Source: an uncultured virus (IMG/VR IMGVR_UViG_3300038825_001787)
Lineage: Duplodnaviria; Heunggongvirae; Uroviricota; Caudoviricetes
Length of the DNA stretch: 64,000 nt
Reading direction: 5' to 3' (one strand)
Virus record (IMG/VR): IMGVR_UViG_3300038825_001787
The notes below the pieces were generated by a model, which was not told the DNA's origin, did no database searches, and saw only the letters and a program-made list of their open reading frames with translations. The position numbers were made by a program, and so were the translations under genes. Within the stretch, counting starts at the first letter, position 1. The number at the start of each line of letters is the position of its first letter. Shown piece after piece: positions 1 to 64,000 of this stretch.

Positions 1-43
1 GGGCTCAGCAGAAATCATCTTAGCACATGGTGTATGGAGAATC

Positions 44-718
44 ATGGCTGGTGTTTTGACATTAGTTCCTTATGAGATAAGTGTTATTGGCGCAAGTAAA
101 AGTGGTAAGACGACACTTGATGGCCAACTAACCACTAGAGGAGAAATAAGAAAACTATACGAAAAAGATAGAACTCATCATAAAAAGGACTGGTTAGGTA
201 GGTACAAGTTACCTGACGCAACTAAGAAGCGAATACGTTCAGATGGATTAGCAAGAACAGTTGTTTCTAGAGACTTGGGTGGACATATAGAGTACCATTC
301 AACATGGTTGAGAGATATGATTAACCGTAACTGTAGTAGTGTAGTACTAGTAATAGATAATAGACACCTAATAGATACTAATAATATAGATAATCAAACT
401 GCTCTAGGATACTTAGTAAGAGCATTAAGCGATAAGAATAACACTCCTAGAGGACTCACTTGGAGGGGATGGTGGCGAGCAAAGAAATACTATCCTAAGA
501 GAGTCGTCGTACTTGCTAACAAAGCAGACGAGTGGATGACTGATGCTGACCACGCTACATGGGAGAAGGGTTTTATTGCCCGTCACCAAGTATTCGACGT
601 ATTTAGAGAAGACTTTTACCGCTTGCAATCCATGAATGTTCCTGTATATATGGATGCAATCAGTGCAAAATATGGGTGGAACGTACAGGACGCTTTAATC
701 AAGGGGTTATCAATATGA
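44..718 (+). CDS. Ras-superfamily-like small GTPase (frame is open to the window edge, so possibly 5'-partial)
   Basis: G1 GASKSGKTT, G3 DLGG, G4 NKAD and G5 SAK occur in the canonical order. Confidence 0.8.
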   Translation: MAGVLTLVPYEISVIGASKSGKTTLDGQLTTRGEIRKLYEKDRTHHKKDWLGRYKLPDATKKRIRSDGLARTVVSRDLGGHIEYHSTWLRDMINRNCSSVVLVIDNRHLIDTNNIDNQTALGYLVRALSDKNNTPRGLTWRGWWRAKKYYPKRVVVLANKADEWMTDADHATWEKGFIARHQVFDVFREDFYRLQSMNVPVYMDAISAKYGWNVQDALIKGLSI

Positions 719-1458
719 CAAACAGAGAAATATTAGACATGATGCAAAATCCTGCGCTCGACGCAGGTGGATATAACGACGTAGTAGCGCAAGTAGACTT
801 TAGGATGTCGGCACATCCTGACCCCAGAAAGGCAAGAAGAGCAAACATCAAAGCAGCGATTAAGGCATTGAAGCCAAATAAGAGAAGTATGTTCTCACCA
901 AAAAGACTTTTTAGAGGAAGGCATAGACATGTTAAACCACACGAATGTGTTTGTGACGGTATAGATTGCATAAAAGCAGACTATGGTGATTTGTTTGACC
1001 AATACTTTAGAGATCCAATCACATTAGAAATAGAAGCATTTAGACCAAATACGGGTGTGTTACCTGGAAGGGGTAGAAAAATGACTGGAACCTATTGCCC
1101 GCAACATATGATGCTGTATCATAATTTAATGGAGTGGATACAACAAGAAGAGAAAGAATCAGATCCTGGGTTCTTTGCTTCGATGGCAAAGAAAGGAATT
1201 GCATTCGTACCTATTGTCAGACAACCCGAAGAACCAGAGCATCCTTTAATCGTTAAATGGACACCTATTATACAAGAAGCAATGAAAGATGGTATACAAA
1301 TAGTGCATTATAAAAACCCAATCACAAAAGAAAACGACATTACTATGCTAGTGTTTGATAATAGGGTATTGCAGAACACTGCACCTAGACACAATACCAT
1401 GAAAACAATGGATATGGCAGAATATTACAAGGTCTTAGAAGAAATGCAGAGGCGATGA
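715..1458 (+). CDS. hypothetical protein
   Basis: Long ORF; ATG at 715 overlaps the GTPase stop (ATGA). Confidence 0.7.
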   Translation: MTNREILDMMQNPALDAGGYNDVVAQVDFRMSAHPDPRKARRANIKAAIKALKPNKRSMFSPKRLFRGRHRHVKPHECVCDGIDCIKADYGDLFDQYFRDPITLEIEAFRPNTGVLPGRGRKMTGTYCPQHMMLYHNLMEWIQQEEKESDPGFFASMAKKGIAFVPIVRQPEEPEHPLIVKWTPIIQEAMKDGIQIVHYKNPITKENDITMLVFDNRVLQNTAPRHNTMKTMDMAEYYKVLEEMQRR

Positions 1459-1500
1459 TTATGAGAAACGTTCAATACAAAGGACTAGGGTGGCTCTAAC

Positions 1501-2253
1501 ATGGGATTGTTTGGAAGAAGCAGCACGACCTCCCCTGCGGCGCTAATACCGCCAGGTGTAGGAGGTGGTATATCACAAGATCAAATGAACATGTTCGCTC
1601 AAGCAGCGAATGACTCGGGACTGACTGGATTAGGCATGGGAATGCTAGATCAGGTAACTGGTGGTGGAATAAACACAGATGAAGTAGAACTAATGTATCA
1701 TCTGATGGCTCGCCATCCTAACGAAGTAGACTTATTCTTCGTAGGAAATCCAGACTTCTTATCCGGTTTAGCAGAACTAATATCTACAATTATGAAAAGA
1801 GAATTGTATATATGGTTCAATTCGGAAGCAATAGCGGCAACAGTAAACGCTGCTACGGCAGCAGAATTAGGCTACTCAACTATTACACAAGAGAATATAG
1901 ACAATATCTTAAGCAAAATGTATTCAGCAGATGCTGGACAACAAAGAATCAACGCAGCAGATGCCGAAGCAATAAACCTAATTAATCAACACAAATATGG
2001 TATGCAAATGGGTGGTATGCAGGCTGGAATGATGAATCAACAACAACAATTCCAGCAACAAATGTATCAACAACAAATGATGCAGAACCAACAACCACAA
2101 GGAATTAGTGGTGCGTTAGGTAGTTTCGGTTCGACTCTACTAAGGGGTTCACTAGGTTTACCACCTGCACCAAACTATAACCAATATGCACAGCAACAAG
2201 GTATGTACCCACAGCAACAAGGTATGTATCAACAACCTAATGCAATGCAGTGA
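1501..2253 (+). CDS. Gln/Met/Gly-rich hypothetical protein
   Basis: 250-aa ORF with a low-complexity Q-rich C-terminus. Confidence 0.7.
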   Translation: MGLFGRSSTTSPAALIPPGVGGGISQDQMNMFAQAANDSGLTGLGMGMLDQVTGGGINTDEVELMYHLMARHPNEVDLFFVGNPDFLSGLAELISTIMKRELYIWFNSEAIAATVNAATAAELGYSTITQENIDNILSKMYSADAGQQRINAADAEAINLINQHKYGMQMGGMQAGMMNQQQQFQQQMYQQQMMQNQQPQGISGALGSFGSTLLRGSLGLPPAPNYNQYAQQQGMYPQQQGMYQQPNAMQ

Positions 2254-2296
2254 GTAAGCGAACCGCTTAAGTTATAGTCCCCCTTGGGATAGTTAG

Positions 2297-2662
2297 ATGA
2301 TGGGTAGTCGTACTCAGTTTGGTATGGTCGCGAGAGAGTTTGGAAATACACCAAACGGCTCTTTACCAGCGTATGCACCTATGGGAGAAATGGCACAGTA
2401 TCATAACCCTAGAGCACATCTAAAATACAAGAAAACCACCGCATTAGGCGAAAAACAAGGATTGGGAGCAATACTTCCAGTGGATGCATTAGGCGGTGCA
2501 GGGTTAATTGCACTAGGTATGATATACGTTGGGCTAAATTTCCCTTACTCGAAAGAAACTTTTGAATTTGTCAAAAGAAGAATAGACCAACCGAAAGAAA
2601 CGACACAAGCACTTTTGCTTGGTGCAGGTACACTCATATTAGTAAACAGAGCAAATAGGTGA
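2297..2662 (+). CDS. putative membrane protein
   Basis: Hydrophobic Gly-rich segments. Confidence 0.6.
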   Translation: MMGSRTQFGMVAREFGNTPNGSLPAYAPMGEMAQYHNPRAHLKYKKTTALGEKQGLGAILPVDALGGAGLIALGMIYVGLNFPYSKETFEFVKRRIDQPKETTQALLLGAGTLILVNRANR

Positions 2663-2666
2663 TTAT

Positions 2667-3269
2667 ATGAGTGGGTTTCACAGGTCAAATCTGTATCAAG
2701 ATGAAGAAGATGAAAAAGGTATGATAGATTTCTCTGGATTTTTAGGTGGAATGCCGGACGAGGCAAACCCTAGAATGAGAGAAGCAAGAGAAGAACCACC
2801 AAAAGTAACCACAAGACCTAGAGGACAAGCACCTCCTTCAAGTAACGCATCAGGGGTAAGTTCTCCAAATGTAGGTTACGTTTATACAAGACCTGTACTA
2901 GTTGACGAACCAGAAGATCCTAAGTTTTATCATGCTCTAAGCCCATTTTGGGCAGACGATGATTCTCTAGGTACGCCTAAACTACCAGCAATCAGTAAAG
3001 TAGCAGGGGTTACAATGTTTACTCTGGCTAGTATGTACCAACTAGGAACAAGGAAAACTGGTGGCTCTCCGGCTGCCAAAGCAGCAATGCTGTTGGGGAC
3101 AGCAATGTATGTACACCCAGTTTTGGGTGTAAATCACGGTGTTCTGAAAGTAATACCAGGAGAAGATCATTGGATAGCCAAGTATCCACGCTATGGTGGA
3201 ATAGGCATGATACACTTAGGTGGAGCATATGTATTCGGTAAAGGCATTAAGAAACAGGTGTTCCCATGA
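2667..3269 (+). CDS. putative membrane protein
   Basis: Several hydrophobic segments in the C-terminal half. Confidence 0.6.
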   Translation: MSGFHRSNLYQDEEDEKGMIDFSGFLGGMPDEANPRMREAREEPPKVTTRPRGQAPPSSNASGVSSPNVGYVYTRPVLVDEPEDPKFYHALSPFWADDDSLGTPKLPAISKVAGVTMFTLASMYQLGTRKTGGSPAAKAAMLLGTAMYVHPVLGVNHGVLKVIPGEDHWIAKYPRYGGIGMIHLGGAYVFGKGIKKQVFP

Positions 3270-5383
3270 GTGGATGGTTTGGAACGTCGAATAGAGAAAC
3301 AAATAATCCGCTAGATGGTATCAAAGCCGGTCATAGACGCAGAAGAAATCATCAGAAACAGAGATACAAGTCAATGGGCAGAATGACAATAGACCAAATG
3401 GCACAGCAAAATCCGCCTATGACACCGACTGGAGATATACAACAATACAGAGGATTCAAACTAGAGTCTACTTTCAACGCTTTCCTAAACAAATGGGTTA
3501 CTAAGGGAAGCAAGGGCTTGAACTTTTTTAATGCAGCAGGTCGCTCAAAAGGCGAATCAGTTAATGCAGTAAAGAGTAAAATAGACAATAGTCTCGGTAT
3601 AGTAGAGCCACAAATGACAATTTTCACCGATGCATCGTCTGCATCAACTACGGATGCAACCGTACCTGTGACAGACCCTGGAGAAGTAGCACGATTTAAC
3701 AGACTAAAAGCCCAAGAGGAGGCTAGAAAAATGTTCACTCCAGTTACTCTACCAATAGATTTCACTACTGGAAGGTACACAGTCCGTGCAGCATACAATA
3801 GTATGAGCAGAAAATACACTGTTAGCGTCTTTGAAGGAACGGTTGTTAAAGAAGTTGCAACTTTTAATCAAGATCAAGGCCCAGCGGCAGTGGCAAAACA
3901 CGCACAGTTCAAGAGTTTAGCCACAAAAAAGACAGTTTACGAAGGGAAAAAGCCACTTTCTGTCGCTAAAACCAACTACGATGTCAAACTACAAGTCACA
4001 ACAGCAGCAGCAGGACTCAGTGGATTCTTTAACGGCATAATGAATATCTTTGGACTAGGCTTGACTGTTGACCAAATGGTAGAGCAAAGTAAAGTTGGCC
4101 CTAAACCAGATTTCCACGCAGCAAGTAGCGCATCAGTTACTACTGACTATACTAGTGCTTCAAATAGACCGGAAGTATCAGCAAAATGGTCAGAAATGCC
4201 AGCAAAATCATTCAAAGTTATCACATCTAGAAAAGATGGTACGGTAGTGAAAGAATCTGGGTCAACCAGTGACTACCTAAAAGCAGTCGATATGTTCCAA
4301 GCAGAGGTTGCTACAATAGAAAACACACCCGATTTCTACGACCAAGACGCACCATTAGTACCAGAAGTACCTACAAATGACGGTAACGGTGGTGATATAA
4401 CCAGTTCACCAGACAAGAGACCATCTGAGCCGACAGTCTTGAGTTCTGGAGTCGTACAATTCCCAGCAGGTAGGAGATTCCAATTCATTAATACTAGTAT
4501 GATTGAAACAACTCAAGAGGTGGATTACAGGGGATACGTTCTTCGTGGTTTGTATTATGGCTACAAGAACAAGTCACATTCAGCGATAGTAATAGAAGTT
4601 CGTACCAAAAACTTGCCTTCTCATAAAGCAGCATTCCAAACCTTCTTTGCGGATTTGGAAAAGGGTGTAAAAGTGAACGCGGCTGCAGACGCTGCCAGAG
4701 CATGGGTTGATGCAAATCCTTTGGTGCAAAACGATGGCCCCGGTAACACAGGCTATCGAGATCCAATAATGATCGCAGCAGACGAAAAGAAAAGGAAAGA
4801 CGCAGCAAATGCAAAATTAGCAGAAGCAGCCAGATTTGAGCGAAGGAAAGAGCAAGAAGCAAGAAAGGCAGCGCAGGCAAAAGCAGCAGCAGCAAAAGCA
4901 AGAGCAGATAGAGAGGCTGCGCAAGACTATCTAAGACAAGAATCAGCACGAGCAGAAGAAGAAAAAGCAGCAGCCGATGCAAGGGCTGCAGAACAAAAAG
5001 CATCTGAAGCGGCAGCAGCAGAAGCCCAAGCAAAAGCAGACGCATTGAAATTCTTACAGCAAGACGCATCAGTAGTGACGACTGATACTACAACAGTCTA
5101 TCAAGACCCAATAATTACACAGGCTCAAACTGGTTCAGAAAACTACAATGAACTAGTAAACGCTGGAGAAGATACTACGACATTCTACCAAGACCCAATA
5201 ATCACACAGGCTCAAAACAGACCGGCGTATGTAACACAGAATTACGAAAACAATCCCTACATTGTTCAACAAGCAACAGCAGATAACGCTACTTTCAAAC
5301 AACCAGGAATGACATCAAACCAGACAATGGGATTAGCATTAGTTGGTCTTGCTGGATTAGTTTACGCATCAAACAGGAAGTGA
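3266..5383 (+). CDS. large protein with Ala-rich coiled coil and C-terminal membrane anchor (possible virion/surface protein)
   Basis: 705 aa; A/E/K/R-rich helix; duplicated TTTxYQDPIITQAQ peptide; C-terminal GLALVGLAGLVY. Confidence 0.7.
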   Translation: MSGWFGTSNRETNNPLDGIKAGHRRRRNHQKQRYKSMGRMTIDQMAQQNPPMTPTGDIQQYRGFKLESTFNAFLNKWVTKGSKGLNFFNAAGRSKGESVNAVKSKIDNSLGIVEPQMTIFTDASSASTTDATVPVTDPGEVARFNRLKAQEEARKMFTPVTLPIDFTTGRYTVRAAYNSMSRKYTVSVFEGTVVKEVATFNQDQGPAAVAKHAQFKSLATKKTVYEGKKPLSVAKTNYDVKLQVTTAAAGLSGFFNGIMNIFGLGLTVDQMVEQSKVGPKPDFHAASSASVTTDYTSASNRPEVSAKWSEMPAKSFKVITSRKDGTVVKESGSTSDYLKAVDMFQAEVATIENTPDFYDQDAPLVPEVPTNDGNGGDITSSPDKRPSEPTVLSSGVVQFPAGRRFQFINTSMIETTQEVDYRGYVLRGLYYGYKNKSHSAIVIEVRTKNLPSHKAAFQTFFADLEKGVKVNAAADAARAWVDANPLVQNDGPGNTGYRDPIMIAADEKKRKDAANAKLAEAARFERRKEQEARKAAQAKAAAAKARADREAAQDYLRQESARAEEEKAAADARAAEQKASEAAAAEAQAKADALKFLQQDASVVTTDTTTVYQDPIITQAQTGSENYNELVNAGEDTTTFYQDPIITQAQNRPAYVTQNYENNPYIVQQATADNATFKQPGMTSNQTMGLALVGLAGLVYASNRK

Positions 5384-5387
5384 TTAA

Positions 5388-5918
5388 GTGGCTAATAATT
5401 ATTGGAGATTACATACTTCTAAAGAAAAAGAAGCAGTTTGGGACAGGACATCCCCTGTAAGTAGCGTAGATGCGCGTATTCTTCAACAAAATATACAAGT
5501 TCTAGAAAGAGTTTCTATGCGATTACCTCAAGTAAACGCAGATATAGCGTCTTTAGAGGGTGAAATTGAGACAATTAACCGAGAAATAGTTTCTACTACT
5601 GACACAAGTGAAATAGTTTCATTAGCAAATCAAAGAAACTCGAAGTCCCGAATGTTAGAAACAGCAAAAACCGAACAGTCTGTACTAAAGGGAGAGGAGC
5701 GGGCTGCATTACAAATCATCAATAAAAACAGAGATGAAATGGCAAAGTTCTACAAAGATGGACCGTACATGACCGAAAACATGGGTGTTTTTTATACAGT
5801 TGTTGGATGGGGTGCTATATTAGCAGGTGCGTATTATTTAGTCAATACTCAACAAAGTTCTGGTGTTAAGTTTCGCAGCCTAATTCGTAGATCACCGCTT
5901 TCTGCGTCGTTTAGATAG
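5388..5918 (+). CDS. coiled-coil protein with C-terminal TM helix
   Basis: Heptad-like region followed by VFYTVVGWGAILAGAYYLV. Confidence 0.65.
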   Translation: MANNYWRLHTSKEKEAVWDRTSPVSSVDARILQQNIQVLERVSMRLPQVNADIASLEGEIETINREIVSTTDTSEIVSLANQRNSKSRMLETAKTEQSVLKGEERAALQIINKNRDEMAKFYKDGPYMTENMGVFYTVVGWGAILAGAYYLVNTQQSSGVKFRSLIRRSPLSASFR

Positions 5919-5949
5919 ATTTAAGTAAATAATAATACGAGGAACTAAT

Positions 5950-6246
5950 ATGGTCAGAGCAGTAGACATCAAATACAAACCACACGGAGTCCTTAAAGAC
6001 ATCATTGGTGGTAGACAAATGACACGCGGTAAAATAATGGCTGCATTGTGGAAAAAAATCGACAAAGCCGATTTGAAGGGTGTCGAAGGTGATACTGTCA
6101 AGTACAAAGGTAAGACCTACAAAGGTGGGCAAGTTATTCATGTTGGTGACGACCCAGATTTCAAAAAACTATGTGGTGGAAAGAAAAAGATAGCAATGTT
6201 TCAACTTTCTACATGCATAGGTAACTACATGGATCGAGTCAACTGA
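5950..6246 (+). CDS. SWIB/MDM2-domain protein
   Basis: LKDIIG..MTRGKIMAALWKKI...DPDFKKLCGG...MFQL resembles standalone SWIB proteins. Confidence 0.7.
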   Translation: MVRAVDIKYKPHGVLKDIIGGRQMTRGKIMAALWKKIDKADLKGVEGDTVKYKGKTYKGGQVIHVGDDPDFKKLCGGKKKIAMFQLSTCIGNYMDRVN

Positions 6247-6249
6247 GAA

Positions 6250-6432
6250 GTGATTGAAAGTAACATGAAAAAACAGTTAGGCATCTGTGAGTCTTGCAAG
6301 GGCCCAGTCACTAGACAAAGCAAAGACAAAATCTGCGGAAAGTGTTATTTGCAGAAAAGAAAAAAAATTAGAGACAAAATCAACAAAAAAGCCGAAAAAA
6401 GACAATATTTTGAAGAAAAATTTTGGTTTTAG
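6250..6432 (+). CDS. small Zn-finger protein
   Basis: CxxC...CxxC. Confidence 0.5.
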   Translation: MIESNMKKQLGICESCKGPVTRQSKDKICGKCYLQKRKKIRDKINKKAEKRQYFEEKFWF

Positions 6433-6575
6433 CAAAAATACCTGTTTAAACGCTGTTTAAGCGCATCAAAGGGGTTTCGGTCACTCTGATACCTTTTATG
6501 TTGTTTACTTGCCACAGGAGCGACGCACAAGGGTATGTTTTTTCACAAAGTCTAGAAAAATTGCAGTTTTGTCAT

Positions 6576-6812
6576 TTATGGATAAAATCTACCAATGACA
6601 CTTAATATCACACCCGCAGCCATGATAACTTGAACGATTCTCCAATTTCTTAGCATATCTTTCTTGGTTTCTTCTAATTTCTCAAGCAAGATTTCTTTGT
6701 CTTCATCTTGCATCTTGATTGTCAACTCTAGGTTGCTGGGTATCAGACTAGACAAAAATGAATCCGATTTAGAAACTGTTTTATCGTTAGACTTTCTTTT
6801 CCTTTCTTTTAC
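6576..6812 (-). CDS. small membrane protein
   Basis: C-terminal hydrophobic helix; probable start near MVKERK (start coordinate approximate). Confidence 0.45.
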   Translation of the reverse strand, partial: VKERKRKSNDKTVSKSDSFLSSLIPSNLELTIKMQDEDKEILLEKLEETKKDMLRNWRIVQVIMAAGVILSVIGRFYP

Positions 6813-6831
6813 CATTGCAAGGGCCCCCTTG

Positions 6832-7212
6832 TTACAGGACGTCTTCCGGTGCAAACTCACCGTTAGCGTCTATTAGTAGAAAGTCTTTTTTAGAAAAGCC
6901 AAAACTTTCGTACTTGTGAAATTTATTTTGTAGGAAGTCTTCTGGACTCTCTGTACCGAGTACTTCTATGAATCTGACAACGTGGGTTGGTGCTACTATA
7001 TCAGGAATACAGCCGTTCTTTAGTCTAACCTCTGTCCAGAAAGGTATTTTCTTGTCTATCAAGACATTACATATGTCAAATATTCTAACCCTGTGGTCAT
7101 TTGTATGATCTACATTCAATCTAACAGAGTTCATAGGATTCTTATATGCCCTGTCAACGTGCTCCCTAAAGAAGTCATTGACTATCTTTTGGTCGCTAGA
7201 AGGTAACTTCAT
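6832..7212 (-). CDS. PD-(D/E)xK-like nuclease-fold protein
   Basis: TEVRL..G.IPDIV.....FIEV pattern. Confidence 0.5.
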   Translation of the reverse strand: MKLPSSDQKIVNDFFREHVDRAYKNPMNSVRLNVDHTNDHRVRIFDICNVLIDKKIPFWTEVRLKNGCIPDIVAPTHVVRFIEVLGTESPEDFLQNKFHKYESFGFSKKDFLLIDANGEFAPEDVL

Positions 7213-7790
7213 TTCTTATTTCTCCAGTAGTTAAGAATACTGTAGATTTTCCATGTGTCTAAACCAGTTTTAACAGATATTTCTGACACCGACATACCAG
7301 TTTTCTTCCAATTTAGCACGTTATCGAGGATTGGCTTCTCGACAGGAGACTCAATTAAGATACCGTTATCGAACATAAATCCATATGGTGCAGACCCAGA
7401 TTGCTTAGAAGAGGCTTTTATTCCCATACGTATGTTAAGTGAACGCATAGTTTTGTAATACTCTCCTGCAGTTTGTACACTACCTAGTTGTTCTGCTGCT
7501 TTAGCACCCTTAATCCACGGTGTAGTTATACAATATATTGATTTTTTACTTAGTAGTTTAATCTGTTCTTTAGTTAGACCCTCTAGAGAGTATAGTAGTA
7601 TACCATTATAGTTATTTATATCAGATAGTAGTTCATCAACCCCATTAGGAATGTCATCCCAACCATCTGCGTAAAACTCATCTATTACGACATCTACGTC
7701 TTTTGCCTTTAGTTCCGTATACTTTACCATCTCAGTAAAGTCATATTGTTTACCTGCCGGTTTGTATAAATACGCTGCTACTTTTGTCAT
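7209..7790 (-). CDS. degenerate serine-recombinase-like protein with C-terminal HTH
   Basis: Resolvase-like layout with GSAPYGF and HTH, but no YxRxS catalytic motif. Confidence 0.5.
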   Translation of the reverse strand: MTKVAAYLYKPAGKQYDFTEMVKYTELKAKDVDVVIDEFYADGWDDIPNGVDELLSDINNYNGILLYSLEGLTKEQIKLLSKKSIYCITTPWIKGAKAAEQLGSVQTAGEYYKTMRSLNIRMGIKASSKQSGSAPYGFMFDNGILIESPVEKPILDNVLNWKKTGMSVSEISVKTGLDTWKIYSILNYWRNKK

Positions 7791-8248
7791 GTTAATTGCC
7801 TTCTGTTTTTTCCATATGATTTAGGAACTGTTGTTCTAACCTATTTAGCGGGAGAGATACTAAAGGTTCGAAGTATCTTAGGAACTGTTGCTCTGTGTAT
7901 CCTAATCTTATTGCTGCTCCCCAAGCCCAAGAATAAGAGGGTTTTACACCCAGATCTGCATACTCATCAAGTATGGTTTGTCTGCTATTTTCAATAGTTA
8001 AAGTAGTCAAAAATATCCACCCCTGAACTGTTCATACCACCAGTACGCCATGATTATTACCATAAATGATGCTATTGTTATTGTAGAATGGGTAATTGCA
8101 AAGTCGATTATTAACTCATAAGGATAATACCAATTTTCACCTTCACTAATAGACCCTAACATAGCAAAAATAGAGATTATACCTACTATTGTGCCTATTC
8201 TAATTACGGCATCTGGCTCGATATCACCAGTAAAGGGGTCTCTCAGCA

Positions 8249-8881
8249 TTAGTCTTCCTCCTCTGATGGTTGAACTAGGTTATTCCTATAGTTATAATAA
8301 TCTCGGTTGTGAAATACATTTGGAGGGTCTGTTGGGTAATACGGTCTTTCGTTTACCACCTGTGGATAAGGTGGTTGTCCTTGATGTCTTTGTGCTCTGA
8401 TTGCATTAACATAATCATCACCAGTCAAATCATTTATGTTTGGTCTTGGTGAGTATGGTTGGGTACGATTATGTGGGTATTTTCTTGGTAATCTATTTCT
8501 TTTCAGTTTCGGTTTAGATGCCTTGTACAAAATTCTATATTTATACATTTCTTCCCAATCTATATTCAATGAAGGTAATTCCCCTGAAAACCAAGTTGGA
8601 CTAACATAACGGGTCATTTTGTATTGTTTTCCAGGATAAAGATAGCCAGTTGTGGTAGAGTATCTTTTAAATTTACAAAAAGAACGCCTAACAGTATTAC
8701 AGTCAGAATGTCCACAACGAGTCTTCTGAATTAACTTGTTTTTAGCGATAATTTTGAATTTTTGGCCGAATACAGCACAAGAATGAGTCTTTGTTTTGCA
8801 ATTTATACAATGTACAATATCTTCCGTACGAACCGCTAAGAACGCAGAAGGTACTTTGTAAAGGTGCACTCTTTTAATCAT
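8249..8881 (-). CDS. hypothetical protein, Cys-containing
   Basis: 210-aa ORF in the minus-strand operon. Confidence 0.55.
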   Translation of the reverse strand: MIKRVHLYKVPSAFLAVRTEDIVHCINCKTKTHSCAVFGQKFKIIAKNKLIQKTRCGHSDCNTVRRSFCKFKRYSTTTGYLYPGKQYKMTRYVSPTWFSGELPSLNIDWEEMYKYRILYKASKPKLKRNRLPRKYPHNRTQPYSPRPNINDLTGDDYVNAIRAQRHQGQPPYPQVVNERPYYPTDPPNVFHNRDYYNYRNNLVQPSEEED

Positions 8882-10224
8882 TCTCCACGCTTCCTCTTTT
8901 CATAGTATAATTCGACAATTCCTTCACCAGCCAACGCTGCCCCACAGAGTGCCCAGAACAAATCTCCGCTAAAATTAGTATAGCCCAACTCATTAGTCAT
9001 TGCTAAAGCAAATAACACAAACCCAGTTAGAACTATCCATTCATATCTAAATACGAGTCTATTTGGTAATTCATACATTTCGTACTGCATTCTGTTCAGA
9101 ACGTCATTAAGTTTGTACTGTTCGAGCCATTCATTAGGTTTTTTCTTCATCGAATCACTTCCTATTAAGTCGATTTTCAACTGCCTCTACGCCTTTATCA
9201 AAGTTCCTTTTCATCTCTAACAAGCGATCTGCATGTGCTTTCAATGCAGTATATATCGCAACTGCACATAAAAGTAATAGACCAATGAAAAAGATTAGTA
9301 TTATCAGTAGAGTTTCTAATATCGCCACCGTCACTCCTCCTCATATGCATCTAAAATAACAGTAATAAGCGACATATACGTCTTCTTTTCTTCGTCTGTT
9401 TCTGCCGTTTGCAATTGTTTGAATCTCAATTTGAGACATTTTACAGTGTCTTTATGATATCGACACCACCATAGCGGGTCTTTTTCTTCATATTTTTCTA
9501 ATTTAATTGGGCCTTTCTGCATTATTCTTCCTCCTGTAATACCCATGTTTTCGCATCTTCCGGTGACTGACCGGGAAAGTATAGTTTGATTTTCTTTGAT
9601 GTAATCCACCCTATAATTGGTCTATTGTTCGTACTTCGGGCCATCACTCTTCCTCCATTTTAAATCCACCAGGGTACATTGCGTCGAATTCATGTGCCAC
9701 GATAGACAATGAATAAAGTATTTTATCGTATGATTCTTGGTATTTTAGGCTATTTGGCTTAACATTTAGTACGTGTCTGGCTGCTGCAACCAACGTCATA
9801 AACGAATGCCCAACCTTTGCTTTCCAGAAATCTTCGTTACTTTTCATCATTATCCCTCTTGTTAACCACTAAAAAAGACTTTCCAGGCAAATATTTCATG
9901 TCTATTGCAGTGTAGATCACCAGAACTACAAAATAAATTAGACATGCACCGGCACAGATACTACCAATAGCATCTAAAATCGACATATTACATCACCCGT
10001 TCCTGACATATCCAACATAACCCTGCTTTCAATTCGTGAAAAGGAACGTGCCTTTCACACTTATCACAAGGCCATATCGCACCTAAACTCATATTAACCT
10101 CTCCAACCTACTACATCTAGTACGTATCTGACGACATCTCTGCATACAAAGAAGTACGATATGCCCCAATATAGGAATAAAGGCAAGAATGCCGTCAACA
10201 TCAACAACATCAATCCATCAAACA

Positions 10225-10809
10225 TTAGTCTTCCTCCTCAAAGAACTCATTATAGACGTAAGGCCATGTTCTACCATATATTATATCAGATACAGTACCT
10301 CTCTTAATTCCTACATCTTCATATAACTTTACTATATCTCCTATAGATAGAGGCTCATATATAGGTTCTATACCATCATAGTATAGAGATAGGATATCCC
10401 ACACCTCGTCTTCTGTTAATTTGCTTCTAGGATTGTTCTCTCCAGCAATTCTTTTAGACTCGTGTAAATCATCCATATTGTCTATATGGTCGCCTAGTTT
10501 GTGATGTGATGGATTACAACAGAGACGGTTATGACACTGATGTAGTATCAATTCATCGGGTGTAATATATCCTCTATTAATCATATAAGACATCCTGTGT
10601 GCAAAGAAGTTTCTACCTGTTCCGGTTTCGTGGTGTTTCTTAACATGAAAGCGACCATAGCCGCCTTTATCTAGTCCACCTTGCCACTCTAAACAGCCTT
10701 TATGTTCTCCAGATTTGACCCTTTTCAACTTAGAATTGAAAGATTTGACCCAATCTTTATCAGCACATAGTGCCTCTATATGAGTTCTAATCTCCTCTTC
10801 GGTGGCCAT
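10225..10809 (-). CDS. HNH endonuclease with C-terminal helical DNA-binding region
   Basis: CLEWQG..GYGRF..AHRMSY..LHQCHNRLCCNPSH..N. Confidence 0.85.
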   Translation of the reverse strand: MATEEEIRTHIEALCADKDWVKSFNSKLKRVKSGEHKGCLEWQGGLDKGGYGRFHVKKHHETGTGRNFFAHRMSYMINRGYITPDELILHQCHNRLCCNPSHHKLGDHIDNMDDLHESKRIAGENNPRSKLTEDEVWDILSLYYDGIEPIYEPLSIGDIVKLYEDVGIKRGTVSDIIYGRTWPYVYNEFFEEED

Positions 10810-10811
10810 TC

Positions 10812-11120
10812 CTACTCCTCTTCTGACGTAACCACCGTTGCACTTGCTATCTGAGTCTGGTTGAACTCAGCAATGTTTGTCATTTGCTGCAACGCACCTC
10901 TATTAGCCTCTTTCATACCATGTAACCAATCATCGTCAACAACAAGATCCGGTACAGGTATCACAGATTCTTCACCAAAGTGATTGGATAGGATTATTTC
11001 TAACACGTGGGCTTGCTTGAAACTAACCTCTTGGTTGTCCATAAGCAATCCTCTGTATAACTCTAATTCCTTCTTTGCTGCTGTCAATTGTTTTTCTAAT
11101 GCACTCTTCTTAAATCCCAT
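10812..11120 (-). CDS. hypothetical protein
   Basis: ORF tightly packed in the operon. Confidence 0.6.
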   Translation of the reverse strand: MGFKKSALEKQLTAAKKELELYRGLLMDNQEVSFKQAHVLEIILSNHFGEESVIPVPDLVVDDDWLHGMKEANRGALQQMTNIAEFNQTQIASATVVTSEEE

Positions 11121-11125
11121 AATAT

Positions 11126-12121
11126 CTACTCCATGTCATCTGGTGTATCTTCTGACCTAAACGTGCCACCAAAACACTCCTTAAAACAAACGTCTTTGAA
11201 ATCACACAGTTTTCTGCAGAAATTAACCTGCGGTAAACTGTATTCGTTAAACTTCTTTTTAGAAGGTTCAGCACCAAATGCTGTTTCGTCTCCTTTGTAT
11301 TGTGGCTTTGGAGGGAATACACCGTCTAAATGGTCGTTTAGGAAGTCTGTTGTACGAACAAAAGATGTTACCAAATCCTTGAAATTGTCCACATCTTGCG
11401 GATATACATCAACATTGAATGTCCTAACTGTTGGTTGGTCTGCTTTACGCTTATCTTTCCAACCAGACTTGTGTTTATCTGTAACAATGTACCTAAACTT
11501 GTTAGTATTTAGTGCCTGTGAATAAGGAACCCACTGCAATTCTGACATTATACGGCCAGATGTCCAGCGAGAAGACTTCCAATAAGAAGCCATCTTCAAA
11601 TCAGTAACAGAACCATCTGTATGTGTTATATCAGCAAATCCATTCAACCTAATAGTTTGTCCATCAATCTGTATAGGCCATATACATTGTACCTGTGTAT
11701 CTGCAATAGGAGGCATTTGGAACTTGTTACCCAAATGGTCTTTACCGTTTTGCCACGCTAGTAAGAAGCCTCTAGTCCATGTCCTAAAGTCCATTACTTC
11801 CTGTAAGGCTTGTTGCTCTGTTACAGGACTGCCGTCTAGATTTAACAAAGGCTTGTCTTCATCGTTTTGTGCTTCTTTTATTCTAATAAGTAAAATATCT
11901 CCAGCCAACTCAACGATTGGTTCTACGTCTTGGCTAGGGTCTGCTCTAAACTCTTCCATAGCGATTTCATCGAAAACGTTACCACTAAGGAAAAAGAGTC
12001 TGTTAGGTGTCTTTATCTTCTGAACGTACTGGTAAAAGTACTTTCTAGGACAATCTGAAAAGGTTTTCAACCTAGAGGGCGATATATCGTGCCTTCTCCA
12101 GTCTCCCCAATCTTTACCCAT
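11126..12121 (-). CDS. RecB/Cas4-like PD-(D/E)xK exonuclease with Fe-S-type cysteines
   Basis: SPSRL..F.DCPRKY, GFAD...DLK, Q..PY and C-terminal CxxxCxxxxxC. Confidence 0.8.
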   Translation of the reverse strand: MGKDWGDWRRHDISPSRLKTFSDCPRKYFYQYVQKIKTPNRLFFLSGNVFDEIAMEEFRADPSQDVEPIVELAGDILLIRIKEAQNDEDKPLLNLDGSPVTEQQALQEVMDFRTWTRGFLLAWQNGKDHLGNKFQMPPIADTQVQCIWPIQIDGQTIRLNGFADITHTDGSVTDLKMASYWKSSRWTSGRIMSELQWVPYSQALNTNKFRYIVTDKHKSGWKDKRKADQPTVRTFNVDVYPQDVDNFKDLVTSFVRTTDFLNDHLDGVFPPKPQYKGDETAFGAEPSKKKFNEYSLPQVNFCRKLCDFKDVCFKECFGGTFRSEDTPDDME

Positions 12122-12406
12122 TTACTCGTCCTCCTCTTTCAAAACTACCTCTCCTAAGATTAACTCTGCAGGATCGACAAATGGCATCAATTTACCGTTA
12201 AGCATTGCCCAGTGTTTGTATGCGCCCTTATCTTCGGGGTCGTCTACTGGTATTAGTCCTCTAGATACAGTCATTCCGTGATACATACAGTATCCGTCTT
12301 TGACCATATCGACCTGCCATATTGGACTATCTCTGTCTAGGGGGTGGGGAATTAGTATTCTTTGGCCGCAATCAGGATAGGTACATAGTATTCCTTCTTT
12401 TTCCAT
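12122..12406 (-). CDS. small Cys/His protein
   Basis: CxxxxC...CxxH. Confidence 0.5.
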   Translation of the reverse strand: MEKEGILCTYPDCGQRILIPHPLDRDSPIWQVDMVKDGYCMYHGMTVSRGLIPVDDPEDKGAYKHWAMLNGKLMPFVDPAELILGEVVLKEEDE

Positions 12407-12410
12407 TTAC

Positions 12411-13142
12411 TCACGACCTGTCCGGATGGGAAGTTATTCCCACTAATGCACAGTATCTCTTGCAGTGTTCAGTCCATTCTGGGCGATTTCCTGCCAAGAA
12501 TGCTACATAGTGTACGAAAGTCTTACCTTCATCACCAGACATATATGCTTGATGAACAGTCTCACCCTTTCTAGCACCTTTGTCAAAAGTAAAGTTTCCA
12601 GGGTGGTTTACATCAGATTCGTCTATTAACAATTCTGTAGTCTTTTCTACACCAATAGTATCTTCTTCTACTTCGGTGGCTGTTTCTACGTTTTCTTCTC
12701 CTTCTAGGATTTGACACCAAGATTTCTTGACGGAAATGGTCTCTCCTGCTTTCTTGACATTGTTACCTGTTTCGACAGATACCGTCAGCCACGCATTGGC
12801 TTTGTCTACTATTGTGCCGACACAGCCATCATTTGGTCCATCAGAGCCAGTAATCAGCACTCTGACCCCTACTTCTAGGTCAGTAGTGAATACTGTTTCT
12901 CTTGCTTTAGGTAGGGTAGTAGCCTGAATTGCTTCTTTTTCTACTACTTCTACAGTTTCTTGCTTGCTTTCTTCTATTACAGATGCTACTGATATCTCAG
13001 AGAGTTGTTCGTTGGCTTCTATAGCCTTCTCCAATCTCTTCTCAACTGTCCTTAATGGTAATGGTCGATTAACCATCTCCTCAAGGGAGCCTGCGATTCT
13101 TTCAAGAGCATCTGCGATTCTCTCTTGATAATTATCAGACAT
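12411..13142 (-). CDS. hypothetical protein with KOW/SH3-like central region
   Basis: LEVGVRVLITGSDGPNDGCVGTIV; probable start MSDNY. Confidence 0.55.
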   Translation of the reverse strand: MSDNYQERIADALERIAGSLEEMVNRPLPLRTVEKRLEKAIEANEQLSEISVASVIEESKQETVEVVEKEAIQATTLPKARETVFTTDLEVGVRVLITGSDGPNDGCVGTIVDKANAWLTVSVETGNNVKKAGETISVKKSWCQILEGEENVETATEVEEDTIGVEKTTELLIDESDVNHPGNFTFDKGARKGETVHQAYMSGDEGKTFVHYVAFLAGNRPEWTEHCKRYCALVGITSHPDRS

Positions 13143-13598
13143 AGCCGTTGCTCGTAAGCGAAGGTAATTAAACATTGTCATTGTAACCTAGTATTCATAT
13201 AAACTATGTTTGACTGAGATGGGGTTATAATCACCTGCCTACTCGGTTATATTGCGGGGTTGGACAACCTCCTTTTGACAACAACTCCTATTGTGCTGCA
13301 ACCAATAATCTGTTTTTCCATGCCCAATTCCCGCAACCTATTATTATACCCTAGTGAAAACATCGAATAATAGCCTTTTACCCCTGATATGTACACTTAT
13401 CCGCCTATATGTAAAAGGGTATATGTATATGTGTAACGGACGTTATACATATGAGAACCAGGTGCCTACCCATTTGCTGTAAGTATAACCCCCCATTAAC
13501 TTATATACCGCCTGTAGGTGGGTATAGGCATAGCCGCACCCAAGGTATAGTTCAATGTAACTAGGATTGCAGCAAACATAGTTAAGGAGAAGACGCAA

Positions 13599-13742
13599 AT
13601 GATAGAAAGTAAATTGATGGAAGTATATTTAGAAAGATGCAAGAAGGAGCCGGAGTTCAGACAGGAGTTACTAGACGCTGTCTCGCAAATGGAAGGAATC
13701 CTAAAAGATATAAGAATAGCAATACATGAGGTGGAAGCATGA
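13599..13742 (+). CDS. small hypothetical protein (not in the ORF track)
   Basis: AGGAG RBS, 47 aa, stop overlaps the next ATG. Confidence 0.5.
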   Translation: MIESKLMEVYLERCKKEPEFRQELLDAVSQMEGILKDIRIAIHEVEA

Positions 13743-13993
13743 AAGAGTGCTCACATGATCTTAACGGTGGGAACCATATTTATGAATTAGGAGCCACAGA
13801 AGAGCAGTTAAGTACAGGCTCTCTTAGAATCCACAAGAAGAAGGTTCAGTGTATACTTTGTAAAGAAATGGTATTGCAGGAATATGTCAACGTCGATTGC
13901 TTACCGGAAGGACTCTATGAACAATTGATGAAAGAATGGTATTATGAGTTAGCAGAGAGGAAAGGTTGGTTAGAAGATGAGGTGGAAGCATGA
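13739..13993 (+). CDS. small hypothetical protein
   Basis: GAGGTGG RBS and ATGA coupling. Confidence 0.6.
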   Translation: MKECSHDLNGGNHIYELGATEEQLSTGSLRIHKKKVQCILCKEMVLQEYVNVDCLPEGLYEQLMKEWYYELAERKGWLEDEVEA

Positions 13994-14054
13994 TATCTGA
14001 CGCCATTGCACAATATATGCCTAAGTGGGTCTTATTCATAGGGAGGTTACTACA

Positions 14055-14615
14055 ATGAATATCTTTGTTCTTTCAACCGATCCTGTGGAAGCAGCAGTAA
14101 TGCAACTAGATCGCCATATCGTGAAAATGCCCTTAGAAACCGCACAAATGCTATGCGCTGCATATCCTGACGGTGTAGCACCGTACAAGAAAACACATTA
14201 CAATCATCCATCTACAGTATGGGCTAGAACTTGTAGAGAGAATCACGATTGGCTAATACGACATGGTCTTGCACTATGTATGGAATATACCAACCGCTAC
14301 GGGCGTAGGCATAAGTGTCAAGACGTTATTGAATGGGTCAGGGATAATCGCCCTAACCTACCCGTAAACGGAGAAATGACACCATTTGTAGCCGCTATAA
14401 GTGCTGACCAGAAGTGTAGGTCTTTCTATAACTTTGATAATCTACCTATAGTAACTAAGTATAGGTTATACTATCTATATGATAAGTCCTATATGGGTAT
14501 ATGGAATAAAGGTAAATCTAATCCTCCAGAATGGTACTCAGCATTGTTGCCTATAATACAAGACCCAGACGAATACGCTAGAAGTATCATGCAAACTGCT
14601 TGGTCGAGATGGTAA
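14055..14615 (+). CDS. pyrimidine-dimer DNA glycosylase-like protein (T4 endonuclease V family)
   Basis: MNIF..DP..AA....D.H.VKM.LE.AQML, H.NHP...W, Y..RY...H; GGAGG RBS. Confidence 0.8.
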   Translation: MNIFVLSTDPVEAAVMQLDRHIVKMPLETAQMLCAAYPDGVAPYKKTHYNHPSTVWARTCRENHDWLIRHGLALCMEYTNRYGRRHKCQDVIEWVRDNRPNLPVNGEMTPFVAAISADQKCRSFYNFDNLPIVTKYRLYYLYDKSYMGIWNKGKSNPPEWYSALLPIIQDPDEYARSIMQTAWSRW

Positions 14616-15084
14616 AGAATTAAGTAAATAAGTAAACAGAGTTAATGTTGGGAGAGATAGTTATGTATGAATTTGAAATATTGATAGTCCTTAATCTGAT
14701 TACCTTAATTGCGTTATACATTAACGCAGCAGTTATTGGTAAGGCGTTAGAGTTATTTAGTGAAATACATGATGTAATTTCGCATCTTATTGCTCATGCA
14801 GTATTAGTACAGGCAGTAGAAGATGGTGAGTTTGAGTTATTCGAAGAATTAACCCAAGATGCTGTTGCTAAAATAAACACCAAAAAAGAGTCCACGTTAT
14901 TTGAAGACATGGAGGAATGATTAGATGAAACACAATGGAAAGAAGTTTAGGAAACTAATGAGAGAATACAAGCGAACAAGAGTAGGTAACAGTAAACCTG
15001 TTGCCTCAGTAAAGCAAGGTAGAGGAAAGCGACATAAGCATCTTCGTAAAAGAGATGCTCTGAAAGCACGAAGGAGATGCTAGG

Positions 15085-15636
15085 ATGGATTTTATCCTAA
15101 AGAAAGACCTGACTAGAGCGAATGAGTTATATCATTCTATCAAAATAAGTCGTAGAAAGCGGAATTGGCAACACAAGTTGTTGAGAGCAGCGAAGAATGA
15201 TCGCATTCAGTTAAACACCCTGTCTAGAGAAACGGTTGCTAAAGTAAAAGATATAATTGTTCTTCGTAACAAATGTAACGAAGAAGCAAGTAAGTACAAA
15301 ACGCTACGTAATGAAGCGGTTAAAAAACTACAAGCGACAAGTGATGCTAAATTAAAGATGAAGTATAGCAAAGAGCAAGTTAAGTATCATGAGCAAATGA
15401 TGACTGCTGTCGAAGAAGCACAACGACACCATGTACACATAGATTCTCTTAATGTTACTATAATCGATTTGAACAAAAAACACGATAAGAAACACGAGGA
15501 AGTGTTGTTTTTGCGTGGTAAAAGCGAAGTCTTCCATGCGGATATCCAATCGGCAATTGACGAAATAGAAGCGATTAAAGCAAAGCATGACATAAAATAC
15601 CTAGATTATGAACTTACAGAGATGGAGGAAGAGTAA
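15085..15636 (+). CDS. coiled-coil protein
   Basis: Extended heptad pattern. Confidence 0.6.
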   Translation: MDFILKKDLTRANELYHSIKISRRKRNWQHKLLRAAKNDRIQLNTLSRETVAKVKDIIVLRNKCNEEASKYKTLRNEAVKKLQATSDAKLKMKYSKEQVKYHEQMMTAVEEAQRHHVHIDSLNVTIIDLNKKHDKKHEEVLFLRGKSEVFHADIQSAIDEIEAIKAKHDIKYLDYELTEMEEE

Positions 15637-15939
15637 GTGAGTTATCGAAAGTTATTCAATTACTTGATTGCTATGGGCATAGGAGGTCTAGGGCTGTTCA
15701 ACTCAAGTAAGTTAGAGATAAGATATGAGACAAATAGCAACTTAGAGTTACTCTGTCAAAATGGTATGATAATATCTAGCGTGATTATTGTTTATTTCTT
15801 CCTAGCCTTTTGGGTAGAGATACTAACTGTGCGCACTATTCGTAAGCGTAAAGCAATACGTAAGACTTTTGTGGATACGCAGCCTCTTTCTATCAGCGAT
15901 TTTGTAGAAATTTCGGCGGAAAAGACGGAGGAAGAGTAA
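15637..15939 (+). CDS. membrane protein
   Basis: Two hydrophobic segments. Confidence 0.5.
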   Translation: MSYRKLFNYLIAMGIGGLGLFNSSKLEIRYETNSNLELLCQNGMIISSVIIVYFFLAFWVEILTVRTIRKRKAIRKTFVDTQPLSISDFVEISAEKTEEE

Positions 15940-16024
15940 TGCTGTGTCCACATTGTCAGAAAGAACTTTCTGACTACATGTATTATGACGAAGAAGCACA
16001 AATTTGTAGAATAGTGGTGATGAG

Positions 16025-16771
16025 ATGAGAGCAGTCATCTATTCTAGAGTGTCTACTGACCATCAATCAGAAGGTTCTGTTGAACAGCAGATACGTAAGT
16101 GTAGAGAGTATTGTGCATTCAAAGACTACGAAGTCGTAGAAGTATACTCTGATGTGGGATCTGGTATGAAGACTCAGCGTGAAGGTTACGAAAAAATGAT
16201 GGATGACATAAACAACTGGGACATAGCAATTGCGTACAAACTAGATAGGTTTCACCGTAGCGCAGCAAACGCTGCTACATGGGCGGCGGATTTGAACGCT
16301 AGGAACAAAAACTTCGCAGCCATTGACATAGATATCGACACTGTTACACCTATGGGTAGATTTATTTTTCAGTTAATGAGTTCATTAGCGCAATTAGAAG
16401 TAGAAATGACCCGTGAAAGAACCAAAATGGGTCTAGATGCTGTTAAGCATCAAGGTAGAAAACTTGGCCCACCCCCATATGGATATGATTCTAAATACAA
16501 AATCACCGGAAAAGAAGATGATAAAGGTCTTTTAGTTGTTAATAGTGCAGAGGCAGAAATAGTGAAAATTATTTTCCAGTGCAAAGAAAAGGCTCTCAGT
16601 CTGTCTGAAATCTGTGAACATCTGATAGAAAGCGGAATAAAAACCAAGAAAGGTAAACTTAGTTGGTCGCCCGCTACTATTAGCGGTATACTAAAAAACG
16701 AACGCCTATACAAAGGCATATACGAATTAGATGGTGAAGAAAAAGAATTCTCTTGGGGAGGTATTTTATGA
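16025..16771 (+). CDS. serine recombinase (resolvase/invertase family)
   Basis: YSRVST catalytic motif, DVGSG, KLDRFHR, ERTKMGL, GPPPYGY. Confidence 0.92.
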   Translation: MRAVIYSRVSTDHQSEGSVEQQIRKCREYCAFKDYEVVEVYSDVGSGMKTQREGYEKMMDDINNWDIAIAYKLDRFHRSAANAATWAADLNARNKNFAAIDIDIDTVTPMGRFIFQLMSSLAQLEVEMTRERTKMGLDAVKHQGRKLGPPPYGYDSKYKITGKEDDKGLLVVNSAEAEIVKIIFQCKEKALSLSEICEHLIESGIKTKKGKLSWSPATISGILKNERLYKGIYELDGEEKEFSWGGIL

Positions 16772-16867
16772 ACAGTACATATATAGAAGGACAACAAACA
16801 ACAAACAGTATGATAGCGTTAGACAATAATGCGGCTGGATACGTCGCATATATCAGAGGTAATTTAG

Positions 16868-17215
16868 ATGAGTGATAATCTAAAAGCGGGTGATATACTA
16901 TGTTTCTACGAAGTCAAGAATCCACAAGGTAATATGGCAGGAATGATGGTTAAAGAAAGCCACGAACGTAGTATAGATAACTATGTTCAGTGGGCCAAAA
17001 ATCTGCAAAGAGACATGGAGATTGCTGGACATTCTTTCCATAGAGCAATGTGGGTAAAACTCAATGATATGAAGATAGAATCACCGTTTGTTCCTGAAAA
17101 AGTGCCATTTAAGGTATATCCTGACGGGGCTGTAGCACTAGGTGAAGCAAAGTGGTGGTTAAATCATATATTCACTCTTTACGGTGACACAGACAAGGCA
17201 GCAGAAGAAGAGTAA
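16868..17215 (+). CDS. hypothetical protein
   Basis: ORF with GAGGT RBS. Confidence 0.6.
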   Translation: MSDNLKAGDILCFYEVKNPQGNMAGMMVKESHERSIDNYVQWAKNLQRDMEIAGHSFHRAMWVKLNDMKIESPFVPEKVPFKVYPDGAVALGEAKWWLNHIFTLYGDTDKAAEEE

Positions 17216-17248
17216 AGTTAACTGTAACTATGTTTAAGAGGCTATATT

Positions 17249-17698
17249 ATGGGTGTGTTGCTATACACAAACACTAAATTAAACCTCTGCGAAAATGGTA
17301 TTTTGGTTTGCCCAATATGTACACAACTAAAAGATATGAGAAACTATCCTATAACTACATTTAGAAAAACTGATGTTATAGCCTATGGACACCTACTAGG
17401 TTTTGTAGAAGAGAATGGTATAGAAAAAGGGCAACTAGTATTTTCAGACTCAAATACAACAGAGCCTATTCTATGGTTTCCTATGCATAAACTGTACAAT
17501 ACCAAATATAGATTGGATTGGATAGAAAGTGGTTTACAGACCTTGGCGAGTTATCGCTTGCATGATAAACATAGAATCTATTTTCCAGCGATAGGATATT
17601 ATGAAGAAGATGGTTTGGTGCAAGAAGATGTGCTAGAACTTGTTCAAAAGTACCTGTCAGATGGTAAAAAAGATGTATATTTTGTTACACACTATTAA
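17249..17698 (+). CDS. macrodomain-like protein (divergent)
   Basis: ILWFP.....RLDWIESGL.....IYFPAIG resembles phage macrodomain proteins. Confidence 0.5.
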   Translation: MGVLLYTNTKLNLCENGILVCPICTQLKDMRNYPITTFRKTDVIAYGHLLGFVEENGIEKGQLVFSDSNTTEPILWFPMHKLYNTKYRLDWIESGLQTLASYRLHDKHRIYFPAIGYYEEDGLVQEDVLELVQKYLSDGKKDVYFVTHY

Positions 17699-18717
17699 AG
17701 GAAAGACTAATTACCACTGACATCCCCCGACATCATGTGGAACCTCCACCGAGAAAACTAATCGAATCCGAATTGGATGCAATGTATAACATTGTAAAAC
17801 ATCTTATTAGTAGAAAAACAGTCAAAACTTTCGGATTTACCGAAGTTAATGTAGAAAATGGTGATAGTTATTCTATATCTGATATACAGTATAATAATAA
17901 TACTTATTTTGTAGTACTAGTAGAAGAGAGTGATAAAGAAACTGGTGTCTATATTCGTTCTGGTTTGGTGCATGATCTAGAAATTATATTACCTTTGCCC
18001 CATGTGTTTAGAATGTCTAATAAACCAAGTGAAGTCTCAGATGACTTGTGCTAGGAGGAGACATTGAGCCATCTTCTGATGAGGCAGTCTCGACTATCCC
18101 TACATTACTTGCACCAAAACTAGTGGATGCAGAATTGGAAATAGGGGTAGACGTACACATCGATGATTGCCTTTGTATGTACTGCGAAGAAAGCAGAGGG
18201 ATTATTGGAATAGGTACAACTATACTAGTGGAAGTTAGTAATGAATTTGACACAATGGTGCTTCGATTGTTGCCTGCAGAGGCCATGCAACTAGCAAAGG
18301 CAATAATTAAGCACACTAGTAACTTAGAAGATCTACAGGACCAAGGGGCGTGGGATGATCTCTAACAACAAAGATTTTCACTTGAAGAGTGAATGGATCA
18401 GGTTCCTAGAAGACTCTTCCATTGAATCTGTAAACTATTTTGGTACGGATGACATACGAAGTGACGTCTGGGAAGTATACAAAAAGCAACGTCCTGTAAC
18501 GGCACATATTCTAGAAGAACTATTTGGTAAAGCAAAGGCCATTGATTATGCAATGAATGTTTCTGAGCAATTCACAGAGGCAAAGGCAGTATCAATGGTA
18601 GCGTATACATGGAAACCGCAAATCGGAAAAACTAGTAAGAAAAAAAGTCGTATCAGTAATATAGTACACCCCAATATCGAAGATTGACTTATATATCAGT
18701 GGAAACGACGATGTATC

Positions 18718-19239
18718 ATGGGTAAATATTACGCGTATAATGGAAAACAGGTCGGATTCGTCCGAAAAGCGATTGATGATGTAGTACTAGTTGAGGAAGG
18801 ATGGGTCTCAGAAGTACAGAATCATTTTGGTAAAAGAAGCCACGATAAACTTCTTCAAATACCAGCACAGATACTAAAGGATGGAGGATTTCCTGAGGTA
18901 TCAAGAGCACAAGCATGGATTATTCTGTTAGAAATTCTTAACAAAGGTGTGCCAGAAGCACTACAAGATGCTAGTAGCGATGAATCAATTGGTAAAGGGT
19001 CTTTGCTAAAAGACATGATTAAGGCACCGGCTAGAGTGGCGGCAACAGTGGTTGATAAAAGCGTTAGTACTACAGTAGCGGCAGGGACTGCTGTAGCAAA
19101 TGCTGGGAAATCAGTCGTTACTAAAACAACAGAAGTAGCAGAAGACACAGTTGATGCGACAGTAGATGCAGCAGATGCAGTCGCAGATGTAGTCACAGAT
19201 GCAGTACTTGGTGAGGATGATGGCTCAGGCTCAGAGTGA
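18718..19239 (+). CDS. hypothetical protein with Ala/Thr/Val/Asp-rich tail
   Basis: 173-aa ORF. Confidence 0.6.
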   Translation: MGKYYAYNGKQVGFVRKAIDDVVLVEEGWVSEVQNHFGKRSHDKLLQIPAQILKDGGFPEVSRAQAWIILLEILNKGVPEALQDASSDESIGKGSLLKDMIKAPARVAATVVDKSVSTTVAAGTAVANAGKSVVTKTTEVAEDTVDATVDAADAVADVVTDAVLGEDDGSGSE

Positions 19240-19469
19240 GCGCGACCATCATATTCTCAGTATATTACTACAACATCCATACCTGCATGATGGTTTAACT
19301 GCAGAATCTGGTTATCACTACTTGCTAGGGAGAACACACAAAGACAGACGTAACGAACAGTGGCGTAAATCGCCCCGTACATTTGCCTATTGGCTAAAAA
19401 GATCTGGTTTTTCGGCTATTAGAATGGGAGATGTCAACCGATATTTTTGGCCAGAGGAAGAAGAATAAA

Positions 19470-19499
19470 TAACTCAAACTAGGTTATCATTATAAACCG
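19470..19499 (+). repeat. 30-bp direct repeat, copy 1 (promoter-like, TTATAAA)
   Basis: TAACTCAAACTAGGTTATCATTATAAACCG is identical at 20605-20634. Confidence 0.9.
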
Positions 19500-19522
19500 C
19501 AGCAACTTCTGACTAAGTCGGG

Positions 19523-20617
19523 ATGGGAATGGTTACTGAGCAGCAGAAAAGAATCGCCATCGCTCTTGACCGTATTGCAGATTCTTTACAAACGGAAGAA
19601 AAACCTGTAAAAAGGGGTAAAAAATACACTATTACTCACAAAGGAAAAACTCTTAACACCAATCATTGGTATCCGTTAACTGATGCTGAGTGCCTTGCTT
19701 TGAAAAAAGCATATTATACAAAACCCAGTAGTGAACTAGTTGTTCGTAATCTAAAAAAGATTGCTAATGGCGGTACACAGGTTGCACATATTACCAATTA
19801 TTTTGTCAAAGACTTGATGGCTAAAGTTAAGTTGCTGTCTCCACGATGGTCGATAGAAGAGATATTTGAAAGCAACGACTTGATTAGGTACTTTTGGAGT
19901 AGAGTACTGAGTAGCGAAAAGGTATATCCACCTCATAAAACTGACATCAATAATTTTGAGACTGCGCTTCGACTGTCGGGTGGTGGCGTTGCAATGAAAC
20001 CATCTAATTTTCCTATGAAAAGTATTGACCAAATACTAGAACAATACAATGTTAATGGCAAATACTACGATTTTTCTTGTGGTTGGGGAGTCAGAATGCT
20101 TTCTGCTATGAAAAACAATGTAGAATATTTCGGAACCGACCCAAATCATCTGTTAGTTGGTAGGCTTAATTCACTACATGAATCCTACAATAACGTTAAT
20201 GATACTAAAAATAAGGTAAATATCAAGTGTAGTGGTTCAGAAGTTTTCCATGCCGAATGGGAAAACACCATTGGTGTTGCATTTAGTAGCCCGCCGTATT
20301 TTTCTCTAGAAGATTACAAAATAGGAAACCAGTCATATACAGAAGGTACTACTTACGAACAGTGGTTAGAGGGCTATTTGACACGGACAATACAAAATAT
20401 TCACAAATATTTGGTATCTGACGGGTATTTTTTAATCAATGTAAAAAACTTTTCAGAGTACAAATTAGTCCAAGATACGCAACGCATCGCCAAAGCGAAC
20501 GGATTCGATCGCATTGATTCGATTCTTTTGAAAAACACAACTAGACCAAGTGCAAAAGATGATTTGAATACTAACGAAATAGTAATGGTTTTCAAGAAAA
20601 CTATTAACTCAAACTAG
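19523..20617 (+). CDS. amino-DNA methyltransferase (N4-C/N6-A class)
   Basis: SAM-binding DFSCGWG followed by catalytic SPPYF. Confidence 0.85.
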   Translation: MGMVTEQQKRIAIALDRIADSLQTEEKPVKRGKKYTITHKGKTLNTNHWYPLTDAECLALKKAYYTKPSSELVVRNLKKIANGGTQVAHITNYFVKDLMAKVKLLSPRWSIEEIFESNDLIRYFWSRVLSSEKVYPPHKTDINNFETALRLSGGGVAMKPSNFPMKSIDQILEQYNVNGKYYDFSCGWGVRMLSAMKNNVEYFGTDPNHLLVGRLNSLHESYNNVNDTKNKVNIKCSGSEVFHAEWENTIGVAFSSPPYFSLEDYKIGNQSYTEGTTYEQWLEGYLTRTIQNIHKYLVSDGYFLINVKNFSEYKLVQDTQRIAKANGFDRIDSILLKNTTRPSAKDDLNTNEIVMVFKKTINSN

Positions 20618-20634
20618 GTTATCATTATAAACCG
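20605..20634 (+). repeat. 30-bp direct repeat, copy 2
   Basis: Identical to 19470-19499. Confidence 0.9.
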
Positions 20635-20655
20635 ACTGGCTTTGGTAAGTAATCC

Positions 20656-21108
20656 ATGACGATGAAAGTACCGAAAATGGTAGTTGCAGACTACCTTAAA
20701 TTGCTGCGTAATACAAAAGTCACGGCATCAAAGGAACACGCACTAGTGAACCAAGACGTTCGTGACGGTTTTGTCTATTTTAGGACGTCTGGAGCCATCC
20801 TAGCCTTCAAGAATCTCCTAAGAGCCTCTGAACTAGGAACACAGCCAGAAACAGAGGTGTATCGCCAGAAAACAATAGATTACGAATGGGACAAAGAGAC
20901 TGATGGACTGACTGTTGGTTTAGTTTTAGAGAGAATAGAGAACATTCGTGGGCCAGATGGTGGCGGATATTATACTGGTCGCTGTCCTTCTTGTGCTAAA
21001 AGAGGTAAAGATTCCGATTCCAACCATTTTAGATTCAATCCAGAGCAATCAGTAATATACTGCTTTTCACAGTGTTCTAGGTTCGATATAGTAGGTGCAT
21101 TAAAATGA
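20656..21108 (+). CDS. primase-type Zn-binding domain protein
   Basis: RCPSC...D..NHF.F....YCFSQC; coupled to PolB. Confidence 0.55.
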   Translation: MTMKVPKMVVADYLKLLRNTKVTASKEHALVNQDVRDGFVYFRTSGAILAFKNLLRASELGTQPETEVYRQKTIDYEWDKETDGLTVGLVLERIENIRGPDGGGYYTGRCPSCAKRGKDSDSNHFRFNPEQSVIYCFSQCSRFDIVGALK

Positions 21109-23831
21109 TTATTAGTACAGGAATTAACGACGGTTGGCCATCAAATGAACTTAACCTACGGTGGAGAGAACAGAACGAAGTTGGACAGTGGATGCGTAAA
21201 GAAAAGGTAGTTACCGATTTTAAGCCGTATTTATTTGTTCATCCAAATCATACTAAGGTCAGAGCAGACAGAAACAAAGGTCTGAAAGAACGAAGACTTG
21301 ACAGGCACTCATTAGATACTTTCTTGACAGATAGGTATGACGTACAGTCTTTTGAGAAGGTCACAGATGCAGTTGCTGCAAACGGCGACCCACTATGGAA
21401 GGTTACTTTTGATTCTCCATCACGATTGAAGAAATTTGCACGAGAGGTTAGTGGTACTTACGAAGCAGATGTTCCATACGAAGATAGGTATCTCATAGAT
21501 ACCATGAATGAGTTACCCGAATATGAGCCTAGAAAAGTGTTTATAGATTTAGAGGCTTTACAATATAATCGTAAAAGTGGTGGGCCAAAAGAAATGAGAC
21601 AGAAAGGCGCGATATGGGCTGACAACCAAAGTATCAATGTAATAGGTTGTTATGATAACTATACTAACATATACACGATATGGACGCAGCACCCATTAGC
21701 ACATGAGCACTTACATAGTTTCTCACAAATAACACCTGTAAAAATGATGAAGTTTGACGGTATAGACGTAGAGATACGTCATTTCGCTAATGAGTATACT
21801 ATGATGCAAGACTTCGTAAAGTGGTTAGAGTTAATAGACCCAGATATGCTATTAGCATGGGGTATGGGGTTTTATGACTTACCTACACTGTATGCGCGAT
21901 TAGAGTCATTAGGTATCGGCGCTGACAAACTGTCGCCATCTTCACTAGGTAAGAACAGGCATGTTGATGAGCCGTCGAGGTGGGCTAAGGATAGATACAA
22001 CTGGACGAAGCAACCTATTAGAGGTCGCACGGTTATATCTTTAGACAGGTTATTCGAGCGCGTCTATCGTGATTCTAAGTCAACGAACCTCCCATCTAAC
22101 AAGTTAGACATAGTTGGGCAGAAATTATTTGGTAGAGGTAAAACTGATTTCAGACCAGATTTCTATGATAGTGATTACCACCTATTCCTAGAGGACTATC
22201 TATACTATAACTTTAGAGATGTATTACTAATGGTAGAGATAGAAGATAAGTATAACCTAGTTAATGGACAAATGGCATTGCAGCAATTGGCTAAGTGTCA
22301 GTTTAGTAGTACCTTCTATGGTTCTTCTTACGCTAGAGTATATTTCATGCGAAAGGCCAGTTTCAAACAGAGAAGCGGTTATTATGCGTCAAAGACCGAC
22401 AAGGGAACAGACGACATGGCATTGCAAGGTGCTATTGTTTTAGACCCCGAAGATTTGGATTCCGTTGGTTTGCATAAGAACGTAGCAATCCTAGATTTCG
22501 CAGGTCTATATCCATCGTGCATGATTGCCGCTAATTGTTCATTTGAGACAAAAGTAGCGAAAGGAGAAGAACAGGAAGATGATATCATTGGTGACGGTTG
22601 TAGGTTTAGACGTAGCCCAATTGGTATTCTACCCGCTTCTGTGTTGGAGTTAGACGAGTTAAGAGACGAATACAAGGCTAAGAGAGATGAAGCCGGTGCA
22701 GAGCATGGTAAGACCTCTAATGAGTTTAGGAAGTGGGATGACGCACAAAAGACTGTCAAGAGGCTCAGAGCCACATTTTACGGTTTGATGGCCTTCAAAG
22801 GCTACTCTTGGGGCGATATAGATATTGCAAGAACAATCACTAAGTTTGGTAGGGATTCTTTGAACGCCATTATGGTTGAGTCTAACAAACTAGGTTATCC
22901 TGTGATTTATGGTCATACTGATTCTATCTTCGTAAAGATGGGTGATGACCTATCAACCGAAGAGTGTGTACAAAAGGCACAGGAACTTGGTACACATTTG
23001 ACAGAGATGATGCAAACTAAGTTACAGTCAAAGGCTATGATTGTTGATTGTGAGATGCTGATGGATAGATTCTACTTACCGAGGCGGAATCGCTACGGTG
23101 GAAGGGTAGTTTGGATGCCAGAGGTCGGTTTTAGTATCTCTAACGAGGCTGTAGAGGACAGAATGAAGATACAGGGGTTGGAGGCCAAGCACGCAAATAC
23201 GTCGCCTGTAGGACGTGGTATTCAACTAAAAGCACTACATATGCTATGGGATGACCATACACCTGAGGAAGTTAAGGCATCTTTGTTAGAATATATTGCA
23301 AACATACGAGACGGTAATGTCAAAACCACGGATTTGATATCTAGGGCTAGGTTGGGTAAATGGTTACCAAACCGAAAAGCCATGCGACAAGTAGCGAACA
23401 GTAAAGATACCGAAGAAAAGATACAACTTGCTCTCAAAAATGTGTCATGGCATTATGCTGATGGTGCTACTAATGACAATACTTCTGTTGACTCTGATGG
23501 AGACGATGCTTGCTATGCTAATTTGTCTGGAGATGCTCGTGGTGCTGCTTGGCATAACATAGTTTTGGCTAATGAAGAATACGATACACTCGACAAAGGT
23601 GATTCATTTTATACTACGTTTGTGAAGGATGGGCCTACTTGGATTCCAGAAGGTGGCTACGTTTCATTCCATGACCTTGAGCAAATATCTGACTACGAAA
23701 TTGATGTGGAGTTAATTATCGAGAAGTTTGTTGTTGGTAAATTAGACCACATAATGTATGGTATGGGAATGTCGTTAGATGACCTTCGTGTTCCTGACCG
23801 TAAGTTTACGGTGGATGAGTTTTTTGACTGA
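21105..23831 (+). CDS. polB: family B DNA polymerase
   Basis: Exo I DLE, Exo II FYDLP, DFAGLYPS, KRLRATFYG, YGHTDS. Confidence 0.97.
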   Translation: MIISTGINDGWPSNELNLRWREQNEVGQWMRKEKVVTDFKPYLFVHPNHTKVRADRNKGLKERRLDRHSLDTFLTDRYDVQSFEKVTDAVAANGDPLWKVTFDSPSRLKKFAREVSGTYEADVPYEDRYLIDTMNELPEYEPRKVFIDLEALQYNRKSGGPKEMRQKGAIWADNQSINVIGCYDNYTNIYTIWTQHPLAHEHLHSFSQITPVKMMKFDGIDVEIRHFANEYTMMQDFVKWLELIDPDMLLAWGMGFYDLPTLYARLESLGIGADKLSPSSLGKNRHVDEPSRWAKDRYNWTKQPIRGRTVISLDRLFERVYRDSKSTNLPSNKLDIVGQKLFGRGKTDFRPDFYDSDYHLFLEDYLYYNFRDVLLMVEIEDKYNLVNGQMALQQLAKCQFSSTFYGSSYARVYFMRKASFKQRSGYYASKTDKGTDDMALQGAIVLDPEDLDSVGLHKNVAILDFAGLYPSCMIAANCSFETKVAKGEEQEDDIIGDGCRFRRSPIGILPASVLELDELRDEYKAKRDEAGAEHGKTSNEFRKWDDAQKTVKRLRATFYGLMAFKGYSWGDIDIARTITKFGRDSLNAIMVESNKLGYPVIYGHTDSIFVKMGDDLSTEECVQKAQELGTHLTEMMQTKLQSKAMIVDCEMLMDRFYLPRRNRYGGRVVWMPEVGFSISNEAVEDRMKIQGLEAKHANTSPVGRGIQLKALHMLWDDHTPEEVKASLLEYIANIRDGNVKTTDLISRARLGKWLPNRKAMRQVANSKDTEEKIQLALKNVSWHYADGATNDNTSVDSDGDDACYANLSGDARGAAWHNIVLANEEYDTLDKGDSFYTTFVKDGPTWIPEGGYVSFHDLEQISDYEIDVELIIEKFVVGKLDHIMYGMGMSLDDLRVPDRKFTVDEFFD

Positions 23832-24121
23832 AAATGCTATATTTTGGAAGCATTGCTGTCTTTGCGGAAACCACTATAAAGTCGTCAAAGACTTAGATCG
23901 ACAAAGTATCTACAGATACTCTTCAACCCGAGGCTGCCTTGTTTGTACTTACCGTGATAGAAAAGAAATTTACTACAGAACGCTGGTAAAGACATTCGAA
24001 ATAGATGACGAAAAACGTTTTCTAGAATCTTTGAAAACTACTATGTGGTATATGTACCGTGAATTGGGTCCAATAGCATCGGAAGACGTTTTCTATCGTG
24101 CGGCTGCTAAGTATTGGCAGT

Positions 24122-27100
24122 CTACTCAGGAGCAAAATCACCGATTTTAGGTGTGGCACCTACGACAATTGATTCAGTAACGCCTCTAATCGGGTCTTCG
24201 TTACCCATTATGGCACCACCAAGTATTTGCTCTTTAATACGTTGGATTGAAACTCCACCCATTACACTAGGGTTGTCGCTCCCTCCCATTCCGGTAGGTG
24301 ACAGTGATTTGATATATCCATATTCTCCCATACAATCTACTATAGTACGTATATATCTATTATCATAATCCCCTATACCTTTAGTAGTAAGATTCATTTG
24401 GAAATCTAATTCTTCATACAAATTATATATTGCTGCTTCCAACCCAAAATTCTTTTCTATCCATTGGTGATTATTCGTTTCTAATAATGATAAGTCCAAC
24501 ATTCCAGAAAATTCTTTTACTGTGTTGAGAAGAGAATTGCTTGCTGCTTTGATAATCAATTTCCATCTTTCTTTTTCTTCATCTCTTTCCAAGACAATAT
24601 TGTCCAAGCCTGCTATGCCGTTAAAGTTGGAATTAACAATCAGTTCTTTAGCATACAGAAGTGCTGCATCACTAACGTAGTTTGGTAACCCCTCTTCTAT
24701 TTTGTAGCCTACAGGCATAATTTGTATGACAAATGGTAATTCTGGTGCTATTCTACCCTTTATTATCTGAAACTTAAACAAATTACCATTACTTCCTTTA
24801 CTTAACGCTGTTTTTATCTGATTTAGTGCTATGTCTGGAGGTATTTGATACGTTCCCATTGCATCAAAATCAAACTTAACTTGGACCAATTTGTTTTCTA
24901 GGTCATAAGAAACCAATTTTATTATCTGCTTGCCTTTGACTTCTGCTAGTAAAGTTTGTACTCTCTTTGCATCTGATTCCGTTGCATTTTCTGGAAGGTA
25001 TAATTTAGTCAAAGGCCCTTTTATCTTTCCTTCGCTGTATTCTAATATCTGACTCAATCTGGCAATATCCGCTTTGACCCCTGCTTTACCTGCGAAGTGG
25101 AAGGTTCTCAGAGCAGCCTGTGTTGCAGGCTCTCCTATGTCTGCCCCAGCAGTTGCACCGATTGCCTCACCTACACGACACAAACTATCTTCAAAGTAAT
25201 CAGTCAGCCTACTTCCTAGTTTCTTTAGATTCGGTTTAGTTACTTCTCTTATCATTAGTTTCTTTGTAACCAATGCCATTGTGTTTTGTGAGACTATTTT
25301 ACCGACACTTTTAGCCAAAGTAGCAATATCTGAGCCTTTGCTACAGTAAATGCAATCGTCTTCTAGGGTTAAACCATGTTTACAAGCATGGTCATAGAAG
25401 AATGGTTGTAGCGTGATTGTGTAACCACGCCTGTTGGTCTGATCGGTATTACCTCTAATGTGGTAAGGAGCCAACCCATCATCACCTACTACTGGAGAAA
25501 TCACTCTTTTGGTACGTAAGTTGACGACTTGTCTACGCTGATTGACTACACAGGACTCTAAAGCCTTAATCATTTTACGCTCTAAGTAGCCAGATTTAGC
25601 AATATTTCCTTGAGCAGACTCTACTGTCGAACGCCTTCCTGCGATAGAAGTCATAAAATACTCATCTGGCTCCATCCCTCTAGAATAGTTACCTCTAATG
25701 AAACCCCTGTGTCGCGGGTCTAAACTATTTTTTGGGTAGTGTGGAAGTACCCTTCTTGCTTGAATACCAGCAGTAACCCTCAACTCAGCCAATCTAACTT
25801 GCCCAAACGCACCAGCCATTTGTTGGATGTTCATTGGTTTTCCTCTTGCTTTAGACCTAACAGCGATTTGCATAGCGTTGCCGCTACCCTGATAGTCTTC
25901 TATTGCGTCTAACATCTCTTTTTCAAACTGGTCTGTGAAGCCTAGTATCTCATCTTCGATGAAAGACAATGGGTCTGCGAGTGCTTCTATTGCCTTTTCG
26001 GGTCTGTTGTTTGCTACATACTCTTTCAATCTACCATTGGCGAACGCAGTATCTATTTTTAGTATCTTATTAGCACAGTTTTCGTATAATCTATCAATCT
26101 TTGAACTTACTGGTACTGCGGAAACGTCTGCAGTTCCCATAGTATATCCTATTAGGTGGTGTGCTGCGAAACCAAGTCTGGTAGCCATTTCGATAAATTC
26201 TACTAACTTTTCTTGCCCTTTGTCGTACCCTTCGTGATAAATGAATGATGGAGCGATTGACGCACCACCTTCGCCAAATGCTGACTTTTCTAAAGTACCA
26301 GAAACTAGTTTACCGTTTCTTATAACTACCTTTTCTTTAATTGGTTTGCCGTTTTCGCGTTTTACTACAACAGACCCATCTTCTAGTATTTCAGTTTCTG
26401 GTGTTATTCCTGGGAAACTTGCAGAAACGTACTCTGCATCTAGTACCGTAAAAAGGTGATTAAACAAAGCCCTTCCACTATAACCCGGTCCATTGGGTGT
26501 CATTTCATCGGACTCAGGTAGCGAGTCTATTGTACGATACGTCTTACCTTCTTTCCCGTCTCTTATTTCGCTAAATACAGTAGAATAGCACTCGATGGCT
26601 GCCTTTTTAGACACATATGGTCTACCTTCGGCATTAAATCCTAGTCCAACAGACGCATCCCAAGTGTTAATCCTTTCTTTATCTGTATAAGTCAGCAAGT
26701 AAAGTCCGGAAGTCTGGTCTTGATCGGTAGCAACTGTCAACATTCCGTACCTAGAATGAATAATGTTCTTTGTCAAAGATAATAATTTAATGGCTTCTTT
26801 CTTCGCTGCCTCAGATTGTACGAAGTGTGCCTTCATCGCATCTCCATCGTAGTCAGCATTAAATGGAATACAAACCGTAGGGTTCATGCTGAGGCTTTTT
26901 GTTGGAACAATTCTTGACCTAAATGCCATTATTGACTGTCTGTGCAGAGACGGTGCGCGGTTAAATAAGCATATATCACCATCCATTATGTTCCTTTTGA
27001 TTACCTTGCCGGGTTGTAAGTTGTCCATCACTCTAGTTAGATGCTCAACTGGTTGTTTAGAATTTATTTTATCGGGCGCTGGGTGGTTGGGGTAGTCGTA

Positions 27101-28804
27101 TATGTATGTTATTTTAGGGTGTTTGTCGTCAATGACATTTTGTATGTAACTTTTAAGTCGAACTATGTTTTCGTTAGTTACTGTTTCAGGATAAGATATC
27201 TCTTGCGCCATAACTATTGGGACTCCGACTTCGTCTATTGCTAAATTTGGGTCTGGGCTAATTGCAGAATAACCAACGTTGTTTACGTACTTAGACTGCA
27301 GGTTGTTCCTAAACCTACCCTTTTTACCTTCTAATCTGTTTAATACACCTTTCAAAGATTCGTTTTGAACACCGCCGCCATAGGTGAATGTTTGGCGTGT
27401 GCCGCCCGAACCAATTGTTTGATTGGTATTGTCAATTAACCTAGATACCGAAAATAACAACATTTTTCTTGCGTAATTTCTACTTCCAGATCGCCTTCCA
27501 GCATTTATTCTCTCCCGTACTATGTTCGCATCGCTTACTATTGCTGAATATAATTTAGTTAAGTCATCAACATCAGTCCTACCATCGCTTCTTTGTCTCA
27601 ATGGTCTAGAAGCATTGGGTATAACAGGTAATGACTCGAAAAACATATGCTCTGGTCTAGAAGTAATTGGGTTTAATGCCATAAAATAGCAATCGCTATC
27701 TGGGATATCGGATAGTATATCTCTAACAGCGATAAAGTCCAGTTTTCTAACACCATCTGCTCTAGGTGTAACATAAGAAAACTCTGCAGAATTAAAGTAG
27801 AACTCAATTTTTGGTGTTACCTCATTGCAATGTGGACAAACTCTACCTGTCTTATTCATTTCATTAAAAAACGGACCCATCATGCTTCGTACTCTTCTTC
27901 TGGATGCAATATTCTTACCACCGATATCAAACTCTTGCATTACTCTTGGTCGCTGACTTTCTAACAAGTCATTACGCAACATAACCCTGCTGCAACTATG
28001 ACACGTCTTGTTTAACACGTCTAATAACGGTAAATCTGGCTTGCCTTTGTTCTTGGATGCACCTAAGAACAAGATGTTTGGTATAGGAATTGGCAGTCTA
28101 ATGTAACCAAAATGACCTGAACAAGATTTCGTAGCGTCGTTGACTTGTGGGTCGAAAGCCAGGTTGCAAGTTGGACAGTCTTCTTCCTTAGCCAAAGAGC
28201 CCATTCTCGGATCCATTGTTCCACCTATGACCGGTACGACCCCATTGGTGTCTTCTCTGATTGCTTCTCCAGTAATTATTTCAATCACAGCAAGTTTTTC
28301 GACCTCTTCTGGTGACATTAATTCCATGTTTACCGCAGCAACCTCCCCAGGTGTTCTTAGGTCAATTCTGTCATTTTTATAATTGGTATAAAATGCAATA
28401 GGTAAGTCTTCACTAGCCTTGCCTTTCATTATTTTTTCTTTAATTGGTACTTCTAAAACCATACCCTCTAGTCCATCAGGTATCATTTTAGGGTATTTTT
28501 CAGACTTGTCTGTTAGGTCGTAAGATGTTTCTATTTTCACAAGAAAGTAAATGTCAGATGCTGCTCTAAGTCCAGCAGCGTCTTCGTGTGTTAATAGGTA
28601 TCTTTTTGCCTCCCCTGCGTATCTTGGAACCCATTTATGCTTTAGCCTACCGTTATTTAAGTCAAAATCTATAAAATCTTTTGTTGCTGTAAAAGTCGTA
28701 CCCTCTTCTCTGGTAGAAGGTAGTTCAATCTCTTCTGAATAGATGTCTTCTGGTTTGACAAACCAAATAAAAGACCGTATCCCAACCGCTTCTGGTTCTT
28801 CCAT
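24122..28804 (-). CDS. DNA-directed RNA polymerase largest subunit, fused A'+A'' (Rpo1/Rpb1-like)
   Basis: DPRMG, CSGHFG, GKKGRFR, FNRAPSLH, NADYDGD, SGYLERKMIK, IGEPATQAALRTFHFAG, GVTESIVVG. Confidence 0.97.
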   Translation of the reverse strand: MEEPEAVGIRSFIWFVKPEDIYSEEIELPSTREEGTTFTATKDFIDFDLNNGRLKHKWVPRYAGEAKRYLLTHEDAAGLRAASDIYFLVKIETSYDLTDKSEKYPKMIPDGLEGMVLEVPIKEKIMKGKASEDLPIAFYTNYKNDRIDLRTPGEVAAVNMELMSPEEVEKLAVIEIITGEAIREDTNGVVPVIGGTMDPRMGSLAKEEDCPTCNLAFDPQVNDATKSCSGHFGYIRLPIPIPNILFLGASKNKGKPDLPLLDVLNKTCHSCSRVMLRNDLLESQRPRVMQEFDIGGKNIASRRRVRSMMGPFFNEMNKTGRVCPHCNEVTPKIEFYFNSAEFSYVTPRADGVRKLDFIAVRDILSDIPDSDCYFMALNPITSRPEHMFFESLPVIPNASRPLRQRSDGRTDVDDLTKLYSAIVSDANIVRERINAGRRSGSRNYARKMLLFSVSRLIDNTNQTIGSGGTRQTFTYGGGVQNESLKGVLNRLEGKKGRFRNNLQSKYVNNVGYSAISPDPNLAIDEVGVPIVMAQEISYPETVTNENIVRLKSYIQNVIDDKHPKITYIYDYPNHPAPDKINSKQPVEHLTRVMDNLQPGKVIKRNIMDGDICLFNRAPSLHRQSIMAFRSRIVPTKSLSMNPTVCIPFNADYDGDAMKAHFVQSEAAKKEAIKLLSLTKNIIHSRYGMLTVATDQDQTSGLYLLTYTDKERINTWDASVGLGFNAEGRPYVSKKAAIECYSTVFSEIRDGKEGKTYRTIDSLPESDEMTPNGPGYSGRALFNHLFTVLDAEYVSASFPGITPETEILEDGSVVVKRENGKPIKEKVVIRNGKLVSGTLEKSAFGEGGASIAPSFIYHEGYDKGQEKLVEFIEMATRLGFAAHHLIGYTMGTADVSAVPVSSKIDRLYENCANKILKIDTAFANGRLKEYVANNRPEKAIEALADPLSFIEDEILGFTDQFEKEMLDAIEDYQGSGNAMQIAVRSKARGKPMNIQQMAGAFGQVRLAELRVTAGIQARRVLPHYPKNSLDPRHRGFIRGNYSRGMEPDEYFMTSIAGRRSTVESAQGNIAKSGYLERKMIKALESCVVNQRRQVVNLRTKRVISPVVGDDGLAPYHIRGNTDQTNRRGYTITLQPFFYDHACKHGLTLEDDCIYCSKGSDIATLAKSVGKIVSQNTMALVTKKLMIREVTKPNLKKLGSRLTDYFEDSLCRVGEAIGATAGADIGEPATQAALRTFHFAGKAGVKADIARLSQILEYSEGKIKGPLTKLYLPENATESDAKRVQTLLAEVKGKQIIKLVSYDLENKLVQVKFDFDAMGTYQIPPDIALNQIKTALSKGSNGNLFKFQIIKGRIAPELPFVIQIMPVGYKIEEGLPNYVSDAALLYAKELIVNSNFNGIAGLDNIVLERDEEKERWKLIIKAASNSLLNTVKEFSGMLDLSLLETNNHQWIEKNFGLEAAIYNLYEELDFQMNLTTKGIGDYDNRYIRTIVDCMGEYGYIKSLSPTGMGGSDNPSVMGGVSIQRIKEQILGGAIMGNEDPIRGVTESIVVGATPKIGDFAPE

Positions 28805-28808
28805 GTTC

Positions 28809-29543
28809 TCACTTTCTAATTAACTTGATAGAAACTCTATCGGTAATCAGATACTGTGGGTGCATTGCCAATCCGGTTTGTGGATCTAACTCAGCAACGT
28901 CTGGGATCTTGACTAATGCTTGAGTCAATTCACCAAGATTAACAACCCCGTTGGCTCCGATATTGAATTCTTTAACAAATTCTGACTCATTTGTCATACT
29001 CTCTTTAATCAGTTTAGTTCTACCATACTTAGACTTAACTTTGAAGGCATTTGATGTCGAGTTACTACTAACATGATAAGACACCAATACCCTTAATGGA
29101 ACTGCAGAAAATATTTTACCGTGTTGTGTAAATGCCGAATCTAGTCCATAATACATTCCTGTTGCATTTGCTATACCTTCTTCATCTTTAGGCATGGTAA
29201 TTATTATTTCATCACCTCTGATTTGAATATTATTTAGTTGTGATACATCTAGTGTCTTAGGAAATGTATTATTTTGCTTGTAACCAATGTTTACCACTGC
29301 CATTGGTAGTTCACCTGCATCATTGACCATACACATTATGACGTTATGAGACGGCAAACCAACACCGTCAAAAGGTGCGCCAAATGACACACCTTTGCTT
29401 CCTAAAAGGAAATGATGTATCTTATTTGTACGGATATAATTCTGTCTAAAGTTAACTCTACTTGAGTTTAATGTGGCATTCTCTTGTATCCTTCGTGCCC
29501 TTTCATCTGCTCTATTGGCAAAGTTCACCATATTCAGAGCCAA
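28809..29543 (-). CDS. hypothetical protein in the RNAP operon
   Basis: 244-aa ORF ending 4 nt before the RNAP start. Confidence 0.65.
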   Translation of the reverse strand: MALNMVNFANRADERARRIQENATLNSSRVNFRQNYIRTNKIHHFLLGSKGVSFGAPFDGVGLPSHNVIMCMVNDAGELPMAVVNIGYKQNNTFPKTLDVSQLNNIQIRGDEIIITMPKDEEGIANATGMYYGLDSAFTQHGKIFSAVPLRVLVSYHVSSNSTSNAFKVKSKYGRTKLIKESMTNESEFVKEFNIGANGVVNLGELTQALVKIPDVAELDPQTGLAMHPQYLITDRVSIKLIRK

Positions 29544-29562
29544 GACGCATTAAGCCATAAGT

Positions 29563-29991
29563 CTAACCCTGTGCATGACGGTATGCAATATAATCAGCCA
29601 TGTCATTAATTGGATGTTCTGAATGTGAACGAACCCACTGTAACTCCACTCTACAAGGGAAATTGTCTATTCTTGACTTGATAGTTCTAGTTGTATTAAC
29701 CATGGTTTCGTTTCTTGGGTCTTCATCACTCTCTATCAACTCTATAGCAGATAGGCTGTCAGAGACTATTCTGACAAAATCGTTTTCATTGGCTACGGTT
29801 TTTGCTAAAACTAATCCTAGATTGATTGCAGATAACTCAGCGTGAGTACAGTTACCAATATCTTTAGTCTGTCCTATGGACTTCAATATCCTATTATCAG
29901 TTATATTTACTAGTATAGCAGATAGACCTGAACTATAGTCTATATCACTCTCTATAGTAGAGGCATCAGTATAACAATTATAGACTACCAT
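29563..29991 (-). CDS. ribonuclease HI
   Basis: YTDAS, AELSAI, SDS, WVRSH, N.MAD. Confidence 0.9.
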   Translation of the reverse strand: MVVYNCYTDASTIESDIDYSSGLSAILVNITDNRILKSIGQTKDIGNCTHAELSAINLGLVLAKTVANENDFVRIVSDSLSAIELIESDEDPRNETMVNTTRTIKSRIDNFPCRVELQWVRSHSEHPINDMADYIAYRHAQG

Positions 29992-29996
29992 ATTAA

Positions 29997-30236
29997 TCAG
30001 TAAATAACTCTTCTATAATAGGGTATCATTCCACCCACTTTAGAATTTCTAATTATTTTGATTACATCGTTAACTTGGATTTCCTCACCTTCTTCTATTA
30101 ACTTGGTGATGGCGGCATCGGAGTATTTGATTAATGGTAACTCTTCTAAAGAGACATTTATTGCTTTCAGTTCTTTTTTAGTTTGTGCTGGGGTCAATTT
30201 TATGTGCTTTGGTGCATATTTCCACTCAAAGCCCAT
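29997..30236 (-). CDS. rpoH: RNA polymerase subunit Rpo5/H (short archaeal form)
   Basis: PKH..L...LPLI..SD...DVIKIIRNS..G...YYRRV. Confidence 0.9.
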   Translation of the reverse strand: MGFEWKYAPKHIKLTPAQTKKELKAINVSLEELPLIKYSDAAITKLIEEGEEIQVNDVIKIIRNSKVGGMIPYYRRVIY

Positions 30237-30240
30237 TTAA

Positions 30241-30813
30241 TCAATCCTCCCAAGGAATGTCATCCCACTCGGTACTGTCTTCGTCGAAGAAGTCGTCATC
30301 CCAGTCGTCTGTATCGTCGGCCTCAATATCTGCAGGCTCTTCTGTGTCGGTTTCGGTAGAATCTCCCACGTCAGAATCGGTAGGTGTATCGGCATCGTCC
30401 TCAACTTCCTCGTCAGCCGGAAGGGGTTCTGGTACTTCTGCTTCACTATCATCTTCAACGTCATCTTCGGGTTCTTCCTCTTCAACCTCATCTTCTGGTT
30501 CTTCGTCTTCTGGTTCTTCATCTTCCGATTCTTCATCTTCATCTAATGAATCCCAATCTAAATCTTCCCAATCGTCTTCCCAGTCGTCTTCTTCGGGCAT
30601 TACTAAGTCTGGAGTTTTCTTCTTAGTAGCATTTTCTTTGGGTTCTTCTGGTTCGTCGTCAACAGAAACTAGTTCTCCTAACTCTACCAAGTCTATTTTA
30701 TCGTTCTTTTTCTGGTCTAATGCAGAAAGAAATGAGTCTAATTTGTTATCGGCGCTTTCTTCGTGCATTGCTTCTATTGATAGGGTCATCGTGACTTCGT
30801 ACAGTTTCATCAA
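30241..30813 (-). CDS. extremely acidic protein
   Basis: D/E-dominated C-terminal ~120 aa punctuated by Trp. Confidence 0.7.
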   Translation of the reverse strand: MMKLYEVTMTLSIEAMHEESADNKLDSFLSALDQKKNDKIDLVELGELVSVDDEPEEPKENATKKKTPDLVMPEEDDWEDDWEDLDWDSLDEDEESEDEEPEDEEPEDEVEEEEPEDDVEDDSEAEVPEPLPADEEVEDDADTPTDSDVGDSTETDTEEPADIEADDTDDWDDDFFDEDSTEWDDIPWED

Positions 30814-30918
30814 GCATACGATGACATGATAAGATACTTAAAAAATATGGTTATAGTAACATAACAACACGTAATCCATAGAGAATGGTTTAAATAACCT
30901 ATAGATAACCGAAGAGGC

Positions 30919-31086
30919 GTGGCAAAGGAGTCGACACGGGAGGATGATTTTACGACTATTCGTATTCGTAAGAAAGATAAAGCCGACTTAGAAAAGTTAG
31001 CCTTGCCAAGAGAAGCACTGTGGGAAACTGTGAAAAGAATGAAAGATTCTTTCACGGTCAAAAGAATGACTCAGAGGAAAAAGTGA
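30919..31086 (+). CDS. ribbon-helix-helix-like small regulator (not in the ORF track)
   Basis: GTG start; TTIRIRKKDKADLEKL...LWETVKRM. Confidence 0.45.
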   Translation: MAKESTREDDFTTIRIRKKDKADLEKLALPREALWETVKRMKDSFTVKRMTQRKK

Positions 31087-31530
31087 ATGACAAAGAAAAC
31101 CCTAGCCTGTCCATGTTGCAAAATCGGAACCCTAAGTAGCAAATCTGCTTGGAACTTACATATGAAAATAATGCATCCATCTTATAATTTGGCTGCAAAG
31201 CCAACTTTAGGAAGAAGATACCAACGTATCGTGAGTCATATAGAAAAATGTTTGATACACTATCGTCAAAAGAATATTGAAGTTGTTAGTCAGTCTGAGA
31301 TTTCAAACTGGCTCAAAGATAACACAAAAGGTGGAATGGCCAAAAAGCGTGTCTCTAGTCTGTTACAAAGACGCCCACAGTTTGTCCTTCATAAGAAGGC
31401 AAGAAGAATCAACTCTAATCAAATTGAATCTTGGTGGTCTTTGGGAGATGTGGATGCAACAGCAGACTTTCGTGGATATGAAAAATGGATAGATGTAGAG
31501 ACAAATCTGCCTTTAGTTAATAAAAAGTAA
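31087..31530 (+). CDS. C2H2-like Zn finger plus winged-helix-like protein
   Basis: CPCC...H....H followed by a helical basic domain. Confidence 0.55.
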   Translation: MTKKTLACPCCKIGTLSSKSAWNLHMKIMHPSYNLAAKPTLGRRYQRIVSHIEKCLIHYRQKNIEVVSQSEISNWLKDNTKGGMAKKRVSSLLQRRPQFVLHKKARRINSNQIESWWSLGDVDATADFRGYEKWIDVETNLPLVNKK

Positions 31531-31531
31531 G

Positions 31532-31570
31532 ATACCGGTATCGGTTCCGACGTTATAATAATGTAAGGAG
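31532..31570 (+). promoter_or_regulatory. repeated promoter-like element, copy 1
   Basis: Palindrome ATACCGGTAT plus ACGTTATAATAATGTAAGGAG; three copies in the window. Confidence 0.7.
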
Positions 31571-31609
31571 AGAACTCCTTCTTACACAACCAAAAGGAGA
31601 CTAAGATAA

Positions 31610-31777
31610 ATGACTCAACAAATTAAAATCGGACAACTATGGAAGAGAAACGACGAACCAACAACAATCGTAATAATACAGAAAGTAATGACACATTCTG
31701 TGTATTACCAAACAAGTACTGAAATGCGTGGTTGTAACAAAGTGTTCTTAGTTAACAACTTCACATTGTTGAATTAG
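31610..31777 (+). CDS. small hypothetical protein (not in the ORF track)
   Basis: AGGAG RBS, 55 aa. Confidence 0.5.
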   Translation: MTQQIKIGQLWKRNDEPTTIVIIQKVMTHSVYYQTSTEMRGCNKVFLVNNFTLLN

Positions 31778-31857
31778 GACGACCGCACCTACTAAAGCGG
31801 ACATAAAGCCACTAGGGGATTACTCCTAGATGGCTACCCGTAAGAGATTATTGTAAC

Positions 31858-31896
31858 ATACCGGTATCGGTTATGACGTTATAATAATGTAAGGAG
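31858..31896 (+). promoter_or_regulatory. repeated promoter-like element, copy 2
   Basis: Near-identical to copy 1; precedes the structured RNA. Confidence 0.7.
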
Positions 31897-31916
31897 GGAA
31901 AGCACCCTCTTTAACA

Positions 31917-32339
31917 GATAAAAGGCATTTTTTAGATGCCGCAGCCTTCACAGGCTGCAACTCACGTTCGCTGCTTCGGCGGCATTTACTTCGGGCTTCG
32001 GCCTGGTTCGTGAGATTCCGTAGTGGGTGTCAAAACCCACTACAAAAACTCTATCATCCCGTATGATTCGAGTTAAAATAAGGCCAAGAGCAGCAAAAGC
32101 CCGTAAGGGGGGATGGACGGTGCAGAAATGTACAGTTGAACTGCGATTAGCAATTTAAGTTTAAAAACAGAACTTCGAGTACCTTCCTTTTGGAAGTGAA
32201 CTTATACGCATTGTCATTAACGACCTGACCGCTTCAAGGCGAAGGACGGACTTTGTGAGGAACCTCGAGGAGTGTCTTATTTTAGCATTTGAGATGAATA
32301 CATTTGTAGGCTGACGCACCTAACCCAAACGCGTTAATA
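31917..32339 (+). ncRNA. structured RNA containing a circularly permuted RNase P-like catalytic domain (32074-32284)
   Basis: CR-V-like ACAGAA-CTTCGAGT precedes CR-I-like GAGGAACCTCGAGG, and the two pair as a P4-like helix; P1-, P2-, P5/7- and P15-like helices; upstream UUCG hairpins. Confidence 0.6.
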
Positions 32340-32347
32340 GAGATACT

Positions 32348-32638
32348 ATGAGTAATTTAAAATTAATTCGTAAAGTAAAAACAAGAGAAGAACTGATGAA
32401 CGCATTAGTGACAGGAGACAAAGTAATTATTGTTCCGAACTACCCTAACCAACAGATGACTGGAACTATCCAGTCAGTAGAAAGGGAAGACGGATCAGGC
32501 TACAGTTTCAATGTCGTAATATATGTAAGGAACAGGCAATTGGAAAAAACAGAATGGCAAGGAGTAACATATACTCCTAGCCATATATTAAAAACTGTTT
32601 ACATCAGATTCCCAAGTCGAACAAGACTTGGTGCATAA
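32348..32638 (+). CDS. hypothetical protein
   Basis: ORF following an AATAG junction. Confidence 0.6.
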   Translation: MSNLKLIRKVKTREELMNALVTGDKVIIVPNYPNQQMTGTIQSVEREDGSGYSFNVVIYVRNRQLEKTEWQGVTYTPSHILKTVYIRFPSRTRLGA

Positions 32639-32956
32639 ACTCCGGGTGAGACCGATAAAAACTCGATAGGGCCGTTACTAAGAAACAACGGATATTTCAA
32701 CACAAGCACACGCGCCGTCTCGATGAATTCGGTAGTTGTTAAGAGCGGTGTTGATAATAGATTAGGAAGGACTGAATTACCTAAGTGCGCAATAGGTATC
32801 GATCCTTCCGTTTGCGAAGTCGTAATAGACGAGGAGCAGATGAAACTGGATGCATATTATAACATCATAACCGATGAAATAAGCATTAGTACACCAACAT
32901 TCAGATAAGCGTGTATTAACGGTAACGGCGGGTAAAACCGTTCGTAATAGATTACC

Positions 32957-33235
32957 ATGTTTGATATTAACACTATTACATATGAAGACTACACGAGATT
33001 GCACGCTCGGTCAGATTTGACCGTGGACCAGGAGCGCCTTTTAGTTAAGGCATCACTCCTGCACGGAAAGAGATGGGCCGACGAAGAGGCTACCGAAACG
33101 TGGCTGAAGGCACACCCAAAATTGGGATTATCGTTGGATGAGAAGAAGACTCTAAACTTGACAAGAAAGTACGCTTCCGAGCAGAAATCTTGGAAAAGAT
33201 ATAGAGAAGACTTCGATGACGATTATCTCCTTTGA
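32957..33235 (+). CDS. hypothetical protein
   Basis: ORF following hairpin+AATAG. Confidence 0.6.
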   Translation: MFDINTITYEDYTRLHARSDLTVDQERLLVKASLLHGKRWADEEATETWLKAHPKLGLSLDEKKTLNLTRKYASEQKSWKRYREDFDDDYLL

Positions 33236-33301
33236 GGGTCTCCGCTTGGGCGCGATAAAAACCCAATAGGCTTTACACACCTAAACCATAAATGTGTTAA
33301 C

Positions 33302-33433
33302 AGATAGATTATCTTTCCTTTATTGGGAAGACGATTTATCCGGATATCTTTCCGGATAAACGCTTTGAGTCTCGAACTGGATTTATTCAGCGAAGGATTC
33401 ATTGAGATGGGACTACCAATCCTATCAGATAGA
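33302..33433 (+). ncRNA. duplicated structured non-coding element, copy 1
   Basis: ~132-nt near-identical copy at 36664-36795 with pairing-preserving changes. Confidence 0.6.
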
Positions 33434-33785
33434 TATTAGATGCTATTGTTATAGTATCATTTTGAGAGAGGAAAAACAAAAAACCGCTTTGGAGGTGCAA
33501 AACACCTACCCCGGCGGTTTCTCTATGACCGAATAGGACTTACAGATTTTGTCTCTGTAAGACTGACGATACCATAACATGACAGATGTTGGGACCAGCC
33601 GCATAAGATCGGCCCCCTGTTCCGGATAGGAATTACACATCTACATCTTAGGCGAGTGGGAAATTCAGCAATGCAAGTTGAATCTACTGCTCATGGAAGG
33701 GCTTGATTAATTTCAAGTTGGGAAGAAACAAAGAGAAAGGCGTCACGGTGTAACAACTGTGGCGTCTTTTTTTTAATAGATTCAC

Positions 33786-34001
33786 ATGACAGAAGAAATG
33801 ATGACACAAACAGATGAACAAGCAAGAGACACTCGTTGGCGTAAAGCAGTAGAAGATTTACTGGACGACGACGATGTTATTGTTAGTAATCCAACACCAC
33901 TGAACGAGGGCAAGATGTTCGCAAACCCTAACCTCGGCAGAATGAAAACGACTTGGAGACAAGTTAAAGCATTCGCAGAGCAGTGGAGTGAAGAAGAATA
34001 A
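33786..34001 (+). CDS. hypothetical protein
   Basis: ORF following hairpin, T-tract and AATAG. Confidence 0.55.
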   Translation: MTEEMMTQTDEQARDTRWRKAVEDLLDDDDVIVSNPTPLNEGKMFANPNLGRMKTTWRQVKAFAEQWSEEE

Positions 34002-34049
34002 ACCATAAGTCGTCCTACGGGGCGCATAATAGATAGGTAGTTTACAGAT

Positions 34050-34358
34050 ATGTCTGAAAAAAAACTAAACTATAAAATTGAATTTATCTGCTACGGGCCG
34101 GACTCTTATTTCTGCCCTGAGAAGGTGGCTGCCGCTGGTGGCCTCTTCTTTGAAGAAAGCGATGCAGTCGTTACCTTCTGTTCCGTTATTTACGGGACGA
34201 AGGAAGATGCTGAGAACGAAGCAGATGAGTTAGCATGGAAAGCCGACGCCTGGTGCGGGGGTCGTGGTGCGTTGCACTACGATCTCTATATCACGGTTAC
34301 TAAGGACTCTCCTGCAGAATGTTCGGTAACCAAAGGCCCCTTCTGGGGCGGTGACTGA
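34050..34358 (+). CDS. hypothetical protein flanked by 35-bp direct repeats
   Basis: Repeats at 34000-34034 and 34366-34400. Confidence 0.6.
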   Translation: MSEKKLNYKIEFICYGPDSYFCPEKVAAAGGLFFEESDAVVTFCSVIYGTKEDAENEADELAWKADAWCGGRGALHYDLYITVTKDSPAECSVTKGPFWGGD

Positions 34359-34405
34359 ATAGGAAAAACCAAAAGTCGTCCTACGGGGCGCATACTAGAT
34401 GGAAC

Positions 34406-34482
34406 GGGCCTATGGCTTAGTCAGGTAGAGCGTCCGGCTCTTAACCGGAATGTCGCAGGTTCGAACCCTGCTAGGCCCGCCA
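34406..34482 (+). tRNA. tRNA-Lys (CTT) with encoded CCA
   Basis: Acceptor GGGCCTA/TAGGCCC, anticodon arm TCCGG-CTCTTAA-CCGGA, T loop TTCGAAC. Confidence 0.95.
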
Positions 34483-34638
34483 CCATTAATAGATGAAAGT
34501 AGTTGACACTTGCGACCTATGTTCCCGAAGAGGAATTATATGGTCTAACAAAGATAACACACGCATTTGTAAGAAATGCAATAACAGAATAGAATTAGAT
34601 CTATTACTGGATCCTCCGGAAACGAAGGATGATACTAG

Positions 34639-35052
34639 ATGGACACATCAAACGAAAATAAATACTATATAAACGGAAAAGAAACTGGAGGTTATTTAGA
34701 AATAAATCATGAACTTTGTGAACAAGACAAAGTCTACGAAAATTACGAAATTACTTCAATAAGAAAAAATGGACTCGAACCCCGTTGTATTGGAGGAACT
34801 ATAACGACACAGTTGTATAAACTGATTATAGAAAAAGATGGAATAGAAAGTGAATTAGAATTAGGGTCGAGAGACTCTGAAAAACTTGCTTACTATACCA
34901 ATATGTACTATCATAATACACCCGATGACATTGACTTGCCAAAAGTGGTGTCTTTCACTTGGATAAGAATGAAGACCAAACGTGGAAACACCTACTTGGA
35001 CCTTAATATCCTGTGGAACTTAGTACCTGTAAAAAAGATTACAGAGTCTTGA
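34639..35052 (+). CDS. hypothetical protein
   Basis: Starts at TACTAG-ATG. Confidence 0.65.
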   Translation: MDTSNENKYYINGKETGGYLEINHELCEQDKVYENYEITSIRKNGLEPRCIGGTITTQLYKLIIEKDGIESELELGSRDSEKLAYYTNMYYHNTPDDIDLPKVVSFTWIRMKTKRGNTYLDLNILWNLVPVKKITES

Positions 35053-35084
35053 AACCGCTACAAGCGGATACTAGGAGAGATAAA

Positions 35085-35645
35085 ATGAATAATGTGAAAA
35101 TTATTGCCAATGGATTCGTCCTACGCCAAACCAAAGAAAGCCCGTTCAGTTACTATGCTGGACAACTTCCGGAGGTGGTGCGTTTGGTTGAAACCCATTG
35201 GGAAGAACAAACCCCAGGATATCGTGACGGCGTAATAACCGTCCGTGTTCCAAGTGAGGGATTTTACTCCGGCGTCGCCCAACTGAAAGAAGATGATGAA
35301 CTCTCGGGTTCATTTAAATCACGAAGGAAAGGCGAATTGCCAAGAAAGCAAATTGGTGCAAAAGGAGCCCAGAAAGTTCCTGCACAACAAACAGACATTG
35401 TACTATACCGAAAGGATGTACTAGCAGAGTCTAATGACAACACCCCTGATGTTCACGCTGATTGGGAAATTATTAGTATTAATGCTAGTCCAGTGGTAGG
35501 CGAGATGCCTATACATCCTGAGACATTATGTGCCAATTATTTTGGCGATGATGGAGGCACAGACACTAATATGTCGCCTGAAGAGTTTACAACGGCTCTT
35601 CGCACTTCGCGAGAATGGTGGAGTGACAAGGCTATGTGTGCATAA
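35085..35645 (+). CDS. DUF3228-like protein
   Basis: PGYRDGV, RR.GELP, DIVLY, WEIISI, P..P.T...N...GG; family recalled from memory. Confidence 0.5.
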   Translation: MNNVKIIANGFVLRQTKESPFSYYAGQLPEVVRLVETHWEEQTPGYRDGVITVRVPSEGFYSGVAQLKEDDELSGSFKSRRKGELPRKQIGAKGAQKVPAQQTDIVLYRKDVLAESNDNTPDVHADWEIISINASPVVGEMPIHPETLCANYFGDDGGTDTNMSPEEFTTALRTSREWWSDKAMCA

Positions 35646-35696
35646 CACCAAAAAGTTATGATGCGGCTTAGGGTATACTCTAAGTACGCTCATTAG

Positions 35697-36053
35697 ATGG
35701 ATCAAGAAATTGAAGAATCAATTAAGAAAGAATGCAATGATATAGTGTATTGGACTGACAAAGAAACGCAAGCAAAAAAGGCTTTAGACGAAGCCGAAGA
35801 CCGCTTGTTGGACTTTATCGAAGCGCACTACAAAGACAAACTTCCTACTGACGAGAAGTTTGCCGATATTAGAATCGGCAAGTACCGAATATGCGTTGCT
35901 AACCACCGCAACAAATACAATACTATACTATACGTTGAGGAAGAACTCAAGCCACCGACACCGGTGACTTTGGAAAGTGCAACCGCAGAAGATGCCCCAC
36001 ACTGGGCATTGTCTGCATTAGGTTCACTATTTCCAAGTAAGGAAGAAGAGTAA
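35697..36053 (+). CDS. hypothetical protein
   Basis: Starts at hairpin+ATTAG-ATG. Confidence 0.65.
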   Translation: MDQEIEESIKKECNDIVYWTDKETQAKKALDEAEDRLLDFIEAHYKDKLPTDEKFADIRIGKYRICVANHRNKYNTILYVEEELKPPTPVTLESATAEDAPHWALSALGSLFPSKEEE

Positions 36054-36070
36054 AATCTTTCCTTTACTAG

Positions 36071-36289
36071 ATGCCCCGAGATATTGAAGAATACCGAAAG
36101 GAAGTAGACGCACGAACTGAACAACCTGAGAGACCAGTATGTCTCCAGAATAATTCATGGTGGGATGTTAAAATGTCCCGCTATGAAGACATGAGTCGTC
36201 TACAAGAACACCGCAAGAACATTGCTAGAAATAACAGTACTTCCAGTAGACACGGAAGGAAACATGCTAGCAACGGAAGGATGCGCTGA
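36071..36289 (+). CDS. hypothetical protein
   Basis: Starts at TACTAG-ATG. Confidence 0.55.
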   Translation: MPRDIEEYRKEVDARTEQPERPVCLQNNSWWDVKMSRYEDMSRLQEHRKNIARNNSTSSRHGRKHASNGRMR

Positions 36290-36607
36290 AACCATAACGC
36301 TGCTTAGGGACATCTCTAAGTGAGCCGTTATTAGAATGTATATAGGAAATGAAAAAACATTAAGGGATATAAGAACGACTGATGGAACGACTGATATTGT
36401 ACTATCAGCAGTCACCGCATGGCAGATGATACCATATAACATCAATCCGAAGATTAAAAATTTACAAATCTTCCTGCAAGGTGATACCATATTTACAGTG
36501 GACGCAAGCCAATCATTGGCTGTACTTAATCATCTACGCACCCACATAGGATAAGCGATATCCCGCTACTAGACAGAGTTATACCGGTATTGAAGGCATA
36601 CTGCCAT

Positions 36608-36646
36608 ATACCGGTATAAAATGAAACGTTATAATAATGTAAGGAG
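36608..36646 (+). promoter_or_regulatory. repeated promoter-like element, copy 3 (extra ATACCGGTAT at 36581)
   Basis: Same palindrome and ACGTTATAATAATGTAAGGAG. Confidence 0.7.
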
Positions 36647-36663
36647 AAGATGCCTTACAGAAT

Positions 36664-36795
36664 AGATAGATTATCTTTCCTTTATTGGGAAGACGATTTA
36701 TCCGGATATCTTTCCGGATAGACGCTTTGGGTCTCGAACTGGATTTATTCAGTGAAGGATTTATTGAGATAAGACTACCAATCTTATCAGATAGA
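36664..36795 (+). ncRNA. duplicated structured non-coding element, copy 2
   Basis: Near-identical to 33302-33433. Confidence 0.6.
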
Positions 36796-37053
36796 ACGGC
36801 ATTGATTAGTAAAATAATTAATGTCATTTTTTTTAGATAGACGATGGCAATACCATTAAGAACGAGTATGGCTCAGAGCATCATTGCTCTGAAAGAAGTT
36901 TATGGAAATGAACCTGTAGAATTTGCAGGTGGAATTCGATTAAACTCAAGTGAGCCAGTACTCAATAAAATAAAGTACTAATGTATAAGTATATTATGAT
37001 ATAGACTAATACATAAGTAATCCTATACTATAGGATCCTAGGAAGAGACTATT

Positions 37054-37986
37054 ATGACTGATAAAGACTATAATAAAAATAAAAGCAACCATAAGCAAAA
37101 CAGAATTGGACCCATCACCATTACTAATAAAGGTAAACTCCCTAGGGGGAAAACCAAGAACAACAGAAATTTAAAGTTCGAATTAGTAGCAGAAGATGGG
37201 AAACAATCCTACTGGGCAACTCTACATGAGAAGCCTAACTGTAATGAAGTTGCAAGAACTCTTGCTTCTATGCCACATAAACTGACAGGAACATTTCTAG
37301 TTGATTGTTTCCAAAGTGACTGGTATAAAGCAAACCCAAACTTGGTAATCGATGTAATGGCTATTCTAATGCAGGATGGCTACATCGACCAAGATGACTG
37401 CGATATCGTATTCAGTAAAACATATCCATTTAGCGAGGCTGAGTGGGTTGAAGACACTGAGTGGAAAGCAGATGCAATAAAAGCATTCTATGTGATGACC
37501 GGGAAGAAAGTTTCCAGTTATCCTAAGAATAAAGAGGAAAGAACTGCCGAGCAAGCAGAGGACTGGTTTCGTAACCACGTTCCTGCAAAACTCGAAGTCT
37601 TAAAATGGAAAGGAGATTTGGTTAGAAACAATGGAAAACCAATCTCTATTCAGTTTGAATTAGAACGTGCGGCTGTAAAGCCGGACTCTAGTGGCAGAAC
37701 CAAGTATCATATTGGAAATCGCAACAAGGGAGACCAACCTGCGAGGACACAATTTATGAGGTTCCCTGCTTTCAAACATAAACCAATTAGACACATCAGA
37801 GGTCGCAGAAGCGAACTCAGAGCAAACTTCCTTTGGCTAAGTATGAGCAAGCGAGTGTGGAATGCACTCAGCAAATACAAAAAGCAGAAAGCAGTTGAAG
37901 AAAAGAATCGTGCCCCTACGTTGGGTGACTCGAATCCAGACTTCATGGCTACATTTTATGCCATGCATAATGACAGTGAAGAATGA
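37054..37986 (+). CDS. hypothetical protein
   Basis: 310-aa ORF. Confidence 0.7.
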   Translation: MTDKDYNKNKSNHKQNRIGPITITNKGKLPRGKTKNNRNLKFELVAEDGKQSYWATLHEKPNCNEVARTLASMPHKLTGTFLVDCFQSDWYKANPNLVIDVMAILMQDGYIDQDDCDIVFSKTYPFSEAEWVEDTEWKADAIKAFYVMTGKKVSSYPKNKEERTAEQAEDWFRNHVPAKLEVLKWKGDLVRNNGKPISIQFELERAAVKPDSSGRTKYHIGNRNKGDQPARTQFMRFPAFKHKPIRHIRGRRSELRANFLWLSMSKRVWNALSKYKKQKAVEEKNRAPTLGDSNPDFMATFYAMHNDSEE

Positions 37987-38165
37987 TATCACAGATACCG
38001 TAAAGAAGCGGGCGGAATATAATATTCTGCCCGCAACTGACGGTTACTAGACACAATTTAAAAGAAGGCTCTCAGCGTTTGCGATTAACCCCGTAAATGC
38101 TGAGGGCAATTTTTTTTTGTCCCGTGTTAATAGTCCCTCATAAGAGGGAGGAGAATGAAAAAAAT

Positions 38166-38627
38166 ATGTCACACAAAATGGAAGGCAAAACCAGCCTGAC
38201 TGTAGAAAACAATGATTGTATAGAAGAAGCGTTACAAGAGGCTATGCCTACTGCAACGATACTGAAGAACGAAATATGTAATGGAATCCGCGAAAGATGC
38301 GATTACGTTATTCGTCAAGCAGGTAAACATGATATTGGGCTTCAAGCAAAGCCAGACGGAACGTATGCTGTAAAGCAATACAACCCCGGCTATGGCGATG
38401 CCAAGAAGATCCAAAAGATCATGGAACCAGTCTATACATCGTATGTCAAGAGTGTTGTTAAGAAAGCACTCAAAGGCAACGCACAGTTGGCAGGCATGAC
38501 GATAAACGGCGACGTAAAAGATGCCGTTATCAAAAAGGATGGCAAAGAAAAGAAAGTAAAGCATATCCGCTTAACAGGTGGATTTACTGGCGGTAAGAAA
38601 GGCAAAACCTCTGGAGGTTGGGTCTGA
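38166..38627 (+). CDS. DUF1257/Ycf35-like protein
   Basis: MSH....T.......EAL...DIGL...PDGTY; adjacent to a DUF2997-like ORF. Confidence 0.65.
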   Translation: MSHKMEGKTSLTVENNDCIEEALQEAMPTATILKNEICNGIRERCDYVIRQAGKHDIGLQAKPDGTYAVKQYNPGYGDAKKIQKIMEPVYTSYVKSVVKKALKGNAQLAGMTINGDVKDAVIKKDGKEKKVKHIRLTGGFTGGKKGKTSGGWV

Positions 38628-38830
38628 TGACTAAGCAAGTAGATATTTACTTTGACCCAGAAACTGGGGAAATGACGGTAAAGATTGATGGTCTTCCAGA
38701 CCAACAATGTTTAGACCTAACCAAGTTCTTGAAAGGGGCTTTGGGAATGACCGATGCAAAGGTTACCCAAACTCACATCAAGTACGAAGGTGACGGTGCT
38801 ACCGGCGGCGAATCAATCCACAGAGGTTGA
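38627..38830 (+). CDS. DUF2997-like protein
   Basis: I.FD..G...V...G.....C...T......LG. Confidence 0.65.
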   Translation: MTKQVDIYFDPETGEMTVKIDGLPDQQCLDLTKFLKGALGMTDAKVTQTHIKYEGDGATGGESIHRG

Positions 38831-39073
38831 AACGCACATCCAATTGGGGATACTAACCGTATCGCCATTACTAGCAAGAGTATAACACAAACTTTTACAT
38901 CATGTAAAAGTAACTTGATCAGTTGCCCGAAGGATAAATTTGTCGGGAATTTGGAGCAGAATAAGCAGGGCCTCACATCCCTACTTTGGCTGGCTATCCT
39001 CGACTTGATGTAAAGGCATACACTTGCGCCAACGGTGCGGCATAAGCAATTGCAAAACTTATGTCGCCCAACA

Positions 39074-39510
39074 GATAGATTTATGGAATAAGAAGATCGT
39101 GATAATATACTGAGGTAAATTAGCCTATGACGTTACGTTACCATTTGGTACATTTCGCGAATTTTAAACACAACTAAACACACTATGTAGTGATTAAGTG
39201 AAACATGCGAACCAAGTTCGCACTTATGGGGCTCCATAAGTTAAAACACTAATCACTACAATAAACACGCAAGAAGACAGACTAATCGACGTCCAAAGGA
39301 CATCAAACGTCAAATTCCCTCATACACCAAATGGTAACGTGATGGGCATATGACAAGATTGGTTCTGGTCTGTATCTGGGAATGCCTTCTACTAAGAGGG
39401 TGCCCAACTGTACAAGTAAACCGATAATCAAAATCGGAGTAACTTGAATGAAGCACCGTACCGGTGGGCCCTACAGTGGTCCAAGATATGGGGCTCCATA
39501 CGTACTAATG
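39074..39510 (+). ncRNA. K-turn-headed structured RNA (3' end uncertain)
   Basis: CTGA-GGT/GCC-TAT-GACG at 39110-39132; 15-bp long-range stem ACGTTACCATTTGGT/ACCAAATGGTAACGT. Confidence 0.5.
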
Positions 39511-41039
39511 TGAATGGAAAATAGTTTATGTAAAAAGAAAACCACTAAACCACGCAGTCACTGTGTGGAATTCCCGGGTGACCCGGTCGTTACAGTGGAC
39601 CGCTCGTGTACTACTATAGTAGACAAGCAAGTACAGAAAGTAGTTTAAAGAATGCATATGTGGAAATTTGCTAAAATTTCCCACATTATGTGGAAGACAA
39701 TCACCAAACGATGACTCTGGGACCTCGCTCCTGGAGGAGCCCGCATGCATGCAATGCTACGGGACCAGTCACCTGCACTATCATCCGGATACAAATGTTG
39801 TAATCGGAAAAGAAGCAGGAGATGCAACAAATTCTGGATACTATAACATAGTAATCGGAGATTTTGTATGGGTGGAAAAAGGCGTATGAGACGTGGTATT
39901 GTATACCGCGGACGAGGTAATAACCTCATCAGGACTTCTCAAGACGACCTAAAATTGTTTTCAGTAAGAATACGCAATGCTACTTCTACAGGAAGAGCGC
40001 CGCCCGAATGGCCCCAAGGACATGCTTAGCGCACGCCTGCCAGGGAAATTCTACAACTTACAATCTAGAAAATACTTTATGACAAATGTAATACAAATAA
40101 CCAAGCCGAAGACATCGACTGTAGTCGACCTTAGGTGGTATACCCGTGGAACAATTTACGGGTCGTTACAACAAAAAAATACATGAAAAATTTACTCGCT
40201 AGCGATAGCGAATACAAACATAAAAAGTGGCTATAAACCTTTTTAGGAAGGATTATGGACAACTTACACACGCGTACGTACATGATGCGCATTGGACAGT
40301 TAACTGAACAAACAACCCAGAGTACCTTTGGGTTAAACGAACGTTCAGGGTCCATCGCAAAAGAAAGAAGAAAGGTTATCAAACAACGAGAAATCCTCAT
40401 GGATGCCTTGTTGGGCTACACCATGAATTCATACAGTAATACAGTAACACTCAACTTTAAGACACGTGAAGAATTGTTTTGACTAATTATGGGACTGCAG
40501 TTTGCAAAACCCAAGTGCTCCATCGCTCACCTGAGTGATGGAAAATAGTTTAAAATCAAAGAAATTGTAAAAGATTTACATTGCCAGACAAAACTCCTCC
40601 CCCTACCGGGGTTAGGACACCAAAAGGTGTTTGGCCAAAAGGGAGAATACGGCGAGGGCACATTCCGTGCCGACCAATTCATCATCTTAGGAACCTAAGG
40701 TGTGTGGCGAGACCAAGATATCTAGAACCAAAGAAAATTCTTCTCAGGTTCTACGACTAGTGGCTCCTCATACCAAACAAAGTACTCTGCGGAGACGCAG
40801 GAACTAGGAACTAATTTGTAGACAAACTCTAAGAAAATTAGGTCACCTATTTACTGATGTAGATATGGTGGTCCTATTTAGAAACCCTAAGTTGTAAACA
40901 AAACAGAACTACCTAAATGTAATCACTGTTTAACAATATCACTGGCGATTGGTAATATGCAACCCGACTATATGTGGGGAAGAATGCTACCAAAATTCCC
41001 GCTTCCCATAAACCTATCACCAGAAGGAGTATTAATAAT

Positions 41040-42776
41040 ATGACAGACAAAAATGAACTGAATAATGAATTAAGAATAGCAATAGGTGCGCACATGCCGT
41101 GTCTGGCGATACAATCGCCAGAGACAGATGAGATCATATTTGATGTGGTCCAGCATGCTTGCGTAACGCATGACGTAACACCATTAGTAATGGTGTGGCG
41201 AGTATCAGCAGGCTTTGAAGAGTACGCTGGATACATACAAAACGATGACGAAGAAGAAGTAGTAATAACATCAAAAGTCAGCCCTCTTGTTAGAGGGATT
41301 GACATACGAAAAACCGGAAGAGTTGAGGCTAGTGAAGAAGACTTCCCTGGCTGTCAAGTTCCGTTTGCTGTTAACTACATGACAAATTATGACCCAACAA
41401 CAGAAGGAAGGATGGCTATTTTCATCCTCCGTGATTGGCATAATTACATCGATAGTAATGCAGAATTTATTGACCAACAATTAAATTTGTTTGAAAATAT
41501 ACTACATGGGGATGACAAAACCATCCTCATGCTCAACCCTTCAAGATGGAATGGCGATACAGTTCCTAAGGAACTAAGTGAATTTATACGCGTAGTTGAT
41601 TTTCCTTTGCCGGATAAAGAAACACGAATCGATATAATTGAAACTAATCGCACAAGAATGGCTACAGACGGTGCTTTAGCACCGGAAGCCAACGCCCTTT
41701 TCAGAAATTATTCTGATGATGAATTGGAAACCTTCGCAGACGCCTGCGCGGGTTTGACAAGACAAGCCATTGAAGACGTACTCACTATGTGTGTAGTCGA
41801 AAAAGGCAAATGGGAAGTTGGTTTCATCCTCGATGAAAAAATAAAGAACGTAGAGCGAGCGGGTTTCACCCTGATTCGCCCTACTTCTGGCTTCGAAAAT
41901 ATTGGTGGTTTAACTCCTTTGAAAGAATGGGTTACACTAATATCGAAGCGGTTTACAAATGCTGCGAGAGAGTACGGTTTTATCCGTAACGTTCGCGGAC
42001 TTTTGATGGCTGGTGTCCCTGGTTGTGGTAAAACTGCAATCGCTAAGGCAACAGCCAAAGAAATGAATATGAATTTACTGATGGTAGATGCAACAGACCT
42101 GAAAGGTTCACTTGTTGGTGAATCCGAAGCGAAGGTGCATAGACTATTGGAAATTGCCAAGGCAGCCGCTCCGCTAATCGTCTTCGTTGACGAGGCAGAA
42201 AAGTTACTTGGTAAGGCAGAAGGAATCCACGACGGAGGCGCACACGATGCTGTTCTCGGTCAATTCCTAACGTTCATGCAGGAAGATGACTCAGGAGTGT
42301 TTTTCGTTTTCACAGCGAATAACATGAATAAGTTTGCTCCAGAATTGATAGACCGATTTGAAGGAAGATTCTTTATTGATCTTCCAGAACCCGAAGAAAG
42401 AGAAGAGATTATTAAAATCCACCTGGGATTAAGAAGGCAAGAATTACCTGAGTCTGATACAAAGGACTTAGTTAAACTTACTGCTAACTTTTCAGGTCGA
42501 AACATCGAAGATGGTATTGAAGAAGCCATGACTCGTTCTTTTGACGAAGACCGACCACTTGAAATGAAAGACTTGACTTCTGTATTTGACGTGCTGGTTC
42601 CTACCAGCAAGACAAAGAAAGAAGAAATAGAAATCATGCGATCCTTTGTTGACAATGGATCTATGAGACGAGCAAATGATGTGCAAAAAGCAGCACCCGC
42701 TAGAAGCCGAAAGGGTTCAAGCAGGATCACCACTGTTAGCACACCTGATAGTATAGAGCAAACTGAGTTTGCTTAA
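41040..42776 (+). CDS. AAA+ ATPase, Ycf46/SpoVK-like
   Basis: IGGL..LKEW, Walker A GVPGCGKT, Walker B FVDEAEK, TANN, degenerate N-terminal AAA domain. Confidence 0.9.
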   Translation: MTDKNELNNELRIAIGAHMPCLAIQSPETDEIIFDVVQHACVTHDVTPLVMVWRVSAGFEEYAGYIQNDDEEEVVITSKVSPLVRGIDIRKTGRVEASEEDFPGCQVPFAVNYMTNYDPTTEGRMAIFILRDWHNYIDSNAEFIDQQLNLFENILHGDDKTILMLNPSRWNGDTVPKELSEFIRVVDFPLPDKETRIDIIETNRTRMATDGALAPEANALFRNYSDDELETFADACAGLTRQAIEDVLTMCVVEKGKWEVGFILDEKIKNVERAGFTLIRPTSGFENIGGLTPLKEWVTLISKRFTNAAREYGFIRNVRGLLMAGVPGCGKTAIAKATAKEMNMNLLMVDATDLKGSLVGESEAKVHRLLEIAKAAAPLIVFVDEAEKLLGKAEGIHDGGAHDAVLGQFLTFMQEDDSGVFFVFTANNMNKFAPELIDRFEGRFFIDLPEPEEREEIIKIHLGLRRQELPESDTKDLVKLTANFSGRNIEDGIEEAMTRSFDEDRPLEMKDLTSVFDVLVPTSKTKKEEIEIMRSFVDNGSMRRANDVQKAAPARSRKGSSRITTVSTPDSIEQTEFA

Positions 42777-42818
42777 AAACAAACAAGCCTTTAACTGACC
42801 ACTTAGTGGTCATACTAG

Positions 42819-43502
42819 ATGACAAAGAAAGGATTTGTAAAAGAAGGACTGGAAGCAAAAGTGAACGCAAAGGAGTTATTTACTCCGGCAGACTATTTTT
42901 CCGTTGTCCTATATTATAAAATGATGAAAGAAAAGTTAGAATTGCCAAAAATTCTGTCCAAACGGACAGACTTTAGTGATGCGCCACTAGAACTTGCAGA
43001 AGGTCTAGATGACATCATTCACGCAATGATGAATGAATTTGAAAAGAATAATATTGACCCAAGAGAAGAACAAGTAAATCTTGGAGAATTGAATATCTTT
43101 TCTTTTATTATGCACGACCCTTTGCTGAAACAAGCAATAGGTAATGTAGCAAAGCAGGTTTTTATGCGAGACGAAAGAATCGACCAAGAAACTGCAATTA
43201 AAAAAGCACAGGATGCTCTACCAGATTTGATGGGAGACTTCCAAGAAATTTTTTTACCAAACATGATTTCACGCACTTTACCGCAGATATTCCGCAGAAT
43301 GGATATGCATGGTATTGAGCAGAAGGATGCACTGGAAATGCTAGAGCCACAAGTAGCCACTATTGGCTACGAGGCCATAAGAAAGCACGGGTTTAAAATT
43401 GGTGAAGAACTATCAATAGGACTTTACTTTAAACAACCAGTCATCGACACGACTATGAGTGATGAATCGCGTAAAAGCGATGCAGACTCTATGTTTGGTT
43501 AA
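42819..43502 (+). CDS. hypothetical protein
   Basis: Starts at hairpin+TACTAG-ATG. Confidence 0.7.
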   Translation: MTKKGFVKEGLEAKVNAKELFTPADYFSVVLYYKMMKEKLELPKILSKRTDFSDAPLELAEGLDDIIHAMMNEFEKNNIDPREEQVNLGELNIFSFIMHDPLLKQAIGNVAKQVFMRDERIDQETAIKKAQDALPDLMGDFQEIFLPNMISRTLPQIFRRMDMHGIEQKDALEMLEPQVATIGYEAIRKHGFKIGEELSIGLYFKQPVIDTTMSDESRKSDADSMFG

Positions 43503-43532
43503 TTTGGCCTTTGGCCATACTAGAGGAATAAA

Positions 43533-44264
43533 ATGACAATTGAATTAACAATTAAAATTACCCCAGATGAATTACAAGAACTTGAAAAGAATAAGAGCGC
43601 ACTAATCGCTTTTATTTTGAAGCAAAAAAACACTACCACAATAGTGCAAGGTAATGAAGCAGGCAAGGTGATTGCAGATATGCAAAAGACAAAGGACAAA
43701 CAGGCTGTGGAAGAAGCCAGAAGAACTGCCCTTGAAACAAACCACCAAGTACTCGCTGAAATTATCAGAAACGCCAGAGATTTGAAGACAGTTAAACAGC
43801 AAGCAAAATCCAAGACCTCTCTTAAGAGGCACGAAATTGCTCAGTTGTCTACTGATAAGAAATGGCTTAGAAAACACAAGTTACCTTCTTTACCGGAGGA
43901 TGATGATGTGTTTAGAATGAATGCTAAAGACTTCGAGACTGAAGTAATTAATCATTTCAAGCAACGCTTAACAGGTAATGCTGAAAATGGAGAATATCTC
44001 GAAATTTACTTTTATGAACAGAATGCCAGTGGCGTAGAGTACCGTAATTGGTGCGCTAATATCTTGAAGGATATTGCTAATGGCAAGAAATATGAAGTAT
44101 CTGAAGACAGATTATTTAACACAATAAATGGTATCTTGATGACTTATGTACAGAACCTTCAAAGTACTTTACAGGAAGAAAATGCTTGGACCATTATTGT
44201 AGACTCCGAATACGCTATGATCGTTATTGCACCAGATGGTGCAAAACACATCTTAGCAAACTAA
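43533..44264 (+). CDS. hypothetical protein
   Basis: After hairpin+TACTAG and GAGGA RBS. Confidence 0.7.
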   Translation: MTIELTIKITPDELQELEKNKSALIAFILKQKNTTTIVQGNEAGKVIADMQKTKDKQAVEEARRTALETNHQVLAEIIRNARDLKTVKQQAKSKTSLKRHEIAQLSTDKKWLRKHKLPSLPEDDDVFRMNAKDFETEVINHFKQRLTGNAENGEYLEIYFYEQNASGVEYRNWCANILKDIANGKKYEVSEDRLFNTINGILMTYVQNLQSTLQEENAWTIIVDSEYAMIVIAPDGAKHILAN

Positions 44265-44281
44265 GCCCACGGGCTTTACTA

Positions 44282-44737
44282 GAAAGAAAGAAAGAACTGA
44301 GGCAGTTAATGCCAATGACGTTTTTTTCCAAGAGTTTACAACTAAACAGACAAAGTACAGAACACATTTCACAATTACGTGCTGAGAAACGTATTTTCAG
44401 AACTTCTAAAAATACAATTAGAAGTGCGGCAATATGTAAAATTGTGTCCTCGGTCTTTTCCGCTTAGTTGTAACTCTGGAAAAAATTCTGCTTATGCACG
44501 GCAAAAACGTCTAGCAACTTTTCACGAGGAACGTATTAATAAAATAACCGAGATCTGGCAATAGTAAAGCCAAGACTCTACAGCGCAGACGCGCAAAGAC
44601 AACAAAGTTGGGTTATTTTTGATTAATACGAATCTCGAGCAAAACTTGTCTAGGAAATTTTTGTCCCTCCCCGATAAGTCGGGATGTGCTATTTGGAATA
44701 AATCCAAAACCGCAGAATAATATAGTTTCTTTCACTA
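44282..44737 (+). ncRNA. K-turn-headed RNA with terminal stem
   Basis: K-turn at 44297-44320; ends GAAAGAAA/TTTCTTTC-ACTA. Confidence 0.6.
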
Positions 44738-44750
44738 GGAGAGACAGAAA

Positions 44751-45608
44751 ATGAATAAAAAAATATTTTCAATCGCACCCAGTTTCAACTGCCAACTCAG
44801 TTGCGAAGGGTGCTACTTAACAACAGATGTTACAAAAGAGATGAGAAATGCAACCAAGTCAGAAGCATACTATTTACGAGCAATTGAAACTGCTGCGGAA
44901 AATGGTTACACTGACTTTGCAATAACATGGAACCCATTTCCTGGGTCCTTTGAGATGACTAAAAAATATATACTGTACGCCAAAAGTTTGGGTTTCAACA
45001 CAAGTGTAACAACTGTGATGAGCACACTCGATGAAGTGGACGATGAAGATTTTTACAACAACTTAGATGTTCTAACTATCTCAGTAGACGATATGCGATT
45101 TGCAAGCATACGGAACTTTATTACCGAAAATCCGAACCGATTTGATTTGACAAAGAATCCTGCTCTTGTAATTAATTACAATTTACTTTGGACCCCAACG
45201 GTCTTTGAATGGCTTTATGAAAATGAAGACGAATTTGGAGAAATGTTGGAGTCTATTAATTACCCGAACACTGTACAACACCTAATTTACAAACCACTCT
45301 CGATTTACGAGCAGCAAGGTTTTAACTTTTGGGAAAACTACCAACGAGTATTCACAGAATATCCGTGGGTAAACATTACCGGAGACGGTAAAAAATACAT
45401 TGGAGATATTGCTCTAAACAACCTACTTGGAATTAACAACTGCCCTGGAGAAGATTTCCAGATGGTAGACGTTGACCCAATGGGCCAAGTTAGACGATGT
45501 CCAGAAAACCCCATCTCATATGATGGTGGTGATATTTACAAATTGTCCCAACTGCTTGCAGGTGGTACTAATTGTAAATCAGAAAAATGTAATTGTATCA
45601 CTGGTTGA
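44751..45608 (+). CDS. radical SAM protein
   Basis: CQLSCEGC (CxxxCxxC) and C-terminal SPASM/twitch-like cysteines. Confidence 0.8.
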   Translation: MNKKIFSIAPSFNCQLSCEGCYLTTDVTKEMRNATKSEAYYLRAIETAAENGYTDFAITWNPFPGSFEMTKKYILYAKSLGFNTSVTTVMSTLDEVDDEDFYNNLDVLTISVDDMRFASIRNFITENPNRFDLTKNPALVINYNLLWTPTVFEWLYENEDEFGEMLESINYPNTVQHLIYKPLSIYEQQGFNFWENYQRVFTEYPWVNITGDGKKYIGDIALNNLLGINNCPGEDFQMVDVDPMGQVRRCPENPISYDGGDIYKLSQLLAGGTNCKSEKCNCITG

Positions 45609-45616
45609 TACTACTA

Positions 45617-45738
45617 GGAGGAGTGAGCATAATTTTACAAGTTATGGTTCTTGTTTTATTGTCTCTTTTTTTAAATAGAGGTAGCAGTTGCTTGTGATGA
45701 GCAAACTACCTTTTTCATCAATGCTCACTTCTCCAACA
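45617..45738 (+). ncRNA. small RNA closed by a 14-bp terminal stem
   Basis: GGAGGAGTGAGCAT/ATGCTCACTTCTCC-AACA. Confidence 0.55.
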
Positions 45739-45768
45739 GATGAGTAAGAGACAAAAAACCAACAACTA

Positions 45769-46058
45769 GGAAGAGTAAAATCTGAGATCTAAAATCAATG
45801 ACGAAACGCCTCAACACCGGCGACTATAGATACGTGCCGATTTCTTATCCCGCCGATAAGAACCGTCGGAGTAGAGTATGCACTCTACACCTGCACCGTG
45901 AAAATAAATTTCACGTCAATAGTCGGAAACCCGGATTATGAGACGTCTCAGAACAACCAGACCACAAACGTGTCTGCCATAACCTGCCCTTTGGGGTCAG
46001 ACTATGGTGCCTGACATGCGTCAGTCAGTTGCCCTGAGAATATAGAAACTTCCAACTA
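45769..46058 (+). ncRNA. K-turn-headed RNA with terminal stem
   Basis: K-turn at 45782-45803; GGAAG/CTTCC-AACTA. Confidence 0.55.
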
Positions 46059-46346
46059 GAATGAGTAAAACACACTGAAGCCGAGAGGCTAATGACGTAT
46101 GGCGTCAGAGCCTGAACGGGGATAAACCCCTTGTCAGTCTACACTGGCAAAGCCTCAACAATACGTGAAGATACATTACATCCGCAAAACGATGTTTTTC
46201 GGTCTTCATCGACTGTTGAACGTTCTGACACCAGTGATAATATTACACTATCAAGATAAACTTGACGTGGTTCAAAGGCTCAATGAACTATCGTCACTCG
46301 AACTCGTGACTCATAATATTATCACATTAGGACTTACCATTCACTA
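46059..46346 (+). ncRNA. K-turn-headed RNA with terminal stem
   Basis: CTGA-AGCC-GAGA-GGCT-AAT-GACG at 46075-46097; GAATG/CATTC-ACTA. Confidence 0.6.
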
Positions 46347-46902
46347 GAAGAGTTAGATTAAACTACTGAGGCCGCAAGGCCGATGACGTAGTGTTAACCA
46401 TCGTTACAAAAGTGCACAATTCATGTAAGAGTAAAACCTTAGACCTGGTCTTATTCTTCGTGACACTTATGTAACGATAGTTAACACTGCACACCTGAAG
46501 GCGGCAAACAACAACACCCTTTGATAACGGGTAAACAAAAATTGTTTCTGCGATTTTGGCCTAAAAACCAACATTAACATTTGTGTAAGTTTTTTTGAGA
46601 AAGATTGAGGTTAGAAACAGCACTCTGAAGCGTGCAGTTCTAGCCTAGGGAAGACATCGTTACTTTAGACCCTGTTAAGGTCACCCCTAGTATTTCTAGA
46701 GGTGCAGTCCTCATACTTTGCATCCGCAAAGCACAAGGTGGTCGCGGAACATTCCGCTCAACACTATAAAAGGGATAATCCTCAACACGGTACTAAATTA
46801 AGCGATTCTTACCTAAAAGACAAGACACAGACCAATGGCGAATGCTAATGCATATCACGGATTGGACTTTCTCAAAAAAACAATATAGTTTACTCTTCAC
46901 CA
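46347..46902 (+). ncRNA. K-turn-headed RNA with terminal stem
   Basis: ACTACTGA-GGCC-GCAA-GGCC-GAT-GACGTAGT; GAAGAGT/ACTCTTC-ACCA. Confidence 0.65.
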
Positions 46903-46914
46903 GAAGGAGATAAT

Positions 46915-47190
46915 ATGTCAGATAATACATCAATATTTGTACGATACACCAGAAAACGCCATGAGTTCGAAGTTGCTCACCTAGAAATGGGTGAACAATT
47001 TGACGAACCATGTTGGATTGACTGTGCGACATTTCGCACAGAAAGCACTGCACTAAAATCTGCAGTAAACCTTTATGTTAATTTATTACACGATGACCGA
47101 GCACCAGAATATGGTATAACGCCATTATACGATGCCGACAACCTAATACCAAAGGAACAAAAAACTTTGAAATCATGGGTGGAGGCTTAA
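46915..47190 (+). CDS. hypothetical protein
   Basis: AGGAG RBS after the junction. Confidence 0.6.
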   Translation: MSDNTSIFVRYTRKRHEFEVAHLEMGEQFDEPCWIDCATFRTESTALKSAVNLYVNLLHDDRAPEYGITPLYDADNLIPKEQKTLKSWVEA

Positions 47191-47364
47191 GTATGGAAGA
47201 AAAACTTGATCAACTAATTAACTTACAAAAAGCAAACAATACTTTGCTTAACGAGATTAAAAAATCTATTGAAGTTTTCAGCGACTTCGTGCTAGAGGTC
47301 AAGCCTCAAGATGCACGAGAAGAAATTGAAAAACTTAAATAAATACAGTCTCTACTAGATTATT

Positions 47365-48933
47365 ATGGAAACACGAACATTAATTAATATTGGACACGAA
47401 GAAACTGGAACTGGCCTAACTACACCACTAACTCTATTTGAGGAGGGTGTTGAAGACTGGGAATTCAGAAGACGAGCGTACCAAGATTTTATGGCGGTGT
47501 TTCTAAAACAAGATCACAATATCGAAAAAGCATACATACAAGTAAAAGATGACAACATATCTATTACTTTACATGGCTTTAGCGGTAATGTGTTTTTTGT
47601 TAAATTTAACAAACCGCCTCGAACACAAGTTCCCGTTATGGGTGACTTTTTGTTAGAGGGAACTGCAAATGCAGCATGGATGCGCGCGTTTTACGCGGCA
47701 TGTGATCGATGGAACCTAGAGAATAACAATCCTCATAACAGATATTCCGTAGAATCAAGAATGACTGGATTAAGGGTACCGATTAGCCCCTCTCGTAGTA
47801 TGAACTACCAGCAAGGCGAGGTATATGATCTAAGTAGAGTCAGAGAAAATTTCCAACTTAATATGGGACTCTCTGGCTTTTCGATTCCTATATCATGGAG
47901 TCCAATAACTGGTGCGAATGGTGTTTTCAAAGACCTTTCTACCACAACGGGCACCCAATTGCAAACTGGCTTTGGCCGCACTGATGGCGGTGCAGAAACC
48001 AGTTACATCGAACATCTTCGGACATTCGGTGAAAACACAAACCAACGGCGAATGCTAAATTTAACACTGATCCCACACGTATCATGGATGCATGTGGGAC
48101 AAGGAGGATACCGCCAATCTGCTATGAGGCCAGTTTCAATAAATCTGGTCTTTGCTAGGAAAACAGAAAGCATTGTTAAAGATGCACTACCAAATGATTA
48201 CGATACTGCTACGTTGGCTTTCCTATGTGAAATGCCACTAGGCACAATACGTAGAGGGATGACTAAAATAAAGAAAACTAAACCCTTCGGTAGAATGACA
48301 CTCCATTACGATACTGATAGTGAAAAAATACTATCAAGAATAACAAATGGAGAGAATGAAGTCCAAAGAACTTCTATAGGTAATAATATAATATACAGTA
48401 CCCCTAATATTACAGGTACTAGTAGTATAACTTACCCAACGTGGTTTGATTTCATAGAGACAAACAAAACTTCAGTACCCTCTGTAAAAAGTCTTCTAAA
48501 CCTTCGCGGATTAGGTAGACTATCAGAAAGCAATCAGGATGACCATCCTGTTACTGAATTAATTGGTGCCACCACAAATGGTGCACTTGTTTATGGCTTA
48601 AAAAACAATGATTTTACTATCATGACCACACTGACTACTTTAGGTCACGCGGAAGAACACACCGCAGATGTCCTAAGTTCAGTTGGCGTGAATAAAAAAT
48701 CGGTTCGCCAGCCGGCTCAAGCAAATGCTGAGTCTGTCGAAAAGGAAATTGAAACACCAAAGGAATATGAAACTGAACCATTTTACATTAAGTGGAAAGA
48801 AGTTTCCGATGAATACAGAACCCAACGAGGAGAGATTCCCGTTAGAAACATACAAAAGGTATTCCTCGATTATTGCTTAACGTCACCAAGCGTGACAGAT
48901 GAAGACAAGGAAGAATTTAAGCGACTCAAGTAA
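47365..48933 (+). CDS. hypothetical protein
   Basis: 522-aa ORF after TACTAG. Confidence 0.75.
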   Translation: METRTLINIGHEETGTGLTTPLTLFEEGVEDWEFRRRAYQDFMAVFLKQDHNIEKAYIQVKDDNISITLHGFSGNVFFVKFNKPPRTQVPVMGDFLLEGTANAAWMRAFYAACDRWNLENNNPHNRYSVESRMTGLRVPISPSRSMNYQQGEVYDLSRVRENFQLNMGLSGFSIPISWSPITGANGVFKDLSTTTGTQLQTGFGRTDGGAETSYIEHLRTFGENTNQRRMLNLTLIPHVSWMHVGQGGYRQSAMRPVSINLVFARKTESIVKDALPNDYDTATLAFLCEMPLGTIRRGMTKIKKTKPFGRMTLHYDTDSEKILSRITNGENEVQRTSIGNNIIYSTPNITGTSSITYPTWFDFIETNKTSVPSVKSLLNLRGLGRLSESNQDDHPVTELIGATTNGALVYGLKNNDFTIMTTLTTLGHAEEHTADVLSSVGVNKKSVRQPAQANAESVEKEIETPKEYETEPFYIKWKEVSDEYRTQRGEIPVRNIQKVFLDYCLTSPSVTDEDKEEFKRLK

Positions 48934-48955
48934 TTGAGTTGTTTTACTAGATAAC

Positions 48956-49552
48956 ATGGGAACAAGAAATTTAACCATAGTGAAGCACAATGAAGAGATA
49001 AAAGTAGCACAATACTGCCAATGGGACGGATATCCGGACTCAGCAGGTTTGTACATACTGAATTTCTTACAACGGCTCGTTAGACCAGACTTCATAGATA
49101 AATTAGAGCAATGCTCTTGGGCTACTACAGAAGACCTGGTAAAAATGGACGAAATTATTGGAAGTATTGAAGAAAATAATTTAACAATACACGCCGATAC
49201 TTGGCATGCAGTATTTCCTGCATTCCATAGAAACACTGGTTGTCGTATACTCGAATTAATTTGTCCACCATATGGTGGGCCTAAGAGAGTGCTATTACAA
49301 AATAGTTTTAAATTTGGAGGAGACAAAATCTTTTGCGAATGGGCATGGGTAATTGACCTGGACTCGAATCAACTAGAAGTGTATTCTTCTAGCGACGGTT
49401 CCAAGGGCATATTCGAAGACCTAGACGATCCGGTTAGATTAACCGTTTCATGGGACTTAGACAACCTACCAACCCCAGAAGACTTTATTACTTACTTCGA
49501 TAAACTAGCAGCCGAACAAGAACGACTTTGGCGTGCAAACAACAACCAATAA
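48956..49552 (+). CDS. conserved phage-type hypothetical protein
   Basis: MGTR.L....QY.QWDGYP and CEWAWVIDLD motifs. Confidence 0.7.
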   Translation: MGTRNLTIVKHNEEIKVAQYCQWDGYPDSAGLYILNFLQRLVRPDFIDKLEQCSWATTEDLVKMDEIIGSIEENNLTIHADTWHAVFPAFHRNTGCRILELICPPYGGPKRVLLQNSFKFGGDKIFCEWAWVIDLDSNQLEVYSSSDGSKGIFEDLDDPVRLTVSWDLDNLPTPEDFITYFDKLAAEQERLWRANNNQ

Positions 49553-49584
49553 AGAACACAAGTTCTTTTACTAGAGAGATTATT

Positions 49585-50367
49585 ATGTACGAGAATAACA
49601 ATAATGATGAAGAAAAACAGAAACTTGCCGACAAAATAGACAAAATTGTCAATGGCGAGGTAGATGCCAGGATTGGAGACTGGGACTTAACTGATGAGCG
49701 CATACTAAGCGTTTGTGACGGTTTAGTCAGCGAATATACTATTAACAAATTTATTTGCAGTCCAAGTAGCACTTTGGTTAAATCCAATAAGCACATATCC
49801 GAAGCATACTCTAATGTCGATTGTCGGTTTATTATGACCGCAGTCGCAGAAAAATACCTCAACGTAAACCCTGCTGATGTAGATTTGCGTTTGGAGGAGA
49901 TGAAGGAATTTTATGTAAAAAGAAACCTGAAAGAATACAAATTCAGGAATTGTCTGTCTAACGGTGCTATTGACAAGCACTGGGGAAACAGACCGCATGA
50001 ATTAGCAATCATGGAATGGAGATGGGACAATGGTTTGGCGTTCATGGACTACAAGGAACGGGTGATAACATACCTAACCAACGTAGCCGGACTGATAGCC
50101 GACGCAGAAGCAGAAAATGCAATTAAGAGAGTGTTTCATATACACTCCGCAACTGCTTTACTGCAGAAAGATTTCAAAACCCTATCAAACCATGACATAA
50201 TGAAGAGTGGGCTGATAAGTCGCTCTACAAAGAAAGCAATTGGTGATTTTGCCAATGGTAGGCTTTCTCTTGATAAAATTGCGAAAGACCAAATATATCG
50301 AAACTGGCTCGAATCACGAAGTGAAAAAGAGTTAGATGATGAATGGGAGAACAGAGATTCCAATTAA
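49585..50367 (+). CDS. hypothetical protein
   Basis: Start reassigned to the ATG after the junction. Confidence 0.7.
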   Translation: MYENNNNDEEKQKLADKIDKIVNGEVDARIGDWDLTDERILSVCDGLVSEYTINKFICSPSSTLVKSNKHISEAYSNVDCRFIMTAVAEKYLNVNPADVDLRLEEMKEFYVKRNLKEYKFRNCLSNGAIDKHWGNRPHELAIMEWRWDNGLAFMDYKERVITYLTNVAGLIADAEAENAIKRVFHIHSATALLQKDFKTLSNHDIMKSGLISRSTKKAIGDFANGRLSLDKIAKDQIYRNWLESRSEKELDDEWENRDSN

Positions 50368-50386
50368 TGGGCGAAAGCCTTACTAG

Positions 50387-50755
50387 ATGCTTAACAGAAA
50401 TACGCAATTAACAAATGCTGCGCGCATAGAACTGCATAAAGAAACACTTGATGAACTACACACCGATTTCAAAATTGGTAAAAAGTTCTTAGAAATAAAT
50501 CAATACTTTATCAGACGTAATGCACAAAATACCACAGACTCACCTGAGTCGGTAGCGCACTTTAAAAGAATGATAAAAGCAAAAACATCCAATGTTTTTG
50601 CAGATTCTTACGCGAGTTACTATGGTGGGTTAACACCTCACGTTGTAATGAGTTCAGTCGAGTTCTTGTCAGAACAAGACCCAGACTGGATGGAAGCAAA
50701 TTTCAGTGGCTTAATGATGTTTTATAGACATCAGCAAGCAGAAATGACGGAGTGA
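50387..50755 (+). CDS. hypothetical protein
   Basis: Hairpin+TACTAG-ATG. Confidence 0.65.
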   Translation: MLNRNTQLTNAARIELHKETLDELHTDFKIGKKFLEINQYFIRRNAQNTTDSPESVAHFKRMIKAKTSNVFADSYASYYGGLTPHVVMSSVEFLSEQDPDWMEANFSGLMMFYRHQQAEMTE

Positions 50756-50761
50756 TAAAAC

Positions 50762-51259
50762 ATGGCAGGAAAAAAGTCTAGACTCGACAGTTCCGTAAAT
50801 CCCTATTCTTCCTTAAAGAAGACAAAGGCTATGCGCACGCTTGACGAATTTATTGACATAAAAAATGTGAGTCCTGCTCAAATCAAAGGCTCAAACCCAC
50901 CTAATTTCAAATACATTGATAAAAATGGTGCAGTTTATACCTTTGAAGTAAGAAATACCGATAAATATTGTACTACTTATTTGTGTACAAGAAAATCTAG
51001 ACCCGATAGATTGGTCGAACAAATAGAAATTTTGAATTATTGGAAACAATTCAACCTAGAAGTTGAATGTATAAATTACACACACTTAATCCCAGTTAGA
51101 GCAAAATGGATGGACACTATTGTGGCCTCTAGATTGCCCAGAGGAATCACCGACCACTTAAGTAGGACAGAATATGTCGTGCCAAATTGGATACGCAGTA
51201 AACTGCTTATGATAACTGATTCTAACGGCTTAACACTGAATTTAGAGGAGGAGTTTTAA
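50762..51259 (+). CDS. hypothetical protein
   Basis: 165-aa ORF. Confidence 0.65.
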   Translation: MAGKKSRLDSSVNPYSSLKKTKAMRTLDEFIDIKNVSPAQIKGSNPPNFKYIDKNGAVYTFEVRNTDKYCTTYLCTRKSRPDRLVEQIEILNYWKQFNLEVECINYTHLIPVRAKWMDTIVASRLPRGITDHLSRTEYVVPNWIRSKLLMITDSNGLTLNLEEEF

Positions 51260-51282
51260 CTACCTCTTCTTACTAGAGTACC

Positions 51283-51498
51283 ATGAGTAAAAAAGGAATT
51301 TTTGAAAATATAACAGGCATGTGGAAAAGACGCAAGAGCATAGGAGGAGTTACAGAAACCCACTTCTATGGTCAAATTAGGGATACTATTACCCTGAGTC
51401 CAGGCGATAAAATCCATATGTATGAAACAAGGGCCAAAGATAGAAATGCGAAATCACCGCAGTTTCACTTAAAGGTTCTACGCAAAGATAATGAATGA
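51283..51498 (+). CDS. small beta-rich basic protein (possible ssDNA-binding)
   Basis: GMWK...FYGQI...KSPQFHL pattern. Confidence 0.45.
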   Translation: MSKKGIFENITGMWKRRKSIGGVTETHFYGQIRDTITLSPGDKIHMYETRAKDRNAKSPQFHLKVLRKDNE

Positions 51499-51520
51499 TC
51501 TATTTATTACTTGCTACTAG

Positions 51521-53134
51521 ATGAACGATAGAAGAACTATTGAAGAGATGCTCGCACGCGACGATTTTAGCACCAAAGAACTAAACAACAGTTTGTTTTT
51601 GACTAAAAGAAATGCTTGCGGCAAAATACCATATGCCGATGGAACAGAAGCATATGACATCATAGAGTTACTACACTTGGAAAAATTCAAAGACCGAGTC
51701 CACTACAATTTACCGGTGGAACGTTTCGATGAATTTATACCCATGTATGAATCTTTTTTCTTAACGAAAACAGAGTCACCATGGGTAAGAACACGACAAA
51801 GCCCAGAAATGGGGTATGAAGGCCGTTGCACCATTGGTGCCGGCATTTATTACTGTCGTACCAATTATGAAATACACGAAGATGAAAACTACAATTACAT
51901 CGTATCAACGTTTGACATATACACAAATAATTTATTTGACAATGCTGTTGAACTATACAATGGTGTAACACCTGCTTATTATTATAGGGGCACAGAGCCT
52001 CGACATATAGAAGCAGATACTGGACTATCCAGATTTTACGAGTTGTTAAAAACAGCGCCACAGAATACAGGCTCAACAGGCTCAACCCGCCAAGTAGTCA
52101 GGCACAACCTAACCAACTTGGAACGGTTGTGGCAATGGAAAAGTGAACATCGCCTACCAGAAGTGAGGCGACATGCTATGGATACAAGTCGAGATAACAT
52201 ATCAGTTACCAGAAATGGACTGACTGCTTGTGTTGCGATTCGTAAGGGGTTCAACCCCGCCCCAGGAGATCCAACGGCAGAAGCCGATAGGTCTTTGGGG
52301 GACTACGAGTTGACTAAAAGGTGGTTTGGCAAGTCGACGGCAACTGAAAGGTTGCTATCAATGCGAAAGCGTCCCGTGTATTTAAATGAAACAAGAATAG
52401 TAACTACTACTAATTCTTTAACTAAGAAAAAAAGTGACAAAATGTTTCAAGGCATTTTGGCACGGCAGCCCTCTGCTAATGGGATTGCCGACAACCCTTT
52501 TGCTTTTGCTCAGATCTTTACTACAAACAGTAATGAACAGAGCGGGCAAGAACTACTTCGTTTGTTGAAAAACAGACTAAGTCCAAAGAATTACCCTGAA
52601 ACCCAAAAAAAGGTCCTGTTGAAAGCCGGGGCCTTTGTAGGCAACAATCCGCCTGGTACGGATATAATAAGGATAGACCATGTTTTAACAAGCGCCATTT
52701 CTCTAGTAAGAAAAGGTGACTGTAATGAAAGAATTGGTGGACGCAACTTATATGACTTTTGTCGATTGAACGATGCAGAAGGAGTGTTTGAATTAACTCT
52801 CCCAAACAATGCAACACTACGACTAGACAAGAAAGTGGCTACACTAGACAATGGTATATACAAAGTTTGTGTCACAGAAGACGTGACCGATATTATACAA
52901 TATCTATCTACAATAAGGACTGCATTCGGCAGCGTAACTGTCGAAATAAAAAAGGGAAGACTAAACCTAGAAACAGGCTCAGTGAACGAAGTCCGTCGAA
53001 AAAGACGCGCTAGAATCATGAGTCCTTCTACTAACACAACTCCTACTTCGAGAAGAACAAGGTATGGAAGATTTAGACTAGGAAGTGCTTTTGGACTTTT
53101 AGGAAAAGAAAATAAAACGGATGAAAATGAATAA
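51521..53134 (+). CDS. hypothetical protein
   Basis: 537 aa, TACTAG-ATG. Confidence 0.75.
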   Translation: MNDRRTIEEMLARDDFSTKELNNSLFLTKRNACGKIPYADGTEAYDIIELLHLEKFKDRVHYNLPVERFDEFIPMYESFFLTKTESPWVRTRQSPEMGYEGRCTIGAGIYYCRTNYEIHEDENYNYIVSTFDIYTNNLFDNAVELYNGVTPAYYYRGTEPRHIEADTGLSRFYELLKTAPQNTGSTGSTRQVVRHNLTNLERLWQWKSEHRLPEVRRHAMDTSRDNISVTRNGLTACVAIRKGFNPAPGDPTAEADRSLGDYELTKRWFGKSTATERLLSMRKRPVYLNETRIVTTTNSLTKKKSDKMFQGILARQPSANGIADNPFAFAQIFTTNSNEQSGQELLRLLKNRLSPKNYPETQKKVLLKAGAFVGNNPPGTDIIRIDHVLTSAISLVRKGDCNERIGGRNLYDFCRLNDAEGVFELTLPNNATLRLDKKVATLDNGIYKVCVTEDVTDIIQYLSTIRTAFGSVTVEIKKGRLNLETGSVNEVRRKRRARIMSPSTNTTPTSRRTRYGRFRLGSAFGLLGKENKTDENE

Positions 53135-53146
53135 TCCGTTTACTAG

Positions 53147-53665
53147 ATGAAATATATTTGTAAAATATGTGATTTGGAATTCACGACAGAGGCAGCAGAA
53201 AAACTGCATAACTCTGTTTTTCACAAAAAGAAAGCCAAAGTAAAGACACCGAAAAAACCACCAAAGAAGGATAAACTCCTGGCAACTGATGCTAGGAAAG
53301 GATACCTTTCTCGTGGCGGTGAAAATACCAAAGTATTCTTGCCCGATGGAAAGTCTACTAAATATAAAGACTACATCAAAGGAATGCGAGACGGCTTTCC
53401 TGACTTCAAAGTCGGCGATAAAATCGCTGCGAAAGAAGTTAGAAATTTGTTTAAGCACGATATATATAATACAAAAGATATCAAAGGTGCTAAACTGGAA
53501 GTTAAAAGAATTGTCAAAAATAAGAATGGTATTAGAAGATACTATTTGGAGAACAGCAAAGTGCGATTGACGTGGTCCGAAGGGGTCGCTTTCAAGAGTC
53601 ATGCTGAAAGAAAAATGCGTGACAAGCATATTATACTTCCAATTAATTTGTTTCACAAAAAGTGA
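53147..53665 (+). CDS. C2H2 Zn-finger basic protein
   Basis: CKIC...F.......H....H. Confidence 0.65.
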   Translation: MKYICKICDLEFTTEAAEKLHNSVFHKKKAKVKTPKKPPKKDKLLATDARKGYLSRGGENTKVFLPDGKSTKYKDYIKGMRDGFPDFKVGDKIAAKEVRNLFKHDIYNTKDIKGAKLEVKRIVKNKNGIRRYYLENSKVRLTWSEGVAFKSHAERKMRDKHIILPINLFHKK

Positions 53666-53772
53666 AACTACTAGATGAGTTCGGAAGATAACCCCATGCG
53701 GGCCTTCCCATTAAGTAAGAACAATGATATCAGGAATTTTGAGTGTGGTTAGAATATAACCACATTCATCAG

Positions 53773-53967
53773 ATGAGTAAAATAGAAGATGACGTATGTC
53801 AACAAATACAAGACCGTGCCAAAGTGGGGCTAAACAAATATGGAACCACTATGGAGCGTACTGACCTTTCTACAATAGACTGGTTGGAACACGCCAAACA
53901 AGAAGCAATGGATCTTGTCATATACTTAGAGCGTATCATACAAGATATGCGTGAGAAGGAAGAATGA
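53773..53967 (+). CDS. small all-alpha phage protein (MazG/dNTP-pyrophosphohydrolase-like)
   Basis: R..VG..KYGTT..R.DL...WL.H..QE.MD...YL. Confidence 0.55.
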   Translation: MSKIEDDVCQQIQDRAKVGLNKYGTTMERTDLSTIDWLEHAKQEAMDLVIYLERIIQDMREKEE

Positions 53968-53982
53968 ATCTTCCATTACTAG

Positions 53983-54264
53983 ATGGAAATCAAAATTAAA
54001 ATGGAACCCGAAGACATACCAAAAATATTGAAGGGGATTGGAAACGTCGAACAACCGGCAGAGTCTGTTGTTGAGAAACGTGCCAAAAGGGCCGACATTG
54101 GACAAAACAGAGTCCCCTGGTCGAAAAGAGAGAAGGCTTGGCTGAAAAAGCAGGCAAGACCAACCATTGATAACGGTCATCATCGGCAAGAATTGAAAGA
54201 AATGTTTGGCAATATCCGAACAGCGAAGTCAATAGATGCTTGTTGGAGAAGACTTACCAATTGA
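53983..54264 (+). CDS. Myb/HTH-like small protein
   Basis: WSKREKAWL...FG..RT.KSI...W.RL. Confidence 0.45.
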   Translation: MEIKIKMEPEDIPKILKGIGNVEQPAESVVEKRAKRADIGQNRVPWSKREKAWLKKQARPTIDNGHHRQELKEMFGNIRTAKSIDACWRRLTN

Positions 54265-54317
54265 TTGAGCATAACATAGTAAGATTAATTACTAACTATG
54301 TTTCCTCAATTTACTAG

Positions 54318-54518
54318 ATGACACTGATGCCAAAGCAAAGTGAGAACCTGGGACTAGAAATCTCAGAGCCTATATACAGGCTGGCAACAAGCATATACGA
54401 AAAGCACAATTCCAAGGTCTTAGCAGGCAGTGGAAAATGGATGCCCACAAACGTAGCGGTTGACTTGGCAAAAAAAATGCTAAGTGAAACGAATGCTAGT
54501 CGGTCTAATACTAGATGA
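54318..54518 (+). CDS. hypothetical protein
   Basis: Hairpin+TACTAG-ATG. Confidence 0.5.
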   Translation: MTLMPKQSENLGLEISEPIYRLATSIYEKHNSKVLAGSGKWMPTNVAVDLAKKMLSETNASRSNTR

Positions 54519-55747
54519 GTAATATAAACGAAAATCAAGGATACGCAGTTGAAGGAAGATTGAAAGAAACAGCCAAAGGGTATTTAGCCCTCTGGTCAAT
54601 TAATGCAGGTAGGATGAGATATTCCGACCTTGTTACTGTTGCTAAGCGCAATGGTTTAACACAGGGTCAGATACCGAAACTACGAACCGCAAAGAATGCT
54701 TTTGCAGTTGCAAAGGATACTATACTTAACTCCGCATTACCAACACTCTTAGAATTAGATGGTTGGGATGGAGCGGTCAAACAAAGTTTAGATGTTAAAC
54801 ATCTAAAAAGAGGAAATGAATACCAAGTCTCGGTTAGACGAGAAGGTAGAATGCATGGGAAGTTGCACAAGGAAAGTTCTCCAGTCTTTAGACTGGAATT
54901 CTCTCCTCCAGATGCCTTTGACCATGTTGCATGGGTACAAAACTACATGCGCTCTTTTTGGGATGCTGAATACATCAAAGAAATTGAAGCAGGTACTAAA
55001 CAAAGACCTGTACCTAGTCAAACTAGGGTTTGTATACGTATAGAAGGCTATTGGGATGACAGCGATATTGACGTCGAGTTGATGTTGAGAGTCAGAGACC
55101 GAATAAGCCAAGCATTTGAAGATACTATTGTTAGTATTGACGAAACGCTTTTGCGACAACACATTAAAGAGACATTGAAATCTTTAAACGGTATTAGTTT
55201 CCTTGCAGGCAAGGGGGCTACATATATTCCCATTACAGACGAGGACAGAGATTCAAAATCTGCGTCTTTGGAGTCTATGGCTAATATTATCACCTCTTTT
55301 TCTAGAGGATACCAAACAACCGCAAACGATGAAAACTACTATGACGAGAATGGCAAACCCATCAATCGTTATGGAACATCAAGTAATTTTAGATATCTAG
55401 GATACCTAGATAGCGAAAGAGAGATGCAGTACATAAGAGAAGATTTGGGTTCCAGTATTTCGAGAGAAATAGCGGAGTTCCAAGCAGAAGTCGTTAAGAC
55501 TGCTGCCTCTTTTGATACAACTAAAGTCGAACTTTTCGAGAAGCAACTTACCAAATTGCAGAGAAAGAAAACTAATATTACTAAAAGAATCGGCAATATG
55601 CGCACAACATTGGGCGGAGAGATTCCTATTCGTAGGAGACTCCATTCTGATGTTCAGCAAAGATTTGGTAGCCGAATCTCAAACATAACTCAGACCCACA
55701 ATGCAGTTAGTACTACATTGATGAAGTTAACTGAGTTTGACAATTGA
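54515..55747 (+). CDS. hypothetical protein
   Basis: 410 aa, TACTAG-ATG. Confidence 0.75.
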   Translation: MSNINENQGYAVEGRLKETAKGYLALWSINAGRMRYSDLVTVAKRNGLTQGQIPKLRTAKNAFAVAKDTILNSALPTLLELDGWDGAVKQSLDVKHLKRGNEYQVSVRREGRMHGKLHKESSPVFRLEFSPPDAFDHVAWVQNYMRSFWDAEYIKEIEAGTKQRPVPSQTRVCIRIEGYWDDSDIDVELMLRVRDRISQAFEDTIVSIDETLLRQHIKETLKSLNGISFLAGKGATYIPITDEDRDSKSASLESMANIITSFSRGYQTTANDENYYDENGKPINRYGTSSNFRYLGYLDSEREMQYIREDLGSSISREIAEFQAEVVKTAASFDTTKVELFEKQLTKLQRKKTNITKRIGNMRTTLGGEIPIRRRLHSDVQQRFGSRISNITQTHNAVSTTLMKLTEFDN

Positions 55748-55765
55748 GGCTAATGCCTCTTACTA

Positions 55766-56481
55766 GAAAGTAAATACAACTGATGCCCTTCGGGGCAAAT
55801 GACGTATCGCCGAAAATTCCGGTAGAGCACGCTCTACAGGAACGGCTCATCCTCCGGAACTGCTTCAGGCTGCTGCGCAGACTACTGCGTATCTGAAGCC
55901 TTTACCCTAACATCCCTATCACCTTGCGGCTCCGCTGCGGTGAAACGGAATGTAAACGGGCACGCCTAAACTACAGTTTCCTCGAGCGAGTAAACTGGTT
56001 TAACGGCTAATCCTACGGAATAACAATCAGGATTTAGTCCTGATAGTATGAGCCTATTTACCGCCTCTACCCTCATTGGGGTAACCCAATTAACCTTCTA
56101 AAGAAGGGAGGGCGAGAGGCTTCGGCTCCTCGGAACTACTACGGCACGAACCAAGATTGAGTTAATCAGTCAAGAGAAATATAAGTACCCGCGTACTGAC
56201 ATTTCACATGACTTACTCAATTTTCATGACTTACCCTATGTAGAAACATAGATTTGAACAACTTGAGGCGGCTCTGCGCTGCCCTAAAGGGACATCAAAT
56301 CTCTGCGTCTACCCCTAGTAAGTCACGAAAGTTCATACCTTGAGCCACGGTGGAATCCAGAAACAAGTCTTCTGGATTCTGCCCTGCAACTGTATGCTCT
56401 GCGGAACCCCGCATACAACGTTGCGGCTTGGCTCAACCGGTTCATCGCCAAGTTCCTCGGAAAATAGTTTTACTTTCACTA
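55766..56481 (+). ncRNA. large K-turn-headed RNA with terminal stem
   Basis: CTGA-TGCCC-TTCG-GGGCA-AAT-GACG at 55780-55804; GAAAGTAAA/TTTACTTTC-ACTA; many internal hairpins. Confidence 0.65.
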
Positions 56482-56510
56482 GAGCCTCGAAAGAGGAAGA
56501 GTTGATTGAC

Positions 56511-56903
56511 ATGATTGAAGAAAGAAACAACATAGTTGACCAAGCAATTACTGATGTAGCACCCGCTACACCAATTGCTGAGCAACCCAAGAAAACAAAA
56601 ATGGCGCCCATAACGAATGAAATATTTATTCGTATGTGGAACCAATCTGAATATGTCAATGATGCAGCAGAGGCGATGGGTATGAACCCCGCTTCTGCAA
56701 GAGCAAGGGCCGCAAAACTGAGGGCTATATTTGCGAAAGCAGGTGTAGAAATACAGTTGAAGAAACACCCTAAAGCACCAAGAAAGCAAAAGAAGTCGTT
56801 GGTCAATGACCTAGACGAACTTGAAAGACTTGCTGCGATTGCTAAAGCATCATTACCATCAGAGCCAGCAACACAAAGTGCACCATCAGAGCAATCTGAA
56901 TGA
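56511..56903 (+). CDS. HTH-like protein
   Basis: VNDAAEAMGMNPASARARAAKLR; start after the junction and RBS. Confidence 0.55.
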   Translation: MIEERNNIVDQAITDVAPATPIAEQPKKTKMAPITNEIFIRMWNQSEYVNDAAEAMGMNPASARARAAKLRAIFAKAGVEIQLKKHPKAPRKQKKSLVNDLDELERLAAIAKASLPSEPATQSAPSEQSE

Positions 56904-56921
56904 AACACTTGTGTTCTACTA

Positions 56922-57476
56922 GAGAGAACTAAAACACCGATGCCGAACAAGCATGTGACGTAAATTAGTAAATTAGAGATTACACATAGCAAGGAAGTCA
57001 AACTGATTTTCTGCTAAATCTAAATCTGCATGGTGATCCAAGCAAGTAATCACGAATGGAATAAATCCACTCGCTGATTTGTATAGGGCAGTTGCCCTAC
57101 TCAAATCTTACCTGCCCAGGGTCACCAGCACAATTAGAATAAAGAATTCACATTCGTGAATTAAACTACCACCACATTAGAACGGTAGTCTGCCTTAGAA
57201 TTAATTTTTTAACATCCGCAACTGGAAACGTTCCGCGTGTCTTCACATTCACCTTTACAAAGTAAAGGCCGCACAATACTGTGCCACCAACAGTGAGGTA
57301 AAATCCTCACAACATTGGTTGAATGTTCCAAACACAGCGTCCGAGTTCCAATGCGGAACACCAAAAATCAATAAAAGTTAAACACTAAAACTAGGCAGCA
57401 TTAAACTGCCAAAGTAAAGCGGCTTATATAAGCCCAATAGTAAAACTTGAAACACTAAAAACTAGAACTCTCACTA
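56922..57476 (+). ncRNA. K-turn-variant-headed RNA with terminal stem
   Basis: CCGA-TGC/GCA-TGT-GACG at 56937-56960; GAGAG/CTCTC-ACTA. Confidence 0.5.
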
Positions 57477-57808
57477 GATAGACCACCATATTTTATATTC
57501 ATCACCATGAAAAAATAATGGTTTATATGACAATCGGGAAAGACCGGTACCAGATGAACAAAACTAAACCACTACAACAACTCAATGCTGATTTCCTAAA
57601 AAAAGATTGGACGTATGAAAAATGACGCTTTTAATTTATGGACGCATGGATTAAAAATGAAAGTATACTTGTTGGAAAAGGCGACAGGGGTAAAACCCGG
57701 CTCTGTGGTCACAAGTTTTGCGTCGGACACCATGAAAGAATGGAACACTATGCTGTGGGCCCGAGCGGTGACAGTCATATTGTTAAAAGGGGTGAGATTC
57801 CCCACTAG

Positions 57809-59041
57809 ATGAATATCAAATGGAAGACAGAAGAGACGCGTTGTATCCATAAAGACCCACGGGACTTTAGCAGATGCAAAATTAAAGACGTTAAACCTGG
57901 AGAATACTTATGTGAACACCATAAGTACGATCTCGCATCATTTGTAAATGACCCAACAGCCTGTATTGATATTATGGCTGAAAGGTTTCCAAAAAGACAT
58001 CATCCTGCCTGTGACCGCAAAGGAGAAAATGACTGCGAATGTCATGACTACTCTAGAGGCGCAAGTATGATGATTACCATGAAGGCTGCTTTCAAAGAAA
58101 GCAAACTTCAGAGTAAACTATACCAAAAACACTTGAAAGTAACGATGGCTGATAAAGTCCGTCGAATCAAGAACTATTATAGGAATATAACAGAGGATGA
58201 TATATATCTACCTCCCTATAGTAATTTTAGACAGTATAGATTTTTCACATGGGAACCAAAGAGTCAGAGAATCGTTGTCAAAGTATTGAAAGATAATGTA
58301 AGGACAAAGAAAATTCTGCTCAGTCATCTACGAAGACTGGCACCTATACACGTGTATTACACAACAGGTCAATGGCTAAATCCGCAAGGAATTGGTCCTG
58401 ACCCTGAATCACGTAAAGGTTTAGCCAAGATGCGAAAGAAAGGTTGGTGCGCTAAAAAAAGTAAGAAAGTTACTTTGAAGCGATACCATAACACCATGTT
58501 GAAACGAGATTTATATTTCGATATAGATTACGACAACAAAGACTATCATCAAGGAATAAGGATGGCCGACGAACTAATACATGCAATAAATAAACACATT
58601 CATTGTTATCAGTTCAACGGCGTAAAACAACAAATCGTATTTAGTGGAGGCAAAGGCTTCCACTTGATAATAAACGGATACTATGACGAAGCGTTTACTA
58701 GACCTAGTAAGCGTAAATTGTACGACCTATTGAGAAGAGAGGCTATAAAAAAAGGCGAAGATAAAAACGCCGCTTTCTTACGCTACTCTGTCAACCACGA
58801 AAACAAAAATGCAGCGATTGAAAACCACTACAAAGACATAGTGGATATTCTGCAATACGAAACAGACCTTTTGTTAGATTGGATGGTTACATATGATAAC
58901 CGTAGAATAATACGATTGCCTGGAAGCGTGCATGGAAAGTCCATGCGTGTTTGTAAGGAAATTAATTTTAGTGACGATAATGTTATTAAAAACCGTGCTG
59001 GAAAACCCGTTGGGTATGTTCCAGCAGACCCCATTCCTTGA
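57809..59041 (+). CDS. archaeo-eukaryotic primase catalytic subunit (PriS-like) with N-terminal Cys/His extension
   Basis: HVYYT, DLYFDID, FSGGKGFH, D..VT.D..RIIRLPGSVHGK. Confidence 0.9.
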   Translation: MNIKWKTEETRCIHKDPRDFSRCKIKDVKPGEYLCEHHKYDLASFVNDPTACIDIMAERFPKRHHPACDRKGENDCECHDYSRGASMMITMKAAFKESKLQSKLYQKHLKVTMADKVRRIKNYYRNITEDDIYLPPYSNFRQYRFFTWEPKSQRIVVKVLKDNVRTKKILLSHLRRLAPIHVYYTTGQWLNPQGIGPDPESRKGLAKMRKKGWCAKKSKKVTLKRYHNTMLKRDLYFDIDYDNKDYHQGIRMADELIHAINKHIHCYQFNGVKQQIVFSGGKGFHLIINGYYDEAFTRPSKRKLYDLLRREAIKKGEDKNAAFLRYSVNHENKNAAIENHYKDIVDILQYETDLLLDWMVTYDNRRIIRLPGSVHGKSMRVCKEINFSDDNVIKNRAGKPVGYVPADPIP

Positions 59042-59050
59042 GGTTACTAG

Positions 59051-59587
59051 ATGACAAATGAAATTGAATTTTATGTTGATGGCTCTGCCATCAATAATGA
59101 GAATCCAAATGTACGAACTCTTGGAGGTATAGGTGTTTACAGACGCACTAACTCAGAGAACGGTATTAATATTTTAACTGCCCGACCAGATCAAGAATGG
59201 GCAATAAATGTTGATGACGGTGGCGTAGCGTTGAGGCGTGAAATCCCATTAGATTTGGGAAAAGTAACAAACAATACTACCGAACTGGCTGCAATATACT
59301 ATGTTCTTCTGATAATAAAACTGAACCATAAATATGACAATTGCATAATATACGGAGACTCGCAATACGCGGGTAACTTAGTATTTGGAAACTGGAAAGC
59401 AAAACAAAACAAGGAACTAGTTGCTAAGGTTAAAGCCCTGGCAAAAACAGTTCCTAATGTCACATGGGAATATGTGAAAGCACACGATGGCAATGTCTAC
59501 AATGAATATGCAGACTACCTTGCCAAATCTGGTGCATACAACAGAACCCCACTACCATTCGATGAATGGAAAGAAACGGAATTTTAA
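59051..59587 (+). CDS. ribonuclease HI (second copy)
   Basis: YVDGS, TNNTTELAAI, DSQY, VKAH, NEYADYLA. Confidence 0.92.
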   Translation: MTNEIEFYVDGSAINNENPNVRTLGGIGVYRRTNSENGINILTARPDQEWAINVDDGGVALRREIPLDLGKVTNNTTELAAIYYVLLIIKLNHKYDNCIIYGDSQYAGNLVFGNWKAKQNKELVAKVKALAKTVPNVTWEYVKAHDGNVYNEYADYLAKSGAYNRTPLPFDEWKETEF

Positions 59588-59597
59588 TTCCTACTAG

Positions 59598-60389
59598 ATG
59601 AGTACTAAAAGAGAAAATCAAAAAATACCCACACGAGAAATCAATGGTGTCGACATACCATTAACAAAGATGGTCGACGCACAAAAGATGCTGACATCTC
59701 AAAGAGATGCTGTTTCTAAACTATTAGCCACCATAAAAGGTGCTTGTGAAGAATACTCAGGTTGGACAAGAGAATTTAGCGATAGTGATTTAACCCCACT
59801 TCGCACGACGAACTTTGTCAAACTAGTAAAGCAATCTGAAACAGACTTGAATGTACTTCAAGTATGGGATGGACAAAAGTGGATAAATGTACAACTTACT
59901 AAAATTGTACTGGAACCGAAGGTAGACAAAGATGTCAAACCTTCATCGAAACAAATAAGCAAGAAATCGCCAATAGAGGTTCACAGGACCCAGATGGCTA
60001 AGAAAAAATACAAAGACCTCGGAGACGGACTAGACTTCAAAACAAAGTACGGTGTCGAGATAATGTTACTTGCAATTAATTGCTTCAAAGAGGCATACCA
60101 AATGGAACGACAAAAAGGAGGAGACTTAGGGTCTTTGACTTTGTTCTGGGAAGACTGCACCAAATATGTTAGAAACCATCAGAGCGTTAGTTCCGTCCTT
60201 ACACCTGGATGGAAAAATGCTTTGCTAAAGTCGTTAATTGACGACGGATGGATTCTTGGCAGAAAAGACAAGGCTTTGACCGTAAAACCTTTTTCAAAAG
60301 GTATCGAAGGTTGGCCTAGTGGTGGAAAGTTACATCCTACTGTACTTGGAGAAGCACCAATTCGTATTACAAAATATATGAAAAAATGA
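59598..60389 (+). CDS. hypothetical protein
   Basis: Hairpin+TACTAG-ATG. Confidence 0.7.
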   Translation: MSTKRENQKIPTREINGVDIPLTKMVDAQKMLTSQRDAVSKLLATIKGACEEYSGWTREFSDSDLTPLRTTNFVKLVKQSETDLNVLQVWDGQKWINVQLTKIVLEPKVDKDVKPSSKQISKKSPIEVHRTQMAKKKYKDLGDGLDFKTKYGVEIMLLAINCFKEAYQMERQKGGDLGSLTLFWEDCTKYVRNHQSVSSVLTPGWKNALLKSLIDDGWILGRKDKALTVKPFSKGIEGWPSGGKLHPTVLGEAPIRITKYMKK

Positions 60390-60407
60390 AACATTTGTTT
60401 CTACTAG

Positions 60408-60575
60408 ATGAGTTATAGAAAAAGACAAAAAATACATAACATAGTCGAATGTCCTAATGTATGTTGTAAACATAATACACACATGAATGTAGATGAATTC
60501 AGGTGTGTCGATTGTGTCACAAGAATATACAATATCAAACAAATGCTACAAGATTTGATGGATAACTTGGACTAA
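60408..60575 (+). CDS. small Cys-rich protein (not in the ORF track)
   Basis: Hairpin+TACTAG-ATG; CxxxC...CxxC. Confidence 0.5.
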   Translation: MSYRKRQKIHNIVECPNVCCKHNTHMNVDEFRCVDCVTRIYNIKQMLQDLMDNLD

Positions 60576-60632
60576 AGACAACAACTATAAACCCCCAATT
60601 TAGGGTTCATATTGTTACTAGGAGAACTTAAA

Positions 60633-61067
60633 ATGACAAAGCAAACCAAATTAAGCGACTTCCTCAAGGGAGTTGCAGAAGAAGACGAAAAGCACCGCAC
60701 ACCGAATGCCGAAATTGAAGATAGGGAAGACTTTAAGGCTGAATTTGACACAGTATATGAGAACTATATTGTGGAAAGTTACACCTCAGATATCCCTAGC
60801 AATTTCGATGATAAAACAAACACAGTTGTGAAATTGACAAGCCCCGCTGGAGACAAACTCCAAATGTGGGTTGGAAGTTACGAACAAGACCACTTTCACC
60901 AGAAAGTTGCTGCTTGGGAAAAACAAGGTCATGAACTACCAGTGAAAATATCATTTGCACGAATCAAGGTGCCGTCAAAGAAAGACCCAAGTAGGTCATA
61001 CAACAGACTGAAGATTCAGACTGTTGCTCTTGGCCCAGATGTGGCTCAAGAATTACTTACACTTTGA
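60633..61067 (+). CDS. hypothetical protein (possible OB-fold)
   Basis: GGAGA RBS after the junction. Confidence 0.6.
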   Translation: MTKQTKLSDFLKGVAEEDEKHRTPNAEIEDREDFKAEFDTVYENYIVESYTSDIPSNFDDKTNTVVKLTSPAGDKLQMWVGSYEQDHFHQKVAAWEKQGHELPVKISFARIKVPSKKDPSRSYNRLKIQTVALGPDVAQELLTL

Positions 61068-61087
61068 GGTTAACGACCTCTTACTAG

Positions 61088-61336
61088 ATGGATAAGAAAA
61101 ACCAAAAGCAATGTTGCTATGAATGCAACAAAGAACTAACCGAAGCAGAATCATACCGAGTCCCTACCGACTCAGGAAGTGTGAGAGGGCGACAGGTTAA
61201 ACCAAGAGGAAGAGATCGATTTGAAATCATAGCAGATTACCATGTTTGGAACAATCTATGCTATGGTTGCTTTATCGCTTATTCCGGCTTCGACAATGAA
61301 GGTAGACCAGCAGTGGTCCAACTTTCAGAAGCGTGA
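61088..61336 (+). CDS. small Zn-finger protein
   Basis: CxxC...CxxC; TACTAG-ATG. Confidence 0.6.
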   Translation: MDKKNQKQCCYECNKELTEAESYRVPTDSGSVRGRQVKPRGRDRFEIIADYHVWNNLCYGCFIAYSGFDNEGRPAVVQLSEA

Positions 61337-61356
61337 GGCTTTGAGCCTCTTACTAG

Positions 61357-62226
61357 ATGAGTAACTTTGAAAGTGAAAATGAAATGGAGGAAAGAATGAC
61401 AAGAAGATCCTGCTCGGATTGCGGATGCAAAATGAGTAGGGTACCTAAGAAAGGAAGGCCAAACAGAATCGGTTTGAGAACAAATGGTGTAAATATGCAC
61501 TATATGTTAAAAACTGCTTTGTGGTTTGAAATAAACCAAGCATACCGAGGATTGTTGTGCCTAACATGTGCACAAATAAGACTTGGTAGAAAGTTTGTTC
61601 CAACCGATTTTAAGCCCGTACCAATTAATTTTGCGAAGGGTGGAGCATTGGCTACACTGTTCCCAGGTGAATTTACAGCCCACATGGTTGCATTCGTTGG
61701 GGAAGAAACCGTAGAAGAGCAAGATGAAGCGAGAAGGCTTGTAGATGCTCACTATAAATCACTTGAATCAAAAAACACGACCCCTTCGAAAGAGGAAGTT
61801 GCTGTTGATTTAACTCCAGAAGAAAATAATTCTGAAACTGAAACTGAAACTAAACCTAAAAGTAAAGGTAAGTCCAAGAAAAAAACTACGACATCGAAGA
61901 AAACCAAGAAAGCAATGGATGACCTCAAGAAAAATAAGAGAGTCTTTACTAATGCCATCTATGGTTGGGATGTCAAAGACAGAAAGTTGTACCCAAACTG
62001 GGATGAACAAAACAATATTGATTGGATGAAAAAACAATTAGGCTTTGGAATACCTGCTGCAGAAATAGCAAAGACACTGAATATAAACGACTGTCGCGGA
62101 AAGCGTGGCGGTAAGTGGAATAGTTCTGGTGTATTGCGTACAGTCAAATACGACATCCATGCAGATAGGGATGAGTCTGAAGCACCAAGGTGGTTCAGAA
62201 AGCGTTCCGGTAACAGAATAAGATAG
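61357..62226 (+). CDS. Zn-finger protein with recombinase-type DNA-binding C-terminus
   Basis: CxxC..CxxC; YGW...IA..LN.....KRGGKW....V. Confidence 0.6.
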   Translation: MSNFESENEMEERMTRRSCSDCGCKMSRVPKKGRPNRIGLRTNGVNMHYMLKTALWFEINQAYRGLLCLTCAQIRLGRKFVPTDFKPVPINFAKGGALATLFPGEFTAHMVAFVGEETVEEQDEARRLVDAHYKSLESKNTTPSKEEVAVDLTPEENNSETETETKPKSKGKSKKKTTTSKKTKKAMDDLKKNKRVFTNAIYGWDVKDRKLYPNWDEQNNIDWMKKQLGFGIPAAEIAKTLNINDCRGKRGGKWNSSGVLRTVKYDIHADRDESEAPRWFRKRSGNRIR

Positions 62227-62244
62227 GCAATACTGCCTTACTAG

Positions 62245-63318
62245 ATGACAAAAAAAACAGACAAGAGGCGCAAGAGATTCAAATCTAGTGCGTCTAAAAA
62301 GAAAACATCAACAAAAACAACAACAAAAAAACCAAAGTCAGATCCGATATGGGATCGACTATGGACTCGAGAGGCAATTTTGGCCCATGCGTGGGTTGTC
62401 GCTGATCATATATTTGACAGCGATGACGCACAATTGATTGATATCGGTATAACTTCTAGTTATACAGAATCAAATGACAACAGAAAGGTCTATCGATTAA
62501 AGAACAAGGAAAAGAAAAATCTATCTTTGGAAAAACATATTACAGTTCCAGCAGGTGGTATATCGCTCGAAAGTGCATTATATACCGGACACTGGAAGGA
62601 CTTTGTGAATATTGTTGTTAAGATGATTACTGGCTATTCCCCCATCACTGATGAGTGGGATAGTAGGTATGATTCTAAGGCACCGGACTTAAGAAGTGTT
62701 GCAACTAAGCGATATTTTAGAGTCAAACGACTTTTGGAAGAATCCATAGAATCAATAATTTACTTGAGATACTATGACGCAAAGAAGGAATTCTCTGCAA
62801 AATTTCCAGAGTTTAAAACCAGATACTTAGATAAAATAAGTTTTGGTGACAAGGTGATAGATAAAACTACACTACCTTACAAAACACTACACAGATGCAG
62901 GAAAAAACAATGCCATGGATTGTGTTTTAAATCGACCCTAAAGAAATTAAAGAACAGGGATGAAGACGGTAGTACCGGAGCACAAGCATACCTCATTGCA
63001 AGGGCACATGAACTTGCCCTGCACAGTAGAATGACAAAAGACATATACAATTATGCACTATACGGCGACAGAACTATATTCCGTAACGAGGATTCTAGAT
63101 TCTGGGATCTTTTTGACAAAGATCATCTTATAGATGCCTCATTTAGTGAAAGCGTAATTGCCACATATGTAATTATTTTTCTAACCAATGACAAAGGTAC
63201 TGTACCACCTGGATATCCAGTTGGTAAGGAAGCAGACCGTATCCGTAAAATGTTTAATAAAATTTTATCGGACGCAAAAGACTCCTACCCTAAATTAAAG
63301 GGTAAGGTGCGTAGGTAA
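62245..63318 (+). CDS. hypothetical protein
   Basis: 357 aa, hairpin+TACTAG-ATG. Confidence 0.7.
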   Translation: MTKKTDKRRKRFKSSASKKKTSTKTTTKKPKSDPIWDRLWTREAILAHAWVVADHIFDSDDAQLIDIGITSSYTESNDNRKVYRLKNKEKKNLSLEKHITVPAGGISLESALYTGHWKDFVNIVVKMITGYSPITDEWDSRYDSKAPDLRSVATKRYFRVKRLLEESIESIIYLRYYDAKKEFSAKFPEFKTRYLDKISFGDKVIDKTTLPYKTLHRCRKKQCHGLCFKSTLKKLKNRDEDGSTGAQAYLIARAHELALHSRMTKDIYNYALYGDRTIFRNEDSRFWDLFDKDHLIDASFSESVIATYVIIFLTNDKGTVPPGYPVGKEADRIRKMFNKILSDAKDSYPKLKGKVRR

Positions 63319-63333
63319 TCTTGATGCTTAACT

Positions 63334-63364
63334 CACCAACCTAGAAATAGGTTGGTGTTTTTTT
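63334..63364 (+). terminator. hairpin followed by T-tract
   Basis: CACCAACCTA-GAAA-TAGGTTGGTG-TTTTTTT. Confidence 0.5.
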
Positions 63365-63374
63365 ATCTTACTAG

Positions 63375-63593
63375 ATGAGAGGAATAAAGACCCGAACCAG
63401 AGCACTTGATGCCTGCGCGAACATACTAAAGCAAACTGCTAGACCTATGTCTTCGTCAGAACTGATTGGTGCTATGATAAGTAAAAACCCTAGAAGTACA
63501 AGATGGGCGCCACAGGCGCAAGCATTGAGTAATTGGCTAAGGGGAGATCAAAGGTTTCAATCCTTTGGTAGAAAGCAGTGGAAACTAAAATAA
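63375..63593 (+). CDS. winged-helix-like small protein
   Basis: IL....RPMSSSEL......L...L..D.RF...G...W.L. Confidence 0.55.
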   Translation: MRGIKTRTRALDACANILKQTARPMSSSELIGAMISKNPRSTRWAPQAQALSNWLRGDQRFQSFGRKQWKLK

Positions 63594-63604
63594 CCACTTA
63601 CTAG

Positions 63605-63736
63605 ATGAAGAAAATATACGGAGACACTTACCTTAGTGTTGAAGAAGAATTCGCCGCTATAAACAAATTAGCAGAAATAAATGCTAAAGAGTTTTTAGTT
63701 GAAATAATACACTTATTTCCAAACAGTGGAAACTAA
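63605..63736 (+). CDS. small ORF between 34-bp direct repeats
   Basis: TACTAG-ATG, 43 aa. Confidence 0.45.
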   Translation: MKKIYGDTYLSVEEEFAAINKLAEINAKEFLVEIIHLFPNSGN

Positions 63737-63752
63737 AATAACCACTTACTAG

Positions 63753-64000
63753 ATGAAAAGGAGATACAGTCCTAACAGGAACAGAAGAAAAGGTACAACA
63801 CTAAAGAAGAGCCGAGAATGGCTCAAGAAAAAAGTGCATTGTAATTATTGTGGTGACGAGATAGAAACACTCGTTGATAAAAAGGCCAAAGGGCCATTTT
63901 ACCATAATGACTTATGTGAGCAGGCTTGGGAATCAGAGCAATCTGGTGGACCCGTGCTTGCTTCTTCTAAAAACTATCACGACATAGAAGATGATACTTT
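63753..64000 (+). CDS. Cys-containing protein, 3'-partial
   Basis: TACTAG-ATG; CNYC; open to the window end. Confidence 0.5.
   Translation, partial: MKRRYSPNRNRRKGTTLKKSREWLKKKVHCNYCGDEIETLVDKKAKGPFYHNDLCEQAWESEQSGGPVLASSKNYHDIEDDT

Follow-up and report, generated by a model that had tools for sequence, protein, structure and literature searches.

Does a virus-like element that encodes the catalytic subunit of a cellular-type RNA polymerase bring an enzyme of its own, or does it rebuild that of its host? According to the accessible portions of reviews, archaeal viruses have no RNA polymerase genes and rely entirely on the enzyme of the host (PMC5569661). The 64,000-nt stretch of metagenomic DNA analysed here (the window) encodes an unsplit homologue of RpoA' plus RpoA'' and of Rpb1, which we call Rpo1 (24122..28804, minus strand), in a stop-free reading frame of 1560 aa. 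Rpb1 domains 1-5 follow one another in order, each above the curated Pfam cut-off: domain 1 at aa 154-502 (E 6.4e-50), domain 2 at aa 505-676 (E 2.6e-45), domain 3 at aa 680-894 (E 1.5e-10), domain 4 at aa 950-1036 (E 2.9e-12) and domain 5 at aa 1043-1508 (E 4.4e-32). All five lie on one chain, so A' and A'' form a single fused subunit, as the first-pass annotation had noticed. The top PDB sequence matches were archaeal Rpo1N (E 2.6e-104) and Pol III RPC1, and in this sequence search Rpo1N of Sulfolobus, Thermococcus and Pyrococcus were the best solved-structure matches (E ~1e-104 to 1e-94). The protein shares with archaeal Rpo1N/Rpo1C the domain set, catalytic motif, bridge helix and trigger loop; unlike archaeal A'/A'', it is unsplit and carries an extra N-terminal domain of 153 aa.

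The catalytic parts are intact. In an alignment of 24 family sequences (34-81% identical to the window Rpo1), D651, D653 and D655 of the metal-binding motif NADYDGD (a sequence motif at aa 649-655; codons 26840..26860, minus strand) are invariant, as are the bridge helix (E1062-E1075 region), the trigger loop (G1224-H1236, including H1236) and the Zn-binding Cys/His residues, a pattern of selection on Rpo1 as an enzyme. NADYDGD had been singled out as a variant active site; the motif is present, but its tyrosine is not distinctive, occurring also in 6 of 139 non-family representatives (P0200-P0338), and in a related group, L006, the motif reads NADFDGD.

The extension ahead of the first Rpb1 domain, initially put at ~160 aa, is real and measures ~153 aa, the first Rpb1 domain beginning at residue 154. 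It forms a family-specific N-terminal domain (aa 1-153; 28346..28804, minus strand), conserved in the family and not in cellular homologues, whose alignments begin at query aa ~152-158. Across sets of 24 and 30 family sequences F12, W14, P60, A76 and R80 are invariant and W58 is nearly so. The AF2 model of this domain (pLDDT 90.2) gave weak fold matches, the best with Z 4.6, rmsd 4.2 and 98 aligned residues. Of the 50 matches listed (Z <= 4.6), most are ADP-ribosyltransferase-fold chains, but none reaches the level at which the tool considers a match reliable. Foldseek with the same model returned nothing at E <= 0.001, and a search of the ESM Atlas gave no usable match. The catalytic residues of ADP-ribosyltransferases are R-S-E or H-Y-E; neither set is conserved in the 24 and 30 family sequences, which also have no conserved Glu, His or Ser-Thr-Ser in this domain.

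Rpo1 closes a minus-strand series that runs acidic 190-aa ORF, RpoH, RNase H, 240/244-aa ORF, Rpo1, and that, judged by gene order in relatives, constitutes a conserved operon. The same-strand cluster is headed by an 83-aa ORF (30810..31061, minus strand) that has no family match and may not be a gene. The 79-aa RpoH/Rpo5 recognised at the outset is well supported (29997..30236, minus strand; PF01191 E 1.9e-13): its residues 6-77 cover positions 7-73 of the 73-position profile, and like archaeal Rpo5 (H) it is the short form, consisting of the Rpb5 C-terminal domain, with the eukaryotic N-terminal domain absent. RpoH homologues were found in 5/5 related records searched and also in L001 and L003, and this presence in every relative tested is apparently new. 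The RNase H-like protein (142 aa; 29563..29991, minus strand; PF00075 E 2.2e-7) is equally placed in L001 (E 7.5e-16) and L003 (E 2.3e-16). The acidic protein (30241..30813, minus strand; start codon uncertain) has a small folded N-domain of ~45 aa, beyond which runs a long tail rich in Asp, Glu and Trp; 12 sequences from three groups were aligned, and its 17 homologues have no Pfam domains.

Directly upstream of Rpo1, a conserved 240-aa protein (28809..29543, minus strand; probable ATG start at 29531) occupies this place in L001, L003 and L014 as well; it has 24 homologues of 175-241 aa, with Pfam domains in none. The structure prediction suggested for this product was run and gave a predicted beta-sandwich at a moderate pLDDT (64.7, AF2), with no significant fold match (Foldseek best E 0.0099, VIA best Z 6.3). 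Considered as Rpo3, Rpo7 or another polymerase subunit, it showed no resemblance, the matches being generic beta-sandwiches. The arrangement departs from the cellular rpoH-rpoB-rpoA operon, as had been pointed out: RNase H and the 240/244-aa ORF separate RpoH from Rpo1, and no RpoB lies between the operon genes and no Rpo2 alongside. Contigs from RNA libraries, with runs from three studies, cover the operon, one of 3446 nt corresponding to 26484-29929; since DNA can be present in such libraries, these contigs do not establish operon transcription, and gaps in their coverage carry no meaning.

The surroundings are virus-like, again in line with the first reading of the locus. Convergent with Rpo1 is a family B DNA polymerase (PolB; 21105..23831, plus strand; PF00136 E 5e-25), whose neighbourhood is equal in L001, L003, L006 and L014. 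Besides PolB, the window holds an AEP primase, RNase H and a resolvase, and mostly ORFans otherwise, with ORFs of 705, 537 and 522 aa assignable to no family; the replication genes are of archaeal type. In relatives, a packaging-like ATPase of the FtsK/HerA type finds its match in phrog_2666, 'terminase large subunit', and conserved ORFs lie next to it (for example G004 67,068-68,108). Pfam and PHROG searches found no HK97-type capsid, portal or terminase, and Pfam no NCLDV capsid; PF07068 (capsid) and PF03237 (terminase) were absent from the window ORFs, from 96 ORFs of relative G004 and from 111 ORFs of relative G008. A plus-strand gene block (34393..63755) contains 20 genes that start with the junction motif TACTAG|ATG, often behind a short hairpin. 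This ACTAG junction motif is itself real, with 22 matches against 0.56 expected and 0/100 shuffles reaching 22. In relatives, Shine-Dalgarno-like GGAGGTGA words are enriched ahead of starts.

The window Rpo1 is a member of a large marine family found on contigs of ~134-143 kb, on which its position differs, and the exact protein is also present on a contig of 139,572 bp. For the window lineage 84 metagenome loci were located, and LWDU01000015.1 (139,034 bp) and OREN01000066.1 (141,783 bp) are long contigs of this lineage. The relatives are IMG/VR viral contigs, all records being metagenomic assemblies; one related contig belongs to a MAG that bears the name Euryarchaeota, and another (G008, 128.8 kb) has direct terminal repeats and is rated 100% complete. 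The nearest homologues from outside the family are 30-34% identical, over the matched stretches only. In the phylogeny that the first-pass annotation had called for, the family forms a separate, long-stemmed clade that is not nested in any cellular clade, and with the tree rooted on bacteria it falls outside the archaeal/eukaryotic/giant-virus clade, where the clade labels (Pol II/giant-virus-like, Pol III-like, archaeal) were inferred from CTD repeats, lengths, a JGI name and a eukaryote-database member. The window is best explained as a section of a virus-like element, ~140 kb in size, that belongs to marine archaea.

Could this Rpo1, then, belong to an ordinary cellular polymerase, with the window derived from the chromosome or a megaplasmid of some uncultured archaeon? 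We consider this very improbable. The rRNA or ribosomal-protein operons and short cellular branches named beforehand as signs of such an origin were not found in the window: its 183 ORFs include no rRNA or ribosomal-protein match and no RpoB, and it has a single tRNA gene. The contigs cluster at 134-143 kb with Rpo1 variously placed, a terminally repeated relative is rated complete, the packaging-like ATPase matches a terminase family, and the Rpo1 family sits on its long separate branch. The cellular reading draws on the Euryarchaeota MAG, on the fact that no capsid protein was identified, and on the accessible text of two papers in which magrovirus group D, discussed below, is left open as virus, provirus, plasmid or cell (PMC5434244, PMC10160649).

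No second-largest subunit is encoded in the window, as originally noted: Pfam detected no Rpb2 domain among its 183 ORFs, and in ORFs of at least 38 aa no TBP, TFB, TFE or other subunit. We extended the search to nine related contigs, namely eight records and the virus contig of one MAG. Rpb2 domain 6 (PF00562) was found in 0/1 (G001), 0/5 (G002-G006) and 0/1 (G008), and the sole match in the MAG (G007) is a bacterial-size rpoB on a contig other than the virus contig. Domains 7 and 3 (PF04560, PF04565) each gave 0/5 in related records. Rpb2 searches matched 14/14 control genomes, and PF00623, used as a positive control, recovered Rpo1 in G004 and G001. In reverse complement, G001 equals bases 1-105,548 of a 143,638-bp contig, which was covered end to end by scanning the ORFs of its remaining 92.9-143.6 kb with Pfam; that part encodes MCM, ERF, primase, ligase, RusA and giant ORFs, and no Rpb2 was found among its ORFs. 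A beta catalytic motif of the GDK...RHG.KG type occurs in none of the six frames of any retrieved relative, Rpb6 in 0/5 relatives, and the TFIIS zinc ribbon in relatives only as sub-threshold matches (best E 0.0065). The recognisable polymerase subunits are Rpo1 and RpoH only, and the idea of a self-sufficient multisubunit viral transcription machine finds no support in this result. The lack of an Rpo2/RpoB domain in nine related contigs, including the 143.6-kb and the complete 128.8-kb ones, is apparently new. For the window's own lineage, 64 of ~139.6 kb were examined, and Pfam could miss an Rpo2 that is split or has diverged very far.

The complete relative G008 is instructive in this respect. 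Rpo1N was not found in it; it encodes RpoH and an 839-aa protein (Rpb1_5 E 3.3e-19) whose first ~170 aa match residues 30-161 of archaeal Rpo1C/A'', including the trigger loop (E 3e-15). A complete genome with only an Rpo1C-like protein and RpoH is apparently new, and it indicates that partial large-subunit sets recur in the clade. Judging from G008, the clade also appears able to diverge beyond Pfam's reach for Rpo1N.

A catalytic subunit accompanied by one small subunit, apparently without the second large one, suggests that the element may rebuild the host polymerase and not bring its own. We therefore favour, with a probability of roughly 0.4, a reading in which viral Rpo1 and RpoH replace their host counterparts in a chimeric polymerase. 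The host polymerase would express the operon after infection; viral Rpo1 and RpoH, the latter as the jaw-binding partner of the former, would then join host Rpo2 and the platform (Rpo3/10/11/12 and Rpo6), displacing host A', A'' and H; finally, the virus-specific clamp and N-terminal domain would redirect the chimeric enzyme to viral genes, possibly those that start at the junction motif. The closest full-length archaeal subunits share only 27-28% identity with viral Rpo1, so compatibility with host Rpo2 is not obvious, and we know of no precedent for a virus that replaces only the largest polymerase subunit. If core subunits are replaced in this way, some members of the clade would supply only the Rpo1C/trigger-loop half plus RpoH.

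The element might instead encode a complete polymerase of its own, its Rpo2 lying outside the window or being too divergent or split for the Pfam and motif scans, as phiKZ-type phage polymerases exemplify. We regard this as unlikely, though the most serious competitor. To our knowledge, all virus polymerases of the Rpo1 type possess both large subunits. In mReC both are present, according to the accessible part of its description (PMC7481178). The window is less than half of the genome, the Rpo1-like protein of G008, recognisable over ~170 aa only, indicates that extreme divergence occurs in the clade, and many large ORFs belong to no family (522-705 aa in the window, 829-2955 aa in G004); yet Rpo1 itself is detected with ease (E 1e-50), and subunits that work in the same enzyme tend to diverge in step. 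In the relatives, including the full 143.6-kb contig, no Rpb2 domain and no six-frame beta-type motif were found. A clearly less probable alternative is that Rpo1 and RpoH are non-productive, acting either as a decoy that captures subunits or factors of the host and thereby shuts off its transcription, or in another nucleic-acid role tied to the adjacent RNase H. Archaeal viruses do inhibit the host polymerase, for example through ORF145/RIP, as the accessible text of two papers describes (PMC5123050, PMC8448823), and the operon includes RNase H and a strongly acidic, possibly DNA-mimicking protein; the invariance of all catalytic elements over deep divergence would be unexpected for a mere decoy.

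How does the proposed core replacement compare with described systems? By description, not by sequence, the window lineage corresponds to 'magrovirus group D', presumed to infect Marine Group II/Poseidoniales. In the accessible text of the defining study, group D is a set of marine scaffolds with PolB, resolvase, RNA polymerase A and thermosome, 'DNA-dependent RNA polymerase A' being mentioned in one sentence (Philosof et al. 2017, Curr Biol, PMC5434244), so the presence of such a gene had already been recorded. The window contains PolB, resolvase and Rpo1, while thermosome genes occur in relatives G004 and G008 and not in the window's 64 kb. As in magroviruses, in so far as the published text consulted describes them, the nearest full-length PolB matches among deposited viruses come from tailed viruses of haloarchaea, at 21-24% identity. 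The accessible sections of the group D accounts (PMC5434244, PMC10160649) mention no RpoH, fused A'/A'', N-terminal domain, operon or missing RpoB, and no closed genome, to which ~139-143-kb contigs and a terminally repeated relative can now be added. The mReC Caudovirales resemble the window family as metagenomic prokaryotic viruses with a polymerase in a deep clade apart from cells; according to the accessible text, their contigs were selected for both beta and beta' and encode a T4-like capsid protein (PF07068) and a terminase (PF03237; Weinheimer and Aylward 2020, PMC7481178), whereas none of beta (Rpb2), PF07068 and PF03237 was found in the window family. One of six sample numbers appears in the mReC supplements, only among capsid-tree references. 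Nucleocytoviricota and Mirusviricota likewise encode an Rpb1-type subunit beside PolB and primase, often with an Rpb5 homologue, but they carry Rpb2 and infect eukaryotes, whereas the window family lacks a detectable Rpb2, has Shine-Dalgarno-like words, gave no capsid match (Pfam, PHROG) and is not nested among giant-virus-like sequences in the tree. Phages reprogram the host polymerase with sigma-like factors or, in T4, through ADP-ribosylation by Alt and Mod. The proposed outcome, in which the core enzyme of the host is turned towards viral genes, is similar, but a catalytic core subunit would be swapped where phages add a detachable factor; set against Alt and Mod, the N-terminal domain offers a weak ADP-ribosyltransferase-fold resemblance (Z <= 4.6) without a conserved R-S-E or H-Y-E triad.

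This lineage, abundant in surface oceans, breaks the no-polymerase rule in an unexpected manner, with a catalytic subunit that comes without its obligatory partner. We tentatively propose that marine archaeal viruses of ~130-145 kb, which make up a widespread clade, seize transcription by core-subunit replacement, forming a chimeric virus-host polymerase of new specificity. If true, these would be the first archaeal viruses with polymerase subunits of their own and theirs the first chimeric multisubunit polymerase. Should Rpo1 join host Rpo2, this would be a new viral route to seizing transcription and a natural experiment on the interchangeability of polymerase core subunits, and the finding is relevant to whether the polymerase lineages of viruses have an ancient origin or were put together piece by piece.

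The large polymerase subunit is encoded on the minus strand at 24122-28804 as a stop-free frame of 1560 aa, in which a Pfam scan recovered the five Rpb1 domains (1 to 5) consecutively (E 6.4e-50 to 1.5e-10). A single chain therefore unites the archaeal A' and A'' parts, as the first-pass annotation had claimed. The long N-terminal extension, put there at about 160 aa, was likewise confirmed, the first Rpb1 domain starting at residue 154. The catalytic motif NADYDGD occupies residues 649-655; it had been regarded as a distinctive variant active site, which did not hold, since its tyrosine is also present in 6 of 139 representatives outside the family of marine relatives, and one related group has phenylalanine, so that the residue is not diagnostic. 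Tightly packed upstream of Rpo1, also on the minus strand, are an ORF of 240/244 aa (28809-29543), an RNase H (29563-29991; Pfam E 2.2e-7), the 79-aa RpoH noticed earlier, now supported by an Rpb5_C match (29997-30236; Pfam E 1.9e-13), and an ORF of 190 aa (30241-30813). A family B DNA polymerase (PolB; 21105-23831) is convergent with Rpo1. The order acidic protein, RpoH, RNase H, 213-244-aa protein, Rpo1 is common to three of four virus groups, and in the fourth RpoH again lies directly upstream of Rpo1. A 3446-nt contig from an RNA library covers Rpo1, the 240-aa gene and RNase H, and RNA-library contigs of three studies cover the operon, DNA carry-over being possible in such libraries. A strain-variable segment adjoins the operon: in contigs from three RNA-library runs position 31897 is joined to 33302, with 1404 bases skipped and 16 other letters inserted, and further skips occur nearby.

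Of the 7998 candidates scored in a word-indexed search with Rpo1, 249 proteins reached E <= 1e-3. About 100 of the best 120 of these 249 matches (P0002-P0102) are marine metagenome proteins, mostly of 1535-1690 aa; among the matches listed they show 32-100% identity to the window Rpo1, and the next in rank are unsplit archaeal subunits with 27-28% identity. When residues 150-1100 were used for an exhaustive HMMER search, family representatives scored 397-923 bits and all others at most 353 bits, the non-family homologues being 30-34% identical over the matched stretches. No close relative was found among deposited phages and archaeal viruses (best, 25% identity). A tree of 169 sequences and 809 columns (FastTree, LG+gamma) was built from 25 family members, 136 other representatives of at least 800 aa and 4 sequences of Aigarchaeota type, and was rooted on 4 bacterial beta' subunits; three representatives below that length were left out, and clade labels were inferred because the cluster names were almost all empty. 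The family and the representative P0201 were monophyletic (support 1.0, stem of 0.79 substitutions per site) and sister of the archaeal, eukaryote-like and giant-virus-like sequences, 139 in all (support 0.94-0.97), a basal placement that long-branch attraction may explain. The comparison called for by the first-pass annotation thus gave a separate long-stemmed clade, nested within no sampled cellular or giant-virus clade.

The N-terminal 153 aa of Rpo1 are kept throughout the family, and alignment to cellular homologues starts only past residue 153. This domain has a high-confidence predicted fold (pLDDT 90.2), for which Foldseek found no match; of 48,161 chains compared in a wide structural search, no more than 84 reached Z 2, the best at Z 4.6. 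ADP-ribosyltransferase-fold proteins make up most of the best 50 of these 84, at Z values too low to be trusted, and F12, W14, P60, A76 and R80, which are invariant, do not make up a known ART triad, so a predicted ADP-ribosyltransferase-like fold is a lead only. The 240-aa protein has 24 homologues, all without Pfam domains; structure prediction yielded a beta-sandwich of moderate confidence (pLDDT 64.7) with no meaningful structural match (Foldseek E >= 0.0099; VIA Z <= 6.3). The 190-aa protein beside RpoH, kept in three virus groups, has a conserved folded head of about 45 aa and an Asp/Glu/Trp-rich tail of about 140 aa; one might guess at a DNA mimic, an acidic adaptor or a factor-binding role.

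The contig carrying the exact window Rpo1 measures 139,572 bp, and those of its sister clusters 134,514 to 142,232 bp. A degenerate pattern for CIPFNADYDGDAMK matched 84 metagenome stretches, and in the two longest contigs the Rpo1 gene lay at 76.6 of 139.0 kb and 123.8 of 141.8 kb; the varied position and similar contig sizes are consistent with a genome of about 140 kb that is circular or permuted. Beyond the window's own group, IMG/VR contains seven related loci, which fall into three groups, and Rpo1 identities between the four groups are 30-37%. These relatives encode a group II chaperonin, MCM, a PCNA-like protein, ERF, RusA, an ATP-dependent ligase and many giant ORFs. One protein of 1272 aa in the giant-ORF block (IMGVR_UViG_3300020404_001578, L238:8780-12598, plus strand) joins HAD phosphatase, NUDIX and YbjQ domains, and YbjQ giant ORFs recur in the 110,123-bp relative G004 and the complete relative G008. 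In relatives, Shine-Dalgarno-like GGAGGTGA words are enriched upstream of starts, and the window has GGAG leaders, which points to a prokaryotic host.

Outside the operon and PolB the window is 89% coding, chiefly ORFans. Recognisable genes are an AEP primase, a second RNase H, an AAA ATPase, a PD-(D/E)XK nuclease, a serine recombinase, an HNH endonuclease and a T4 endonuclease V-like pyrimidine-dimer glycosylase (14025-14615, plus; phrog_624, E 1.6e-52). A partial ORF with a SWIB/MDM2 domain (5950-6246, plus; E 3.6e-7) and a DUF3228 protein (35013-35645, plus) are also present.

A tentative magrovirus group D was described from Tara scaffolds by Philosof et al. 2017 (PMC5434244); the statement that it lacks capsid genes was repeated by Xu et al. 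2023 (PMC10160649) and a 2025 study (PMC11706807), which describe it as enriched in the cellular size fraction and perhaps plasmid-like. Our element resembles group D by its published description. In the passages considered, these accounts mention neither RpoH nor the fusion, and neither the N-terminal domain nor a missing RpoB; no other report came up in the literature searched. The window PolB is closest, among deposited viruses, to haloarchaeal tailed viruses (21-24% identity). Capsid, portal and terminase families of HK97 or T4 type were not found in Pfam and PHROG searches of the window and relatives. The relatives do encode an FtsK/HerA-type ATPase of 238-254 aa matching phrog_2666 'terminase large subunit' (E 1.6e-17), beside conserved 198-346-aa ORFs (G004 L011:11417-12133, minus; G008 L249:8441-9205, plus), and together these may be a non-HK97 morphogenetic module overlooked by the earlier group D studies.

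TACTAG directly 5' of ATG occurs 22 times in the window (0.56 expected), with 20 of the 22 sites on the plus strand at 34.4-63.8 kb (34393-63755; for example 61351-61359, 62239-62247 and 63369-63377). Many have a short GC hairpin plus TT before them, and in variants a GGAG leader separates ACTAG from ATG. The sole tRNA of the window, tRNA-Lys (CTT), lies directly past a TACTAGATG site (34406-34482, plus). No gene of the Rpo1 operon is preceded by the motif. Relatives use other start-adjacent words, such as ACTGACC before ATG (ACTGACCATG) at 36 of 159 ORF starts in G008, an analogue of the window's TACTAG, so the motif is not tied to a full Rpo1. It could possibly be a target of the viral polymerase; a start site, a processing site and a restart signal are possible roles. 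The ACTAG pentamer, present 163 times in the window and 28-198 times in other relatives, is absent from both strands of G004 and of L006 (24,710 bp of a relative), which suggests strong avoidance, perhaps as a restriction site.

The absence of a second-largest subunit from the window was upheld: none of its 183 ORFs of at least 38 aa yielded an Rpb2 domain, a further polymerase subunit or a basal factor. Six-frame searches of related IMG/VR records found Rpb2 domain 6 in 0 of 1 (G001), 0 of 5 (G002-G006) and 0 of 1 (G008), and domains 7 and 3 each in 0 of 5 at E <= 1; controls were positive in 14 of 14 genomes, and an Rpb1 domain 2 search recovered Rpo1 in G004 and G001. In a metagenome-assembled genome with one related contig, the sole domain 6 match was a 1278-aa bacterial-type rpoB on a different contig. 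Since the searched fragments all miss one genome sector, we followed contig IMGVR_UViG_3300020404_001578 (143,638 bp) from end to end. It encodes the same Rpo1 as G001, whose sequence corresponds to bases 1-105,548 of this contig in reverse complement, as judged from an equal 39.9-kb upstream length and an 865-aa protein mapping at 100%. The ORFs of the rest (92.9-143.6 kb) have no Rpb2 domain. CheckV rates G001 76% complete at 105.5 kb, implying a total of about 139 kb, so the contig probably covers the entire genome. The beta-type GDK...RHG.KG motif was not found in six frames of any relative sequence scanned. G008 (128,784 bp, direct terminal repeats, rated 100% complete) gave no Rpb1 domain 2 match and lacks Rpo1N; it encodes an 839-aa Rpo1C/A''-like protein (L251:12544-15063, plus), which over its initial ~170 residues matches positions 30-161 of archaeal Rpo1C/A'', the trigger loop included, and a separate RpoH (G008:C1:123259-123489). 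The clade recurrently has part of the large-subunit set and RpoH, never a recognisable Rpo2.

All catalytic elements of Rpo1 are invariant despite deep divergence, so the protein is, to judge from its sequence, an enzyme subunit rather than a relic, and RpoH is present in 5 of 5 records searched, G008 included. The observation of the first-pass annotation is confirmed, and its interpretation as a divergent viral transcription machine has partial support. Because Rpo2 is nowhere in sight, subunit replacement is the simplest working model: the host would contribute Rpo2 and the platform subunits, the virus Rpo1 (in members like G008, Rpo1C) together with RpoH, its partner at the jaw, and the chimeric enzyme would have a clamp, a jaw and an extra N-terminal domain of viral origin. 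We give this replacement of host subunits a probability of 0.42.

We think it unlikely that the polymerase is wholly viral, with an Rpo2 that is unseen or unrecognisable; the absence was judged from relatives, with the window's own lineage covered for 64 kb and metagenomic assemblies throughout, and Pfam may miss extreme divergence, G008 being an example, while the contig followed from end to end speaks against it. That Rpo1 and RpoH act as a decoy without transcription, or in some other role, appears improbable, set against the conserved catalytic elements. A cellular origin, against which the separate long branch of the family in the tree speaks, is very improbable. The element belongs to a known yet uncharacterised lineage, for which the new and testable point, with replacement of host subunits as our tentative reading, is a catalytic polymerase subunit accompanied by RpoH but not by Rpo2.

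Follow-up and report, generated by a model that had tools for sequence, protein, structure and literature searches.

What does the short motif ACTAG, often directly preceded by a hairpin, do at the gene boundaries of the array in the second half of the window (the whole stretch of DNA analyzed, 64,000 nt)? The window derives from a large uncultured marine virus whose host is a prokaryote, probably an archaeon. Its co-oriented array of putative single-unit transcription modules extends from 31811 to 64000 on the + strand, continues past the window end, and contains 45 junction-type ACTAG sites. The original prediction was that RNA 5′ ends lie at the motif and that the hairpin marks where the RNA before it ends, resulting in leaderless or nearly leaderless mRNAs. 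This proposal fits every test run and is partly supported: the motif lies in front of mRNAs, one tRNA, and noncoding RNAs (ncRNAs) alike, is followed by a purine at 44/45 sites, and is accompanied by hairpins that behave as sense-strand RNA structures. Most likely, the signal is a compact mark that ends one message and begins the next, the messages carrying little or no leader.

The combination of hairpin and ACTAG is real and far above chance. The suggested count by strand and position bore out the enrichment: 21 copies of ACTAGATG were found on the + strand of 31081-64000 and none on the + strand of the remaining window; the − strand carried 3 copies in 1-31 kb and none within the array. TACTAGR was observed 34 times, compared to a mean of 7.0 (standard deviation, 2.9; maximum, 16) in 200 order-2 Markov simulations, and plain ACTAG showed only a mild excess in the whole window (163 versus 130 ± 12). 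The base at −1 of the motif was T at 34/45 junction sites, and the base directly 3′ of it was A at 36, G at 8, and C at 1; among the 24 sites without an ATG next to the motif, 23 had a purine there. These features are in keeping with a start site. Open reading frames (ORFs) of at least 40 codons begin 0 to 12 nt downstream at 27/45 sites. Since TACTAGR also occurs within genes and on the opposite strand without obvious avoidance (3 sense-strand copies in the polymerase gene and 4 copies on the − strand of the array), the motif alone is probably not sufficient.

All 21 ATGs that had been reported to follow ACTAG directly do so, but two of them are not gene starts (34399 and 53675; see below). 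The hairpin and motif abut the ATG, all on the + strand, at 34611..34638 (ATG 34639; ORF 34639-35052), 36039..36070 (36071), 42796..42818 (TGACCAC-TTA-GTGGTCA; 42819), 50369..50386 (50387), 51485..51520 (weak A/T hairpin; 51521), 53115..53146 (AAACGGAT...ATCCGTTT; 53147), 53958..53982 (upstream stop codon in the loop; 53983), 57789..57808 (57809, archaeo-eukaryotic primase-like gene), 59027..59050 (59051, RNase H), 59578..59597 (59598), 60388..60407 (60408), 61066..61087 (61088), 61335..61356 (GAGGCT-TTG-AGCCTC; 61357), 62225..62244 (62245), 63334..63374 (63375), and 63577..63604 (63605). ACTAG abuts ATG 54318 (54313..54317) and, within the 3′-terminal part of the ORF before it, ATG 54515 (54510..54514), both without a hairpin; at 63748..63752 (ATG 63753), the GTGG...CCAC arms upstream are the same as at 63600.

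The eight starts described as spaced indeed lie 5 to 12 nt past ACTAG. Hairpin and motif are followed by leaders of 10 nt (GGAGAG) at 35055..35074 (ATG 35085), 9 nt (AGGAAT) at 43505..43523 (43533), 5 nt at 48919..48950 (−12.0 kcal/mol; 48956), 10 nt at 49551..49574 (49585), 6 nt at 51244..51276 (−12.5 kcal/mol; 51283), and 11 nt (GGAGAA) at 60586..60621 (hairpin 5 nt off; 60633), and hairpin-less motifs by leaders of 12 nt (GGAGAG) at 44734..44738 (44751) and 6 nt at 47354..47358 (47365). A longer leader of 28 nt separates ACTAG at 56478..56482 from ATG 56511 (ORF to 56903). Four further hairpin-motif pairs lie at 36554..36572 (no ORF start within 16 nt), 38031..38050 (ORF start 38097, 46 nt downstream), 40786..40807 (upstream of an AAA ATPase gene, 40974-42776), and 45595..45617 (no 40-codon ORF start within 16 nt). 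The remark that abutting starts have no free ribosome-binding site was confirmed: a Shine-Dalgarno-like 4-mer was detected at 2/19 of them versus 25/49 starts in 1-31 kb (control positions, 9.5%), and GGAG-type leaders occur at several spaced starts.

The motif is not a translation signal and is independent of coding, because it also heads a tRNA and structured units without an ORF. Downstream of ATG 34399, a tRNA-Lys (CTT) occupies 34406..34482 (Rfam tRNA, 70.8 bits), 7 nt past a hairpin (34375-34391) and ACTAG (34394-34398). ATG 53675 heads a 98-nt ORF-less mini-unit within 53650..53772, where a hairpin with ACTAG 53670 is followed by a second hairpin with ATCAG (53768-53772) and the gene start at 53773. 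Larger structured ORF-less units headed by ACTAG comprise 45765..46054, 46055..46342 (fold z score, −14.5), 46343..46900 (−11.8), 55746..56477 (−8.5; hairpin and ACTAG 55762), and 56918..57389 (−6.8), with K-turn-like 5′ modules at 45782, 46075, 46366, 55780, and 56937, respectively. ORF-poor stretches follow at 31816-32340 (structured; ACTAG at 31811..31815, nearest hairpin 31783-31800, 10 nt off), 38875-39976 (hairpin and motif at 38845..38874), and 44283-44733 (hairpin and motif at 44263..44282). Another such stretch holds three hairpin-less ACTAGs at 57390..57477 (57390, 57461, and 57473), of which 57461 reads ACATAG in the related locus L003. These units are all on the + strand. In clades that use ACCAG, the motif contains no stop codon.

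As had been proposed, a hairpin precedes most motifs. A fold of −3 kcal/mol or lower was found in the 32 nt upstream of 34/45 junction sites (by this test, 11/45 have no hairpin), and its end lay 0 to 3 nt before the motif at 30/45, compared to 763 of 3,000 random positions (25%; binomial P = 7e-9), 2/16 intragenic ACTAGs, and 9/26 + strand gene starts in 1-24 kb. No hairpin is present at junctions whose upstream unit is an ncRNA or extends into the following gene. Across 143 sites of the viral family, the sense strand folds better than the antisense strand (mean, −7.54 versus −6.29 kcal/mol; Wilcoxon P = 5e-6) and G·U pairs make up 82 of 741 stem pairs; thus, the hairpins behave as RNA-level, sense-strand structures. 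Their ends lie 0 to 3 nt before the motif at 88 of the 127 folded family sites.

The observation that the signal is missing from gene starts in 1-31 kb held for ACTAGATG on the + strand, but ACTAG heads a few units there without a hairpin (1484+, 10121−, 13192−, 13670+, 19478+, and 20613+). TACTAG-GTTACA-ATG (13188..13192, −) heads a leftward operon, and TACTAG at 13670..13674 (+) lies 64 nt before ATG 13739, the first gene of a rightward operon, both without a hairpin. A repeat containing ...AACTCAA-ACTAG-GTTATCATTATAAACCG precedes gene 19523 (19470..19500, +), with a second copy before gene 20656 (20605-20635), and TACTAGATG (10117..10121, −) is located in a 238-nt gap upstream of leftward genes. 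Because hairpin-less ACTAG heads units in this operon-style half of the window, the motif, as the start of a unit, is separable from the hairpin, as the end of the previous one.

The signal is conserved throughout a marine virus family whose members have a fused A′/A″ RNA polymerase and an Rpb5/RpoH subunit. The same punctuation was present as ACTAG, ATTAG, or ACCAG next to ATG in loci whose RNA polymerases are 42 to 98% identical, giving an AYYAG core with ACTAG in the window's own clade; in the related loci and the window together, ACTAG outnumbers every other 5-mer in front of the 12,577 open-frame ATGs. L003 retains ACTAG at 21/21 orthologous junctions, even with unrelated upstream 30 nt and a different hairpin, and within nucleotide-homology blocks 18/18 junction motifs align to ACTAG versus 1/4 intragenic ACTAGs. 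By these alignments, the junction motif is under purifying selection. The L003 counterpart of 53115..53146 carries an unrelated hairpin in the same place, that of 61335..61356 a compensatory G-C to A-U change, and that of 59578..59597 a 162-nt insert between two ACTAGs. Cassette gains and losses do have breakpoints at the motif. In line with the original prediction, in which these roles were less favored, that of a recombination site or of a splice acceptor is unlikely to be the primary function.

The virus encodes a multisubunit RNA polymerase of archaeo-eukaryotic type, which counts in favor of initiation. A candidate reader of the signal is its fused A′/A″-type (Rpb1-like) largest subunit (24122..28804, −; 1,560 amino acids), which contains Rpb1 domains 1 to 5. 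The best solved relatives of this subunit are archaeal Rpo1N/A′ and Pol III RPC1 (E values, 1e-104 to 1e-103; bacterial β′, 1e-39). An Rpb5/RpoH-like subunit (29997..30236, −; 79 amino acids) is encoded in the window, and an Rpb5_C subunit adjoins the polymerase in 67 loci. Counting against initiation, neither a second-largest subunit nor TFB/TBP was found within the window; the only TFB came from a distant clade, in whose 76%-complete record Rpb2 domain 6 was not found.

We consider it about an even bet that each unit combines a 3′-end hairpin with an initiator for the viral polymerase (T-AYYAG, then a purine at +1), yielding leaderless or short-leader RNAs. Nearly every array gene, one tRNA, and several structured ncRNAs would then be transcription units of their own. 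The unit-terminal hairpin would act in RNA, forming or stabilizing the 3′ end of the transcript before it without needing a U-tract, and T-AYYAG would serve as the core promoter or initiator. Transcription would start at the purine directly 3′ of the motif or at one of the final bases of the motif itself, so that an abutting ATG would give a leaderless mRNA and other starts a 5- to 12-nt leader opening with Shine-Dalgarno-like GAG/GGAG.

The main rival, endonucleolytic punctuation of a polycistronic RNA, is a less probable explanation. The hairpin tends to adjoin the motif and not the upstream stop codon despite spare room (42814, 34394, and 57804; that at 42796..42818 lies ∼20 nt past the stop), which gives the look of a single composite processing signal. 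Counted against initiation are the 5 to 7 conserved bases, very little for a promoter, and the hairpins themselves, which mostly have no U-tracts (T-runs of 0 to 3 before the motif at 136/143 family sites); only one junction hairpin, the 10-bp stem at 63334-63357 followed by T7, passed the intrinsic-terminator scan. To our knowledge, termination by known multisubunit polymerases requires U-tracts or factors. Some junctions in related loci do have a full hairpin with T7 to T10, the arrangement one would expect if a terminator preceded a start. Against cleavage, ACTAG heads operons elsewhere in the window without a hairpin, and no other promoter-like element is conserved at the junctions: no TATA/BRE-like box was found there, no T/A-rich box lies around −26 of the junction sites (A enrichment at −28/−27 is weak), and sigma-70-like sites are not enriched (53 versus 50.6 ± 7.4 in shuffles). 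For these two reasons we lean toward reading the motif as a place of initiation, not of cleavage, with a hairpin that may terminate transcription beyond protecting the RNA end.

The design itself appears to be known already, the array signal being a new version of it. One report (PMC6211774) describes, for yeast virus-like elements, a 6-nt upstream element with an initiator and 3′ ends formed via sequence-independent stem-loops (median, −7.5 kcal/mol), and another (PMC4122927) describes PeSLs of T4-type phages as composite terminator/promoters. The array signal resembles these PeSLs, the UCS and stem-loops of the yeast elements, and also the poxvirus TAAATG.

Besides the 45 ACTAG sites, the array holds AATAG, ATTAG, ATCAG, and ACCAG variants, a class statistically inseparable from background within the window. 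The + strand stretch 32336..36334 contains AATAG at 32336, 32946, 33775, and 34028 and ATTAG at 33435, 35692, and 36330; AATAG 33775 is preceded by a G·U-containing hairpin and T8.

All 21 ATGs that the original prediction had listed as directly preceded by ACTAG were found to be so, and the eight starts for which a spaced motif had been noted carry ACTAG 5-12 nt upstream (8/8). Most of the 21 also stood as gene starts; the exceptions were the ATG at 34399, which is followed by a tRNA-Lys(CTT) gene (34406-34482), and that at 53675, which heads a 98-nt unit without an ORF. When ACTAG was counted by strand and position, as the prediction had proposed, the extended 8-mer ACTAGATG proved to be concentrated on the + strand of the co-oriented gene array: 21 copies lie on the + strand of 31081-64000 and none on that of the remaining 31 kb, while on the - strand the array lacks it and 1-31 kb has three copies. 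TACTAGR was observed 34 times in the array, compared to a mean of 7.0 and a maximum of 16 in 200 order-2 Markov simulations; plain ACTAG showed only a weak enrichment over the whole window (163 versus 130 ± 12). The signal had not been seen at gene starts in 1-31 kb, which held for ACTAGATG on the + strand but not for ACTAG itself, as this occurs in sense orientation and without a hairpin at several unit heads of this operon-style half (13192(-), 13670(+), 10121(-) and 1484(+)).

Splitting the ACTAG sites by their position relative to ORFs yielded 45 junction-type and 16 intragenic sites. The information in the logo of the 45 junction sites is limited to yT-ACTAG-R, with T at -1 in 34/45 and the following base being A in 36, G in 8 and C in 1; a purine follows in 23 of the 24 sites without a subsequent ATG. 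A permissive scan for variant motifs near starts gave similar rates in control blocks. The sole intragenic TACTAGR of the array is located in the primase gene (58672-58701) and is preceded by AAACG...CGTTT arms; the close-relative contig L003 reads GCTAG at this position. Two canonical promoter types were rejected. For a TBP-TFB promoter of archaeal/eukaryotic kind, a TATA box about 26 nt upstream with a BRE is expected; the 45-site logo contains no such T/A-rich box with BRE, T is not enriched, and the maximum between -20 and -40 is 0.26 bit (A at -28). Sites resembling a bacterial sigma-70 promoter (-35/-10 with 16-18 nt spacing) numbered 53 versus 50.6 ± 7.4 in shuffles and were not placed at junctions.

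At 27 of the 45 junction sites, an ORF of at least 40 codons begins 0-12 nt 3′ of the motif (19 abutting, 8 spaced). Abutting genes had been described as lacking a free ribosome-binding site and several spaced genes as carrying one, and this was seen again: SD-like words occur in 2/19 abutting starts, and spaced leaders open with GGAGAG, AGGAAT or similar. One junction motif heads the tRNA gene, and at five sites ACTAG leads into an ORF-less unit with a K-turn-like module at its start, 12-18 nt 3′ of the motif. These RNAs (283-711 nt) are located at 45765-46900, 55762-56477 and 56918-57389 of the window and at 4837-5502 and 5942-6414 of L003. The module consists of CUGA, a capped stem of 3-5 bp, three bases (NNU) and GACGUA; its stem covaries, with 93% of cells paired and 4/5 pairs changed on both sides, although n is just 7. 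The four largest units fold with z scores of -7 to -14.5 versus -3 to -4.4 for coding controls (12 mononucleotide shuffles each). The motif thus precedes mRNAs, a tRNA and noncoding RNAs alike, which argues that it belongs to RNA units generally and not to translation.

An Rfam search of the whole window (E ≤ 1) returned the tRNA as the sole match, leaving the K-turn-like RNAs without one, and a search of three sub-regions at E ≤ 10 gave only sub-threshold noise. Scanning viral contigs for ACTAG plus the K-turn module yielded 119 stretches, all of them chance matches except for one (L194) that has the same sequence as L003. If real, at least five paralogous K-turn RNAs in one virus would be unusual, and they hint at an L7Ae-type binding protein in the host. 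A recoded genetic code was rejected, as the ORF-poor stretches remain closed under reassignment of TAG, TGA or TAA; the TAG of the motif was likewise rejected as the real stop of the upstream gene, with which it is not consistently in frame. Two further ORF-poor stretches, 31816-32340 and 33440-33775, contain many UUCG/GNRA-capped stems, and their fold z scores (-2.8 and -3.1) are no better than those of coding controls. The latter opens with ATTAG-ATGCTATTG, a start that the related loci L016 and L035 have conserved, and its end is formed by a hairpin with G·U pairing, followed by T8. At the end of the 98-nt unit from 53675 stand a second hairpin and ATCAG, the latter directly against the true start at 53773. 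This mini-unit (53675-53772) is bounded by ACTAG-ATGAG and ATCAG-ATGAG (8-nt repeat), is missing from the contigs of related strains and has the appearance of a duplicated junction or of a very small inserted cassette.

The hairpins described in the original prediction were confirmed by folding against shuffled controls. The 32 nt upstream of the 45 sites had a mean free energy of -5.08 kcal/mol, compared to -3.66 at random positions (p = 0.0017), -2.17 for shuffles and -3.43 upstream of intragenic ACTAGs, and 34/45 sites folded at -3 kcal/mol or below. The last paired base lies 0-3 nt 5′ of the motif at 30/45 junction sites versus 25.4% of 3000 random positions (p = 7e-9); among the controls, a hairpin at this distance was found at 2/16 intragenic ACTAGs and at 9/26 gene starts in 1-24 kb. 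Eleven of the 45 motifs have no hairpin. Hairpin sequences differ at nearly every junction (loops of 3-12 nt, stems of 4-10 bp, spans of 12-28 nt), and the stop codon of the upstream gene often falls within the 5′ arm or the loop. One hairpin, AAGTCGTCC-UACG-GGGCGC, is reused at 34008-34027 and 34373-34392 and at four junctions of the related locus L040; the others are unique.

A family set of 143 nonredundant sites was then compiled from the window and 81 related loci, each with ACTAG, ATTAG or ACCAG directly against the ATG of an open frame of at least 40 codons. Of these, 127 fold at -3 kcal/mol or below, and in 88 of the 127 the hairpin comes to within 0-3 nt of the motif. Folding is more stable for the sense strand than for its reverse complement (-7.54 versus -6.29 kcal/mol; Wilcoxon p = 5e-6), and G·U pairs make up 82 of 741 stem pairs. 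Both features indicate that selection acts on the structure as sense RNA, not as a DNA cruciform. At 136/143 family sites the T-run ahead of the motif measures only 0-3 nt, and in a scan for intrinsic terminators in 44-64 kb a single junction hairpin passed, at 63334 with T7. An intrinsic (Rho-independent) terminator was therefore rejected: the hairpin is present, but the U-tract (at least 5 T in the 8 nt after the stem) is not. A CRISPR repeat with a Cas6 site was also rejected, since the hairpins differ in sequence and no Cas6 Pfam match occurs among the 99 window ORFs.

The same punctuation had been expected in related genomes, and it recurs in L003, whose primase is 89% identical to that of the window, as well as across a set of 80 metagenome loci with polymerases of 41-98% identity. 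L003 holds 25 copies of ACTAGATG in 18 kb. At each of 21 orthologous junctions, ACTAG is present in both genomes. At 5 of the 21, the upstream 30 nt are unrelated in L003, most still with a hairpin against the motif; at junction 53142, for example, the hairpin AAACGGAT...ATCCGTTT is replaced by TGGC-GAAA-GCCA. At 61352 a G-C pair has become A-U. Within nucleotide-homology blocks, 18/18 junction motifs align to ACTAG (57461 only via a gap, L003 reading ACATAG), and 1/4 intragenic ACTAGs are kept. In the metagenome loci, the design stands on the array strand with letters typical of each clade: ATTAG in L016, L021 and L035, ACCAG in L064 and L075, and ACTAG in L040 and L069. The common core is AYYAG, and some relatives' junctions have a long hairpin plus T7-T10. 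ACTAG is the commonest 5-mer before the 12,577 open-frame ATGs of the metagenome loci and the window. The signal is real, strong and family-wide.

No such motif was seen near the polymerase in the most distant clade (L001, L002 and L084; 33-37% identity), and G001, a 33%-identity relative and the record behind L002, has ACTAGATG twice forward and three times reverse in 105 kb. In this clade, a gene for a TFIIB/TFB homologue containing two cyclin repeats (E = 1e-22) lies roughly 3 kb from the polymerase (G001 57005-57559; L001 18093-19028(-); L084 18082-19014); tblastn detected none in the window or among L003-L083. The G001 record, which is 76% complete, gave no match for Rpb2 domain 6.

The motif is a frequent boundary of the homology blocks shared by the window and L003. 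At the 59593 junction, L003 carries a 162-nt insert between two ACTAGs, and a different gene follows the 53670 junction. Related-strain contigs skip 48951-49594 and 53672-53771, ending in or beside ACTAG, which at 90% likeness is weak evidence. The stretch occurs in 24 listed sequencing runs, of which 16 are on record as RNA, oligo-dT libraries included. Contigs of four runs were compared with 44001-64000; these are assembled Logan contigs, which are unable to show ends or strand and may include DNA, and some of them span several junctions.

The 1560-aa polymerase subunit of the window (24122-28804, -) contains Rpb1 domains 1-5, and among solved structures it is closest to archaeal Rpo1N/A′ (E = 2.6e-104) and to Pol III RPC1, with bacterial beta′ matching at 1e-39 only. 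Its operon (24122-31061, -) encodes this fused A′/A″ protein, a 244-aa beta-rich protein, an RNase H, a 79-aa Rpb5/RpoH-like protein and 190-aa and 83-aa proteins of unknown family. The 79-aa protein has an Rpb5/RpoH C-terminal domain, is encoded two genes upstream of the polymerase and lies beside it in 67 related loci; the literature searched yielded no account of an Rpb5 homologue from any virus whose translation signals are of prokaryotic type. No second-largest subunit was found in the window. The conserved 244-aa neighbour has a beta-rich predicted structure (pLDDT 66) with no PDB match at E ≤ 0.001. The window further encodes a family B DNA polymerase, nearest at 23% identity to the enzymes of haloarchaeal tailed viruses, a primase-like protein of archaeo-eukaryotic type, an HNH endonuclease and a serine recombinase, and it has two RNase H genes in all. 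The gene at 5950-6246 (+) specifies a 98-aa product whose SWIB/MDM2 domain (E = 3.6e-7) is of a kind found mostly in eukaryotes. The AAA ATPase, used as a query against viral contigs, found no relative.

Genes in 1-31 kb form operon-like blocks with overlapping stops and starts, and SD-like 4-mers precede 25/49 starts there versus 9.5% of control positions. Together, the SD-like words and the overlapping codons indicate translation of the prokaryotic kind. Polymerase relatives form about 39 full-length clusters (31-100% identity) from marine metagenomes; one is binned as "Euryarchaeota archaeon," and a MAG carrying the label Flavobacteriales contains a relative of 37% identity. We take the source of the window to be a large virus of a prokaryote, and the polymerase type and K-turn RNAs hint at an archaeal host. 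No description of the virus family or of its motif was found in the literature searched, subscription journals lying outside the search.

The hairpin tracks the end of the previous unit and the motif the start of the next. Hairpins are absent where no previous gene ends, or where the previous unit is a noncoding RNA or overlaps the next gene. We propose that the motif may act as an initiator-type promoter for the virus-encoded polymerase, giving leaderless or short-leader RNAs, and that the hairpin may form or protect the 3′ end of the upstream RNA without a U-tract. An initiator is the most economical reading because a purine follows the motif, no other promoter-like signal was seen, the motif also stands at operon heads and the virus encodes its own polymerase; motif, fixed placement, purine at +1 and viral polymerase genes are all present. 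We infer the start site, the enzyme and the termination step, and give the combination of initiator promoter and 3′-end hairpin an even chance of being right.

The main alternative, possible though doubtful, is that the polycistronic RNA of the array is cut at or just after the motif by a viral or host endoribonuclease reading the hairpin plus (U)AYYAG. The upstream RNA would then keep a protective 3′ hairpin, and the downstream RNA would start at AUG or with a short SD leader. Such cleavage would account for the narrow hairpin-motif gap (0-3 nt in 30/45 window sites and 88/127 folded family sites), for sense-RNA structures with G·U pairs, for the missing U-tracts normally needed for termination, for hairpins that adjoin the motif and not the stop codon where there is spare room, and for bare intragenic ACTAGs being tolerated and not conserved; a viral enzyme cuts transcript-ending hairpins in Mimiviridae, according to PMC4402537. 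However, Pfam matches of the RNase III, Cas6, MazF/PemK or RegB type numbered zero among the 99 window ORFs scanned, 11/45 motifs lack the hairpin, and ACTAG also stands at operon heads where nothing upstream needs removal. Moreover, if ACTAG were not the promoter, no other conserved promoter motif would be visible in the array, and the full hairpin plus T7-T10 terminators of some relatives would break a polycistronic precursor. More broadly, the junction could be a single composite RNA signal, an idea that we hold only tentatively, and which could take two forms. A site-specific endonuclease at hairpin plus AYYAG would cut long transcripts into exactly leaderless mRNAs, the tRNA precursor and the K-turn noncoding RNAs, similar to mitochondrial tRNA punctuation but protein and hairpin based. 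In the other form, the archaeal-type viral polymerase would halt at the hairpin and, still bound to the DNA, begin anew at the motif. RNA-virus polymerases stop and restart at gene-end/gene-start signals, to which this second form is akin. If true, either form would constitute a novel mode of genome expression for a DNA virus.

It is unlikely that the inverted repeat is extruded in DNA as a structure-specific promoter together with ACTAG, as in phage N4. The N4 virion polymerase is a single-subunit enzyme that uses hairpin promoters with a 5-7 bp stem and a 3-nt loop. Conservation of structure without sequence and the fixed distance from stem base to motif speak for this option, but the geometry is not fixed (loops of 3-12 nt, stems of 4-10 bp), the G·U pairs and the greater sense-strand stability indicate RNA, hairpin-less ACTAGs occur at unit heads, and the polymerase of the window is multisubunit and not T7-like. 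Quite improbable is a junction that serves primarily for cassette gain and loss, like an integron attC site, with expression as a secondary role. Differences to L003 do break at the motif (the 59593 insert, the gene after 53670, cassettes with unrelated neighbours), related-strain contigs skip 48951-49594 and 53672-53771 (weak, at 90% likeness), and a serine recombinase gene is present at 16025-16771. An attC site, however, is an imperfect palindrome of 57-141 bp with R″/L″-L′/R′ cores near a tyrosine integrase and attI; the hairpins here, at 12-28 nt, are far below that size, and no tyrosine integrase turned up in the scan of the 99 window ORFs. Recombination also would not need a motif tied to the start codon to the nucleotide, nor a purine at +1, and an identical pattern results from homologous exchange at any regulatory junction that genomes share, as described for T4 PeSLs (PMC4122927). 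A translational signal, either TAG-ATG stop-restart coupling or an unusual ribosome-binding element, has very little chance of being correct, despite TAG directly before ATG in 21 cases and abutting genes without SD: TAG is not consistently in the frame of the upstream ORF, whose own stop comes earlier, the motif also precedes the tRNA and noncoding RNAs, and ACCAG clades have no stop codon in the motif. This translational reading is largely refuted. The chance that the motif is a splice acceptor (YAG) for trans-splicing of a common leader is close to nil. Its YAG is invariant and preceded by pyrimidines, and related sequence occurs in oligo-dT RNA libraries; yet the SD sites and overlapping stop/start codons elsewhere in the window mark prokaryotic translation, a tRNA follows the motif, and no shared loose-end leader was found at the junctions in the assembled contigs covering 44001-64000.

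The design is known in kind; the motif, its placement against the ATG, the polymerase and the virus family are new. Late promoters of poxviruses, which have eukaryotic hosts, use a TAAATG initiator that overlaps the start codon and produce poly(A) heads by slippage. A short initiator fused to ATG and a virus-encoded multisubunit polymerase would be common to both; the motif differs, and poxviruses do not involve the adjacent hairpin. The non-virion polymerases of phiKZ (TATG) and AR9 are split bacterial-type beta/beta′ homologues with short initiator-type promoters. They resemble the proposed system in being phage multisubunit polymerases for which few bases are recognised around the start site, and differ from it in motif, geometry, hairpin association and polymerase type. 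Mimiviridae promoters are of the AAAATTGA type and lie well upstream. Transcripts of these viruses end, by a hairpin rule, at variable palindromes that a viral enzyme cleaves, and the RNA is polyadenylated (PMC4402537). On that description, the shared trait would be a virus that has its own polymerase and ends transcripts at hairpins varying in sequence, whereas the scan of the 99 window ORFs revealed no such enzyme, and no poly(A) loose ends are listed for the contigs, which are assembled and unable to show ends.

The yeast plasmids pGKL1/2 combine a UCS (ATNTGA) with an initiator and have stem-loop 3′ ends with a median of -7.5 kcal/mol, according to PMC6211774. On that description, pGKL1/2 and the window would have in common a non-host polymerase of multisubunit type, a very short promoter motif per gene and 3′ stem-loops kept by structure and not sequence (median of -7.5 there, mean of -7.5 kcal/mol here). 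The same text places the UCS 20-40 nt before the start codon and describes non-templated poly(A) leaders, whereas the motif of the window touches the ATG; the window also has prokaryotic translation signals and a full Rpb1/A′-type polymerase with Rpb5. In T4-type phages, PeSLs are composite terminator/promoter cassettes with a stem-loop plus promoter between small ORFs (PMC4122927). As in that account, a stem-loop would be joined to the promoter of the following gene, in a setting of small genes that share one orientation and are poorly conserved, and indels and gene swaps between close relatives break at the junction. PeSLs as described there carry a host sigma-70 early promoter and a conserved sequence; the window junctions have no sigma-70 signal, 5-7 conserved bases, unrelated hairpin sequences and a motif that abuts the ATG.

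If the initiator reading holds, five letters plus any small hairpin would define a gene unit for a viral polymerase of archaeal/eukaryotic type in a host with prokaryotic translation, and would be a natural case of systematic leaderless expression. The consensus would help to annotate gene starts, small genes and noncoding RNAs in a widespread, undescribed marine virus family, and would supply a minimal pair of promoter and 3′ end for an unusual polymerase (fused A′/A″ plus Rpb5). The junctions would also be sites of cassette swaps between relatives, linking regulation to genome plasticity. The viruses of the window may represent the first archaeal-type virus family with its own multisubunit polymerase.

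A further repeated element was observed in the operon-style half. ACTAGGTTA has six exact copies in the window, all within 8-23 kb, three of which are intergenic and sense oriented; it is also found at the head of the leftward operon at 13192(-). Two copies lie within the DNA polymerase gene and are kept across clades, probably due to coding constraint. Together with a 29-nt ACTAG repeat, ACTAGGTTA may represent a second promoter flavour, which we do not claim as a promoter class. This near-identical repeat, AACTCAA-ACTAG-GTTATCATTATAAACCG, occurs at 19470-19500 and 20605-20635, about 40 nt 5′ of the neighbouring genes 19523 and 20656, and is conserved in the related loci L007 and L009-L012.

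Follow-up and report, generated by a model that had tools for sequence, protein, structure and literature searches.

A conserved structured RNA of uncultured marine viruses that probably represents a circularly permuted RNase P catalytic core

RNase P is the ribozyme that trims new tRNAs, and its RNA is one of the few ribozymes common to all domains of life. The conserved regions CR-I, CR-IV and CR-V are described as its catalytic pseudoknot (PMC6565675, PMC4919922), and both of these sources describe the bulged U of P4 as universally conserved and needed for catalysis. Descriptions of RNase P also include an A anchor between P5 and P15, and, in the eukaryal enzyme, a P19 stem located between P2 and P4 (PMC6565675). 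The minimal Pyrobaculum RNase P is described as missing nearly the whole S-domain and as being essentially a C-domain (PMC4919922), and the E. coli C-domain alone is reported to cleave substrates (PMC5839562). Circularly permuted genes are on record for tRNAs (PMC3978253). In the open-access full-text literature we found no natural RNase P RNA that is circularly permuted or encoded by a virus, and a literature search with the consensus strings of the RNase P conserved regions gave no match.

The locus analyzed here lies in a 64,000-nt stretch of DNA from an uncultured virus, hereafter called the window, which belongs to a large virus-like genome that could for the most part not be annotated. 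A preliminary description of the window had proposed that positions 32074-32284 encode a circularly permuted, minimal RNase P-like ribozyme. Our results show that the region belongs to a real family of conserved, folded non-coding RNAs in uncultured marine viruses, and sequence comparison suggests that the family is probably a permuted RNase P catalytic core without the S-domain. The replication and transcription genes of the virus are archaeal in type. The RNA polymerase subunit encoded in the window (1560 aa) combines archaeal A' and A'' in one fused protein (NCBIfam A', E 1.3e-152, versus 7e-64 for bacterial beta'), and a family B DNA polymerase, a PriS-type primase, a CdvC/CDC48-like ATPase and two RNase H genes are also encoded. 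Downstream of the RNA, on the same strand, a tRNA-Lys gene is found both in the window and in the related locus L130.

All motifs and helices listed for the 211-nt element (32074-32284) in the preliminary description were found where it had placed them. On the + strand, the element opens with the 5' strand (32074-32084) of an 11-bp closing helix, which forms 10 Watson-Crick pairs and one G-U pair with the 3' strand at 32274-32284; these would correspond to the 3' and the 5' strand of P5, respectively. A J5/15-like linker, CAAGA (32085-32089), leads into a P15-like helix (32090-32144), in which GCAG (32090-32093) pairs with CTGC (32141-32144) and which encloses a GNRA hairpin (32100-32109) and a GAAA hairpin (32117-32136). 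The position of CR-IV is occupied by TTAGCAAT (32147-32154), including the CR-IV-like AGCAAU (32149-32154), which adjoins the P2 3' strand UAAGUU (32156-32161). Next come J2/4 and the CR-V-like block (32162-32181), with ACAGAA, a 7-nt P4 strand and UA, in which the CR-V-like sequence ACAGAACTTCGAGT takes up positions 32167-32180. A P1-like cap hairpin, CUUCC-UUUU-GGAAG (32183-32196), separates this block from the P2 5' strand AACUUA (32199-32204), which pairs with 32156-32161. The element then continues with a long, irregular P3-like hairpin (32207-32257), whose last base is the first G of GAGGAA, and with the CR-I-like block of GAGGAA and the second P4 strand (GAGGAACCTCGAGG, 32257-32270). 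P4 itself is formed between 32173-32180 and 32262-32270, and a per-sequence duplex search gave either 7 contiguous pairs or 8 pairs with one bulged C. As had been claimed, CR-V precedes CR-I; in all members of the family CR-IV and CR-V lie 76-109 nt 5' of CR-I, which is not the native RNase P order. Inspection by eye found no K-turn in P3 and no bulge-helix-bulge motif in the closing stem.

The element appears to be the 3' domain of a longer viral non-coding RNA of ~450 nt that would be transcribed from a repeated promoter-like element at 31853-31900 (+). The latter consists of the palindrome ATACCGGTAT (31858-31867) and TATAAT (31880-31885), followed by AATG and the beginning of a 5' hairpin, and transcription presumably starts there. 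Three copies of this element (family D2) are present in the window (31527-31574, 31853-31900 and 36603-36650), and the same layout is found 5' of the RNA in L123, L124, L125, L126, L127, L130 and L132. The preliminary description had placed the core just downstream of a repeated promoter; the repeat is real, but the two are not directly adjacent, since ~180 nt of conserved structured RNA (31888-32073) lie between them. This 5' domain is predicted to fold into a hairpin at 31888-31916 followed by stacked hairpins that precede the core, and L130 and L132 retain its hairpins despite a different sequence. The claim that the S-domain is absent needs a similar qualification. Word searches within 420 nt upstream and 330 nt downstream revealed no CR-II/III-like word common to the family, in line with the claim, but the place is not empty insofar that the conserved 5' domain precedes the core. 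One word in the 5' domain of clade B, GAAAGUGCC, resembles the bacterial CR-II consensus; it was judged a chance match and is absent from clade A.

On its 3' side the RNA is followed by a first AAUAGAG motif (32336-32342, +), separated by 5 nt from the start codon of the ORF that follows (32348-32638), and an [ACU]UAGA-like motif is located ~25-60 nt 3' of the RNA in L121, L123, L124, L130 and L132. Junctions composed of a hairpin and A[AC]UAGA occur just 5' of start codons and on both sides of the tRNA. No terminator was seen between the RNA and the next ORF. Contigs from all four RNA libraries, representing three studies, cover 31917-32332, and thereby the 5'-domain part 31917-32070 as well; stretches without such cover carry no information. 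In one RNA library, three contigs over 31917-32208 had a depth of 151-237 as compared to 14.8 on the next ORF, a roughly tenfold difference. This gives a weak hint that the RNA is expressed and abundant, because contig depth is a poor measure of expression and DNA can be present in RNA libraries. In three RNA runs contigs end near 32040; this was considered as a possible RNA end and rejected, as these ends coincide with a sequence variant.

Taken by itself, the window provides a pattern that is only weakly, if at all, beyond chance. A loose descriptor of the element (AC..AA followed by 7 nt and TA, a downstream G.GGAA, P4 of at least 6 bp, AG..AT, and P2 of at least 6 bp) gave 8 matches in 200 Markov resamples of the window, corresponding to 0.04 per random 64-kb window, as well as one false match inside the window itself, at 23749. 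The non-coding region 31880-32345 folds better than its shuffled versions (z -4.5; none of 100 shuffles as good). Two short ORFs overlap the element (32027-32158 on the + strand and 32161-32319 on the - strand), and there is no convincing gene between 31780 and 32345. The status of the region as an RNA family was decided by its homologues.

A first homologue was obtained with nhmmer in two IMG/VR contigs that have the same placement of the RNA and a polymerase 33% identical to that of the window. Further relatives were collected through polymerase alignments from IMG/VR, metagenomes and genome bins. Eighteen loci carry the RNA (the window, L121-L127, L130, L132, L135-L138, L140, L143, L145 and L286), with the copy in L138 interrupted by the contig end. 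In every one of them it is situated upstream of, and on the opposite strand to, a gene for a fused archaeal-type A'+A'' RNA polymerase, at a distance of 2.4-4.7 kb from the polymerase start, and the polymerases of the RNA-bearing loci are 30-59% identical to that of the window. Seven loci with a viral-type polymerase lack the RNA (L131, L133, L134, L139, L141, L142 and L144), and in these just 17-2852 nt of upstream DNA are available. The RNA was likewise absent from all 60 loci with cellular-like polymerases (L146-L205). Four members (L125, L126, L143 and L145) were first located by a regular expression for the CR-V motif, though at the expected syntenic place. Several other searches brought few or no relatives: an exact 35-nt search in IMG/VR and blastn of the region against GenBank phages gave no match, and neither the neighboring ORF (32348-32638) nor, in IMG/VR, PolB retrieved relatives when used as queries. 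A short degenerate DNA pattern gave more than 118 matches in IMG/VR, mostly by chance; the only real one, L088, is identical to L001.

Two lines of evidence support a common fold of these RNAs. First, the per-sequence duplex search recovered the same architecture from different sequences in every member, with 8 distinct strand pairs for P4, 12 for P2 and 11 for the closing helix, and with P2 and P4 crossing as a pseudoknot throughout. When strands were exchanged between clades, the helices were destroyed: cognate strands reached -9.3 kcal/mol in P4, -7.3 in P2 and -15.6 in the closing helix, compared to -4.4, -4.2 and -7.9 kcal/mol for partners from other clades, and only 18, 14 and 6 of 144 swaps, respectively, were as good. 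Secondly, the aligned sequences covary. In the alignment to the nested model (R1), 84.8% of the cells are paired as compared to 62.9% in shuffles, 39 of the 49 pairs change on both sides, which was matched by none of 500 shuffles, and the covariation score is 0.570 as opposed to 0.225 in shuffled alignments and 0.06-0.15 with slid partners. By helix, both-side changes were found in 10/10 pairs of the closing helix (92.5% of cells paired), 2/3 pairs of the P15-like helix (64%), 6/6 pairs of the GAAA hairpin (86.5%) and 5/7 pairs of P2 (helix 6 of R1, 95.2%). A second model (R2), which has P4 as the outer helix and was applied to 8 distinct sequences, gave both-side changes in 6/8 pairs of the outer stem of P3 (93.5% of cells paired) and in 6/8 pairs of P4 (95.3%). 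The two P4 pairs that never vary are the U-A pair adjoining GGAA and the G-C pair at block position 11. P4 was counted with R2 because R1 puts ACAGAA into insert columns in members with an extra hairpin; R2 reaches clade B weakly (E 0.26 and 0.37) and misses L124, L140, L143 and L145. The R1 and R2 percentages should be interpreted with some caution, since alignments fitted to a model lean towards its structure, a bias that the MAFFT alignments and the swap test do not share.

The helices that had been predicted from the window, namely the P5-like closing helix, the P15-like helix, P2, the capped P1, P3 and P4, are thus kept in the relatives through compensatory changes, and covariation extends to the closing helix, the P15-like helix, P2, P3 and the P4 pseudoknot. 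The occurrence of G-U pairs identifies the + strand of the window as the transcribed one. The capped P1 hairpin recurs with differing sequence, but it is dispensable, being absent in 7 of the 15 members examined. It follows UAC in eight (the window, L124, L127, L140, L125, L143, L126 and L145) and is missing in L130, L132, L135, L136, L137, L121 and L123. An additional hairpin between P2 and ACAGAA is present in L130, L132 and clade B, at the place where P19 is described for eukaryal RNase P (PMC6565675).

Nearly all letters that do not change are located in the CR-IV-, CR-V- and CR-I-like blocks. In a MAFFT alignment of 14 sequences, 17 of the 22 invariant columns make up AG..AU, ACAGAA, G, UA and G.GGAA and match the RNase P consensus, while the letters of the helices vary freely; the CR-I, CR-IV and CR-V letters picked out in the preliminary description are the very ones that stay invariant across the family. 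In the CR-V-like block, all 16 of 16 sequences agree in ACAGAA, in the G at block position 11 and in UA. The only departure from G.GGAA in the CR-I-like block is a single inserted base in L132, and P3 adjoins this motif in all members. The A, G ... A, U of the CR-IV-like block are invariant in alignments of 14 and of 15 sequences, and the block always adjoins P2; its length is 6 letters, compared to 8 in the Rfam consensus (AGAugAAU / AGucGAAU). The linker between the closing and the P15-like helix measures 3-6 nt and always holds an A, a possible counterpart of the anchor; against the viral CAAGA, the Rfam consensus from P5 to P15 reads GgaG-CAA-ggcc for bacteria and GGaG-CAAG-ucc for archaea. 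As background, the consensus strings published for the RNase P conserved regions are in agreement with this.

Likeness to RNase P was also assessed against E. coli rnpB and four archaeal RNase P genes (L287-L290), together with the Rfam consensus. A profile of the viral CR-V block ranked the true CR-V first in 5/5 of these loci, among 23,116 positions, with scores of 15.7, 14.5, 7.8 and 16.0 bits in the archaea and 4.7 bits in E. coli. The corresponding CR-I profile ranked the true CR-I first in just one of the five. The CR-V block of the L135 group differs from that of the Nitrososphaeria RNase P in L287 in 3 of 17 letters, and the two have the 10-mer GAGGAAGCUC in common. Matching letters also form the invariant U-A and G-C pairs of P4 in E. 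coli and archaeal (L287) RNase P. Moreover, the adjacency rules are those of RNase P, with the CR-IV-like block adjoining P2 and P3 adjoining GAGGAA. The complete viral order is closing helix, linker, P15-like helix, AG..AU, P2 3' strand, 2-5 nt or a hairpin, ACAGAA, the 7-nt P4 strand, UA(C), the cap or a short linker, P2 5' strand, P3, G.GGAA, the second P4 strand and closing helix. Judged from these sequences, it would be the order of an RNase P C-domain that is read from the 3' strand of P5 through a closed P1 to the 5' strand of P5.

Among the RNase P genes that were fetched, the closest look-alikes are archaeal, from Nitrososphaeria and Acidianus. Archaeal RNase P (RF00373; Nitrososphaeria, Bathyarchaeota and Acidianus, L287-L290) has the catalytic-core parts, and the adjacency among them, to which the viral parts would correspond, whereas the viral RNA is rotated in order, is encoded by a viral gene, has P1 capped or missing, lacks the archaeal S-domain (P7-P12 with CR-II/III) and carries two small hairpins in P15 where archaeal RNase P has the P15-P16 loop. 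In bacterial type A RNase P (RF00010), core blocks correspond to the viral ones (GAGGAAAGUCCGGgC, AGAugAAUG and ACAGAACCCGGCUUA), and the viral CR-V profile scores 4.7 bits in E. coli against 7.8-16.0 bits in archaea. By description alone, the minimal Pyrobaculum-type RNA (type P in PMC4919922, type T in the preliminary description) is likewise poor in S-domain; it is cellular and has native order and open P1 ends, in contrast to the permuted viral RNA. The E. coli C-domain constructs are laboratory-made, whereas the viral RNA is a natural gene. The permuted tRNA genes offer a parallel of another kind, in that a functional RNA is likewise encoded with its halves swapped, but they are restored through processing via a circular intermediate, while the viral fold closes the old ends with a loop and nothing in it suggests re-ligation.

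Several results argue against a straightforward assignment to RNase P. The preliminary description had looked to a covariance-model signal, and none appeared in scans of the whole region or of separate halves. Of the 4227 Rfam families only tRNA was detected in the window, and the Rfam RNase P models, at E<=10, returned nothing in the whole region or in a relative's contig, nor in either half of the window element or one half of that of L135, the halves having been scanned separately so that a truncated match could form. The HMM of the viral family, run against the five RNase P loci, placed its best matches on true CR-V at E 0.21 and 2.1, which is not significant, and the viral profile resembles RNase P in short blocks only. 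Nor is the bulged U in P4, which had been read into the window, a fixed feature, as the letter differs by clade and register (C, U, A, G or none). In the window group a C is bulged or forms a C.A mismatch; members of the L121 group either lack a bulge or combine a bulged U with a G.G mismatch; in clade B the bulge is an A or a G, or there are mismatches. All clade-A members could form a one-base bulge (C or U) after the second pair of P4, with alternative registers. Among 85 ORFs of the window, none was recognized as a member of an RNase P protein family. Furthermore, tRNA genes are rare in these viruses: the window and L130 each have a single tRNA-Lys gene, L143 has a single tRNA-Arg gene, and a scan of 12 further loci found no tRNA gene, so that a dedicated tRNA-processing enzyme is not obviously needed.

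We infer descent from RNase P from the agreement in letters and topology. According to this hypothesis, which we regard as probable and as the most likely identity of the RNA, the 3' domain represents the RNase P catalytic (C) domain in circularly permuted form, and its rotated order could have arisen by tandem duplication of an RNase P gene followed by the loss of both outer ends, an event that would also delete the S-domain. The most likely activity of the resulting RNA would be that of an RNase P-type endonuclease, working probably with host proteins, and its candidate substrates are the precursor of the co-transcribed tRNA-Lys and/or the structured operon junctions; the preliminary description had suggested ACUA|G junctions. 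Taken as a whole, the reading of a permuted C-domain that still acts as an RNase P-type endonuclease on viral transcripts stands about evenly between right and wrong in our estimate, and we would put RNase P-type endonuclease activity slightly below even chances. Descent does not by itself imply cutting. The RNA could also be an RNase P-derived decoy or scaffold, binding host RNase P proteins such as Pop5-Rpp30 (which hold CR-IV and P2-P3) and thereby diverting them to viral RNA or damping host tRNA maturation. The structural evidence is the same for such a role, and the missing S-domain, the near lack of tRNA genes in these viruses and a P4 bulge that varies or may be absent, despite its described need in catalysis (PMC6565675, PMC4919922), would all suit it; the high contig depth in one RNA library, a weak hint, would fit an abundant stable RNA. 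However, the active-site letters (ACAGAA, GGAA and the U-A and G-C pairs) are invariant across clades whose polymerases are 30-37% identical, which implies a constraint beyond the usual demand of protein binding alone, and we consider a non-cutting role unlikely. A more radical version of descent with cutting, in which a captured host RNase P RNA was rotated, discarded its S-domain and had its core repurposed as a viral mRNA-processing ribozyme, is in our view more improbable still. The enzyme would then cut the hairpin and A[AC]UAGA junctions between operon genes and also bring about its own release, in parallel to RNase MRP of eukaryotes as an RNase P-derived enzyme with a new substrate class. 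It is equally conceivable that the A[AC]UAGA motif is a promoter used by the viral polymerase.

Descent from RNase P can itself be disputed. A virus-specific structured leader or non-coding RNA, in which the likeness of P2 and P4 to RNase P is convergent or coincidental, would account for the absence of a covariance-model or significant profile signal, for the shortened CR-IV, the unfixed bulge and the lack of a recognizable L15 in the P15 region, and short motifs alone do arise by chance, at 0.04 per window. Such an RNA might regulate the downstream operon in cis as its 5' leader, as it heads a polycistronic unit, follows a promoter-like element and has no visible terminator before the next ORF, or it might be a partner of the viral polymerase. 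What makes us doubt this explanation, while giving it serious weight, is that ~18 family-invariant letters are the same as in the RNase P core, follow in the same order and have the same placement with respect to six helices, that the viral CR-V profile finds the true CR-V first in all five RNase P loci, and that the adjacency rules are equal in the two. None of the 4227 Rfam families was matched by the RNA, and we know of no other RNA class with this combination of motifs and helices. It is scarcely credible, finally, that there is no functional RNA at all and that the element is chance complementarity in a spacer or a small coding region. The two overlapping ORFs (32027-32158, + and 32161-32319, -) and the weak single-sequence pattern would be compatible with that, but not conservation in 18 loci with compensatory changes and strand-specific G-U pairs, hairpin insertions and deletions that would break the reading frames, and a folding z of -4.5.

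If the identification with a permuted RNase P core is true, natural catalytic cores can be rotated and do without the S-domain, and viruses whose transcription genes are archaeal in type possess their own RNA enzymes. It would also mean that annotation by models overlooks such genes on account of their topology alone, and more of them may consequently be hidden. A naturally minimized RNase P core of ~200 nt would be of use for structural and mechanistic work, and would offer a direct handle on the processing of polycistronic transcripts in these viruses. Should the repurposing of the core for viral mRNA be true, the RNA would represent a natural RNase P-derived enzyme with a new class of substrates.

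As to the hosts of these viruses, TACK archaea have the nearest cellular polymerases (26-34% identity). A 100-kb relative has been assigned to a Flavobacteriales MAG, possibly through an error in binning. In seawater data sets the full stretch was found in 14 DNA runs from 6 studies, and the virus is thus common there.

A promoter-like unit occurs three times in the window (31527-31574, 31853-31900 and 36603-36650), and it is also found upstream of the conserved structured non-coding RNA (core 32074-32284, hereafter the RNA) in L123, L124, L125, L126, L127, L130 and L132, which are among the relatives' loci in which the RNA lies upstream of, and divergent from, the polymerase gene. The unit is conserved family-wide. 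Its layout consists of a 10-bp palindrome that reads ATACCGGTAT in the window and GGGTATCGATACCC in L123, followed ∼12-20 nt downstream by a TATAAT-like box, then AATG, and then a 5' hairpin. The unit may combine the early promoter of the family with an operator to which a dimeric factor binds.

A shorter motif, A[AC]UAGA, recurs at 32336, 32946, 33775, 34028, 34394, 34488, 34634, 35692, 42814, 43519 and 47354, among other positions. Many start codons in the window are preceded by it at a distance of 0-20 nt, often with a hairpin before the motif, and the tRNA-Lys is flanked by it on both sides, at distances of 6 nt (5') and 9 nt (3'). In the relatives, similar [ACU]UAGA motifs are located 3' of the RNA. 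The motif could mark sites of processing, serve the viral polymerase as a promoter or act as a signal in translation.

Downstream of the RNA, one RNA run yielded a contig that joins 32303 to 32640 and skips a 96-aa ORF (32348-32638), and a search of IMG/VR found no relatives of this ORF, which seems to be absent from some strains. Further on lies a second gene-poor, structured stretch (33290-33780), which is possibly another viral non-coding RNA. The segment 33436-33660 folds with a z score of -3.6, and the stretch terminates with a G+C-rich hairpin and then nine consecutive Ts (33738-33776). In one RNA library contig depth across 33439-33655 was 261; contig depth is a poor measure, and such libraries can hold DNA. 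Positions 33299-33433 are repeated with 94% identity at 36661-36795, directly 3' of the third copy of the promoter-like unit.

The largest subunit of RNA polymerase is encoded on the minus strand (24122-28804) as a single 1560-aa fusion of the archaeal A' and A'' parts, and at least 23 further virus-like loci besides the window belong to this fused-polymerase family. Searches with Pfam, NCBIfam and PHROGs recognised no second large RNA polymerase subunit in the window. One relative, a 100,964-bp genome-bin contig (L206/L286), encodes a polymerase of 37% identity and carries the RNA (E 1e-44). This contig was binned in a bacterial MAG labelled Flavobacteriales, which either results from an error in binning or hints at a host that the archaeal type of the genes would not suggest.

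Three other genes in the window, all on the plus strand, encode a serine recombinase with Resolvase and Recombinase domains (16025-16771, E 6e-36), a pyrimidine-dimer glycosylase-like protein (14025-14615), and a small protein matching the SWIB/MDM2 domain (5950-6246). Finally, a 15-17-nt repeat unit, TCTTCTGGTTCTTC..., is present in five copies at 30464-30660 within overlapping ORFs on both strands, and probably encodes a repetitive protein segment that is acidic or rich in serine.

Follow-up and report, generated by a model that had tools for sequence, protein, structure and literature searches.

Seven putative large non-coding RNAs with a common kink-turn-like 5' hairpin in a virus-like, probably archaeal element

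Introduction

What is encoded by the ORF-poor stretches that lie between the genes of an uncultured virus, when each of them opens with a hairpin resembling a kink-turn (k-turn)? The DNA analysed here, called the window in its full length of 64,000 nt, carries in the block from 34 to 64 kb protein genes, a tRNA and a series of such units, of which the original prediction counted at least seven and for which it proposed an undescribed RNA family with a k-turn, acting as L7Ae sponges, guides or decoys against defence. Large structured non-coding RNAs of unknown function are rare, and most classes are bacterial or come from phages. To our knowledge, no such large structured RNA is known from archaeal viruses or plasmids, and the literature searched gave none for either.

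The element and its probable archaeal setting

The nearest relative of the RNA polymerase large subunit from the window is archaeal Rpo1N, and an RpoH-sized ORF contains an Rpb5_C domain, the element thus encoding its own archaeal-type RNA polymerase subunits. A PriS-type primase is also encoded, and the relative of its PolB carries the label of a Euryarchaeota MAG. No capsid genes were recognised in the window, none of the 100 window ORFs scanned against Pfam belongs to the L7Ae family (PF01248), and no candidate RNA-binding factor was recognised among the window ORFs. The element is found nearly unchanged across marine samples from at least eight studies, and we read it as large, virus-like and probably linked to marine Euryarchaeota.

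By its described gene set the element appears to fit the magrovirus-like 'group D' of Marine Group II archaea. The family B DNA polymerase, the resolvase and the archaeal-type RNA polymerase subunit A described for this group match the window (PMC5434244, PMC11706807), the comparison being one of published gene-set descriptions, with no thermosome gene present in the window. Group D is described from Tara Oceans and without recognised capsid genes (PMC5434244, PMC11706807). The magrovirus passages of these two papers do not mention non-coding RNAs, and the literature search found no paper joining magroviruses with non-coding RNA. As the setting appears archaeal from Rpo1N, Rpb5_C, PriS, the PolB relative and the 'group D' gene set, an involvement of L7Ae is plausible.

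Seven units carry the motif

The features are given below with their covariance model score in bits and, from U2 onwards, the folding z-score of the unit. The units are 294-722 nt long, with the exception of U1 (about 1.8 kb).

34394-63755, + strand: shared junction grammar, consisting of the 3' strand of a helix, 0-3 pyrimidines and AC(T/C)AG(A/G)
39070-40900, + strand: U1; junction variant AACAGATAGA at 39070-39079; k-turn-type hairpin 39110-39132; 37.4 bits
44278-44739, + strand: U2; junction ACTAGA at 44278, next junction ACTAGG at 44734; hairpin 44297-44320; terminal helix GAAAGAAA/UUUCUUUC; 39.2 bits; z -8.5
45765-46060, + strand: U3; junction ACTAGG at 45765; hairpin 45782-45803; terminal helix GGAAG/CUUCC; 35.7 bits; z -5.5
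46055-46348, + strand: U4; junction at 46055; hairpin 46075-46097, loop GAGA; terminal helix GAAUG-GUAA/UUAC-CAUUC; 41.2 bits; z -6.0
46343-46904, + strand: U5; junction at 46343, 3' junction variant ACCAGA at 46899; hairpin 46366-46388, loop GCAA; terminal helix of 13 bp; 44.0 bits; z -11.0
55762-56483, + strand: U6; junction at 55762, next junction at 56478; hairpin 55780-55804, loop UUCG; terminal helix GAAAGUAAA/UUUACUUUC; 35.8 bits; z -11.2
56918-57478, + strand: U7; junction at 56918, 3' junction at 57473; hairpin 56937-56960 (CCGA...UGU-GACG); terminal helix GAGA/UCUC plus CUAG:CUAG; 36.9 bits; z -11.7

The motif is present at all seven positions originally proposed (39110, 44297, 45782, 46075, 46366, 55780 and 56937). 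The pattern CTGA-N8-20-ATGACG matches 8 times against 1.05 expected, a count reached by none of 100 shuffles; six matches are RNA units and the other two (15970 and 62402) are stemless and lie in coding DNA. The seventh unit, U7, escapes this simple pattern by its variant CCGA...GTGACG. A covariance model was built from 20 motif copies, of which the window supplied 7 and relatives 13, and run unfiltered on both strands of the window. It returned 7 matches (35.7-44.0 bits), all on the + strand and in ORF-poor DNA, the next best having 12.5 bits and an E of 1.1 (noise), and since the window sites belong to the training set the informative part of this result is that no additional match appeared. 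The number of units in the window is exactly seven, and in this search the motif-bearing module was seen solely on units lacking an ORF; the claims of strand specificity and of a location in ORF-poor DNA were both borne out. On 11 related loci (97,163 bases, both strands) the model gave 27 matches of 29.5-46.2 bits, each of them a + strand site in synteny with one of U1-U7, and a next best of 13.4 bits.

Standard pairs occupy 92.5% of the 120 pair cells of the 20-copy alignment, against 72.3 +/- 2.4% in shuffled alignments, none of 500 reaching the observed value, and at most 39.8% in slid registers. All four stem pairs vary on both sides across the 20 copies, so that the C stem covaries. Stems and loops are as first described, the stems of U1 (GGU/GCC, with one U.G pair) and U7 (UGC/GCA) being weaker.

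Sequence marks of a k-turn

A standard k-turn is described as a C helix, a bulge, tandem G.A pairs and an NC helix beyond (PMC5061560, PMC4382518). In all 20 copies the letters C..GA and U-GACG are invariant, the bulge has 3 nt and G-A occurs on both strands, and outside the k-turn letters no position of the hairpin is conserved. All 20 copies have G-C at 4b-4n, and 5n-5b is A-U in 14, U-A in 3 and unpaired in 3 (17/20 paired). Beyond 5b-5n the 20 copies do not pair consistently, and the NC helix has very few pairs; for U5 and U4 the prediction places the letters directly after GACG inside a long helix, possibly in competition with the C-G pair. In its covarying C stem, its 3-nt bulge and its G-A letters on both strands the motif has the sequence-level marks of a standard k-turn, which suggest a kinked geometry.

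Position 3b is C in all copies; at 3n, 17 copies have U and 3 have C, making 3b.3n either C.U or C.C. In the Kt-7 background, k-turns with C at 3b and a 3n other than G are described as folding in Mg2+ alone and as still being bound by L7Ae (PMC4382518). The invariant 3b C places the motif among the k-turns that need no protein to fold in Mg2+ (PMC4382518), and the kink of the units may therefore be architectural instead of a protein trap.

A junction grammar common to RNA units and protein genes

The sites had been predicted to follow shortly after a junction, and each has a signal AC(T/C)AG(A/G), once ATAGA, 17-35 nt on its 5' side; the spacing to CUGA is 17-23 nt in six units and 35 nt in U1, with its variant junction ACAGATAGA. 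In the interior of U1, GAAAATAGTTTA-type signals repeat at 39514, 40065 and 40538, and its 3' end is uncertain. The same signal precedes most protein genes of the block, many of which have their ATG directly after it, and also the tRNA-Lys(CUU) at 34406-34482, which begins 12 nt past such a junction. Where 2.45 copies of the sequence ACTAGATG are expected, 24 are found, a number attained in none of 100 shuffles; 21 of these 24 copies lie on the + strand between 34394 and 63755. The junction signal may be a transcription start or a processing site.

Each unit is self-closing, the sequence after its 5' junction pairing with the sequence before the next junction. Common to the units are a 5' module, composed of ACUAG, an A-rich leader of the AAGAGUAAAA type and the hairpin, and a 3' module composed of AUAG, a helix strand and C-ACUAG. 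This sharing of the entire 5' module, not of the k-turn alone, and of the 3' module as well would suit a cis-acting expression signal of untranslated transcripts, formed by the leader and the k-turn-like hairpin and working without host L7Ae. Its reader would be a factor or the element's own RNA polymerase, and it would serve in anti-termination, end processing or a block to 5'-3' decay. The presence of the module on ORF-less units only, the archaeal-type polymerase subunits of the element and the restriction of the junction grammar to one gene block point in the same direction. However, the letters conserved in the hairpin are exactly those of the k-turn and the window holds no recognised candidate for the RNA-binding factor, and we regard such a signal as an unlikely explanation.

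The position of the units before genes raises the question of whether they are very long structured 5' leaders, i.e. riboregulators. The genes following U1, U2, U5 and U6 have a purine-rich leader of the GGAG type between the junction and their ATG, and U7 is followed by a small gene sitting on the junction variant ACCAGATG. Yet such short leaders are also found in genes that come after protein genes, what comes after U3 and U4 is a further RNA unit and no gene, and every unit is closed by a terminal helix of its own and a full junction. In L007, a relative without U6, the downstream gene is retained with an unchanged leader behind the one junction that is left. Regulatory leaders therefore appear improbable.

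Conservation and exchange among relatives

Syntenic copies of the units are present in 10 of 12 related metagenome contigs. The core CUGA / NAU-GA-CG is kept unchanged in them and the hairpin stem covaries. In L012 and L013 the hairpins of U2 and U3 are identical to each other and unlike their window orthologues, the U3 body being retained, and it is this swap that suggests a generic handle. The body of U1 is almost wholly different among the window, L007/L009 and L013, with the first ~75 nt 85-87% identical. Relatives differ by the gain or loss of whole hairpins, one variable hairpin of U3 being kept or replaced depending on the relative. U4 is not found in L012 or L013; U6 is found in L011 and in L002, there cut by the contig end, and is missing from L007 and L013, where a single junction copy is left.

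Presence and absence of U4 and U6 with exactly one junction copy remaining, together with ends that are inverted repeats including the palindrome CTAG, recall non-autonomous mobile DNA cassettes, whose ends would be terminal inverted repeats and whose duplicated ACTAG would be a target-site duplication. Against this, no body is common to two units, the end sequences (GAAAGAAA, GGAAG, AAGAGU, GAGAG) are not conserved from unit to unit but covary, nearly every gene of the block is preceded by ACTAG, and protein genes are gained and lost in the same cassette-like manner at junctions (joints 48951-49594 and 57462-57803). Mobile DNA is in our opinion a very improbable origin.

Structured bodies without coding capacity

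The bodies were said to be mutually unrelated, and nhmmer detects no similarity among them beyond the 5' module at profile level: the profiles of U3, U4, U5 and U7 match only themselves and, at E 0.0035 or weaker, the 5' module of the others. A MITE-like element, which would require several near-identical copies ending in conserved terminal inverted repeats, was rejected on these profiles.

The units have folding z-scores between -5.5 and -11.7, coding controls of matched size between -1.6 and -7.1. By energy alone the reverse strand folds equally well or better in 6 of 7 units, so that it is the gene context and the orientation of the motif that place the units on the + strand; nor can the strands be told apart by their numbers of GNRA and UUCG loops. 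Compensatory pairs number 23/137 in U2 (6 sequences), 6/87 in U3 (7), 5/87 in U4 (6), 22/96 in U5 (8) and 20/147 in U7 (4), as drawn from 4-8 close relatives per unit with structures predicted on those very alignments.

No ORF is conserved in the units, the longest ORFs varying between relatives, and none of the unit ORFs has a Pfam match; U1 has no ORF above 75 aa in a body of about 1.8-1.9 kb. Decayed or unusually coded protein genes, or genes for small proteins, could be suspected from the ATG of the AUGACG motif, which opens frames of 2, 2, 7, 8, 16, 47 and 52 codons, and from the 47-codon frame of U3, the sole recurring ORF, intact in 5 of 7 sequences. This frame is, however, shifted in L012 and L013, and its amino-acid changes follow the compensation of stems. 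The frame lengths are erratic, stem substitutions occur in pairs, and all three stop codons are present in every frame but U3 frame 0 (TGA only). A coding origin is extremely unlikely, and the units agree with the prediction of long, structured, non-coding sequences and are in addition kept in relatives.

That the family is undescribed is also in line with Rfam 15 (4227 models), whose sole gathering-level match in the window is the tRNA. At E up to 5 the regions 36000-47400 and 53600-57900 gave six matches of 8-24.6 bits, all far under their thresholds. RNA-library contigs from three studies cover the units and neighbouring genes equally, and one oligo-dT library includes a contig of 61 kb, so that DNA carry-over is possible; the units may be transcribed.

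Discussion

Our preferred reading, with the chances for and against it about balanced, is that the units are a new family of non-coding RNAs whose common 5' k-turn is an exchangeable handle, serving either as architecture or as the binding site of an L7Ae-type protein. The seven units would be separate genes, each RNA bounded by the same junction signal that bounds the protein genes. The RNA ends would close on one another through a helix between the first and last 5-14 nt, and about 5-10 nt inside it would lie the hairpin-capped k-turn, laid out as 5'-C(U/C)GA, a stem of 3-5 bp with its loop, a 3-nt bulge N-A-U and GA-CG. The tandem sheared pairs would come from the two G-A dinucleotides, and the hairpin would be the C helix; a short NC helix, made of C-G and the A-U pair next to it, would open into a central junction, from which the body domains would radiate. 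The hairpin may be a generic handle that fixes the geometry of the junction and likely docks a host L7Ae-family protein to give a compact, stable RNP, the unrelated bodies of 0.25-1.8 kb carrying the specific functions. A stabilising or scaffolding role is proposed along with this protein partner.

A bolder proposal, which we hold to be distinctly unlikely, is that distinct large self-folding RNAs, possibly ribozymes or RNP scaffolds, take up more than 10% of the gene block in a capsid-less, polymerase-encoding element of Marine Group II archaea and are cut from the transcript at palindromic CUAG junctions. Both junction copies would pair beside the terminal helix, recalling the archaeal bulge-helix-bulge site, and the freed RNA would be kept, even circularised, as an L7Ae-bound particle. 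If true, this would be the first 'exceptional' large non-coding RNA family from an archaeal mobile element and a cassette system at the level of RNA.

For the preferred reading the locus offers seven clearly delimited RNAs in 18 kb, with natural variants lacking single units or having swapped hairpins. The common k-turn handle is a direct experimental entry, and the junction grammar opens a way to test how 'group D' magrovirus-like elements organise transcription or processing.

Comparison with known systems

Archaeal box C/D RNAs have a terminal C box RUGAUGA and D box CUGA and internal C'/D' boxes, are about 50-70 nt long and carry guides of 10-12 nt directed at rRNA or tRNA. The internal C'/D' k-turn resembles that of the units in the order CUGA, connecting stem-loop and (R)UGA box, with an identical CUGA, a purine at L2, U at L3, tandem G.A pairs and C-G at 4b-4n. 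The units differ in their 3' box AUGACG(U), in 3b.3n (C.U against U.U), in having one k-turn per RNA without a terminal C/D pair, and in their length (290-1900 nt against about 60). Box C/D k-turns are described as bound by L7Ae or 15.5K (PMC5061560). An archaeal box C/D sRNA was rejected as identity of the units on the single motif, the excessive length and the lack of any Rfam C/D family above chance. An archaeal H/ACA sRNA, which ends 3' in ACA and has a pseudouridylation pocket beneath its k-turn, was likewise rejected, the unit 3' ends being ...C-AC(U/C)AG after a helix and Rfam giving no H/ACA match.

The k-turn signature, the likely archaeal host and the hypervariable body of U1, which would suit an arms race, are what commends L7Ae sponges, modification guides or decoys against host defence, as first proposed. 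A sponge with one k-turn per 0.3-1.9 kb of RNA would be a poor one. For guides, box C/D and H/ACA features are absent, the best snoRNA match in Rfam has 20 bits against a threshold of 45 (E 5), and antisense stretches matching other parts of the window stay within chance (at most 19 nt with mismatches or 15 exact, E about 0.03 or above), leaving no guide-target match within the window. The decoy found no support. We consider all three roles together improbable; the family, the k-turn signature and the archaeal setting are the parts of the original interpretation that stand.

In the SAM-I riboswitch the k-turn is architectural, and the 3b.3n of the units belongs to the class folding in Mg2+ free of protein (PMC4382518). 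The hairpin of the units also adjoins the multi-helix junction of a larger RNA, as a capped helix pointing back. The differences are that no ligand-sensing domain was recognised in the units and that 3n is U or C, against a typical G; the swapping of hairpins between units without change of body argues against a unit-specific tertiary contact.

Archaeal L7Ae is described as binding k-turns in RNase P RNA and in mRNA 5' UTRs (PMC4245976, PMC5539422). Rfam scans of the units down to E 5 did not bring up RNase P RNA, and in contrast to 5' UTRs the units lack an ORF of their own downstream that they could regulate; they share with these systems a k-turn placed in a large structured RNA or in the 5' region of a transcript.

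OLE RNA, known from Firmicutes and about 600 nt long, forms one bacterial family with sequence conserved throughout, in contrast to seven unrelated bodies which share their ends alone and have no Rfam match. Its likeness to the units is that of a large, ornate non-coding RNA with a k-turn, and in OLE RNA, whose biochemical function is described as unknown, this k-turn is needed for recognition by OapC (PMC9723947).

The k-turn motif and its conservation

All seven sites named in the original prediction carry a real sequence motif of k-turn type (C(U/C)GA, stem-loop, 3-nt bulge, GACG): a covariance model run on both strands recovers these seven in the window and none other, and the simple motif pattern occurs there at eight times expectation. 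In a 20-copy alignment the C, the GA, the U preceding the GA, and the GACG are kept in 20 of 20 copies, and the bulge is 3 nt long in every one. The stem covaries, with 92.5% of cells paired; none of 500 shuffles was as good and slid registers reached at most 39.8%. Read as RNA, C-U-G-A is the non-bulged strand and the hairpin is the C helix, followed by the bulge N-A-U and then G-A, so that position 3b.3n has C opposite U or C and 4b-4n is a G-C pair. In the Kt-7 background, McPhee, Huang and Lilley link a C at 3b, with 3n not G, to folding in Mg2+ alone, and the same source describes box C/D and U4 k-turns as requiring protein for folding (PMC4382518). Given the invariant C at 3b, the motif is predicted by analogy to kink unaided, and it would remain a binding site for L7Ae.

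Twelve related metagenome contigs were retrieved via alignment of a neighbouring 522-aa protein. They are syntenic with the window, with a mosaic pattern of similarity. Run on 11 of the 12 (97 kb), the covariance model located 27 motif copies, every one of them on the + strand and in the position of one of the seven units U1 to U7; contig L013 was screened by pattern matching and BLAST alone. The helices of U2, U3, U4, U5 and U7 are backed by compensatory changes, and entire hairpins are gained or lost among relatives. The U2 hairpin equals the U3 hairpin in L012 (2035-2057 and 3592-3614), as it does in L013, yet both depart from the orthologous hairpins of the window. It follows that the hairpin can be exchanged and that the constraint lies on the k-turn core only; the pattern in these two contigs resembles the outcome of gene conversion, with 5' modules (junction, leader and hairpin) of different units as the partners.

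Architecture and coding potential of the units

Each motif belongs to a stretch with a junction at either end; the junctions are the short ACTAG(A/G)-type signals treated in the next section.

Units on the + strand and their lengths
U1, about 1.8 kb, 3' end uncertain
U2, 462 nt, junction-bounded
U3, 296 nt, junction-bounded
U4, 294 nt, junction-bounded
U5, 562 nt, junction-bounded
U6, 722 nt, junction-bounded
U7, 561 nt, junction-bounded

In every unit the letters just past the 5' junction pair with those just ahead of the 3' junction, and the sequences of this end helix vary from unit to unit. The leaders are alike (ACUAG, then a AAGAGUAAAA-like stretch), as are the trailers (AUAG, helix strand, then C-ACUAG). 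U2, U3 and U4 share a predicted layout of terminal helix, k-turn hairpin and two domains, each domain closed by a long-range helix and the first of these helices starting 1-6 letters past GACG. For the units, folding z-scores range from -5.5 to -11.7, against -1.6 to -7.1 for size-matched coding controls; folding energy and tetraloop counts gave no decision on the strand of the units. Some of the coding controls (41500-41960, 47800-48360, 52000-52720 and 54800-55360) have themselves unusually low folding energies for mRNA compared with dinucleotide shuffles (z -5 to -7).

The bodies had been thought unrelated by eye, and sequence profiles of four units indeed match other units in the 5' module only. 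The non-coding body of U1, about 1.9 kb (39144-40893 in the window, 1461-3429 in L007, 1979-3709 in L013), is poor in ORFs in each of the four genomes carrying U1 and barely alignable among three of them. In close relatives it is almost wholly divergent save for a 62-nt island (40222-40284), and its flanks are 75-95% identical.

That the units are coding is most improbable. The ATG within AUGACG does start frames of 2 to 52 codons, and ORFs inside the units are short and unconserved. A 47-codon frame in U3 was rejected as a gene, being frameshifted in two relatives and having amino-acid changes that track stem compensation. An alternative genetic code was rejected as well: no single stop reassignment opens a frame in the units apart from frame 0 of U3, whose only stops are three TGA codons, and TGA terminates neighbouring genes.

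As to known families, an Rfam search (gathering thresholds for the whole window, E <=5 for the unit regions) returned the tRNA and chance matches only. BLASTN of 38800-41000 found no match in the phage collection, and IMG/VR held no match to the U4/U5-type motif. At least 119 loose junction-plus-motif matches in IMG/VR were taken as chance, none of 80 examined loci fitting the covariance model, as were two motif matches in GTDB MAGs, whose G+C contents are 61% and 70% and whose sequences show no resemblance to the window. Literature searches covering RNA-polymerase-bearing viruses of marine archaea, virus-encoded k-turn RNAs and magrovirus non-coding RNA found no such RNAs.

With moderate confidence we read the units as free-standing non-coding RNAs, whose common 5' k-turn hairpin would serve as a general-purpose handle, both for architecture and for the docking of protein. 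This handle adjoins the terminal helix, and the unrelated bodies would carry the specific work. That the units are instead long leaders of downstream genes is improbable; U2 to U7 end at a junction of their own, with their two ends paired. Equally improbable are the roles proposed originally, as L7Ae sponges, guides or decoys; a search for antisense pairing between the units and the window gave chance-level matches only. NCBIfam annotation showed no RNA-binding family among 40 neighbouring proteins.

Junctions

The junction of the original prediction corresponds to an enriched ACTAG(A/G)-type signal. Along the + strand, starting near 34 kb and continuing to the window end, nearly all genes follow a hairpin, 2-3 pyrimidines and ACTAG(A/G), and the ATG very often abuts the junction. 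The sequence ACTAGATG is present 24 times where 2.45 are expected, 21 of the 24 being on the + strand within 34394-63755. Variants are ACTAGG, ACCAGA and, at 31.5-34.5 kb and at U1, (A)ATAGA. The tRNA-Lys(CUU) starts 12 nt past a junction. The junction may be a terminator with a start site behind it, used by the element's own polymerase, or else a site at which RNA is processed. The order hairpin-YTT-ACTAG-ATG (34394-63755, + strand) would give leaderless mRNAs or leaders of 5 nt. The - strand gene blocks at 6-13 kb and 24-31 kb, the latter including the RNA polymerase gene, are without the ACTAGATG grammar, which suggests two transcription classes in the element.

Between 31500 and 34500 the second junction type, (A)ATAGAT, stands ahead of several small genes. 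Two ORF-poor, hairpin-rich stretches with UUCG-capped stems lie there (about 31780-32340 and 33240-33780), without the k-turn motif. A sequence of roughly 55 nt that includes a TATA-like run (ACCGGTATCGGTT..GACGTTATAATAATGTAAGGAG) has one copy at 31534 and another at 31860.

The main rival to the handle is that the element's own machinery reads the whole 5' module as a signal to express transcripts that stay untranslated. The module as a whole is common to the units; its hairpin is held to a k-turn core, and we regard this reading as rather unlikely.

Junctions also mark gain and loss. U4 is absent from L012 and L013, and U6 from L007 and L013, a single junction remaining each time. It is very unlikely that the units are mobile cassettes in their own right. 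They come and go as cassettes would, and RNA-library contigs of relatives show the same behaviour for protein genes. In these contigs complete protein-coding units are skipped, each from one junction to the next (48951-49594, 53672-53771 and 57462-57803), and junctions generally seem to be places of gain and loss for gene cassettes.

RNA-library contigs

RNA libraries of four runs in three studies yield contigs over the units, such as 45166-46366 and 46490-47667 in X17. They cover units and genes alike, show neither ends, strand nor level, and may derive from DNA carry-over; they were not counted as evidence for transcription, and bins without cover carry no meaning. One loose contig end, at 46488, continues into the U5 hairpin region in reverse-complement orientation and is read as an assembly path through a long inverted repeat.

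Nature of the element

We take the window to be a section of a large virus-like element.

Genes encoded in the window
24122-28804, - strand, RNA polymerase large subunit, one 1560-aa ORF with Rpb1 domains 1-5
29997-30236, - strand, 79-aa ORF with an Rpb5 C-terminal domain (Rpb5_C), adjoining the large subunit gene
Family B DNA polymerase (PolB)
PriS-type primase
Two RNase H genes
Serine recombinase
Cdc48/PAN-like AAA ATPase
tRNA-Lys(CUU), the single tRNA

Most remaining ORFs have no family match. Among solved structures the large subunit matches archaeal Rpo1N (E 2.6e-104) and eukaryotic RPC1 best. In archaea Rpb1 domains 1-5 are split over two subunits, and archaeal RpoH is about the size of the 79-aa ORF.

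Marine metagenomes contain many PolB relatives (50-96% identity), among them ones on ENA and Logan contigs, one cluster member being labelled a Euryarchaeota MAG. Near-identical DNA occurs in 14 runs of eight studies, one of them a viral-fraction metagenome, and the window may itself stem from any of these. Protein searches of the phage collection gave distant AAA ATPase and PolB relatives only. IMG/VR held no relatives of two flanking proteins, and PolB alignment there matched one contig, at 52% identity and without the junction grammar; protein alignment to GTDB genomes gave no match. The published account of 'group D' magrovirus relatives lists DNA polymerase, thermosome, resolvase and archaeal-type RNA polymerase A, in Tara Oceans scaffolds without morphogenetic genes and of a nature called undetermined (Philosof et al. 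2017, PMC5434244); a later paper terms the group MCP-lacking (PMC11706807). The window fits the published description of group D. The 1560-aa Rpb1 ORF and the RpoH-size ORF sit in an element otherwise matching group D magrovirus-like MAGs.

Directly 3' of the RNA cluster lies the 522-aa protein (47365-48933), which has no family match. It is 41-51% identical in 20 of 22 aligned relatives and 78% and 99% in the other two, even though the DNA flanking the divergent loci shares 75-90% identity with the window. A protein of the surface or of host contact that evolves fast is a possible reading. Between U2 and U3 a 285-aa radical-SAM-like protein is encoded (44751-45608), with a weak viperin-family match (E 7.8e-6, under the family cut-off).

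Comparison with known k-turn RNAs

Membership in the box C/D or H/ACA RNAs was rejected for the family. By analogy, its working would come closest to that of an isolated C'/D' k-turn, or of an architectural k-turn of the riboswitch type, placed on large ornate RNAs. The nearest analogue of the whole arrangement appears to be the k-turn of OLE RNA with its partner OapC (PMC9723947).
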